From positions 55,862,001 to 55,926,000 of the forward strand of contig OZ038379.1 in the NCBI GenBank assembly GCA_964036045.1: DNA of 64,000 nucleotides. The letters are read 5' to 3'. A program made the translations under genes and the position numbers. Position 1 is the first letter of the stretch. Every line of letters starts with the position of its first letter. Of the stretch, positions 1 to 64,000 are shown in pieces. Source of the DNA: Eutreptiella sp. 'Long Island Sound 2002'. Taxonomy: Eukaryota; Protista; Euglenida. The notes below the pieces were generated by a model. The model was not told the origin of the DNA. It made no database searches and saw nothing but the letters and a program-made list of their open reading frames with translations.

Positions 1-706
1 TGGGGGGGGGGGAATGAAAACCGACATACACGATACAGAACCAGACAAACAGACACACACACACACACACACACGGATCCACACGCAAACAGACCACATC
101 ACACAAACACCCACGCACCGACAAACACATGCACAGACAGGCACACAAACACAATGACAGCCAGAGGAATAGCAATAGCAATAGCCACAACCACAACCAC
201 AAGAACAGCCACAGCAACGCCACCACTGACAGCCACAACAACACCCACAACCACGGGAACAGCTACAGCCAGACCACTGCAACAACAATAGCCACAACAA
301 TACCAACGGCCTCAGCAGCGGCAACAGCCTCCGCCACAGCAACCACAACAGCAACAGCACCGTATAGCACACAGCATACAGCACAGCACTAGCACAACAT
401 AACACAACACAACACAACACAACACACAGCACAACAGTACAGCAATAGGCACATAGTACACAGCCCAACAGTACGGCACAAAGCGCAGCACACAGCACAC
501 AGCGCAGCACACCTGCAAAATTGGCAGAGATCGTCATCATCGGCAGCAGCAACACATGTGAAGATACATCAGAAGAAAAGGGAGGGCAAGGGGAAGAGGG
601 TACAGGCGGAAAGGGAAGGAAGGAAGGAAGGAATGGACAAGGGGGGGGGGCAGGCATGACAATCAGAGAGGGGGGGGAACAAGGCGGGGGGGGGGGGGGG
701 TGCATG

Positions 707-744
<38 letters not shown>

Positions 745-830
745 TGTGCATGCGTTCCACTGTCGCCCACACCCATCCCACACAACCACATGAGAGGACA
801 CAAACACACACACACACACACACACAAACA
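1..830. repeat. Low-complexity / microsatellite block: (CA)n, degenerate ACAGC/ACA repeats, (GT)n
   Basis: (CA)n at ~54-76, degenerate CA-rich repeats to ~520, (GT)n at ~707-742, (CA)n at ~805-826. The H/T/V/C-rich ORFs here are translations of these repeats. Confidence 0.9.
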
Positions 831-1861
831 CACACCTTCTTTCTCCCCTACCCCAAGGCTAGCCATTGGCCCATCTCCTCGTCTCCTATGCAATAAAAAT
901 TGATGAAACTTGCCCTTTTCTCAGGCACTCAAACTGCGCTCAAATTAGTCCGCTCACACTGTGCTCAAAAAAGTCCAAAATTTTCAACTTTTCCAAGCAA
1001 AAACGCAAAACCCCTCCAATGGCTTGTTTACCCTCCCCATTGCCAGCACCAGCCTTTTGGGGTCTTGAACCAGCCCTAGGGTGGGGGGGCATAACAGGCC
1101 AAACCACACGAAAAATGACTTGAAGAAAAAATGCTCAAACCCTAGATAGATCCGAACCTACACCAGCAACCTTACCCTTCGAACGTGCTCCAAGGGGGTC
1201 TGGTCGAGCTGGTCGAGCAGACCCCTGTGGGTGGGGAGGCCAGGGGTTTCACGTTTTTCATACATGTTTGAATTTCCCATACAATTCTGAGGTCCCCCAA
1301 CATCCCTGCCTCAAAAAGCTTCCCTCGTCACGCTAATCCTTTTGAACACACATATGTGGGGTAAACCTTTTCCAAAAAATTGTTTTGGCCCCTTGGCTCG
1401 GTCCAACAGCCAGGGGGAAGTCGGGGTCAAATTTTTGTTTCATGTTTTTCATGCATATTTGAATTCCCCATAAGAGATTCTGACCATATTGAGTATACAC
1501 ACATGGAGTGCAAACAATATTTTGACCCCCCCCCCCCCCCGCCCGCTCGTATGCGAAAAAAATTTTTGCGGCCGTTGAACAAAATGAAAGTTGAACAAAA
1601 TGAGGTCTGGACCTCCGAAACATTTTGGCCACTCTAGGGGGGAGGGGGGAGGGGTCAAGTTTGTGTTTGGGTTGCCGCGACACACACTACACAGAGGCAC
1701 ACACGGACATGTATGGCGCCATAGTTTGATTATGTCCCCACCCGCCCCCTACTACTAGGTGGGCTTTTGGATGAGCCCCCCCCCCCCCCCCTCGCCCACA
1801 TTTTTGGGGTGGGGGTTCAAAAAAAGATGTTTTGGAACCATTTTGGAGGGTGGCGAGAGGG

Positions 1862-2490
1862 CGGAGATTAGCACTACGTCCGCCCGCCAATCGGCGACTG
1901 CGTGCCAGTGCAGACGCACGGATGTGACATTAGCCAGCGCCACGCGCATGGGCCCCGGATGGGGCTCCACGTCCCCGCATCGCAGCAACAGGAGGGCGGG
2001 GAAGACCCAGCATCGGGGGGGGGGGGGGGCGTGTAGCTCCGGTGGCCCCAGCTGGGGGGGGGGGGAGAGGGGCAATACCCACCCCACCCATATACTCGGC
2101 CGCCAATGGTCAGGGGGCGCAAGAAGTGGGGACAGAGGGGTAGCCAGGCATGCCTGCAGGTTAATCTTCGACCCCAGTCCTGCAGCACCGTGGTCAGGCA
2201 GTCGGACCCGGTACCCTCCCCATGGTGGGCGCGCCGGGGTGTGGAGGGGGCGGCGTATGGGGAAGCGGCGTCCCGCCACCGGCAAGCGGCAGGGGGGGCG
2301 GCCGCGCACGCGAGGGGCCGCCCTGCTCCCAGTCCCCAGCGAGGCGGAGAGCTTCCTGGAAGACTTCGTGCACGTGGTCCTGGTCAGGCCCCCGCTCAGT
2401 GCGGCGGAGGACGTCGGGCCAACGGGGCGTGGCAGGGATCTCCCCCGGCTCCCGCAGGGCGGCCCACCACACGTCGGTGACCAGAGGGAG
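1862..2490 (-). pseudogene. Inverted 5' segment of the LINE ORF: upstream peptide, 2A-like motif and APE N-terminus
   Basis: Minus strand reads LLLLRCGDVEPHPGP-MRVALANVTSVRLHWHAVADWRADVVLIS, matching the APE start (N motif, then the approach to the catalytic E). Further upstream it reads DVWWAALREP...EALRLAGDWEQ. Confidence 0.8.
1950..1994 (-). other. 2A-like (StopGo) peptide variant LLLLRCGDVEPHPGP
   Basis: Matches consensus D(V/I)ExNPGP except N to H. It directly precedes the APE start, the position where 2A-like motifs occur in Ingi/L1Tc and CR1/L2-type elements. Confidence 0.7.
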
Positions 2491-2491
2491 G

Positions 2492-4346
2492 GGGGATCTC
2501 AACTTTGACCTCGATTACCCGCTGCGGGTACCGCCGTCCGTCCCGGCGTCCCTCCTCACCCGCCGGCTGGTGGACGCGGACCTTGAGCTGGCGTCCGCCT
2601 TGGGGAGGGACCCCCTCTGCTCATACCGGGGCCCGGAGGGCACCCGCCCCTCGCGCATCGACGGCTTGCTGGTCGACACGCGGCTGGCAACGCTACTACA
2701 CACGCCGGAGCGCCGCGTGGGGCCATTCCGGGGCACACCCCGGTACGCTTCGACCCCCACCTGCGGGGGGTGTCACAGCGGGTGATTAAGTTCGTCCGCC
2801 CCGAACCGGTTGCGCCGGCCCCGCGTGAGAAGCATGAACGACTCCTCCTTATGCAGCGCCTTCTCGACCCACTGGAGGCTGGGTGGCGGGCGGCCCTATC
2901 CACCGGGGACGTAGACCGAGCCTGGGCTTTCTGGACCACGACCGCGGAGGAGACCCTCCTTGCCCTGGCATGCCCAGACATCACCCCGGACTCCCTCCCT
3001 GCCGGGGCCGCACTCCTGCTGGCCCCCTCCCACCTCCGCCGCGGCAGGGGTACCAACCAGCTGCTCCGGGAGGTGCGCCTCTGCCCCAAACAACGTCAAG
3101 ACACCGAAAGTTCCGCTTTCCAACCCTGTGGTGCCCATCCAGGCGGCCCAGGGACCCCTCCAGGACGTCCTCCGCTGGCTGGAACGACCAGCGCGAGGCG
3201 CGGGCGCATTGGCGCGCGGGGTACAGCAGGCATGGGCGGCTCTCCGACGTCGCCTACGCAGGCTCCGCGCGCTAGGCCCGGAGTATGCGGGCTTGGAGCT
3301 CGATGGCTCGCACGACCGGCTGGCCCCGCTGGCGTTGCTCCGCCGCCTTCGCACGACGTTGGCGGGAAAGGTCCGGGCCTCCTCGGTCCACGAGACCGCA
3401 TCCACGAGTGGCGCGCCTGGTTGGAGGAGGCCTGGTCCTCTGACTAGGGGCCGTGTACCGCTGGCTGAAGGATGAATCCTACGCCCCGCCGGTCACCTTC
3501 CTCTCCAGGCCGGATGGCACTGCCACGGCCAACCTGGCGGAGATGGATGGCCTCTTGCACGACGCCTGGCGCCCAATAAATCGCAAATATGCGACGGACC
3601 CAGAGCCGGACCCAGTGGCCTTCCTCCGCTGATATGGGCACCATGTGCGGCGGGTCCCCATGATTGCCTCGCGGCTCGACGGCCCCCGCCTACGTAAGGG
3701 GCTCTCCCGCATGAAGCCCTCAGCAGTGGGACTGGACGGGTGGAGCCTGGCCGACCTCCGCTCCCTCCCCGACAGGCTGCTGGGCTGGCTGGCGGACCTG
3801 CTGCGCAAGGTGGAGCGCCTTGGTAAGTGGCCGGCCCGCTTGGCCAAGGGCTACACGGCCCTCAACCCCAAGGAGGGCCCGCCGGGGCCCCTGAACACCC
3901 GCCCGCTTACGGTCCTGTCCATGGTCTACCGGCTGTGGGCGGGTGTGCGCCTGGTGGACGCCATTGCGTGGCAGGAGTCCTGGGCCCACCCGGCGGCCTT
4001 TGGTTTCTGCCCCGCCACAAGCGCCCTGGACGGGGCGGCGATGACACAGGTCCTCCTGGAGCTGTGTCGCCTCCGAGGATGGGCCGTCGCGGGGATGAGC
4101 ACCGACTACGTCAAGTGTTTCGATCTCATCCCCCAGGCGGTTGTGTGGGTCCTGGCGTTGGAGCTGGGCATGGACCCGGGCACGTGCCGTGCCCTCGGGG
4201 CCATGTACAAGCAGCTCCGCCGGGCCTTCAAGATCGCCGGGGCCCTCAGCCTGTAGTGGCAGGCCGGAAACGGCATCCTCCAGGGGTGCCCCCTGTCGGT
4301 GATCCTGGTGAATGTGCTCACCGCGATATGGAAATGGGAGGTGGAC
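2492..4346 (+). pseudogene. LINE ORF core: APE C-terminal half, linker and N-terminal/central RT
   Basis: GDLNFDLD at 2492, RPSRIDGLL, GDVDRAWAFW; RT ORF 3645-4256 continues through a TAG into WQAGNGILQGCPLSVILVN...WKWEVD. Confidence 0.92.
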
Positions 4347-4588
4347 GCGGACGTCTTGCCCTGTGACCTGCAGCCACTCCTCCTTGCGGGGACCGTCTCC
4401 TGGAGGGAGGCCGCGCCCACGGCCACTGCCTGGGTGTCGTCCGCATAGCCCGACAAGCGCCGCATAGCCGGGGCCGGCATCCTTGAAGGGGGAAGAGGGC
4501 TCCCAGTTCCAGGTCGTCCGCTGCGTCCTTGTCCAGGACTAGGGGGAGGGCGGCTGTCCGGGCGCACACCTCCCGGCGCAGGGAGTCC
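4347..4588 (-). pseudogene. Inverted RT segment containing the catalytic YADD motif
   Basis: Minus strand reads DSLRREVCARTAALPLVLD... then, after a frameshift, LSGYADDTQAVAVGAASLQETV; YADD is at 4436-4447. It is the natural continuation of plus-strand WEVD ending at 4346. Confidence 0.85.
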
Positions 4589-6869
4589 CAACTCTACTGC
4601 CCGCTACGTTTTTGTTTTTTCTTTCGCCGCACGGCCTTCATGGCATGCTTGTTGGGTGTTGGAGAGGGGGGCCGCAAAAGCCAACTGGATACTGCAAAAT
4701 GGGAACTGAAAAATGTAGGAAGACGCCTGACACATTGCCAAATAGTACTATCATATATGGATTTGAAGGCAAAAAACCGGGGAAATGATTCTTTCCAAAT
4801 GCGGAAGAAATAGTCATCACAAAGTAGGGCTTCTGGTGAGGTCCTAGTTATGTTACTCACTGTCCAATTTGCGTGGAGGGCTTACATAATAAACCAATCA
4901 GCATGAGTAGATACTTTGCCGTTTTCGTTTCCAACGGTAATTTGATTCCGTGCGGACTCTCAGTACTGTGATGAAACAAAGCGAAATTGTGTTTGAAAGC
5001 CATGTGTACAAATTTGCAATGAAAAGGGATATTTTAGATTGCTTCTATATGTCCGTGTAGCACTCCATCTACAACATACGTGGAGTCCGTGCAAATCAAC
5101 GAGCTCCTCCCTCGTACATGACCGCGTAGCGCCGCAAAGGCTGCGCTCAATTCCCTTTGTTATTCGTTTGAGCCTCCTCCTTGGGTAGCCACTCCTACAT
5201 CAGTGGATCCCGACGTCGTCGGAAAGCGTAAAGATAGGACAAATTTTCAAGCATGGTTGAACCCAAGTGATCTTGTGGGATGACACTCGCACCTCAGGAT
5301 AACGATCTAGTGGCGTCAAGAGTGTTGGTAGATCGCATGCTGCCAACTTTCAGATTGCCTCCATGTAGGTTGGCCTGCAAATTGTGGCCAGGTGTAGCAT
5401 CACTTATTCATCTTCCTTTGGAACAAGGGCTAGGCAGAAATAATGGAGCCTATTCTCATTTTGAAAAGTAACATGTGCCACAACGGCGTGTCATACATAG
5501 CATGGTTGCAAGCAGTGGTGGTAGCATGGTTGCAAGCGGTGGTGGTACATTTGGTCTCCGGATCAAAAATGCGCACATAGACCATGCCAAATGTGCCATT
5601 TGCTTCCAAGTGACATCACTGCCCATTTGTAGAAATTGCAAAGAACCGCCTCGAAATGTGATGGAACGCAAATAGGAAAAAGGCCGGAAATCATCCCAGA
5701 TGTGTCTTGGCAAAGAAGGTTGGTAGCAAATGAAATGCATGAGCGTGAAAGAATTTTGATGAAATAAAATTCTTGCAGAATCTACGTGTGAGACACCTAA
5801 GGGGGACTAGAGGGTGGCACTCTAGAGGACCAAGGAGGAGATGTAGCGGGAAAAGAGGCATTGCAGAGGAAGGAGCGCGGCAACGGGTGGACAGGAGAAA
5901 GGGCAATTGAAAAGCATTCGTTAGCACCGGGCGTTGAGAGTTTTGGACCACGGCTGCCTCTTTTGGCCGCCTCTGCTTTGAAAGTATGAGCATCTGGTGG
6001 ATCATCCGATCGTCGCTCATTGGCGAATACACAAGTATGAAGTAAAAGCTTCTTTTACGAATAGTCAAAAATCAAAAATAGTACATTACACAAGCGTGCA
6101 CACACACAAACCAACAAAGGCATCCGATCATGCAACATGGCATGATACAAGGCAACACCGGCAACGGCATTTATGCATGGTTTTGTTTGGATGTGGTCCT
6201 ACCTTCCCTCCCCCGTCCATCCATTTGCACACATGTCTACACAACTATCCGTTCTTGGGGTCCCCGCAGTGGGAAGAAAGGGACACATATTCCACTTTCA
6301 AGCTTGCCGCCAACACGCACGTCTGCTTGTGGGTTGGCGTGGGCCTAGTGCTCTATTTCTTTCGTTCTACAAAAACTCCAAGCTTTGGTGATGACTCAAA
6401 CTTGTGTGTGTGTGTGTGTGTGTGTGTAGCAAGAGGGTTACGCCATGTGTCTTGAATGTTTCTTGATTTTTTCCCAATGTATGAATTTCATGATATGTAT
6501 GTGGGTACGGATATTTGCCAACAAATGACAAAACAAACCCAATGTGCTTTAACCCGAGTGAATGCACATGAATTGCATTAGTACGGGTGTGTTTTGACTA
6601 AATGAGCATTGTTTTGCACCCCCCTGTTTCTTGTTTTTGAAAAATGAACAAATGAGAGTCAAATGTAGCAAATTGGGGAGAATACTCCGAAATCCGAATT
6701 TGAGAGAGGTGAAGAATTATCTTAGAAATAGCCATTAATTGACCTTTATTGGGCCAAACAGCTACATGAGTAACCTACAAAGGGGTCACCATTTCCACAT
6801 TATTTGATGCACCGTGTTGTATACCGCATCTGTATTTCCCGTTGCTAGTGTACCCTGTAGAAAAGAAAA

Positions 6870-8830
6870 CCACCTCCTCAATGAAAAAAAATGTTGTTGT
6901 GGTTCGTTCTGTTAAGCAGTGCAAATCAGAGTGGTGGATCTTGTGCACTCCATTTCAAATGGTCACTATGGAAGAGCTTACAACGCACTTCACCAACAAA
7001 AGCGTGCCACAGATCGCTCCGTTTCATTTCGTCACTATACTGAGTGATAAAAGCCATGAAATTGAAAAAAACATGCCACGGATCGCACCATTTCATTGTG
7101 TGACCATAGGACGTGATGAAACGGGAGGCTAAGAAAAATAGTGCAAATGGAGTGGTGTATCTTGTGCACTCCAGTTCAAATGGTTACTATGAAAGGGTCT
7201 ACAACCAAACTTGCTAAAAAACGCATGCCAAGGATCATCCCGTTTTATTTTACCACAATAGAGGCTCACAGGAGGAAAGTTTAAAAGAACATGCGCCAAA
7301 GATAGTGGCCATATCATTCTATCACTATCGCTATAGAGGGGGATGGAAGCTTTTTTTTCTCAAAAAAAAGCGCGCAAAAGATTGTTCCATTTCAAAATTG
7401 TCATTATGCGTGGTGACAGAATATGAGTTTGAAAAAAAATCCGCCACAAAGATTAATGGTGTGCCGTGTCATTAGTCAAAAGGGCAGTGGAAAAGTGTTT
7501 TGCAAAAGGGCAAGGCGCACCTTGTGTGCAAATTGCTAAACGGTCATCAACCAAGGGATTAATAGCACCAACGATGCAAAAAAGAAAAAGTGCGCCAAAG
7601 ATAAGTCCATTTCATTGTATCATTGTAGAGAGTAAGTTGAGGTACCTTTTTAAAACAAAGCACACCAAAGATCGCTCCGTTCCATTGTGCCATTGTGCAG
7701 TGTGATCAAAAAGGGTATTCAAATAAAGCGCGCCAAAGAGTGCCCCCTTTCGGCATCGCTTTCATGGGTATGGCAGATTGGCATTGCAATTACATACTTT
7801 TGCACAAGTACGATAGAACAAGAACATTTCAACATATCCCCGCCCGCCACATGATGAAAAACAGCTGTAGGAAAAAGAACGAGGTGAGAGGCGGCAAAGG
7901 AGGTGGAACAGAGGTGGGTAACATAGGTGACATGAAACGAATGCGGTTGAGAGCACTACCAATTTTGGAAAAACAAAAGGCGACCGAAACAGAAAAAGAA
8001 AGAAACCCGTCCATTAAGAAGATCATTACCGTGGATTACCAAACGTTCCCCGAAAGAGAAAGATATTGCGCAAATGGTTTGGTTTTTTTTCCTGGTGACC
8101 ATTTTGAAACATTGACCGGATGATTGACGCTATCATGCAAAAATCTAACGACATTATTGCTACGAGATAGTGTCACTCGTAAAAGCATCGTGTTTCTCAG
8201 GTGAGTTATGGGTGAAATATTGGGAAAGAACAACAATTGTCCTGCCTGCTAGCAGCGACAACATACCAAAAACAGATGATCATGGAAGAAAAAGGGGGGG
8301 GGGGGGTTAAGGTCTCAACAAACTGATCATACCGAGCATATTACATTCCTAGCCTCTGCAGCGACGAATAGTTCATGGGGAGATGTTTGGCACACGTTTT
8401 AGGAAACATACCTCCCATCGCTCACTACGGGTATGAAAAGAAATACAACAATCTTTGGCTTGCTCGTTTGTTCTGTTTTAAAAAAAGGCTTTCAGCACCC
8501 TAAGTAGCATTGTAGTGATAATGGAGAGTCCTTTGGCACGCTTTTTTTGAGGTATACCTCCCATCACTCTCGATAGTGATAAAATCAAATGGACCGATCC
8601 TTGGCATGCTTTGTTTGCAACGTGGATAAGGCAATGTGAGATAAAGCAATTTTTGTCGGGTGCTTGTGAAAAAGAAAAGGCTTTGATCGGCCTCTTCGGA
8701 GATTAGATGATATGGGAGCGATCTTAGGCACGCTTTTTTTCAAAAAATGGCTTTTATCACCCTCTACAATGATGAAAAGATAGGGGAGCCATATTTGGCA
8801 CACTTTTTTTTGCACAAGCATGTATATAGG
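6870..8830. repeat. Modular ~70-bp degenerate repeats, mostly forward on the left and reverse on the right
   Basis: Motif AAAGATCGCTCCATTTCATTGTGTCACTATA-like at ~7010, 7080, 7380, 7600, 7670. Reverse-complement copies (ATGGAGCGATCTTTGGCACGCTTTTT-like) at ~8520, 8590, 8713, 8785. Confidence 0.65.
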
Positions 8831-9389
8831 GGCCGTAAATTCACCATGCCAACAATCTATTATCCGTGGGTGTAGGGCAAGCAATACTTGTGCACATCGG
8901 TACATGTGCATGTGTCATGTCACACATTACACCCAAATTCATTACTTGGAAAAAGATGCAAATAACATAACAATGGAAAGATGTGCTCATGCGGCACAAA
9001 GCACAATTCTAAGTTTCCAAAATACATTTGGAGTGGGCAGCGGGTAAACTAAAAAAGACCTGCGCGCACGGTCACTTTTGCAAACACCGCCTCTTCCGCA
9101 TTCCAACGGCCCAAAGTACATGTGAAAGGAGCCATCTAAGTTCCACTGCCATGACCGCTACCATTGCCAATAATGGGGCCATGACGTTTGAGACACTCGG
9201 CCTAACCAATGCATCTATGTTGCAAGATTGGTGGCCCCCACCCCCTTCCCTTCTACTCCCCTAAGGGTACATAAAAGCACTACAAAAGCCTCGGAATCTC
9301 CATGAGCTAAGAGGAGTACAACATACACCGCACCACCAACTCTGAAATAATTCCTCCCTACTTCTGCATCCGACAATGGGCCAACGATG

Positions 9390-9930
9390 ACGAAAATATT
9401 ATGTTTCACAGTCCAACTCCTCCAACCCTGGTGCCCCTAGTCTCCCACTATTTTTCCTCTACATTCGCTTCCCCCAAGCGTACACAAAAGGCAAGATACA
9501 ATCTTCGAACTGTCCATGAGCTTCCAAGAGTATGTTGTGTCTAGGGTGCCCTACAACTAGAGAGTTTTCCACGTGCCTCTACACCCTAGAATAGGCCCAA
9601 GTCGACAAAAATGGGAACCGTTAAAGCCCAAGGCCTCAAAGCTTGTGTGCCCTGAATCTCTCAAGTCTACGCTGCTTTGTTTGGCGCCTTCCTAGGGCAC
9701 ACAAGAGTAGGTCCTATTAGGGTTCTCTAACCCAAGACACTTCTTGCATACGTCTGCACTACACCATGGGTCAACATGGGCAAAGATACCAACATTCACA
9801 GGCCAAATCCTCCAACCTAATGTACCCCAGCTTCCCGGCTGTTCTCCCCTTCTCTTCAGCACCCTTTTGGGAACACAAAAAGCATTTTGCAACTATCTCA
9901 ATCTTGGCACCCTTTGTGAATGGGCGATAA
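9390..9930 (-). repeat. ~200-bp satellite-like family, reverse orientation
   Basis: GTGCACCCTAGAATGGGCCAAAGTGGACAAAAAT-like modules, the reverse complement of the units at 20850-22380. Confidence 0.65.
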
Positions 9931-10113
9931 CATTCCTTTTGAACCGGCGCCGAACCCAGTCTGAATGTGGCCTTGCTTTCCCAAAAAATTCCCATTCTTC
10001 TCCATCTTGCAAGGTAGCTATGTGCCCAAAAAATCTCGAAAACTATTTCCTTGGGCTCAACAAAAAAATTGACCCCTCCTCCCATTTCTCTTCCATTCAC
10101 AGTGACCCAATGG

Positions 10114-13100
10114 GACGTGCTTCCTGGTAGCTTGTGAATGTGAATGTGACGTAAATTTCACGTCACATTCTCACAAATTTCACAAGAAATTCGCACAAAA
10201 GTCACACCATTTTTTGTGAATTCCCATGTGACAAGACAAAGGACAGTTCCGTGGTAGGCAAGACATGAGACACCACGTCCAAATACTTCCTGAGTAAATG
10301 CTGCCTCTTCTACGGCTTGAATCGTTCCTACAAGATCTTAACATAGTCTTGGTCACTAAGTGCCCTTCGGCGTGCTCCGGCTGCAAAAACTTGCACAATC
10401 ATTGGCCCTTGGCCTTGCATGGTCGGCATGGTGGGAGCCCATCCCTCGCAACGGATATTGTCATGAATGGTTCCGTTATCCAAGACCACCGGTAGGCATG
10501 TCCTGGCCCGCAATAAGCTGAGGCCCCAAACCTTGTGAAATATGCGCTTTAATCGCCAACGACTCCCCTCCATTCGAACATATGCCAATTTGGAGAGCAT
10601 TCACCACTGGGGACATGTGGTCTATCCACCAGTCGAACCACAAAGGGCTCCCCCGCACCCGGGCTCGCAAGGGGCATGGTGCACGGTAGATGATGGTGCC
10701 ATAGCTGTCCACTGCTGCGAATGCTGCAGCAGCCGCGCAACTGGCAAGGGTGTCGTACACGTTAGTCCAGGTAAAGTTGTTGCTAGCTCAATTGTGAGGT
10801 ATTGGGCCCCCTCCTACCATAGGTGGAGTGACAAGAGGCACCATCGCGTGCATACAACCTTGTCTAATAGAGTTGGCACATGCAACAAATATGCTTCTCT
10901 TGAAAGGTACATTTGGTCACTCACATGCAACAAATATGCTTCTCTTGAAAATATATTTGGTCAGGGGCATTGCTACAACTGTACTCGGGTATTCACAGCC
11001 CACTTTTTAACGGGGCCCGTGGGGATGACTATTGCTTCCAAATGATGGTGTTCCACGGTATGCCCGGGACTACTTTTTCCAAGAAGTTCTTCGTAGGAAC
11101 AACTTGAACAACATTTCCATGATTGGACCCAAGGCATTTCCAAGCACCAATCCGGGAACTTGGCATGCAACCTAGCAAGCATGCACTTCTCCCAACCACC
11201 CCCAGCCATCTAAATTTCCAAGTACTTTTTCCAAGGGGCGGACGCCTTCGGTTTTGCAAGCGGTGTGGTGCACACAATGCCTAAGAACTAGTTTTTTTGG
11301 CCCATGCAACTTTCTGGCCCTTGCTTAGAATTGCACGTTGCGATTTACAACCAACATTTAAGAATGTTTTGAGGACTTGTTGAGGTACAAAAATATTTTC
11401 ACGCTGAGGGGATTTGAGACATGTGTCCCTCGGTGGAGCCGGTGACGTGGTCTCCTTCTCCGGAGTTATTTGCCCCGCTTCCGGGAGCGGTTGACATGTA
11501 TACGAGGCTTCCAACTCCTTACCAACTACTTCCTCCAGTAACTTTAGCCTAAGGTTGTTATAGGTTTGTGAACACACAACGTGGAAGGGCCCGGAGTTCT
11601 TGCTCGCAGTTCCGCGGGGCATGGTGCACAAGCTATACAAAGCAGAATGAAATCAAGGCCTTAGCTGTCGGCGGTGCAAGACAACAATTCACCACGACGC
11701 CCCACCCCAAGGGTTCACCGTTGCAGGGTACCAAAGCTCAGGCATGCATGCCGTGGTGCCGGGATGTGGACACAGCGACAAGCAAATCACCCTGGGACAA
11801 AAGCAACTCATCAAAGCGCATTCCTTTGCAGCGCAACAAGCGGAGCCGGCTTGCAGCGCGATGCGGTACTCCGGGGACAACACCAAACAAGTTGGCAGGT
11901 TGAATTCACAGACCTGGCCATCACTTGGGGGCAACACGTAAAGGTTTCAGGAGGTGTTCGTGTGGTCAAGCTAATCCGCCGTTTCCGGGGAACCAATGGT
12001 TGGGGCCGGAATCATATGGTACAAACGCTCTAACCCACGTATGTTCCCGGGCAGGTGGTCCAAAAGTCTGTCCAAAATTGCCCCACACGTGGCAACGGAG
12101 GTGCCGGCCTTCGACTGCTAGCATTGGGGTTGTTCTACAAACTTCCTTTGTACCTCAACACCTTGCACGTTCAAAATGTGGTCCAATTGCTTGATGATCT
12201 TCTCTTTGTCCCCTTCAAAAATCTTTTCCATCTTAGTGCATGTGGGCTCACACTCTGTGTCGGACAACACCCCGTTCACGAAGCTGTAGCCCAGCCCATC
12301 CACAAAAGTGTTTGCCCGAGGAGGTGTGACCCTTTCATGATGTAGTGGGGGATGGGGTGTGGCATACACATGGGGGGTCAAGTAAGGGGCTACTACAGGA
12401 TGGGGGGGCTTCTGTGATCAAGGGGTCGGGGAAACCCAGACCTCGATACCATGCTTGGGACTTGGTGGTGTACAAGGTGGGGCTGGTGAGGTCACACAGA
12501 GGGTGATTGGGGGCACCCCATGGGTGGGTGGGGGTAATGGCAAGATCCTCCCACCAATTTAGCTAGGAGATCTGCCATCGAAAGAAGACGGTGGAGGGGG
12601 TCTTCCTTTTCAAGAGTGTCAAACGCCTGAAGGGCGATCATATTGCATCCGAGGAGGATCGTATCAAGGTCATCCACCGGGAACACCTTGCACACCCCCT
12701 CCCTAGGGTTACCGTGCCCTTGCCCCTGCATAATCCCCAAAAGACTTTCCACAGCCTTCTCCCCCGGAATACGCCCAAGTGCTAAAATGCCTAGAATGAC
12801 CCCCTGCACACCTGACCACGGGCGTGTGTTCCAACCCTTGCAGCGGTACACTTGGATGCGATCCGAAAAACGCATGTCGATGTGCACAACTGCAGGGTGC
12901 GGATCTTGCTCCCCCGTGCATTTCACAATGGCCCAAAGGGAGAGGTCATCGGAGTCGTAGGTCGCCCAGGCCTGGTGGTGGGAGTGGGCGTCGGCGGAGG
13001 GGTCCAATAGGGACCCTAGCGCACACAAAGGGTTGAGACGTGATAACAATACAGCTTTGTTGCACAACGGAAACATATGTGACACGAATATGAGATTCGT

Positions 13101-13392
13101 GCGAAATTCATGCGAAATTCGCGTTCGCCTAAATCATGTGAATGGGAGTGTGAATGTACCTATGAATGAGAGTGTGGATGTAATTTGTTGTGCATCGGGG
13201 TGTGATTGTGAACATCGGACCAAAGTGCATTTGTGAAGGTCAGTTTTTCATAAATTTTACGAGAAGAGAGCACAGCAAATGGGCACGATAGCAAGGCATA
13301 ATGCAAAGAATGAGTCCAAAATTGGTAAACTACAGCCCAGATTCAAAGAGACAGCTCACAAGAGGTACGTGATGAGCACAACGGAGCACGTC
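10114..13392 (-). mobile_element. Unclassified transposon-like element, copy A (GACGTGCT terminal motif; GTGAAT/TTCGCAC subterminal arrays)
   Basis: GACGTGCT at 10114-10121 and its reverse complement AGCACGTC at 13385-13392. Motif arrays at 10134-10225 and 13075-13230. Decayed minus-strand ORF pieces are homologous to 55217-55681 (N-terminus) and 25810-26058 (C-terminus). Confidence 0.55.
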
Positions 13393-13419
13393 ACACCCCA
13401 AGACCCCACCCAGAATGTC

Positions 13420-14700
13420 CCTTGAGCCTTGGCATCCTACAATGGGCCTAATTCGGTAAAAATGCCAAACCTCATGATACAAGTCCTCTAACGCCGTGGG
13501 CTCTCGTCCCAAAGGACATCTCCCCTTTGCTTCTGCACCCTTGTGGGCCAACGTAGACAAAAATGCTCATCTTCGTGGCTAGGTCCCCAAAGCCCTTGTG
13601 ACCTTCATTTAGTTGTGCACCCTAGAATGGGCCACCGCGGACAAAAATGCGAATTGTTCCAAACAAGGTCCTCGGAGCAAGTTTGCCACCGACCTTCCAT
13701 TTCTTTTCCCTTCTCTCAAGCGCCCCCTACGGTACATTAACGGCAATAAACAACCGTCCAAGTTTCCATGAGTTTACGATAGTGGATTATATTTAGGGTG
13801 CTGCATCCCAAGATAATTTCCTTGTGCTTTAGAACCTTTGATTGGGCCCAAGTGGCCCAAAATGCCAACCTTCGCACCCCAAATCCTCAAAGCCCATGTG
13901 CTGCCACCCCTCAACTATTTATCCTCCTCCTTGGGATCCCCTAGGGTACAAAAAGGGCGTTGTCCACCACTCCAAAAGAGCTGGGAGGAGAGGGGCAAAG
14001 GGGGTAGGAGGAGTCCCGCCGTGAATTCTTGCATTGTTTTTCCACTTTGACCCCTTTTAGTGTGCACAACTAGGTGGTAATTATCTTTGGCTGGGGCGCC
14101 AGAGATATAACCTAGTCCTGTAAACTCATGGAGAGGTGGGGGGTTGGAGAATGTGTTGTATGGACCCTAGGAGGCAGCAAAGAGAGGGGGAAAGAGTTCT
14201 AAGGCCCGGGCCTCACGCGCTCTGGACTTGGGCAAAGAAGATTGACATTTTTGTCCACTCCGGCCACTTGGAGGGTACAAAAGAACGGGAGAATAATCCT
14301 GGGGGAAAGGCACCTTAATTGAGACATACTCTTGGGAGCTCATGAAGGTTTCTAGGGCTGCATAATGCTTTTTGTGTACCCTGGGCGGCCCCGAAGAGAA
14401 GGGGAAAGAGTTTGGAGGCCGGAGGCACGCGCTCTTAAACGAGTCGGGCCGTGAAGGTTGCCATGTTTGCCCACTTTGGCCCATTCTAGGGTGGTAAGCA
14501 CGGGAAAATTATCTTGGGCTGGGGCACCCTGAATATGACATACTCTTGTGAGGTCATGAAGACTTAGTGGGTTATATAATGCTTTTTGAGTACCCAAGGG
14601 GAGCCCAAGAAAATGGAAAAATGTTGGCGGCCGGGCGCACACTAGAGAAATTAGGCCGTGAAGCTCTACATTTTTGTCCACTTCGGTCCATGCGATTCTG
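13420..14700. repeat. ~200-210-bp satellite-like array with an orientation switch near 14000
   Basis: Reverse-oriented units at 13420-13990; forward TTTTGTCCACTTTGGCCC...CTAGGGTG-like units at ~14033, 14247, 14463, 14670. Confidence 0.7.
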
Positions 14701-17095
14701 GCAATTGCGACTGTAGGTCGCCCACTCGTTACTGCAACTTAACAGGATCTGCTCTCAGAGTCATCCGTCTGCTCACATGACACAACTTCACCAATCTATT
14801 CATTTTTGTTGTTGATCTTGGTATAACCCCATGCGCTCCACCAATTTTCCTGAATGCTCTGCTAGCAGCTTCTGATGATTCTCCCCCGGGTCCATGGAAC
14901 CTCAGCCCCCATGTCTCCATGCTTAGTGCCCAATCAACCCCTTTGGGTGTGCAATGCCTGAAGCTTGGCCAACAACCTTGGCATAATGTCCCCCAATCCT
15001 TCACAGGAACCTCCGAAAACCAAGAGGCAAAATAGATTCCAATGTGGAGGATGTGTGGCATAGCCAAACTTGTTCAAATCTTCTCTCTTTAGCCCAACCG
15101 CAAGCATCTAGGCTGTGCCGCACAACAAGACATAGTGTGTTGCATCCATCTTTCCTCATGGGTGCCCCTATAGTTTTGTGTGATTGGTGTTGGTTTTCCA
15201 CCACCCTTAATGTAGCGAATTATGTTTTTTGTGCCTGGCACATCAGTAGATGGAGCAAAAAAAAAGGCCTTCATATTGACTCTCCACAACCAAACCCTTC
15301 CCTCCACAGTGGCAATACTTCCCATCAACGATCTATAGTGCGAGGATTCACCCTTTTCTCAGATGTTGCATTCCCCTTGTGCCATGGCTTTTCAGGCATA
15401 TGCTTGACTCGCTCTTTGGGTGTGAAAATCTTGCACCATCCCAACTCCTTGGAAACACCCCTCTTTCCGGTGGCAAAGAGATGCAAAGAAAGCACCTTCA
15501 AAATTGTGCTCTCCACAACCACTGCACCCCACACCACTGCCCACACCACCATCACCTTCCTTTGCCACCCCCTCCTTCACTCCTTTTGGTGAAACCCCAC
15601 ATGCAAATAATCAACAAAATGGAGCTCAACCCTAAAGCATGTAGAATAATGATGAATCAAGACAATCCCCACACACTTTTGAAGAAAACACTATGGTGGC
15701 ATGTTGTGTCATGCCGCAAGGGGTGGGGCTACAACATTCACTGACTGAACTGGCAAATGAAAAGGCTTTGGAGAAGCAGGGGCTGTTATCATGAGCCTTA
15801 CCCCATGGTAATGAACGTTTTGGACATTTGTGCACAAGTGCAACAATTATGGGCCAAAGGTGGTGTGAGTCGTCACACAGTTCAATGCTGTCACACAGTT
15901 CAATGCTGGGTGGCCATGACCTTGCCCCAGTCGGCCGACAAGTCCAAAGCCAACAACTAGCATTGCATACACGCAGGCACAATCCATCAGATATGCTGAC
16001 CTAAAGGGGGCAGGACAGGTTGTTGAAACATCCTGAAATACACCAAAAAGGCAGGTATTACCTGGCCATACGGCCAGAAGCCCAGGAGGGTAGGTTTTAG
16101 GGAAGCTTACTTTCCCTGCCAACAGGAATCGGCTAACTGCTGGTGGCTACCCATGAGTATATTGGTTTGCATTTTCCACTGGGTTTTTTTGCCAATGGGG
16201 CGGGGGGCTTTTGTTGTTCTTCATTGGTTCCTAATAGGGGTTCCAACTGTTGGGGCGAGGGGATCCCAGATCTGACTTGAAAGGGGGGACGGTCAAAACT
16301 GGATCCCCCTCACACTTTGTGACCATGAGACAACAAATCACGCTGCAGAGGCTATTAGATGGAAACCAGACGGCCCGCAGAACATTGGAAATGCTGCATA
16401 CCCTCCTTTTGGAGCCCATTGGTGTACCACAGCCAAGGGGGCTTCGATTTATGGTTCAACCCCTTGTGCTTCTTGGAGTGCACTCTGTGCATGTGTCCGG
16501 AAGTGAACTGCATACACTGTACCTCTCTTTCCCCATTTTATTTTGCGCATGAGACAGAAGGCCACATTAACAACATTTATGTTGCCTGCGTTGTTTTTAC
16601 AAAACTGGGCAGGCATTGTATGACCACCATGATGAAGTAAACTGATGCCTCACCCACCATTGACCAAGATGGGGACTAGCCATCATGGGAGCAGTAAATG
16701 AGAAGTTTGGCCACTCACCCTTGGGCAAGGTGAGTGGATTATTGCAACACTGTCTTTCAAAGCAAACCTGCTTGGGCAATGTAGTACCCGTTTTCCGTCT
16801 TGGCCCAAGGGAAGATAGCAGGCAACATTTTTTGCAAACCACAGGTTCGACACCACTATTGAGAGCAGCTTGCTTAAGGACAATACTGGTCCGCCCAAGC
16901 TAAGGGCAACGAACGTCAGCACAATGTGGCATCTCAGGAGCCCTTTGCCACCAATGCCCTTTCTCAGCCTTGTGTGTGTTGGTCTGTAAACTGCCTTGGG
17001 GCAGCCTTGCAAATTCATGGTTTGGCACCTGGACCTCAGGTTGTGGTGAGACAATTGAAATGGCAAACACCATTTGGCCTGTTCCAGCAACACAC

Positions 17096-17254
17096 CTCGA
17101 GTTCTTTAAGTTTTTCGCGGACAGTCATCCATCCTAGGTACTGTTTTCCGGACTGAAAAGCCAGCGTACGCTCTTCAGCATCCCTGGCAGATGTGAATGC
17201 CCCAGTAATCTCACACACCCGGAGATCTTGATCTGGGTTATTGCTCTGCTTGGC
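17096..17254 (-). CDS. LUC7: LUC7-family U1 snRNP-associated splicing factor, internal exon (second zinc-finger region)
   Basis: 159 nt, phase 0-0, acceptor tttcag|G and donor GAG|gtgtgt. Translates AKQSNNPDQDLRVCEITGAFTSARDAEERTLAFQSGKQYLGWMTVREKLKELE, matching the LUC7 pattern KLRVCEVCxAYL..D.D.RL..HF.GK.H.G...IREKL.EL. Confidence 0.82.
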
Positions 17255-17924
17255 CTGAAATTGAAGAATGATGCCTGTGAGTTGCCATGGCTCAGGCCAA
17301 GTCCTAGATAGCTCCTGGATTCTTCTCCAATAGTCCTAATCTGTTACTCTGTTGTTTTTTTCCCTCGGCATTAGTAGGAAAGGCACCCCAGAGCTCTAGG
17401 CAGGAGGGAGTGCCTGTGGGCACCGGCTGATCTTGGTTGGGTGCTTGCAGCTGTAGAGCAACAACCACCCAGCACCTTTAAGCACCCACGTACTACATTC
17501 TCAACTCCATAAAATGCGCCGCCACAACGTGTTGACAGCCGTGGTGGCAAAGTGGGGTAGGGCTGTTTTGCCAGCATTGCAGTGCAGCCAAACAGCTCCT
17601 GGATGCTGCATCATCATTCACCTTTCCCTTGTGCCCCTTGGGGGAGACATGACAAGCACGTGATGTCTATGATTCGCACGCGTTGTGTGGCAGCTATGTG
17701 GTTTACAACTGGTTTGTGCGTATACTTGTGTCCACCTACCGCGCCGATTAGCAAGGACTTCTCATTTTGCCTGTACGCTTCGCTTCCCTGCTCATGCTTT
17801 AGATCTTGTTGCGATGGTTGTTGGTACTTCTTATCAGGGCAGTCCTTAACGAAGGAAAAAAAAAAGTGTTCCTGTATCCAGGTTTCCCAAAAAGGTCGCG
17901 TGTAGCTCATATGTTCAACCATGG

Positions 17925-18155
17925 TTGGTGGCGGTTGGCGGTTGGCGGTTGGTGACGATTGGTGGTTGGCAGTTGGCAACTGGCGGTTGGTGGCAGTTGG
18001 TGGTGGTTGGCGGTGGTTGGTGGTTGGTGATTGGTGGTTGGTGGCGGTTGGCAGTGGTTGGTGGTTGGCGGTTGGTCGCCGCTGGCCGTTGGCGGCGGTT
18101 GGTGGTTGACAGTTGGCGGCGGTTGGCGGCGGTTGGCGGTTGGCGGTTGGTGGTC
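17925..18155. repeat. (GGCGGTT/GGTGGTT)n degenerate microsatellite
   Basis: Direct inspection; the same motif occurs at ~25020-25215 and ~50775-50965. Confidence 0.9.
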
Positions 18156-18379
18156 CCTTTGGGCGGTCCTTAAGGGCAATCCTTAACAAAAAAAAATCTC
18201 GGTCCCAAAGGACCGCCCTGCTTCTTATTGGATGGGCGACACAATGGGGCTCTTTGCATGGCACCACAAGGTATGGGCCCTGCTGGCTGTGGCTTCTTCT
18301 TGGATGGGTGACACAACGGGGTTGGATGCAGCGCACCACAAGGTCTTGGAACTGCCGGCTGTGGTGTTGTCGTCGGGCA

Positions 18380-19480
18380 CGGCCTATGGTGCAACTAGGC
18401 ATGGTCCGCTGGATAGCTGGGAAACATTGGTGTGTGCGGTATGCATACACGATGGCTCCATTTCAGCAACAGGATGGGTTTGCCAGTTTGGGGTGTTGTG
18501 CCTAGGTTATAGTGTGCACCGCGGTGGTTTAGGGTGTGTTGTTATTGTGTCCCCTTGGTCTCGCTGGGCCTCGTCCAACTATGCACTTTACGGTTGTGGG
18601 TGTATTGGCGGGCCACCCCACCACACGGTTGGCTTCCTCATGTAAGGGCATTCTTGGTTGTTTAGTGGGCAGAGCTCCGGCAGCGGTAGTGGGCAACGTG
18701 GTTTCCATACTATTAGGATGTGCCGTTAGAGTGAGATCTCACCAGTGGCATGGATTTATGGTGCCGTATGGATGTCTTCCACCCTGCCGCCTTGCCCCAC
18801 CCCCCACCTTCCCGCCTGAGATACACAACCGCCCACACACACAAGCATTGCTTTTGGTTGGTGTCTTTGGCATGGCCCGTTGGATAGCTCATGGACGAGG
18901 GCGTGTGCGGTATGGTTGTGATTGACTTGAGTTGCATGCCGGGTCTGGCGTGCAGTGGTGTCGTGCCCAGGTTAGTGTGTGTGCCGCTGTGACTTAAGGT
19001 GCATTGTCATTGCATCACTTTGGTGTAGTTGGGGTTGGTCAGCCCTTCCGTTGTTGTGCATGCATTGGCGAGCCCTCTATGCAGCATGGGTTGGCTTTCT
19101 CGTGCAAGGACGTTCTGAGTCAAGTGAGTGGGTGGGGCTTGGTCAATAGTTGTGGGGCAACTTGACTACCGTACCACCCGGTTGCGCCATTGGAGTTCTC
19201 ACCGATGGCATAGATTTGTGGTACAGGTGGGATATTGTCTACCCGTCGCCTTGGTTGATCAGGTTGTCTTTGGTTGGTTAACCCCGTGGCATCTTTTCGC
19301 CGTCATGGCCGCTATCAAACTGGTGTGTGGATGTGTTGCGCCCGGGTTTGTGTGTGCATCGCTGTGACTACTTAGGGTGTATTGTTACTGGGTCGTGTTG
19401 GTGTCGTTGGGCCTGGTCGTTAGTTGCAACGTACGCCTGTGCGTGCATTGGTGAGTTGTCTATGCTACATGCAACTGCGC
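18380..19480. repeat. Degenerate ~450-480-bp tandem repeat
   Basis: CATGG(T)CCG..GGATAGCT...GTGTGCGG...GTG(C/T)CCAGGTT..TGTG...GCTGTGAC.TA.GGTG modules recur near 18400, 18870 and 19300. Confidence 0.5.
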
Positions 19481-20849
19481 AAACTAGTCATACGGCAATC
19501 ACGTTGCCCATAATAACCATTGCCCAACGCGCAACCATTGCTTGCCCACAACCCTAGCCGGAAGGCCCTTGTACGAGGAAGCCGGCCTTGTGGCCCACTA
19601 AACTAGCACGAAGGCCCTCACAGGAGGAAGTGAAGCTAGTGAGTATCACTTGTGGCGTACATTTGTGTTTCACTAAGACATTTTCCAGCCACCGGTCCCC
19701 CCCCCCATTGTGGCGTTTGGTTGGTCTCCCACGTGGGACCTTTTTGCTATATTGCGAGGCGGTACGCGTAAAGGCGGCAACGTACATTGGTTGGCTAGAG
19801 GATGTACGCGGAGTGGCTGCACTGTCCAGCGTTGGGGTTGGTGGGTTTTCCAACCCTGGGGACCAGGGGGAGAGCATTGTGGTTGGACCACTCCCCCCCA
19901 AAAGGCTCAATTGACAAGAATCCCCAAAACCAACCTGGGTGCTTCTGTGGTCTCAATGGAGGGGAAGGGGGGTGGAGGGGCAACTGTGACGGCCGAAGGG
20001 GGTGGGGGGGACTGTCCCAAGGGGTTGATTGGGGAGGATGGCATGAAGGGAGACACTTTGGTAGGGTTAGGGGACGGCTAAACAGAACCCAAACACTAAT
20101 CCTCACCTAAGGGAACACTTCCGTTGAGCTGCATGCACCACAAGGTAATGATAATTAGCTTCGGTGTCCACTATTAGGGGAAGGAATGACCAAACAAAAA
20201 AAATGTGCACGTTGATCTACTTACATCATGGCTCGTCACAGATGATATCCTCTAATCTACACCCCTCTCCCCAACTCTACGTGGCGGAGCATGGCTCTTG
20301 GTGGCCACAAGCGTGCACGCTAGAAAATGGCCTTGAAAGGATTTTGACCAGCTAAGACTTGGGTTTGATGGCCAAACCGGACCAAAACGGGCTCAAAATC
20401 AGCTCAATGCACTTGCTTGGGCATCCAAAGTGGTTGAGGACCACTTTTGGCAAACCGCGCTTTGACCCATTTTTGACCCAAAATTGGTCCAAAATAGCCC
20501 ATTTCCAAGGATTTTTGGTGGGTCATACCATTCCCAAATAGCCCAGGCTCAATCTAGTTGTTTTGGCGTGCCAAATGGTCTAAGACCATTTTTGGAAGAA
20601 ATGATTTTTCTACACCGCGTTGACATGGAGGGGCCGAAAGCTTCGACGCAACCTCACTATTTGCTGAGCCGGGCACCGTTACGGGAGTCTAGGCATGTTT
20701 CAGCGATTTGGAGGGGTGGAACCCACATAAAGAGGGGCCGTTGCGAGTAGACTAGTTAGTTGCCCAAAGTACCTTGGTTCTAGGGCCGCACAACCCAAAA
20801 TTGCACACATGTTGAGCATTTTGGACATTTTTTTGTGCATTTCTGGGAC

Positions 20850-22380
20850 ATACTATGAGTCAGATGGTAACAATAGGAAACCAAATTGGTTGCAGTCTAC
20901 ACCATCCGTGTCGAATGAGTTTCGGGAATATTTCAGGCAAAAATGGCTACTTTTTTTTTGGGGGGGGGGATTGCACACTTTTGGGAGGGCACCTTTGGAC
21001 TTGGCACCCGCGCCCCAGGTTGCCCAAGTGTCTGGGGGCTTACACGTAAAATTTGGGAAGGCCGTTTGTGAATGCAAAAGATGGCTAGAGGAGAGTGGAG
21101 CTCGAAACGGTGGGTGTGAGAGTTGGAGGGTTGTTGTATAATGCTTTTTGTGTATTCTAGGAGGCGCCAAAGAGAAGGGAAAAGAGTTGGGAGGCCAGGG
21201 GCACATGGGCTGAGAAGCCTGGGCCATGAAGGTGGGCAGTTTTGTCCATTTTGGCCCTTTCTAGGATGCGCAACCTAGGGGGAATTATCTCCCTAAATAT
21301 GATGTACTCTTGTGACCTCATGGAGAGATGGATGTTTGTATGATGCGTTTTGTGTACCCTAGGGGGCGGCAGAGAGAAGCAAAAAGATGGAAGGCCGGGG
21401 GCCCACAAACCCGAAGGATTTGGGCCGTGAGGGTGGGCATTTTTGTCCACTTTGGCCCAATTTAGGGTGCAGTCACTACAAGGGGGGAATTGTTTGGGAT
21501 GCCCTAAATGTGACATGCTCTTAAAAGTTGGTGGACACTTGGAAGGTTGTATATTGGCTTTTACGTACCATAGGCGGCACCAAAGAGAAGGGAAACGACT
21601 TGGGAGGCTGGGGGCACATGGGCCCAAAGCACCTAGGCCCCAAAGGTTGGACTTTCGCCACTTTGGCCCCTTCTAGGGTGCAGAAGCAAGGGGGAATCAT
21701 CTTGCGGGTGCTCCCTGAATTACGACGTACTGTTGTGAATTCATGGAGCTTCCAGATCGCAGCCACTTGCAGGTCCCCCATGCCCGGCAGGAGGGGCGGG
21801 TTGACAGTGTACCCTTTGCCCTTCCCGGCGCCCTGTTCAGTTGCCTTTCCGTTCAGAAATGGAAACTTGTGCTCATCACACTGGTCGATGTGAAGGCTGA
21901 TATGCTGCTTGGAGGGTTGTATAATGCTTTGAGTGCACCATAGGGGAGCGCGGAAGAGATGGGGCAAAGAAGTGGGAGGCCCGGGAGGACTTGGCCCGTG
22001 AAGGGTGGTAATTTTGTCCCCCTTGACCCATACTAGGGTGCAAAAGCAAGGGGAAATTATGCTGAGGTGGGGTGCCCGAGACATGACCTACTTCTTTGGG
22101 TGCATGGAAACTTGGAGGGTTGTATAATGATTTTTGTGTCTCCACGGGGTGCAAAAGAGAAGAGAAAAGAATTGTAAGGCCAATGCCACACCGGCTTTGA
22201 CGACTTGAGATGCCAAAATTCACTTTTTTGCCCACTTTAATAGTTTCCGGGGCGCACATGCAGGGGCTGTAGGGACACGGGCTTAGAGGACTTGGGCCGT
22301 GAAGTTTGGCAGTTTTGTCTGGGGGGCTGAATCCCGGTGTTAGAGGGAAGAGGTAAATATCTTGGGGTAACATATACTTG
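20850..22380 (+). repeat. ~200-bp satellite-like array
   Basis: TTTTGTCCACTTTGGCCC..CTAGGGTGCA...GGAGGGTTGTATAATGCTTTTTGTGTA...GAGAAGGGAAAAGAGTTGGGAGGCC-like units at ~21240, 21440, 21655, 22010, 22220. Confidence 0.8.
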
Positions 22381-22574
22381 ACGTAGGCTTGTCACCTTTT
22401 GGATGGGGGGGGGGGGGGTTAGCTTAAGGGCATATGTCACTGCGCCACTTGTCCTGCGTCCAACACTTTACCTTGAATTTTCCGAGAAAACATACTACAA
22501 AAATTAGGATTTTGCGTCCAAAAAATTTTGCGACATTTGATTGCGGGTGTCGCCGCGGGTCGTGTAGGCAACGC

Positions 22575-22690
22575 CGACACGAGCTGCGGGCAAAAGGAAA
22601 GGCACCCATGACGGGTCAGCCGTCTGGGGAAAACTTACATCAGCCGTGGGTAAAATTACGGGCACCCATGACGGGCAGAGGGGACGAAGT
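22575..22690. repeat. ~60-bp repeat family (second cluster at ~23925-24075)
   Basis: GAGCTGCGGG.AAAA...GCACCCATGACGGGTCA units occur at both locations. Confidence 0.55.
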
Positions 22691-24649
22691 ATACGAGACA
22701 AGAAAAACCAAAAAGAGGTGGGTGGTTGCACATCCACAATACGCGGGCCGCGTTGTGGGGTGGCCATGGCCGGTGGGGGTGGGGAAAGTTGGGGCAGGTT
22801 TGGGGACGGCAGGGCAAGGGTGGTTGCAGCGACAGCAGTTCGCGGAACACATTCTCAGCATCCCGTGATGATCATTCCCCCTTGTTGCCAACTTGTAGCA
22901 ATTTGGAAAGGTACCCCCACCCTGTTGGGGGGTGGGGTGGGGGGGCAGGGACATGGGGAGAAAGGGCAATGTTTGCGACGGACTAAAAGTATGCTTGGCC
23001 TTTATCCCTCTAGAAGAAGCCCGCAACCAAAATGACAATAGGGAGCAGGGTTGGAGAGGGGAAGCAGCTATGTGCATGGAGCGTGGCTTACTTATCTACT
23101 AATTGCTCAACCCTGCATGCGGCACCACAATGATCCGGACAGACGGTTGGGCGGGCCTCCTCCGTGTTGAACATGCTCCGCGCACGACCGCCCCGGTGCC
23201 CTCCAACTTTGGCGGTTCCGCTGGTCCGGGGCCCTCGTATTGGTAGTGCACCTCCTTGAGGTGTGTGCTGTCATCAGGTCCCGTGTCAGGCGTGGTGTGC
23301 TTCAGGAAGAAATGGTCGCTATTGTTTGGCAATTCAAACTTGTGGCACTGTGGAACGCAAAACGAGGCACGAAAAAGAGGCAAAAGGGAGCTTGTGTGAT
23401 TGTATCGGCCACAACCTCCACTTTGCACGGTCCCATGTGGCTGGTGTTCGGAAAACATGTGCAACAAGCACAAAACACAGCAAAGCACACCCAATTGTAA
23501 TAAATAGAGTGAAAAACACTTCATGTTGCACAAAAAGCGCACTTGTCCATGCGTTGCGGACCACACCAGTCCACCTGTCGTTCTTCCCTCCTAGCCACAA
23601 GGCTCTGCGGATTGCTGTCTTGAAAAGGGGTTGGGTTGGTTGCCAGCCCAACCAAAAAAGGGAACGAAAAATTTTGTCATCTCCATTAAAGAGTTCGGGG
23701 GGCAAGGGTCAACATGCAGTGTATGTGATAATTTTGTCGGGCAGAACATTGAAAAATCTTGCGCGAGTGGAGATGACATTCCATTTCACAGAAAGGAGCA
23801 TGCCGGTTGGACCTAAAGAGTACACTTTTCTCACCTTGCACAAACGTCACTGGAAAAGGGGGGGGGGGGGATAACAACATCCTTCTGGCATCCTTTTGTT
23901 TTGCCTCCTTTTCATGAATGCAAAGCCTACACGAGCTGCGGGGAAAATTACGCGCACCCATGAAGGGTCACCCATGTAGGCAAACCTACACGAGATGCTG
24001 GTGAAATTAAGGGTAGCGATGACGGGTCAACCGTGCAGAGAAAGCCTGCATGAGCTGCGGATAAAAGTATTGGCAAGCTTGATGAGGCGTTTGAAGGAAA
24101 TGGCCACTCAAATACCGTGGAAATTGACGGTGTGTTTTACGGTGAATTTTACATGTGGTTTGAACCCCGCCCTCTTGCATGGCGAAAATTGCGAAGCATG
24201 ATTTCGACGTACGACGAGCACTACAGCGACAAGTGGTGGTGGGGGGGGGGGGGGGTCAAGGGGGCTGTCAAGTTCGGTTTCTCGTCTTTGGGGGGCCCGG
24301 GCCGTGCGGGCAAGAAAGCTCACGACATGCACTCCCTCGGCGCAAGGGAGTAGCGGTTGTATGGCCCCTGTGGCTCGGAGGGCAACGGATGCACGCCGCT
24401 TTTGTGATGCAGGGGGCACCTCGGAAACAGCGGTGGTGGTGGTGGGGATAGCAAGAAAGTGTGTGTGTGGGGGGGGGGGAGCGTATGTAAATGTTTTTTT
24501 TTGCAATCAGTCGTGCAGATAACATGCCTCTGGCGAAACGGGCAACATTAGACATCTATAAAATGCAACAACGAGATTTGCAACCTTTTGATTTATGACT
24601 ACTTCCTACTTGATGCTAGGCAACAAGGCTGACCCGGAATCCCCAACAA

Positions 24650-24853
<204 letters not shown>

Positions 24854-26057
24854 TGTATTGCAATGTGGATGGTTTGCCTTGCTTTGTGACGTCTTGCACG
24901 GCATTGCAAAATAAACTAGTTTGGTAAGCAAGGCAGTGCTTAGCGCAAAAAAAAAAAGTTCTACATGGCTCTCCCCAAAAAGCCCGCCGGGGCACCATGT
25001 TTTGGTGGTGGGCGTTTGGCGGTTGGCGGGTGGCCACTAGCGGCTAGTGGCGGTTGTTGGTCGTTGGCGAAACTTGGTCGTTTAGGATTGGTGGTTGGCG
25101 GTTGGCGGTGGCTGGCAATTGGCAGTTGGTTGTTGCTGGCCGTTGGTGGCGGTTGGCGGCTGGTGGCTGGTGGCGGTTGATGGTTGATGGCGGCTCGTGA
25201 TTGGCGGTTGATGGTCCCTTGGGGCCGTTGCAAATGGCGGTCCGTCACAAAAAAAAAAACTAGTCCCCTAGAGAGCCCCATGTGCGAGGAATTGACGTGC
25301 TTGAGTTGGAACGATGTATAGCACTCACAGCAGCACCTGCTAGGCCATCAACAACGATGAAATGGTCTTTGTCACTATGTTTCGCGGTGCCAAGTGTGTG
25401 GCACACTTGTTGTGTATCAATATTGCAAATGGTGATACCCTTTGTGAATGCATGATAACGCTCCTTTTGATTGGCGTTGAACCGAGTGCATGTGGCCGTG
25501 TTTTGCCATATAGACCCCCTTCCCGCCCCTCTTACAAGGCAAGTAGGTGCCCAAAAATTCTATAAAACTATTCACTGGAGTACTACAAACAAGGAGGACG
25601 ACCTCTCTTTGATGCACTACAGCCCCATTTTTCTTCCATTCCCATGGGTCCAAACCTACATCCTGCTTGTTACCCTACGGAAGCGAACCTAATGTGAATT
25701 TCGCGCGAGTTTCGCGCCAAATTCACATTCGATGAATTCCCACATGATAAGACACAAGACAACATGGTATGCAAAACGAGAGATATCATTTCGTGAGATA
25801 GTTCCTGTGTCAACGCTGCCTCTTCCAGGTCCGGAACGGCTGCTGCAAAGTCTTAACATAGCCTAGTTCACTAAGTTCCTTTCGGCGCGCTCGAGCGGCA
25901 CGGAGTTGCACACCTATGGGGCCTTGGCCGCGCATGCTCCGCTTGGTGGGATCCCATCCGTCCCGGCTGAGACTATCATCAATGGTGCAGCAAGCCCAAG
26001 CTTCCCCGCAAGACTTAGGCGGCCCTATTACTTGGTGCCAAAATTGCCATAGTTCCA
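24854..26057. repeat. ~1.2-kb dispersed duplication, copy 1 (partner 50612-51777), anchored on (TA)n
   Basis: Starts TGTATTGCAATGTGGATGGTTTGCCTTGC in both copies; collinear high similarity through the GGCGGTT tract, the ATTGACGTGCT motif and the decayed ORF end. Confidence 0.9.
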
Positions 26058-28269
26058 AAATTCTATTTTTTCTTCGGTTTCTTACAGGAAATATTGATGG
26101 ATCCCCCCCGGCGACCAGGCGCCACGGGGGGTGCAGTTAAACCCTGGCCGGGGGGCAGCCGGGGCCTATCAGGCCCGCGCCCCCCGCGACATTTGGATTG
26201 GCCACCCGCGGTAGCAGCTCCTGCGGGGGCTGTGGGAGCGGTGGGCGGCCGCAGCGTGCTACTGACAGAGGGCGGCAAAACAAGCAGTACTTGGAGCGAC
26301 CCCAAGGTAACGACGACGGTGGAGAGGGTGAGGTGTCCCGCTGCTTGCTTCGCTTATTGTCGTGCTTCATGCTCTGCTTAGTGCGTGTACACACGGAGAG
26401 GGCAGGGGCAGGACAACCAGAAGAAAGGAGAGGATCAAGGCACAAGAGCGGCCCAAGGAACGCGCGTAGACACGGGGAGGGAGGAGTGGGGACGGGTTAG
26501 CAGGGACAGGTAGGGTGGGGCACGGGATGTCGTGCTACTTGCTTCGCTCAGTGTCGTGCGTCGTGCTCAGACGACGGGGGCAAGAGTAGGACAGGGGAAA
26601 AGGGCCACAACACAGACGGGGAAGCCCCCCCCCAACCCACGCACAGGAGCAGAACAAGCAAGAGGGTAGCGCGGGGGGTGTCGTGCGGATTGCTTCGCTC
26701 GGTGTCGTGCTATGTTCCTGATTGCTTGACCAGTGTGTACCCTGGGGTGACTACAGTTGGAATAGTGCCAGATGGGGGGCTAGCAGCGGACCCCGAGAGC
26801 TTCGAACGCCCGAGCAGGGCTGAGGTGCTGCACGCTCCGTGGGCTATGTGGGGTACTCTCGAGGGCCAAACCCTTGAGCTACTGCCGAAGGACGCTGTCA
26901 TGGACTATGGCGCCAGCAAGGGTGAGTGGTTCAACGCTGTGCACGCCCGGTCCATCCTTGCAGTGTTGGTCTACCGCGTTTTCCTAATGGGTGCCGTCGT
27001 AGAACAGGTGAGTGTCATGCGAATTGGTTGGATGATTGTCTTGCCTAGTGTTCTGCTTCGCGCGAGTACACAGAGGGGACAGGGGCAAGACCACCAGAGG
27101 GAGTGACGGACCGGGGCACCGGGGACGCCCAGGGTATAGGGCAAGCAGAGGGAGTGGGGAAAGGGCAATTGCCTCGCAAAGTGCTTTCCTCGGTGCGTGC
27201 TCGGGCAGAGGGAGCAGGGGTAGGAAAGGGAGAAGGGGCCTGGGCACAGGGGGGGGCAAAGCCCAACAAAGCAGGGCACAAGGGCAGAACAGGGAAGGGT
27301 GCGGTAGGGCAGGGGGCGTACACCACCCTTGGCACGGGCGAGCCGGAGGGAGAAGCCGGAGAGAGTGGGAGGCGGAAGCGGGGAGAGGGACGTAGAGAGA
27401 GCCGGCGGAGTGGGGAGCAGGGGTGCTGGCGTTCCAGGGGAGGGGCGGGGAGCAGGGCATGAAAGGCGAGCTTGCCGCGCTCGCTGTCGTGCTACTTGCG
27501 TGCCTGGACGTGCATGCTTGTACTGTGCGTGTGGCCTAGGGGGCTACTGGCTGTCAGAACGGGATGGCATCAGGGTCATGGTGGCCACGAGGAGTGCGGG
27601 CACCAGCGGCGCCATCCGCCCAGCCTCCCGTGCAGCAAGATGAGGTTGGGCTTGAATGGCGCGCAGAGGGGACACGTGCCATGGGCGCCATCCATTGGAC
27701 CCCCTGTGTCTGTGACAACGTGATGCATGAGTCTTGAGGCTCATGAACGTCAAGGAATGTGCGCAGAGGGGACGGGCACCAGCTGCGTCATCCGCTGGGG
27801 CCCCTGTGACAGGGACTATGCAACCTAATTAGGTGGCCGGGGGACGCCAAAAAACCCCCCGCCCGCCACCGCGCATCTCTGCCATAGGACCTCAGGGGCC
27901 ACCATCGCGCTCGAGGGTGCCAGAAACCCGCGGGGCGAGAGCGAACGGCCACTTTGTAGCCACCACTTCCAGCGGGCTGATATTGAGGCACTGGTATCAG
28001 GCTGCATGGAAGTGGACACATAGGCACAAGGGAAAGGAGGGGTTGTCGCCCCCCCCCCCCCCCCCCCCCCCGGGCTGTTAGGTGCCAACATAGGGGCCGT
28101 CCCCTCGACCAGGGCGGTGGATGGCGCAAGAAGCCTTCGTGGTGAACGGTAAGTCCTCCCCGCTGCCCGCACCTCTTCATCTTCCGTCTCCACCCGGGCA
28201 CGTACCTCCTCTAGTAAGTATGGGCACAGGAGGGAGCAGGCACGGGCCACTGACGACTCGGCCGAGACA

Positions 28270-30000
28270 AGGCGACTACCGCCATGGGTAACTAGGAAAC
28301 AGACACCCACTTGGTGCCCGCCTCCCGCCCTTATGCATGCCCCGTTGCTTTGCTTCGTGCTCGCTTGTTGCTCTATGCGCCTGCGGGTGGGACGAGAGGT
28401 TCCTGATAACACCCCCCTCACAGACCCCCCTACCCCGACGTGAGAAGAATGGGGGGGAGGGGGGCAAAAGACTTGCAAGTACCTTGAGCAACCGTGCCAA
28501 GCAAGAAGGCAAACGCAAAGCGGCCGCTCGGGGGGGGGGGGGGGGCAGCGGGCGGCGGGGCAGACGGGAAGAAGGACACCCTGGTGCAGGGAGAAAACCC
28601 GTTGTCCTACATATTGCTTCGCAACTTGCGTGTCCAACACCCAACCCAAATTCCGCCCTTGTCCTTACCTGCTATGCTCCATACGTGGGCCCGTGCAAAC
28701 AGGAGAGTAGAAAACGAGGCCCAATATGAGCCATGTTTGAGGTTAGAGAGACCCCACGTTCCCGCCAACAAAGACACGAAAGGAACCAGAAGGGGGGGGC
28801 GGTAGGCACGGAAGTAACCAGGGCGGCTAAGCCAAAGGAAAAAAAAACAACGGGAACAAGAGGGGCAAAGGCAGACGCACGGCGGCCGTCCGGGGAATGG
28901 GCGGGAGGAGGCGGGACAAGAGGGGAGAAAGGCACCCTAGGGCAAAGGGGTAACGCAATGTTGTGCACCCTGCCTCGCTTCGTGCGCGTCTAAAACAAAA
29001 CCCAACCCAATTCCCGCCCTTATCTGAACCTGCAGTGCTCCGTGCATGCGCCCATGCGGACAAGTGGGCAGAAAATAAGGCCCAACCCGATCCCCGCCAC
29101 CCCCATGGCCAGCACGGGCACAACCCAGATGGACCTAGACCAGGCGACTACCGCCATGGGTGACTAGGATACACACACACACACTTGATGCCCGCGTCCC
29201 AGCCCTATGCGTGCCCCGTTGCTTCGCTTCGTGCTCAGTTGTTGTTGTGTGTGACCGTGGATGGGAGGAGAGGCTCCTGGTAACTCCCCCTAGGCAGACC
29301 CCCCAACCCAGTCACGACAAGAACAGGGGGGGGGGGGGCAATAGACTCGCATGTAACTTGGGCAGCCATGCCAGGCAAAAAGGTCACTGGAACAGGTGAG
29401 TGTAGGCAAACGCAATGCGGCCGCCCGGGGAAGGGGCGGCAAGAGGCAGAGCAGGAGGAGAGAAGGACACCCAATGGCAGGAAGAAGACATAATGCCGTG
29501 CATATTGCCTCGCCACTCGCGTGTCCAGCTCCTAACCCATATCCCGCCCGTGTCCATGTCTGCTATGTTCCATGAGTGCGCCCGTGCAAACAAGAGGGTA
29601 GAAAGCAAGACCCTGGGTGTGCCTTGCCTGTGGGTGAGGGAGGCACATGGCTAACTCCCCCCAAGGCCCCTCGTACACCGACATGAAAGGAACCGGGAGT
29701 GGGGGCGGTAGGCTTGGAAGAAACCAGGGTGGCTAAACCGGGCACGAAAAGCCAAAGGAACAAGAGGGGCAAAGGCTAACGCACACCGGTTGCCCGGGGA
29801 ATGGACGGCACGAGGCGGAACTAGAGGGGCGAAGGCACCTTGGGAAGGAGGGGTAATGCATTGTCGTGCTACGTGCCCCGCTTCGTGTGCGTCCAGCCCC
29901 TAATCCAAATCCTGCCCTACTTCTTGCTTGCGATGCTCCGTGTGCGCCCATGCGAACACGTGGGCAAAAAACATGGCCCAGCCCATCCCCCGCCACCCCC
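28270..30000. repeat. ~870-bp tandem duplication with internal ~350-bp subrepeats
   Basis: AGGCGACTACCGCCATGGGT(A/G)ACTAGG at ~28270 and ~29142. The subunit TTG.....TGC.TCGC...GCGTGTCCA...CCCAA..CC.GCCC....CTGC..TGCTCC recurs four times. Confidence 0.75.
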
Positions 30001-30949
30001 ATGCACGGCCGTGACAACACCACAAGCACGACCCTGCCCCCACCCCACGGCCCGTACCGGAGCCGCGAACCAGGCCACGCACAGCAGCGGCACCAAGTAG
30101 AGGGGGCGGGACAGCGTGAAGGAGAACACGTAGTTCCGCATCAAGCAACACAACACCCAGCCACACCGACAATGTGCGGACACAGTACAGACGCGAAGAA
30201 GGAGCGGCGGAAGAAGCAAGGGGCAGACAGGGGAACAGCCTGGGAGAGGGAACGCGGGAGGCGGGGGCAGCGAGTGCCGCGGGCGCGGGGGCGGAACCCA
30301 CGAGGCAAGCACCAGTGAAGCCCACGGGGGACGCTGGCAAGGGACCTTACTTGAGGGGTTAGGGCGCCCCTCCCCCATGGACCGTATCCGCCCCGTCTAA
30401 GCAGACGCAATAAGGCGGGATACGCCTGGGACCGTAGGACATCGGCCCATGGTGGCACCTGCCCGGTGGGGTGGCCAATGGCCCTGACACAGGGCACTCC
30501 CCATGGCACGTACTGTCATTCGTGCCCTGTGAGCGGCTGCGGGTAGGGCACAACGACCATCAGGGCGGGCAAGAGCCGCGTGTGCCCCGCAAGGGCTCCT
30601 CTAGTGACCCACAGTGTACCGGACCGCGGTGTGGGGAAGGCCGGCGTATCTGGCTACAACGCATGTACATTTGTACGAAGCGGGTGCCAATTGACGGCCC
30701 GTACAACAGCGTTACACCCTGTCGGGGAGTGCAAGCATCGCCCCCCCCATGGGGTAACGCCGAGGGAAGGGGACCCATGCCGGCGCCCCCCCCGACCACA
30801 ACCCCACCCAACCACCCCCCCCCAACTAGACGGCAGTGCAACGGGGGCGCAGGGACGAAGGCGGAGACAGCGCGGGGGAAACAGGAGGGTGTCGGTAGGT
30901 CGGACCTCTTGTCATGAACTGTGTCGGGCTCCGTGCGTGCAACCCCAAT

Positions 30950-33900
30950 CACCCTCGATATAGAGCATGTCAATCCCCATTCACGGGGCGGCCCTGCGGT
31001 ACACCATCTCTAACCTCTCCCTCGTGCCATATGTAGCTCATTCAGCCTTCGTAAGCACCATGTTGCTGCCTCCAATCCCGACCAACCCCACGGGGCTGTC
31101 AGCCCTCCGGCGGCGTGCTCGCCGTCTGGTGGACGCGGTGTCTAACCTCGTCAGACACGGGCAGCACTCGTATGCTGCCTTCCAGGCGCGCGCGGAAGCC
31201 AATCGTCCCGCCAGGGACAACGGGTGGGACCATTTGGTTGGCCTCTGCCTGCGGCGAGTGCTGATCAACGACCCCCCCCCCCCCCCGCTTAACGCGCCTA
31301 GCGTGCAGGTGCAGCTTGCGGTGGGCGCGGTACCATTCGGAGTCCACATCCTCCACCCGCTACTCCACCATCTCCCAGTGGACTATGGGCAGCTGGAGGA
31401 CGCACAACATGGACGACAACCAGCAGGACCAGCAGCGGCGTGGCAGGGGCGAGTGCCTGGAGCACACCTGTTCCCGATGCCCCCACCTATGGACCCCCTG
31501 CCAATGCTGATGCCGCCATTTGGGGCCCATCACCATCACCATCACAATCACCTTTAGCGTCACCGGATGGGACATGCCGCGGTACACCACCACATCCAAC
31601 ACCACCACGCACACCCGGCTTTCCCGTACCACCTCCATCACCACGTTCACCAACATGCGGTTCAGCGCCATCTCCACCTGCACCTGGCCCACGCCGTGGG
31701 CCAGGTGGACATGGGAAAGATGTTGGTATTGGAGGGCGCGGAGTTTTCGGCCTACGTGCGGGTGGAAAAGGGGGGCCCGGATTAGATTATGGTCACCGCG
31801 AGAAGGCTGGTGCGGTAGCAATCGAGGGGCCCTGTCGGGCGCCGCGTCCTCCACACGCAGCCAGCGCTGGATGTGCTCCTGCCATGGTTGGGGGGTGTGC
31901 GGCCTCTGCTGGTGTAGCGCGTCCTTGACGCGCTACAGGGTGACCGACACGACAAGGGACGTTCCCACGTCTGCCGCAGCCATGCACAGAATGGTTTGCT
32001 GCAGCCGTGCCTCAGGCAGCCCCGCCTCATGCGCGATGTCCGCCACCGGCGGAGGAGTGCAGGGCGCCGGAAGGGCATCCAGTCTCGCAGCGGGCAACTC
32101 CCCGAGCAAGGGCACACACGCGACCGGCCCCATGTTCGTGTTGCGGGCCACCGTCTCTACCCACCGCCTATCCAACGTGGATAGCAGGCTGCCCGGCCCT
32201 GGCACCCGGAGAGGGTACCGACGGTGGACAGCTACACACACACACCGCAGTCTTTGTTGTTGCGTGCCGGCTGTCTCACCTCCGTTGCTCGGCCCATCGT
32301 CGGCGGGTCCTCCGCACCCGGCCACACCGTCCTCTCCTCCCTGGGCGCCATGCGCAGCGTGTTGACCGCCGTGTCCCAAGTGGGCGTTCACTGCGGCGAG
32401 CGCCCTCCAGCGTACGCATGCCCAAGGGGTCTACGGTCATCTGCACATTGGGGGCGAGGAGGTGCGGGGCAGTCTAGTGCCGCACACCTTGCTCCACTGA
32501 GTGGTCAAGGTACACGAAGTCCGAGGCGCTCAGCTTAACATACGGAGCGACGAGGTGGATTGCCGGAGTTTTCGAGTACTGCTGGCCCTGCCACCCCTCC
32601 CTCGGGAGGATCATGACATGGGGGGCCAGACACTGTGCCGCGTCCGCAACCAGCGCGACCATGTTGTCGCACAGCTCAGCATCGTGGTCTGTGGCCACCA
32701 GGAAGTGATGCACGGGCCTGGTCTCACCGCAGGCCCGATACAATCCCGCCAGGGCACTGCGCATGTGGGCTGGCGATGGAGAGGCGTCCGCGTAGCCCCG
32801 GAGCCAACGAAGTGCACCCGGGAACCTCCTTCCCGCCTCCCCTGGCCAAATGGTAGCCTGCAGTGTTGGCAGGTCCCTCCATAGGACCCCGGCAATCGGG
32901 TCTCGCCAGGGTTGAGGCCTCTCGGCCCCCCACTGGAAGGCGACCACGACCACGTGGGTGGTCAGGGGCTATGCAGCGAGGTGCAGCGCAATTCTGCCAT
33001 CCGTATCCACAGCCATGCCCCGCGGGGCCGTGAAGGCGTGTCCTCCAACTCCACGGATGGTCACCCAAACCCACAGGACCACAATGGTCTCCTAGCTGGG
33101 CCCAGGGCCTGACTTCCTTGGCCACATCACCATTGGTGGGCATGGGCCATTTGCCGCCCACAACCTCCAATCCACCCCCGCCAGTCCGTCGTGGCCAGGG
33201 GACCGCAGGGACGTATCCCACGCATCCGGGAGCTGGCAGTGGATCGCTGCCCACTCATCGGCTCTGTCCCCACGTATGAAGCCGAGCCCCTCCAGGATGC
33301 CCTTTGCCACGGGATTGGGGAGGCGGACGGATCCGACCTCCATCCCCTGCCCCATCCAGAACCCCGGCCCGACCTCCAACGGACGGACCTCGAGATCCAC
33401 CACTGCGAGCCGGGCTGCTACCGTGGGGACGTGCAGGGAGACAGTCCACAGCTGGGCGGTGACTGGCTCGCGGGGCAGGTCCGGGCCGGCAGCCACGCCG
33501 CCACTATCCCACCCCCAGCTGAGCGCCCTGTCCCACCTCTGTGTCCAGGTTACGCTTGCCGTTGGCAGCGACTAGGACAGGTAGGTCACCACGGCGCGAG
33601 CTTGCCACCTCTGCGGGTCCATGCGGGCGGAATGCGTGTGCCACGAGCTCACCCACCCCAAAGACGCCTCCTGAAGGATCACCATGTAGCAGTAGTCTGT
33701 GCGGCCTCTTGCGCCGTGCTCTCCGACGTGCTTCTCGCCTTGTCCTCTTCCACTGCAGCGACGCCCCGCGCGGGCTCTTGGTGCCCGCCATCTGTACCCC
33801 GGCGCGTGCCCACCACCACCGGCAGCCGGGGATTACCATAGCAATTCGCAAGGTGATATCTGCAGGCGTCGGGGGCAAGAACCGCGTTGTCGACAATAAG

Positions 33901-35620
33901 CCACAAGAGTTTCTCGCCCTCCACACCGAGCACGGCCTCCATACTTTCGGGGTGCAGCGCAACTAGGACGGCATGGGACCCTAGCGTTTGAGGCGTGAGG
34001 GGCCGCATGCCGCGACTTGGGAGCCAGCCGTCGGCGCTGCTCCTCCACAAGGCCACGTAAAGGCCCTGCTCCTCCACCACTTCCAACCCCGCCTCCTCAA
34101 GCAGGCGCCTCACCGCGAGGCGCACAGTCACTGGGAGGCGTTCCTGTGGCTCAGCCGCCCGCACGTCTCCTGGGTGGTAGTCACGGACTGCTACGTCCCC
34201 GAGTTGGACGTAGCAGGCCTAGTCACCCATTGGGGGCACATCCGCCAGGCCCATCTCTCGGCGATCCTCCCCAGAGGCCGGAACTCGAAGCGCTCCAGGG
34301 CGCCCGCCGGTGACGTCGCCGCCGGCTGCCGACTGCTAGAGAGGCGGTGCTCGTGGACGCCCTCCGCCGCATGGAACATGCAATGTTGCCGTTCACAACT
34401 CCCCAGGGGAGCGGGCGGCACTGCGGTGGGAAAGGGCAGCAGCAGCGCATGTGCCCGGTCCGTGCCCATGCGGACATAGACGTCACACCCAGTGGCGTCC
34501 TGGTACATGAGCGCCATTGTCGAGTCACTGGGCCCGTACTTCATCTCCCCCTCCACTTCCTCCGCAGCCACGTCGGTCACTCCTTCAGTGTCCCTCGCAA
34601 CCGCCAGCGCCGCCGGTGACTCCGGTCGCCAGGGGAAATGCGCCAGGGGCCGCTCGTCTGTAGCCTCGCCGCCCGCCGCCTTGGGCGAATGAGCCGTGGC
34701 CTGAGGCGAAAGGCAGTCGGGCGCAGTTGATGCCCGTGGCGAAGTCCATCTCGTACTCCAGCCCGCCCGGAGGCGGCTCCCCTTGCCACACCACACGCGA
34801 GTCCCTCCACTCCCACATCCACTCCGCCACCCCCATAGCCGCCGTACCCTCCCCATATGGCGCCACTGCCTCGTGGTTCACCTCCACTTCACCCGCCCTT
34901 ACCGCTGACTCCTCCTGCACTCACTCCTTTGTTGACCTTCACTCTCTCGCCCCATGTGGACACCAATCAACTGGCCCAGTTTCATCTCCCCACCAGTAGC
35001 CACCCCTACATCCGCAGCAAGAGGCGCACTTTACTCGCCCATTGCCTCTTGTCGACCGCTTCCGGCTAGGGCTTCCTCGATCAGCATGTTGATGCCGGAG
35101 CGGCCAGATGCGGCCAACCCTTCCGTCGCGGGCCCCGCCCGCTCGCTTCTTGCCGCGTCCCGACGGCTGGCGGCCGCGGCTTGCTCGAGAGGCACGCTGA
35201 TGTTGAGGAGGCCCGTCGTGGCCACCCCTTCTGCCGCAAAACAAATTGTTCAATATCCAATGTGTGCAACAAATAGCAGTGACAAGACAAAATTGGGGCC
35301 GATTCGTACGAATTCGCACGAAATTCGCACGAAATTCGTACGAATTCGTACCAAATTCGTGCGAATTTCACATTCTCGTGAATCTGTGAATCTAGCGTGA
35401 ATTTATGCGTGAATTTGGGTGCGTGAATTTCACATTCACGCCAATCTCACCAAATGTGTTGAACCATGCGGCTACTTCAAAACTGTAAATTGCACACATT
35501 TGTTGGATCTTACTTTGGGCGAAGATAGCACGACAAAAGCACACGATAGCACCAAGTTAGAAGCAAAACACAGCAAAATTGGGTGAAATTCACGGTACCG
35601 TGAATCTCGGATGCAAACGG
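30950..35620 (-). mobile_element. Unclassified transposon-like element, copy B (GC-rich, long decayed minus-strand ORF)
   Basis: The array at 35300-35600 (TTCGTACGAATTCGCACGAAATTCG..., GATAGCA...CAAAATTGG) resembles 13075-13330. ORF remnants VVWQGEPPPGGLEYEMDF, TGCDV, HHFLVATDHDAEL and the C-terminal RRARRRRA / DWRQQH align by eye to copies A and D. GC3 bias supports minus sense at 32474-32953. Confidence 0.5.
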
Positions 35621-37834
35621 CCGGTTCACGAAGGGTACGCGTGCGACCGCTGGTAGCACTTGCATTTGGGGCGTCTCCCTGTGCGCCGCCAGTGTTGGCG
35701 ACGCCGTGTGTGCCCGAGCCGGCCTCCCGGGTGCGTGCACCTGCTGCATCCCCATTGGCGCCACACATGGCACCGGATCTTCGGGCGTTGGCGGTGCCCC
35801 TGTTGGTAGCGCCGGAGGCATAAACGCGGCTTGCGCCGGCGGCACCCCCTCCGGAGCGACAAGCTTGCCGGTGCCGCATGCGGGGGCTGCACCGGCACGC
35901 TGTGCGGTGGCGGCCGCCCCGTTGGCGTGTGGTGCACCGACGCCGCCTACTCCTGAGGTACTCCTGCTAGCGGGGGTTGCACCGGCGTAGCGTGCGCGTG
36001 CTACATCTCCGCCGGCACTGCTTGGGGCGCTGGTGCCAGAGGCGCTTGAGGTACCCTCATTCCCCCCACTGGAGGCGCCGGCTACCGGCAACGCCGGAGG
36101 CACGGACGTGGCATTTGCCGGCGGCACTCCACCCGCAGTGACATGGGGTCCCAGCGCCGCTTCTGGCGGCTGCAGGGGCACGGCGTACGCTGGCGGCTGC
36201 CCCGTTGGAGTGTGGCGCACCGGCGCCGCCTTGGTCTTGGCCACTCTTGCGGGCGGGGGTTGCACCGGCGCAACGTGCGCGTGCTGCATCCCCACCGGCA
36301 GTGCTTCGGGCGTTTTTGCCACAGGCGCCTGAGGTACCCCCACGGGCGCCACCGGGGGCGCCGGTGCGGCTTGAGGCGGCGCGGTACGGGCCCTGCATAC
36401 ATTGTCTGTGCGGGCACCGCCGGCACCCCAGCCAGCTGCTACGGGGTCCTCCGGGGCCATCTCTGGTTCTTGGGTCCGGTGCACCGGGCGCCCAGGTGCA
36501 CACCCTAGAACAGCCCGCAAGCACCAGCCGTGTATGTGGAGGTGGTGAACAAACCACGCGTCCGAGGGCACGATGGCCCGAGGCCCCGAGCAACATGTGG
36601 CAGTCTGAGCAGGCGGCAACCATGTGTAAGGCGTTGCGAGGGCATGCGACGGCCCTTCCACGGGCGCTGGCAGCGCAGTGGTCCAGCAACCGTCCGGCGG
36701 CCTCCGTGGCAATGTTGCATGGTGGGCCCCGGGGGCGGTGCTAGGCCATCGTGGCGCCGGAGCTGCACTCACTTGTGCTGCGCATGTACGACCGCGGAGA
36801 GGTAACCAAGGTCACGGTCCGCCCTGCCGACCTGGAGGCATTGCACCTCAGTACCCTAACTCAAGGGGAAAATGGTTGGGTCAGTGGCGATCCGGTTCCG
36901 CAGGCACTACGGAGGAGATGCCTTCCGCTTGGTCATGGCTGAGACCATGGCGCCGTCGCTCCGGGGGTTTTCAACCTCCCGGTGAACTGTCGCACGTGAC
37001 GGGGAGAAGTTTGCTGATGCGTGGCGCCGTTGGGTGGAGGGGCAGTTCCCTGCGGAGGGATTGGTGCACCTGGCACAGCCGCCCATTGTGCCGCCGGTCC
37101 GGTCAGCCGCCCTTGCGGTCGCGGTTGCGAAGGCGGTCCCGATGGCAGCACTGAAGCCTCACCCCAAAAAGGGCCTTAGCGGGCCTAATGGCAATTACAC
37201 TTACATCATGGTAGTATTGCAGCACTTCGGGGGACAACTGGCCACGCAGCAGCGTGGGACAAACGAGCTCGTCTAAGTTGGAGGGGGCGGGCCAGTGCCC
37301 GTGGCGGGCCGGCCGACAGTTGCAGCCCAGCCGCCTCCACCCCAAGGACCTCCTGGACCACCTTGCGAGGGACCATGGGTCCGACCCGGCTCCGCAAGCA
37401 TAGGCCATGATCAAGGGCATCATGCCTGGTGGACTGGCGAGGCCCTTTGCGGTGGCCAGGGCTGGCTCGCGGCGCTCGTGCAGGCCACAGGAGTCCAACC
37501 CTCAAGAGCGTAGGAGGCGTACATCGTTTGCGTTGTTGGGTGGTGCTCGCGGCGCTGCGGCGGTGTCTTCAACAAGGGGCGAGGGAGCAGGCTCAGGGGC
37601 GGCCCAGAGTGGAGCCACGCGGGCTTCCATAGTGCCCCGTGGGGCGTGCCCGGCGGCGACCTCCTCCGGAGGTGGCGGCAGGGGTCGGCGTCCGGTCGCG
37701 CCGAGGGATTGAGGCACCCGCCGCCCAGTGCTAATGCCGCCGGCCCTCCTCCTTCCGGCGAACCGTGCACGGCTGATGATCCGGATCCGGCAGCTATGCC
37801 GTGAGGGAATCCCGCCTGTGACGCCCGGATTGCA

Positions 37835-38345
37835 GTGTCTTGGAACGTCCAAGGCTCGATGCGGGGTGCCGGCGTGCCCATGGCCCCGGGCATGCTCGAC
37901 ATCGAGGTGGTTGTAGCGGGCACTTTAAAGGCACAAGGTGCCATTGTGGGTCTGTTTCAAAAGACGGGACTGCAGGACCCCCAGGGCATGGTACATATGG
38001 AGAATCAGTGGCGTCACCGTTGTTACCAAGCGTTCCTGGGGGTCGTTAGCCAGTTGGCGTCGGCGGCTGCGGTACGTAGCGGTCTCTTGATTGACCTTCG
38101 AGCGGACGTGTTTTCTGCGGAGGAGGTTCGAGATGTGGTGGACTTCATACTGGGCAAGGCCATGTCCCTCCATGTGGTGACCGCCGGTGAGACGTTCACG
38201 GTCATCAACGTCCACGGCCCGGGCAGTGGCGGTGACTTATGGGCGTCTAATGACTCCTTTTGGGCTGACGTGGCCATGTATGCGGCGGCCAAGAGCGCGG
38301 GAGGCACGAGGCCGGTGCTCATAGGGGGGGACTTCAACATGTTGC
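37835..38345 (+). pseudogene. Apurinic-type endonuclease (APE) domain, N-terminal part
   Basis: VSWNVQGS...GLFQKTGL...TVINVHGP...PVLIGGDFN; homology breaks soon after GDFN. Confidence 0.88.
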
Positions 38346-39459
38346 CGGAGTCCCCTAGACACACCACCAAGAGGCGGTTCGTATCCTCATGCCGTCGTCA
38401 GTGTACTCGTGCGTACACACCCATCTGGCGCAGGTGCAGTGGGCAAGGCGGAGGTAGGTGTCCCGATCCTACACCTTCAAGGGTAGGGACATCTGCGTTC
38501 TCTCCGGGCCCTGCACGGACGCGGCGGTGCAGTCCCTTACTGATGACCTTCTACACGCGCGGCTCCCATGCGACGAGCCTGGGCACTGAGCTGTTCAGCT
38601 CCAGGAGTGTCACAAGGACCATCTGCACCTTCCTCAAAAGGGGGTTGGGCTCAGTCAAGTGGACCACCTATGGTTCACAGGACTCCGCGACGTCTTCGGA
38701 CCTCACATGCCCGGTCCCTTGACTCATCGTCTGATACACCTGGTGCGCCGTAAAAAGGCCACCGAGCGCACTCAATAGTCCGCTGCGGGGGACGCGTATG
38801 TGGTAGGCGGGTACAGGGATGGCAATTGGGACCCGGAGAACCCGGGGCCGTCCATGCCCTTTGTCCCGCTGGCCGCCCGATTGTTCCTGCTAGGGGACGT
38901 CTTCGACGGTTACCGGCAGCGGGACGATCCGTCGTCAGTCCCCCTGCTCACGCCACATGCCAGGGGCGGCATAGACCCCTCGCCCCTGTGGGTTGTGTAC
39001 GGGCGGCCCGCGTTCTCCAGGGCGTGCGCAGCAGTACGTGGGTGCGACAAGTGGGCAATCGTCCTCCTGCTGCTAGCTGGCCCCGTCCCGGATGCCGATG
39101 AAGGCTCGGTCCCGGAGGTGCTCCGGATGGCCAAAGTGCCGCACGATCCGCATGTCCCCGTCACCTCGTTGCGTGACGGGGGGACGGTAGAACAGGGCTC
39201 TGTGGTGGTGTACCGGCCTTCCAGCTCCACGACGGTGTGGGGGGCAGAGTATACCACAGCCCTTGACACCATCAAGTCTGTCTGCGGGTGCGATGCGGCC
39301 TGGCGGCCGCATGCGGTGTATCGGCCGAAAGCTGTCATGTCCCCGGATCTCACGGCCTCCAGTGCGGCGTCCCTGGGGACGCTAGTGCAGAGCCCCCACT
39401 CAGATGTGGCGTGGCTGGAACCCCGGCGGTATTGTAGGGTGCCGGCGGCGACCAAGGAC

Positions 39460-39745
39460 ACGTCGTCTGACACATCTCCCTAGGAGGACGGGGCCACCAA
39501 CGTGGCGGTGGCGAGCCATGGGAGCCCCACATGGACGGGTGCCATCCGTGGCACGGTCCCTGAGGCGGAGATCATCGGCGCGGCGGCGTACCTGCTGCAC
39601 GCCCCCCCCCCCCGTCATACTGCTCCGTGCACATAGTGGATGCCTCCATCATTGGGGCGCACCTACGCAGAGCGCAGGAGGCCCTTTACCGTGGCATCAA
39701 GGGGCCCACGTCACATCTGGTCAACCAGCATGCGTTGAACTGGAT
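39460..39745 (+). pseudogene. RNase H-like domain remnant
   Basis: SDTSP*EDG...GTVPEAEIIGAAAYLLH, then a frameshift in the poly-C run, then HIVDAS...ALYRGIKGPTSHLVNQHAL. Acidic residues are in RNase H order. Confidence 0.55.
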
Positions 39746-54700: not shown

Positions 54701-55965
54701 CCATTCCAGAACACGGTAGTGAATATTTTCATCTACCAATATAGGAAAGCATTGCTATGTGTGTTGTTGTACCTCTTGAAATCCGTGTATCATAGAGACA
54801 AGGTCTAGGGTGGCTGACACTGTCAAGGCCAAGGAGGGCCATTAAGAGCTGTGTGTTGTATGTCCAAGGGGCAACTTACATATTTAAGGAGAACAGGATC
54901 TTCCATGAACGACTGCAGGGTGGGGGTGGTCAGGTTAAGAGGGGGGTGTTGGGGGGCAACCCATGGGTGGGGGGGGGGGGGGTGATGACAAGATCATCCT
55001 ACCACTTGGACTGGGAGGTTTGGCATCAGAAGGGGAGGGTGGAGTGGTCTTCCCTTTCAGGAATGTTAAATTTGTGAAAAGTAAGCATGTCACATCCCAA
55101 GGGGAGGATGACAAGGTTGTCCATCAGCCATTGGAAGGGGAGAGTGGAGTGGTCTTCCCTTGCAGGAATGACAACTTCCAGAATGTCAACTTCCAGAAGC
55201 GCGACGATGTCACATCCTAGGGGGAGGGTGACAGGGTTGTCCACAGGGTATACCTTCCACACCCCCTCCATGTGCTTACCTTGCCCGTGCCCCCGCATAA
55301 TTCCCAGAAAACTTTGCACATCTTCTCCCCCGGAATAAGCCTAACGGCTAAGATCCCTTGAATCACGCCCTTCAACCCTACGCTCAACCTTGTACTCCAG
55401 CAGCACACTTGAGTGCGCTCTGGAGATCTCATATCGATGTGCACGACCTCGGGGGGGGGGGGTTGTTGTTTTCTTGCCCATTCCACAATTGACCAAAAAT
55501 CGAGGTCATCGGAGTTGTAGGTGGCCTCCTCCAACTCATGTGCGAGTATGGGGCGGGACTGGTAGTGGCAGTGGGTGTCGGCGGAGGGATCTGGCACGGA
55601 CCTTAGCTGCGACAAGCGTTGCAACATCTCAGACATCTCAGAAACAAAGCTTTGTTGCATAGGGGACACATTGTGTGACATATGGGAAACACAGGTGAGA
55701 TGAATGTGAGATTTCTGCTAAATTCGTGCGAAATTGGTGTGACATTTGCGTTCGTCTAAATCATGTGAATGACCTGTGAATGCGAGGGTGAATGTAAGTT
55801 TTTGTGAATTTCAACATGGCACCAAAGTGTATTTTGGAAGTCCTTAGTTTTGTTGAACTTTAGGAGAAGAGAGCAAGCAGGCATGGTAGCAAGGCACAAT
55901 GTAAAGAATGAGTCCACAATCAATCAAATACGACGTGGATTCAAAAACGGGGCCCACAAAAGGTA
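51040..55965 (-). mobile_element. Unclassified transposon-like element, copy D
   Basis: GGGATTGACGTGCT near 51040; C-terminal ORF remnant at 51540-51775; decayed minus ORFs at 52816-54739 (VVFVNSGDSDAL, VLVDENIHYRVL); N-terminal remnant 55217-55681 and array 55670-55965 homologous to 12492-13380. Confidence 0.45.
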
Positions 55966-56689
55966 CATGTTATGGCACAATTGTTGCGGAATTGATTTGT
56001 CACATCCAAGTGCACATTGTTTTCCAATGGACAACATTATTGAGTCCTCATTTGAGACCCAATGGAGGCTATGCATTGGGAGCCGCCAAATATGCTATAA
56101 TTGACAGCGAAACCTCGCTTGCATTCATAGTACCTAATCGCCGCTTTGTGCCGCACCATACGCGTCATTTTGATCTTTTGGTAAAGTTCCGGAGTGTCAC
56201 CTACTTTTCGGGTGGGGAAGCTGGGCTGTAGCTTCTACCCCAAAGGCTCCTTGTCTAGCGATTTTCATCCTAGTCCATCGCAGCCTTGAGTTTAACTACT
56301 GCAACAAGTTGTTCTATCAAACTGTCCATCCTTTGAGCGCCAAGTCGTGCAAGATGAGGCAATATACAAATGTTGTTTGTTGTTGTTCTAAGATCACACC
56401 CTCAAAGCTTAGCCCCAGCGCGTGGTACCCAAGGGGTATGTCTCCTTAGGAGGCATTTTGGGAGGTGTGTCAAAGCCAGCCCTTGCGCGTAAACACGTTG
56501 GAAAAGTAGCGCACATCAGAGATACTTCCCCATACACCTCACACAACGCAAATGAGCACAACAACATCATGGAGCAATTCAATAGTTTTCAACGGCCATC
56601 TGCACCGACACATGCATCTACCTCTAGGTCCGCCCTTGAGTTACGCCTTGCCTTGCCAACAACGGAAGCAATATAACTATGAATGTCGT

Positions 56690-57330
56690 TGTGGACACGG
56701 TTGTCCGCACCATCCATCGCAGTAAAGTGGTAGTACTCCGGACTGTATATCTTGATTTTGTTGTCCTCAGACCCGTTAGGGGTCATTCAGCCACTGAAAT
56801 TCACAAGCAGGTCATTGAAACTGATTATTTTTTCTTCGCTCCCTCCCATGCCTCACCAACCCACTGGGTCATCGCAACTCTGTTCTTTCAGCTGTTGGTC
56901 CATGAGAAAACAACGTCTTCAAATTTACCTCACATGACATCGAGTCCTCAAAATCATTGCACGTTCATTTTCAACCACGGCTCCATTGCACCTCCGTTAA
57001 GGTGCAAAACGTCAATCGTGCGATTGGGAGTTAGTGGTTCAACATTTTTGGACCCCTCCATATCGCACCACGAAGAGCAATGCTCGTTTGAGCGACAATT
57101 TGATCGATGAATATGAATTCCTGTCGCCATGTCTCAACTATTAGATCCTCGGCCACAAGGTTGGTGTATAGCATCAAAAAGTCACCATCACCCCTGAAAG
57201 GGAACCTAACTCTAAGTGCAATCCTTTTGTCCCCCACCTCTTAATCACCAATGAATTCTAACATAGCAACAATAATGTCATCTACCTGAGGCATCCAACG
57301 CACAAGTTTGTGTGTAGGCCACCAACTGAA
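56690..57330 (-). pseudogene. Decayed pogo/Tigger-like (Tc1/mariner superfamily, DDE_1-type) transposase fragment
   Basis: FIFIDQIVAQT, TPNRTIDVLHL, RVAMTQWVGEAWE and NGSEDNKIKI resemble pogo catalytic and C-terminal motifs (WVGEAW; DGSED..I); multiple stops and frameshifts. Confidence 0.5.
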
Positions 57331-60319
57331 TTGGTAGCATGCCACATTGTGATGTTATGGGGGGAGCACTTGACACGGTGCGCGCGTGGTGTGGAGATTT
57401 ACCGGTCTCGCCTGACTAACTTAATGCAGGCCGATGAGCTTGAAGTGGATTTGCTGGAAAAGCCTCCAGCAGAGAACTTGGAGACAGAGGATTTTTGGAA
57501 CAAATCCCCACACATTATACCAAATTCAAACACATGCCTCAGATCTTCTACAAAGGTGATGCCCAAAAGTTAACAACAGTGAAAAGAGAGGATTGGGTGA
57601 GTGCATACAAGTTGAGTTTTCGATATGGGTGCTTTGAATACTAAAAAAAATTGACTTGTCGCAATGACAAGTCCCACCCATTCCTGCGGTCCCGGTGTGG
57701 TGGCTTGGAGTAATACCACCAAATGGTTCTTGGTAATGATGGAGAATAGTGATGGGTTGTGCACGGCCACAAATGATATAAATGAGCTGTGCTTCTCGCC
57801 ATTGATGCAATTTCCATTTGTGTGGACTTGGTGAGCGTGAACCCTTCAACAAACATCCAAAAAAAATTGTCTCTGTCTCATGTCGGGGGGAGGGTTAGGA
57901 TTAGCGGTCGAGGAAGCATTGTTTTTTGGACAGCCACTGGGGGTTGAAGGTCACAAGCAGCATCGCTGTTATGACAAGAAAATACAGCATGGTTGTGTTA
58001 GAACATAGAGAGAGCACGATTGTTGCTTTTTTGAAAAAATTGTACCGTTTTGTGGCAAAAAATAGTGCATCCGGGAGAAAAAACTTGTTGCGGGACTTTT
58101 TGTACGCAATTTTTTGGTAACAAAATTGGCCTCCAAATAAAAAAAGAAGGTATAGAAAGCACATCTTTTTCATGAGCCTCCGATTCTTCTCCTATAATAA
58201 AATGTATTTTGGAGTTGAGCCTGGGGCATTTGTCACATTTTTGGGTAGTCTTGAGCGGCATTTCTCATAAGATGATTTCTTATAAACAAGTCCGACTGGG
58301 TGCATTGTTCTAGCTAGCGGAGCAGGTGGCTGGAGAGGGGGCCGCCCCACATTTGCACTTGCCGCCGAATCCGGGGAGGGGGCCTCCCCATATCTGCACA
58401 TGCACCCTAGCCTCGGGAGCGATCACACTCCATTCATGCGGCTCAAAGTGACTCCTCAAGAACAGCACACCCCCTCACTACCCCAGAATGTGTTCTATGC
58501 TGGTTGGTCATGGTTTCCCATTGCTGAAAAGTCCCACACCCCCTACACGGGCAAGTCAAGTGCCGTGCATGGTGCACATGTATGGACATCTTCCGGACGC
58601 GCCGCCGTGTCAGGCTTAAGCTGTTGCGGCTTCACAGGTGGGCCTCACTCCTCTCCAACACTGTCGCACTAGACACCTTGAGGTAACCCATGAAACTTAT
58701 CCTGTACGAGACCCTTGCAATACTTTGGGGAAATCAGCCACAATTCGGCCGGATGATGTAGGCTAATAGCTCATAACGCAATGCCACAAGAGTGAAGCAA
58801 GTAGATGCACCACACATCACTTCCAGTGCAAAGGTGGGGATACAGACTTCCTCTTTGTTCAACCATGACATGCCCTCCACTTGCGTTTTTGTTGACTTTC
58901 CTTGCGATTCTTTCCAACCGCAACATTTGCCCCCCCCCCCCCCCTTGGGGTGAAATATCACTTGCCAAAGTATAATTTGTCCCCCCCCCCCCCACTCGTG
59001 CAGTGAAGCTTGTGAATGAAAAATACAACGTCGTGTGCATCTTTTTTTTATAGTCGGGTAGTGTGATCTCTTCTTGCAGTAAAATAGTGTCTTTTTAAAA
59101 AAAAAAACTAAACACTTCTAAAATCACTGTTGGTGTGTGTAATTTTCTTTTGCGATAAAGCTCCATAATATATTGAATTGCCAAAGACTATAAAGACAAT
59201 ATGTTTCTGCAATAATGGCACATTTGCAAAGTGTACCATTGCAAGTTTCGTACGGCAACCAATAGCGACTTTAACGATGGGACACCGTGTCCACAAAGCA
59301 CAACCTCCTCTGTGGACAACGGCGAACATAAGAATTTGGAGGCCTAACAAAGGTTAGCTACCTATGAGAGGTAGGTAGCTTGTACATCTCAGACCAAAGT
59401 GGCAGGTTGTACACAAGTTATACACTGCTACAAGCTAGCTGTCGCTCTAAAAAACCGGTAAGAAAAAAACGTGAACAATGTGCTCAACACACAGAACGAG
59501 GAGAATGGCCACTACAAGCACATGCGTTCAAAAGAAACGGCACATAAAAAACCACACTTGTAAACCCCGCCTTTGAAGCAACAAATCAGTGGAGGAAATA
59601 AAGGAACACAACAAGAGTACAAAACGAGCATCCGCTACAAGCAATTGCAGAACGCAAAATTTTCAAATCATCTTCAGTGCTAGAATAGGAAAACTTTCCA
59701 CCACGATTGGTGTTCTGCTCACAAGCCTGCTACAAACGACTAGTTCAGCTCATTGATGAACTACTAATCACGCTCCAAATGTCCGGTTGCATTTTTTCAG
59801 CACGTATCCGGCACTAGGACCCACTTTCCACGGATGAAGAGCTGCTAACGAATGTCCAGCTCTGTGTCAAGAGTGGTCATGCAAGGTTGCCGCTGAGGCT
59901 CTAGGCCTTCCATGCTTCGCTCGGAGGAGGCATCCTTGCCTTTGAGCGGGATGGGGGTGGCTTGAACACTCTCCTCGGTCTTAGCAAATGCATCTTGAAC
60001 TTGGGTGCTTGGGGGTGAGGGAGGAGGGCACAAAAACTCAGTCGCCCTTTGCGAATCATCACCGGGAGCTTGAATGATCTGCACAGAGCAATCGGCATTA
60101 TCAATGCTAAATGCATACCTCTCAAAACCTGGAGGCTTTGGGGTGAGGCGAACCTGTTCAAGAGAACCTTGTGGTGTGTAGGATATGAAAACCACAAGAC
60201 CAACCGCCCTTTTGGAATCGCAATGCCCCGCGCTTGGTTGTAAAGCGGTGCCGCGTGGGCTCCGCTAAGAAAGGGCAGATCAAAGCAACAGAGCTCAAGA
60301 GTTCCCAGTGTCCCAGGGT

Positions 60320-60660
60320 CCCAGTGACTAGCACAGGGAGAAAATCAGAGATGGCCCACATCTGGGCAAAATGGGGACATAATCCCGACCTTCTCGGGGG
60401 TCCCCCTTAACTAGCGGGGGGGGGGGGGGGATGAGAAGTGGCTACCTCACCCCTGCCGTCTCGGGGGCCCAAATTTGGGCGATATGGCTGCATAACGCTT
60501 GCCCGCTCGGGGTCCCTTGGGGGTTCCTGGTGCGCGTACGGAACCAAAGACGCGACATAACCCATGCCGTCATGGACTCCACATGTGGGCAGATTGGCTA
60601 CATAACCCGTGCCGTCTTGGGGGTCCTGAAAGCGGGGACAAAATCAGAAATGGCTACTAA
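60320..60660. repeat. Degenerate ~60-70-bp tandem repeat
   Basis: GGCTACATAACCCCTGCCGTCTCGGGGGTCCC-like units recur about 5 times. Confidence 0.7.
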
Positions 60661-60679
60661 CGAACAATTTTCTATTCGT

Positions 60680-60990
60680 TGTAAGTGCGAGTAATTTTTT
60701 TGTTTGCCGCATATGCGAGTACAAAAAATCGTGAATCCGTGTAATTTCTTTAGGAGTAGCTGCAAATACGAAACAATCGCACATTGTGTAATTTTTTGCA
60801 GTACACGCGAGTACACGAAAATTGTACGACATGGGTTTTTTTTTTGCTGTAAACGCAAGTACCCGGTTTATGCAATACTCGCCAAAACAATTTTTGGCCG
60901 CTTGCATTTACGGCAGAGGAAAAAATCGGGGTGACATTTTGTTGGTACTCACATTTACCGCAAAAAACAATACACAACTTACAACAAGCA
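60680..60990. repeat. Cluster of short GTAAA(T/C)GC(G/A)AGTAC-like motifs in both orientations
   Basis: Examples: TGTAAGTGCGAGTA, CATATGCGAGTAC, GTACACGCGAGTAC, GTAAACGCAAGTAC and reverse TACTCACATTTAC. Confidence 0.6.
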
Positions 60991-62177
60991 CAGAAAATTG
61001 TAAAATGGGGAAAAGATCTGCGAGGGGTCAAACCAGCAACGATTTTTAATTCATTGATGATAACCTATGAGAGGCTGAAAGCATCGTACAATGAAAGCAA
61101 ACAACCGGCAGTGTGCAGTTGGCAGACCAAAGAAATGTCTAGGTAACACACAATGAGGATGACAACCGCCTTGTACCCTCTGCAAAATGCAGCTAAACAA
61201 ACGAGGAACATGACTACCATCAACAACATGGACAAAGAAGAAACAACAGGCAGCATCTCCATTCTTCATCTCACATAGAAATTACCTTGATGCCAGGCAC
61301 ACATGCACAGGTGCATACCTCACAGTTGTGATGCACGTCGGAAAGAATCAAGCAGAAAGCGGCCCAAAACGAGACACAACATCACATACCTCTGTTGTGC
61401 AACACATAGGTTGCAATTTGGTTTCACAACCTGGTGCACTGGACAACTCATTCAAGAACAGACCGCAGAACGTTTGGTATTGTACAGAGAATCAAAATGG
61501 GTGCCCGCAGCGCTTGGCACCACGTGGATCTGTTAAAAACTTGTCAAGTGGAATGCAATGTGCACGTTCAAATTAAATTGAACACTCACCATTGCATGTA
61601 AGTGTTCTGGAGCACTACACTGACCAGGGTATTGCTCAGTGACCCGGGGGGGGGGGCTGGGGGTTAATTTGGGCCTCGGCCAGGGCTCACCCACCCACCC
61701 ACCCACCCACCCACCCACCCATCCAACCCTACCTGTGCCCTCCACCCAGAGTCTCATACAAGCACTTGATTGAGAAGCCCCCATTGGCTGTAGTTCGGAG
61801 GAAGGACGCCACACCGTGCGGGTACTTGTTGTCGTCCCCTACTGCCGGAAAACAGGGGGTTAGTAAACACCCATTTTCTCCACTGCTGCCGCCATTTGCG
61901 CTTGCAGGAAGCAAGCGTGCACCATATCAAATGTCACAGTATCAAACAATATTTGTCCATCAATATTTGTAAAATGGAAAAAAACAGTTCTTAGAATCTG
62001 CAATTCCTATTTCCTGGAAATTTCTGCTGCTGTTTTACAAACATACTCTGCGTCCGCCCAAGATATGACCACATCATCTATGCACGGAAGATGACATATG
62101 AAATATCCCTGTTAAGCTGGCAATCCCATTGAAAAACAACAGAATCACATGCACCATGTATATTCAGCAGCACATAC

Positions 62178-62257
62178 ATAGACATCAGAAAGCCGTTTCT
62201 TCAGAGTTTCGATCTTTGTCACAATGGCCTGCGACTTTGACACATCTCCAGCTTCTC
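62178..62257 (-). CDS. LUC7: LUC7-family splicing factor, internal exon (coiled-coil before zinc finger 2)
   Basis: 80 nt, phase 1-0, acceptor ttttgcag|GA and donor TAT|gtatgt. Translates (G)EAGDVSKSQAIVTKIETLKKRLSDVY, matching the LUC7 pattern GxEGxVxESQxxxxxVEKx(R/K). Confidence 0.7.
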
Positions 62258-63484
62258 CTGCAAAAGACATACAGAATGCAGCACCATCATCCACTTGTGT
62301 GAACCTTGTGTCCTCCAGAGCTTGCATTGCATTTGTTGTCAGAGAGGAGAGATGTTGAATAGGCGTCAAGGAGAAATGAGAAGGTGACCATGAGGATCAC
62401 AGGGACTGCAGGAACGGTTTGTGGATGAAATTTCTGGATCCCCCCACTGGGCAGAAAAGTTTAAGTGCATTCGTGCTTGCAGGATTTGAAGGACCCTTAA
62501 TTTTGAGTAGACAGCATATCATCCTGTGTACTTGTGCTAGAGGGCTGCATTGTGTGGTGGCACCACACCTCGCAGTTAAAGGTGTCGGCAATCTCATATC
62601 CCGAATGCAGCCACACACTATGAGGAGGAGGAGGAGGAGATGTGGTCCCCTGGTAGGGTGCACCTGCTCGCCAGCCCCATGGTGCCTGCCGGCCCCCACC
62701 AACTTGGACCCCAGTCGTCGGTGTGGTGACCCCCTCGGGCCTACCTGGCTCAGCATCATGGCTGTGGCTCTCCTCTTCATCTCCTCGCCATGCATACCTG
62801 ACCCACACAACACCATTGGTCAGTGTTGAAGGTACCACTCAGGCCCCGTGGAGCGGTGGACTATGGCCCTCAAACAGCATGATGAATCTTGCAGTGAATA
62901 TGCACATCTTGAAAGATCATCCAAAAAGGACTCGTCCACCGGTTCAGTGCCCTGAAATGGGGGGTTATGCCCATGTCTTCCAATGCTCAACCAGCAAAGC
63001 GGTTCAGGGGTTCAGGGACTCATCTTCCATGTCACATGCCTAGAAACATTTATACAAGTGTACCATTAAGGTTCTTTCGTTTTCTAAACCATTAGTATAG
63101 TTCGGTTGACCTATATCTTATTTTGGTAGAGAAAGTAATCAACACAGTTGACGAAAAGGGATGCACAATTCATATTGTTGACTGTGATATTAATGCTGTC
63201 AGATGATACTTTTCCTGCATGCAGCAAGTTCAGTGCACATTATATTCATCTGCAACCATATCGATAATATGCGGGACAAAGAACACTACATGCTACTACA
63301 ACTGCCCACAAAAACCCCTTCTACCTTTGTGCGGTCCATGACTGCAAAAAAAAAAAGTACAAACTAAAGAAGCAGAATGTATAGAGCAACAAAATTTTAC
63401 CCATCTTGCACTAAAACCAACAAAGGCAATCGCAAAAAGACGGGGAAATAAAACATAAACCAATTAATGGCATTGGTTTCGTGA

Positions 63485-63529
63485 CTAGGCTTGGGAAGGA
63501 CTCGCTAAGCTCCTCCTTCCCAAGCCTAG
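63485..63529. repeat. Perfect 16-bp inverted repeat with a 13-nt loop
   Basis: CTAGGCTTGGGAAGGA (63485-63500) / TCCTTCCCAAGCCTAG (63514-63529). Confidence 0.95.
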
Positions 63530-64000
63530 AAACACCGAAAGTGTGCGGAATTCCACTACTACAATTTTCATTGTAACTTTGCAACCACCAATACACAACA
63601 GTAGCACATTTCCTCTGCCTAGTCAACCAAACAACAAACGTGAGCTGCAACACACAACCAACAAACAAATATCATGCAGCTACCATGACTCGAACCCTAA
63701 CGATGCAACATTGTAGGTTGTAGGGAGATACCGGTTTTCTTGACACATTGTTGTCGAAAATTGACACCTAAAAATTGGACCCGGAACACGGGGGGGGCGT
63801 CTCCTCGCTTTTGTACGCGACTCCCCCCCTCCAGTAGAAGTGGGCCGAAGTCCCTTGGGGGGGGGGCATTGGAGGGGGGGTTCAGGGAGGGGCGGGGGGG
63901 GGGGGTCCAAGTGGGGCGATTTGGGGTGGTGGTGGTAGAGGGGGGGGGCTCCCCTTACCTCCCCTTGCCCTCCCTTTAACCATACCATCACTATAAACCC

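What the first reader, a model, noticed from the sequence alone, without database searches (positions are those of the whole stretch)
17096..62257. LUC7-like splicing-factor gene split by a ~45-kb transposon-filled intron
Seen: two minus-strand exons with canonical splice sites join in phase 0 to give ...GDVSKSQAIVTKIETLKKRLSDVY|AKQSNNPDQDLRVCEITGAF.... Established: in LUC7 proteins the GxVxxSQ helix precedes LRVC by roughly 35-40 residues; here the distance is 34. Inference: nearly the whole window is one intron, a giant-intron gene architecture that the six-frame ORF track does not reveal.
Basis: partly seen in the sequence, partly recalled or inferred. Interest (0 to 1): 0.75.

Follow-up and report, generated by a model that had tools for sequence, protein, structure and literature searches.

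The report
Euglenid LUC7-like gene, 45-kb intron
Two small exons of a LUC7-type splicing-factor gene, most likely from a Euglena-like alga, lie 45 kb apart and fit together exactly as in the nearest known relative, so one very long intron is the best reading, but no RNA evidence was available.

Summary
Exon A (62257..62178, minus) and exon B (17254..17096, minus) have CAG acceptors and GT donors and join in phase 0. Exon B alone passes Pfam's LUC7 threshold (E 4e-11).

The nearest relative is a transcriptome-derived protein of the euglenid Rhabdomonas costata (about 70% identical). Its 27 residues just before the exon-B-like part were slid over all 127,840 six-frame positions of the window. 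The best fit by far is exon A, ending exactly at the GT donor. No second copy of either exon exists in the window.

The N gap (47687-47886) lies inside the intron, and its two flanks overlap by about 153 nt at 98.7% identity. The contigs therefore abut. A single conventional intron of 44,923 nt is the best reading, but it is inferred, not shown by RNA.

"Transposon-filled" is only partly supported. The interval holds one decayed LINE-like element, old dispersed repeats, long (AT)n and satellite arrays, and stray gene fragments (LHC, deacetylase).

The second zinc finger keeps only one of four zinc ligands. The Rhabdomonas protein shares this exact pattern, so it is lineage divergence rather than decay.

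This is an ordinary kind of gene. The intron is about 5 times longer than the longest in the published E. gracilis set. The window is not human.

The parts
62178..62257 (-). Exon A of the LUC7-like gene (80 nt: 2 nt completing a Gly codon plus 26 codons). It encodes the helix with the G-D-V-x-K-S-Q motif that precedes zinc finger 2.
   Evidence: Sequence and translation. tblastn hits from LUC7 proteins P0104 (E 0.003) and P0094 (E 0.03). Rank 1 of 127,840 positions for the homologous 27-mer of P0001, flush with the donor.
17096..17254 (-). Exon B of the LUC7-like gene (159 nt, 53 codons). It encodes the zinc-finger-2-like module, with C, T, F, Y at the four ligand positions.
   Evidence: Pfam PF03194 at E 4.2e-11, above the cut-off. 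Yeast Luc7 5zwn_Y at E 1e-3 with alignment. 129 homologues in the big search, best P0001 at 71% identity. Ligand table.
17255..62177 (-). Inferred conventional GT-AG intron of 44,923 nt, including 200 N. If the overlapping gap flanks are collapsed it is about 44.57 kb.
   Evidence: GTATGT at the 5' end and TTTCAG at the 3' end. No other LUC7 exon lies between. Removal by splicing is inferred, not shown.
47687..47886 (.). Assembly gap inside the intron, flanked by a duplicated stretch of about 153 nt (47533-47686 and 47887-48038).
   Evidence: 98.7% identity, and the unit occurs nowhere else in the window.
37805..40472 (+). Decayed LINE-like element inside the intron: an apurinic-type endonuclease ORF (37805-38719), and a downstream ORF (39564-40472) with a Cys/His knuckle near its C-terminal end.
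   Evidence: Pfam Exo_endo_phos PF03372 at 24.5 bits, equal to the cut-off, E 2.6e-5. Translations. No RT domain was detected.
24650..26061 (+). Copy 1 of a repeat unit of about 1.4 kb that begins with (AT)n. Its partner is at 50408-51778 (90.5% identical, direct orientation). Together they bracket the GC-rich block at 26-50 kb. A third, diverged copy lies at 9909-10471.
   Evidence: Self-BLAST.
50408..51778 (+). Copy 2 of the same repeat unit.

Best explanation
The window comes from a euglenid nuclear genome, probably a photosynthetic Euglena-like species, and it is not human. It carries part of one LUC7-family gene on the minus strand. Exon A (62257..62178) and exon B (17254..17096) are consecutive coding exons, separated by one conventional GT-AG intron of about 44.6-44.9 kb. 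The spliceosome would have to pair the GTATGT donor at 62177 with the TTTCAG acceptor at 17255. The intron grew by accumulating repeats: a LINE-like element, an unclassified 1.4-kb repeat family, other old dispersed repeats, (AT)n arrays of up to 1.2 kb, a 50/251-nt GC-rich satellite, and fragments of unrelated genes. The rest of the gene was not found in the window. The N-terminal part with zinc finger 1 presumably lies beyond position 64000. The encoded protein belongs to a divergent LUC7 branch whose second zinc finger has lost three of four zinc ligands. Shown here: the exons, their signals and phase, their family membership, their collinearity with a transcript-derived euglenid protein, the absence of alternative copies, and the contig overlap at the gap. 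Inferred: that the two exons are actually spliced together, that the gene is active, and that the protein still acts with U1 snRNP.
For: Exon B passes the Pfam LUC7 gathering score on its own. The closest protein among 1.84 billion representatives is P0001 (E 1.3e-16, 71% identity). P0001 is Rhabdomonas costata RCo012321 from EukProt, and the R. costata protein set was predicted from the transcriptome (PMC8219788). In P0001 the exon-A-like and exon-B-like parts abut. Its 27 residues before the junction align without gaps to exon A as the single outlier in the whole window (44 against 27) and end exactly at the donor. An HMM built from 153 LUC7 homologues places exon A at profile positions 199-237 and exon B at 242-297, in order and adjacent. 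No other LUC7-like piece occurs on either strand. The donor after exon B is GTGTG and the donor after exon A is GTATG. Both acceptors are CAG. These fit the E. gracilis conventional-intron consensus GTGTG...CAG (PMC11170887). The gap flanks overlap. Both exons sit in sequence with no in-window repeat copy. The ligand pattern C-T-F-Y is shared only with P0001, which argues for lineage divergence under constraint rather than random decay.
Against: There is no transcript evidence. No same-species protein was found in the collections, and there were no related loci in metagenome contigs. At 44.9 kb the intron is about 5.5 times the longest GT-AG intron (8,197 nt) in the published E. gracilis set, whose mean is 512 nt (PMC11170887, Table 1). 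The polypyrimidine tracts here are T-rich, whereas that paper reports C-rich tracts. No upstream or downstream LUC7 exon was found in the window, so the intactness of the gene is unknown. The interval contains other isolated gene fragments (deacetylase, LHC), which shows that stray exon-like pieces occur in this region.
Confidence: 0.6

Rival explanations
1. The locus is a dead or dying copy. The two exons are the remains of a LUC7-like gene that was torn apart by tens of kb of insertions and is no longer spliced productively. A working paralogue would lie elsewhere in a large, repeat-rich and possibly polyploid genome.
For: No other exon of the gene is recognisable in 64 kb. The same interval carries clearly damaged fragments of other genes: an LHC unit with an internal deletion and Arg to Pro in the conserved helix, and a lone 46-codon deacetylase-like piece. 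The intron length is far outside the published range (PMC11170887).
Against: Both exons are open. All four splice signals are intact and fit the euglenid consensus. Exon B keeps 37 of 53 residues identical to a distant euglenid. The unusual ligand substitutions are shared with that expressed homologue, so they are not decay. The missing exons may simply lie outside the window, since only 1.7 kb is available upstream.
Confidence: 0.2
2. The exons belong to one live gene, but the 45-kb distance is an assembly artefact. A mis-join, a wrongly placed contig or an expanded repeat block would have inflated a shorter intron.
For: The interval contains a scaffold gap. A 24-kb block of 63-73% GC sits between flanks of 45-52% GC and is bracketed by two direct copies of a 1.4-kb repeat. 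There are kilobase (AT)n arrays and a satellite. All of these are classic sites of assembly error.
Against: The contig ends on both sides of the gap overlap by about 153 nt at 98.7%, in a unit found nowhere else, which supports that join. Even without the 24-kb GC-rich block, the intron would still be about 19-20 kb.
Confidence: 0.12
3. Each exon splices to nearer, unrecognised partners. There could be extra lineage-specific exons inside the interval, or the two exons could belong to separate transcripts, for example with exon B trans-spliced downstream of a nested gene.
For: Euglenids use SL trans-splicing and many nonconventional introns whose borders cannot be read from sequence: 72% of introns in E. 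agilis (PMC12501133). An exon-like deacetylase piece with cag|...|gt borders lies on the same strand inside the interval.
Against: In the expressed R. costata homologue nothing lies between the two parts. The phases match (0/0). Any extra exon would have to be absent from the relative.
Confidence: 0.08

Closest known systems
Rhabdomonas costata RCo012321 (EukProt EP00906 P008672; P0001 here)
   Same: It is about 70% identical over exon B. The exon-A-like helix sits directly in front with identical spacing. The C-T-F-Y pattern at the four zinc-ligand positions is the same.
   Different: It is a 114-residue transcriptome-derived protein, possibly partial. Its gene structure is unknown and no genomic locus could be fetched. 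Exon A is only about 30% identical to it.
Yeast Luc7p and human LUC7L, LUC7L2, LUC7L3 (Pfam PF03194), which are U1 snRNP-associated 5' splice-site factors
   Same: The window matches the family profile above threshold. It has the same order of a helix with a G-x-V motif followed by the zinc-finger-2 module. The AlphaFold model of the euglenid homologue keeps two helices, a beta-hairpin and a long helix.
   Different: The canonical C-x2-C...H-x5-H ligands are C, T, F, Y here. Zinc finger 1 and an RS-type tail were not found in the window. The fold search against PDB was not significant: Luc7 chain 5zwn_Y reached only E 2.8.
Diatom and green-algal LUC7-like proteins with a degenerate second finger (e.g. 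Cyclotella cryptica HJC23_003655; the Pyramimonas obovata 'Luc7-like protein' A0A7S0N5A5)
   Same: They are about 59% identical over exon B and share the G-K-Q-Y-x-G-W core and loss of the second Cys and last His (pattern C-S-H-Y in 172 of 228 proteins).
   Different: They keep the first His. Their region before the finger is unlike exon A. They are a different lineage.
Conventional GT-AG introns of Euglena gracilis (PMC11170887)
   Same: GT...CAG termini. One donor is GTGTG and the other GTATG, against the consensus GTGTG.
   Different: The published set has a mean of 512 nt and a maximum of 8,197 nt, and it reports C-rich polypyrimidine tracts. Here the intron is 44,923 nt and the tracts are T-rich.

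Membership tests
LUC7 family (Pfam PF03194) | Match to the family profile at or above the curated gathering score | tested here: met
   Exon B alone scores 43.5 bits against a cut-off of 33, E 4.2e-11, profile positions 179-229 of 246.
LUC7 family (Pfam PF03194) | Helix with a G-(D/E/N)-V-x-x-(S/A)-Q-type motif about 35-40 residues before the second finger | tested here: met
   Exon A. tblastn hits from P0104 and P0094. Rank 1 of 127,840 against the P0001 27-mer. The offset of 34 is identical to that in P0001.
LUC7 family (Pfam PF03194) | Second zinc finger with four zinc ligands (C-x2-C ... H-x5-H) | tested here: not met
   The alignment to yeast Luc7 gives C, T, F, Y. Among 228 homologues, 34 are CCHH, and only P0001 shares CTFY.
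LUC7 family (Pfam PF03194) | N-terminal CCCH zinc finger 1 | tested here: inconclusive
   An HMM of 153 homologues and ungapped scans find no such exon in the window. Only 1.7 kb lies upstream of exon A, so it may be outside.
LUC7 family (Pfam PF03194) | Association with U1 snRNP and an effect on 5' splice-site choice | not testable with these tools
   This needs biochemistry or genetics in the source organism.
Conventional (spliceosomal GT-AG) euglenid intron | GT at the 5' end, CAG at the 3' end, and a donor close to GTGTG | tested here: met
   GTATGT ... TTTCAG for the A-B intron. The next donor is GTGTGT. The consensus comes from PMC11170887.
Conventional (spliceosomal GT-AG) euglenid intron | C-rich polypyrimidine tract, and length within the documented range (41-8,197 nt) | tested here: not met
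   The last 20 nt before the two acceptors hold 10 T and 3 C, and 8 T and 5 C. The length is 44,923 nt.
Conventional (spliceosomal GT-AG) euglenid intron | Removal demonstrated by a transcript | not testable with these tools
   No same-species transcript or protein was obtained.
Nonconventional euglenid intron | CAG near +3 and CTG near -8, with pairing of the two ends and no GT-AG requirement | tested here: not met
   The ends read GTATGTGCTG... and ...CAATTTCAG. Neither motif is at the stated positions (PMC12501133, PMC11170887). Pairing of the two ends was not computed.
Non-LTR (LINE) retrotransposon, as filler of the intron | Apurinic-type endonuclease plus a reverse-transcriptase domain | tested here: inconclusive
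   The endonuclease scores exactly at the Pfam cut-off (24.5 bits). No RVT family was found in any of the 50 long ORFs scanned.

The most novel reading that the evidence does not exclude
Euglenids carry a LUC7 paralogue whose second finger has dispensed with zinc (C-T-F-Y, conserved between this genome and Rhabdomonas). This change might be tied to their unusual splice-site repertoire: a GTGTG donor consensus and a majority of nonconventional introns. The gene for this factor would itself depend on removal of a conventional intron about 5 times longer than any in the published E. gracilis set. That would make it a natural test case for how the euglenid spliceosome pairs sites across 45 kb of repeats.
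Probability: 0.12. Interest if true: 0.55.

Novelty: new member of a known kind. Interest (0 to 1): 0.3.

Why it matters
If the splice is real, conventional euglenid introns can reach about 45 kb. That is far beyond the 8.2 kb maximum of the published E. gracilis set, which was drawn from a fragmented draft. It would also show that gene models in these 1.5-2.4 Gb, repeat-rich genomes cannot be found from ORF tracks or short-range spliced alignment. In addition, the window documents a euglenid LUC7 branch with a zinc-ligand-poor second finger, a small but concrete lead on how 5' splice-site recognition differs in this lineage. Otherwise it is an ordinary gene with a long intron.

Tried and rejected
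- **Same-species proteins.** Word searches with exon B, P0001 and the finger region of a diatom homologue found no protein that would show the junction. Only P0001 itself and diatom proteins came back.
- **Locus of P0001.** The look-up of its encoding contig returned nothing.
- **Metagenome contigs.** Two scans, one with exon B and one with the exon B/P0001 alignment, found nothing.
- **Other LUC7 exons.** I ran tblastn of 228 homologues, an HMM of 153 homologues, and ungapped scans with the N- and C-terminal parts of P0001. None found further LUC7 exons in the window.
- **Pfam scans of long ORFs.** Of the 50 long ORFs scanned, 48 lie in the interval. They gave only a LINE-type endonuclease at threshold, an LHC fragment and a sub-threshold deacetylase fragment. 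No RT, integrase or transposase appeared.
- **Translated self-comparison.** tblastx of the GC-rich element at 1.7-4.7 kb against the intron gave only noise.
- **RNA genes.** Rfam and tRNA scans were empty.
- **Fold search.** The AlphaFold model of P0001 against PDB was not significant.
- **Euglena spliceosome paper.** Its supplements list a LUC7L homologue (OP185557) but hold no sequence to compare.
- **Rejected: chance ORF.** The statistics rule this out.
- **Rejected: pseudogene inferred from lost zinc ligands.** The same substitutions occur in the expressed Rhabdomonas homologue.
- **Rejected: human origin.** The nearest relative is a euglenid and the donors fit the euglenid GTGTG consensus.
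- Each exon was searched separately, by reference.
Full report
**1. The observation**

- Exon A is 62257..62178, 80 nt. It is preceded by ...TTTTGCAG and followed by GTATGT. Two nucleotides complete a Gly codon, and then 26 codons end in phase 0.
- Exon B is 17254..17096, 159 nt = 53 codons. It is preceded by ...AATTTCAG and followed by GTGTGT.
- The offset from the G of GDVSKSQ to the L of LRVC across the join is 34 residues, as stated.

**2. The gap, tested first**

The N run at 47687-47886 lies 14.3 kb from exon A and 30.4 kb from exon B. It is inside the putative intron, so reading frame is not an issue. The last 154 nt before the gap (47533-47686) match the first 152 nt after it (47887-48038) at 98.7%. 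This unit occurs nowhere else in the window. That is what two unmerged, overlapping contig ends look like. The flanks are most likely continuous, and the true distance is about 350 nt shorter than written. A short tandem duplication cannot be excluded.

**3. What the exons are**

Exon B alone passes Pfam's curated threshold for LUC7 (PF03194: 43.5 bits against 33, E 4.2e-11, profile positions 179-229 of 246). It also aligns to yeast Luc7 from U1 snRNP structures (5zwn_Y, E 1e-3).

The word search found nothing. Family membership alone left the orthologue open, so I used the one exhaustive search on exon B.
- It returned 129 proteins with E up to 0.001.
- Only one is close: P0001, 114 aa, 71% identical, E 1.3e-16.
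- P0001 is Rhabdomonas costata RCo012321 from EukProt. The R. costata protein set was predicted from its transcriptome (PMC8219788).
- The next hits, at about 59% identity, are diatom LUC7-like proteins.

Several observations point to a euglenid source, probably a photosynthetic one:
- the closest homologue is a euglenid protein;
- the donors read GTGTG and GTATG, and GTGTG is the E. gracilis conventional-intron consensus (PMC11170887);
- a chlorophyll a/b-binding fragment lies in the window.

I do not take the contig for human.

**4. The test of the join**

In P0001 the exon-B-like part is directly preceded by a helix that resembles exon A. I took the 27 residues of P0001 that precede its exon-B-like part and slid them, ungapped, over every position of all six frames of the window, 127,840 positions in all.
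- The best score is 44, at 62178..62258 on the minus strand.
- The runner-up scores 27. The mean is -28.8 and the sd 10.9.
- The alignment ends exactly at the last codon before the GT donor.

Independent checks agree:
- An HMM built from 153 LUC7 homologues places exon A at profile positions 199-237 and exon B at 242-297. The exon A match on its own is marginal (E 7.6).
- tblastn of all 228 fetched homologues finds only these two sites.
- There is no second copy of either exon anywhere in the window.

Therefore either 17255..62177 is one intron (44,923 nt including the 200 N), or the true partner of exon B lies even further away, or the gene is broken. The step of searching the joined model was left out.

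**5. What could not be shown**

- No protein or transcript of the source species itself was found.
- No euglenid locus turned up in metagenome contigs.
- P0001 has no genomic record.
- The N-terminal LUC7 exons (zinc finger 1) and any C-terminal exons are not detectable in the window. Only 1.7 kb is available upstream of exon A.

Splicing, expression and intactness therefore remain inferences.

**6. What fills the interval**

Composition
- The flanks at 17-26 kb and 50.6-62 kb have 46-56% GC.
- A block from 26 to 50 kb has mostly 61-73% GC, broken by (TA)n/(AT)n arrays.
- This block is bracketed by two direct copies of a 1.4-kb unit that starts with (AT)n: 24650-26061 and 50408-51778, 90.5% identical. 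A third, diverged copy lies at 9909-10471.

Tandem arrays
- (AT)n of 1.2 kb at 45800-47007.
- (AT)n of 0.66 kb at 49956-50616.
- (TA)n at 43598-43885.
- A 50/251-nt GC-rich satellite at 48367-49515.
- Several tandem duplications of 270-870 nt.

Dispersed repeats
- About 25% of the interval has a diverged copy (65-79% identity) elsewhere in the same 64 kb.

Protein signals. I scanned 50 long ORFs against Pfam, 48 of them inside the interval. Three signals appeared:
- An apurinic-type endonuclease at exactly the cut-off (37835-38722, plus strand). Downstream of it is an ORF with a Cys/His knuckle near its C-terminal end, as in LINE ORF2.
- An LHC fragment at about 26714-26998 (plus strand). It has an internal deletion and Arg to Pro in the conserved helix.
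- A lone 46-codon deacetylase-like piece at 21904..21767 (minus strand) with cag|...|gt borders.

No reverse transcriptase, integrase or transposase domain was found. "Transposon-filled" is thus a fair guess for part of the interval, but it is demonstrated only for one decayed LINE-like element. "Repeat- and debris-filled" is more accurate.

**7. The protein**

Aligned to yeast Luc7, the four zinc ligands of the second finger (C-x2-C...H-x5-H) read C, T, F, Y. Across the 228 homologues the patterns are:

| Pattern | Number of proteins |
|---|---|
| C-S-H-Y (diatoms, also Pyramimonas) | 172 |
| Canonical C-C-H-H | 34 |
| C-C-H-Y | 14 |
| C-T-F-Y | 1 (only P0001) |

The rest are rare or unaligned patterns.

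Because the expressed Rhabdomonas protein has the same three substitutions, they reflect an old lineage-specific change and not pseudogene decay. An AlphaFold model of P0001 (pLDDT 85) keeps two helices, a beta-hairpin and a long helix, which is the finger-like topology. A fold search against PDB was not significant, and Luc7 chain 5zwn_Y reached only E 2.8. The locus therefore passes the profile test for LUC7 membership but fails the zinc-ligand test. A role with U1 snRNP is an inference from family membership.

**8. How it most likely works**

The pre-mRNA is transcribed through about 45 kb of repeats. U1 recognises the GTATG donor after exon A, and the CAG acceptor with its pyrimidine tract before exon B is used. 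This would be ordinary U2-type splicing, only over an unusually long distance for this lineage. The signals are not those of nonconventional euglenid introns (PMC12501133, PMC11170887).

Points against:
- The length is 5.5 times the maximum (8,197 nt) of the published E. gracilis GT-AG set, whose mean is 512 nt (PMC11170887, Table 1).
- The pyrimidine tracts are T-rich rather than C-rich (PMC11170887).

Long introns are still plausible in genomes of this size and repeat content. E. gracilis has 2.37 Gb with 58.8% repeats (PMC11252322), and E. agilis has 1.54 Gb (PMC12501133).

**9. Rivals**

| Reading | Confidence |
|---|---|
| One live gene with a real intron of about 45 kb | 0.60 |
| A relic gene pulled apart by insertions | 0.20 |
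| A real gene whose intron length is inflated by mis-assembly in the GC-rich, repeat-bracketed block | 0.12 |
| Nearer unrecognised partners, or separate transcripts | 0.08 |

The presence of other stray gene fragments in the interval keeps the relic reading alive. Intact signals, open frames, 70% identity to a distant relative and shared ligand changes argue against it.

**10. Verdict**

This is a new member of known kinds (a LUC7-family gene, a long spliceosomal intron). It is of modest interest, mainly as a marker that euglenid conventional introns may be far longer than documented, and as a record of a zinc-ligand-poor LUC7 branch. No step needed referral.

Noticed in passing
window 21767-21904 (-): A lone 46-codon piece resembling the histone-deacetylase/HDLP fold (Pfam PF00850 E 1.9e-5, below the cut-off; PDB 1c3p_A E 4.8e-5). 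It has exon-like borders (cag| ... |gtggct), sits inside the LUC7 intron on the same strand, and is flanked by repeats that also occur at 13.6-14.7 kb. It could be a real exon of a nested gene or a stray fragment; this was not resolved.
   Followed up: partly
window 26714-26998 (+): A chlorophyll a/b-binding (LHC) fragment (Pfam PF00504 23.9 bits against a cut-off of 22.3; PDB LHCII chains down to E 2e-10). It has an internal deletion of about 16 residues and Arg to Pro in the conserved helix, so it is probably a pseudogene piece. It lies on the opposite strand inside the intron.
   Followed up: partly
window 17096-17254 (-): The second zinc finger of this LUC7-like protein keeps only 1 of 4 zinc ligands (C-T-F-Y). 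Among 228 homologues, only the Rhabdomonas costata protein shares that exact pattern. Diatom and Pyramimonas relatives are C-S-H-Y.
   Followed up: yes
window 47533-47686 and 47887-48038: The sequences on the two sides of the 200-N gap are the same stretch of about 153 nt (98.7% identical). This looks like an unmerged contig overlap rather than a real gap.
   Followed up: yes
window 26000-50000: A 24-kb block of mostly 61-73% GC lies between flanks of 46-56% GC. It is bracketed by two direct copies (90.5% identical) of a 1.4-kb unit that starts with (AT)n (24650-26061, 50408-51778). It could be a composite element, a large insertion or an assembly feature; this is unresolved.
   Followed up: partly
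window 45800-47007, 49956-50616, 43598-43885, 24650-24858: Very long (AT)n/(TA)n microsatellite arrays, up to 1.2 kb, sit directly beside extremely GC-rich sequence.
   Followed up: no
window 48367-49515: A GC-rich satellite: 23 copies of a 50-nt unit organised in a 251-nt higher-order period, 91-96% matching.
   Followed up: no
window 2587-4445 (+): A GC-rich (about 70%) run of frame-shifted ORFs that by eye carry reverse-transcriptase-like motifs of a non-LTR element. The two main ORFs (2587-3444, 3633-4253) gave no Pfam hit at E up to 0.1. It lies outside the intron.
   Followed up: partly
window 12473-14690 vs 21118-22233 and 54916-55980: Old dispersed repeats (65-74% identical) are shared between the region downstream of exon B and the intron. 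They belong to unclassified families.
   Followed up: no
window 17084-17095 and 62166-62177 (-): The donor sites read GTGTGT and GTATGT, fitting the unusual GTGTG consensus reported for Euglena gracilis conventional introns rather than the GTAAGT/GTRAGT of most eukaryotes. The pyrimidine tracts are T-rich, unlike the C-rich tracts reported for E. gracilis.
   Followed up: partly
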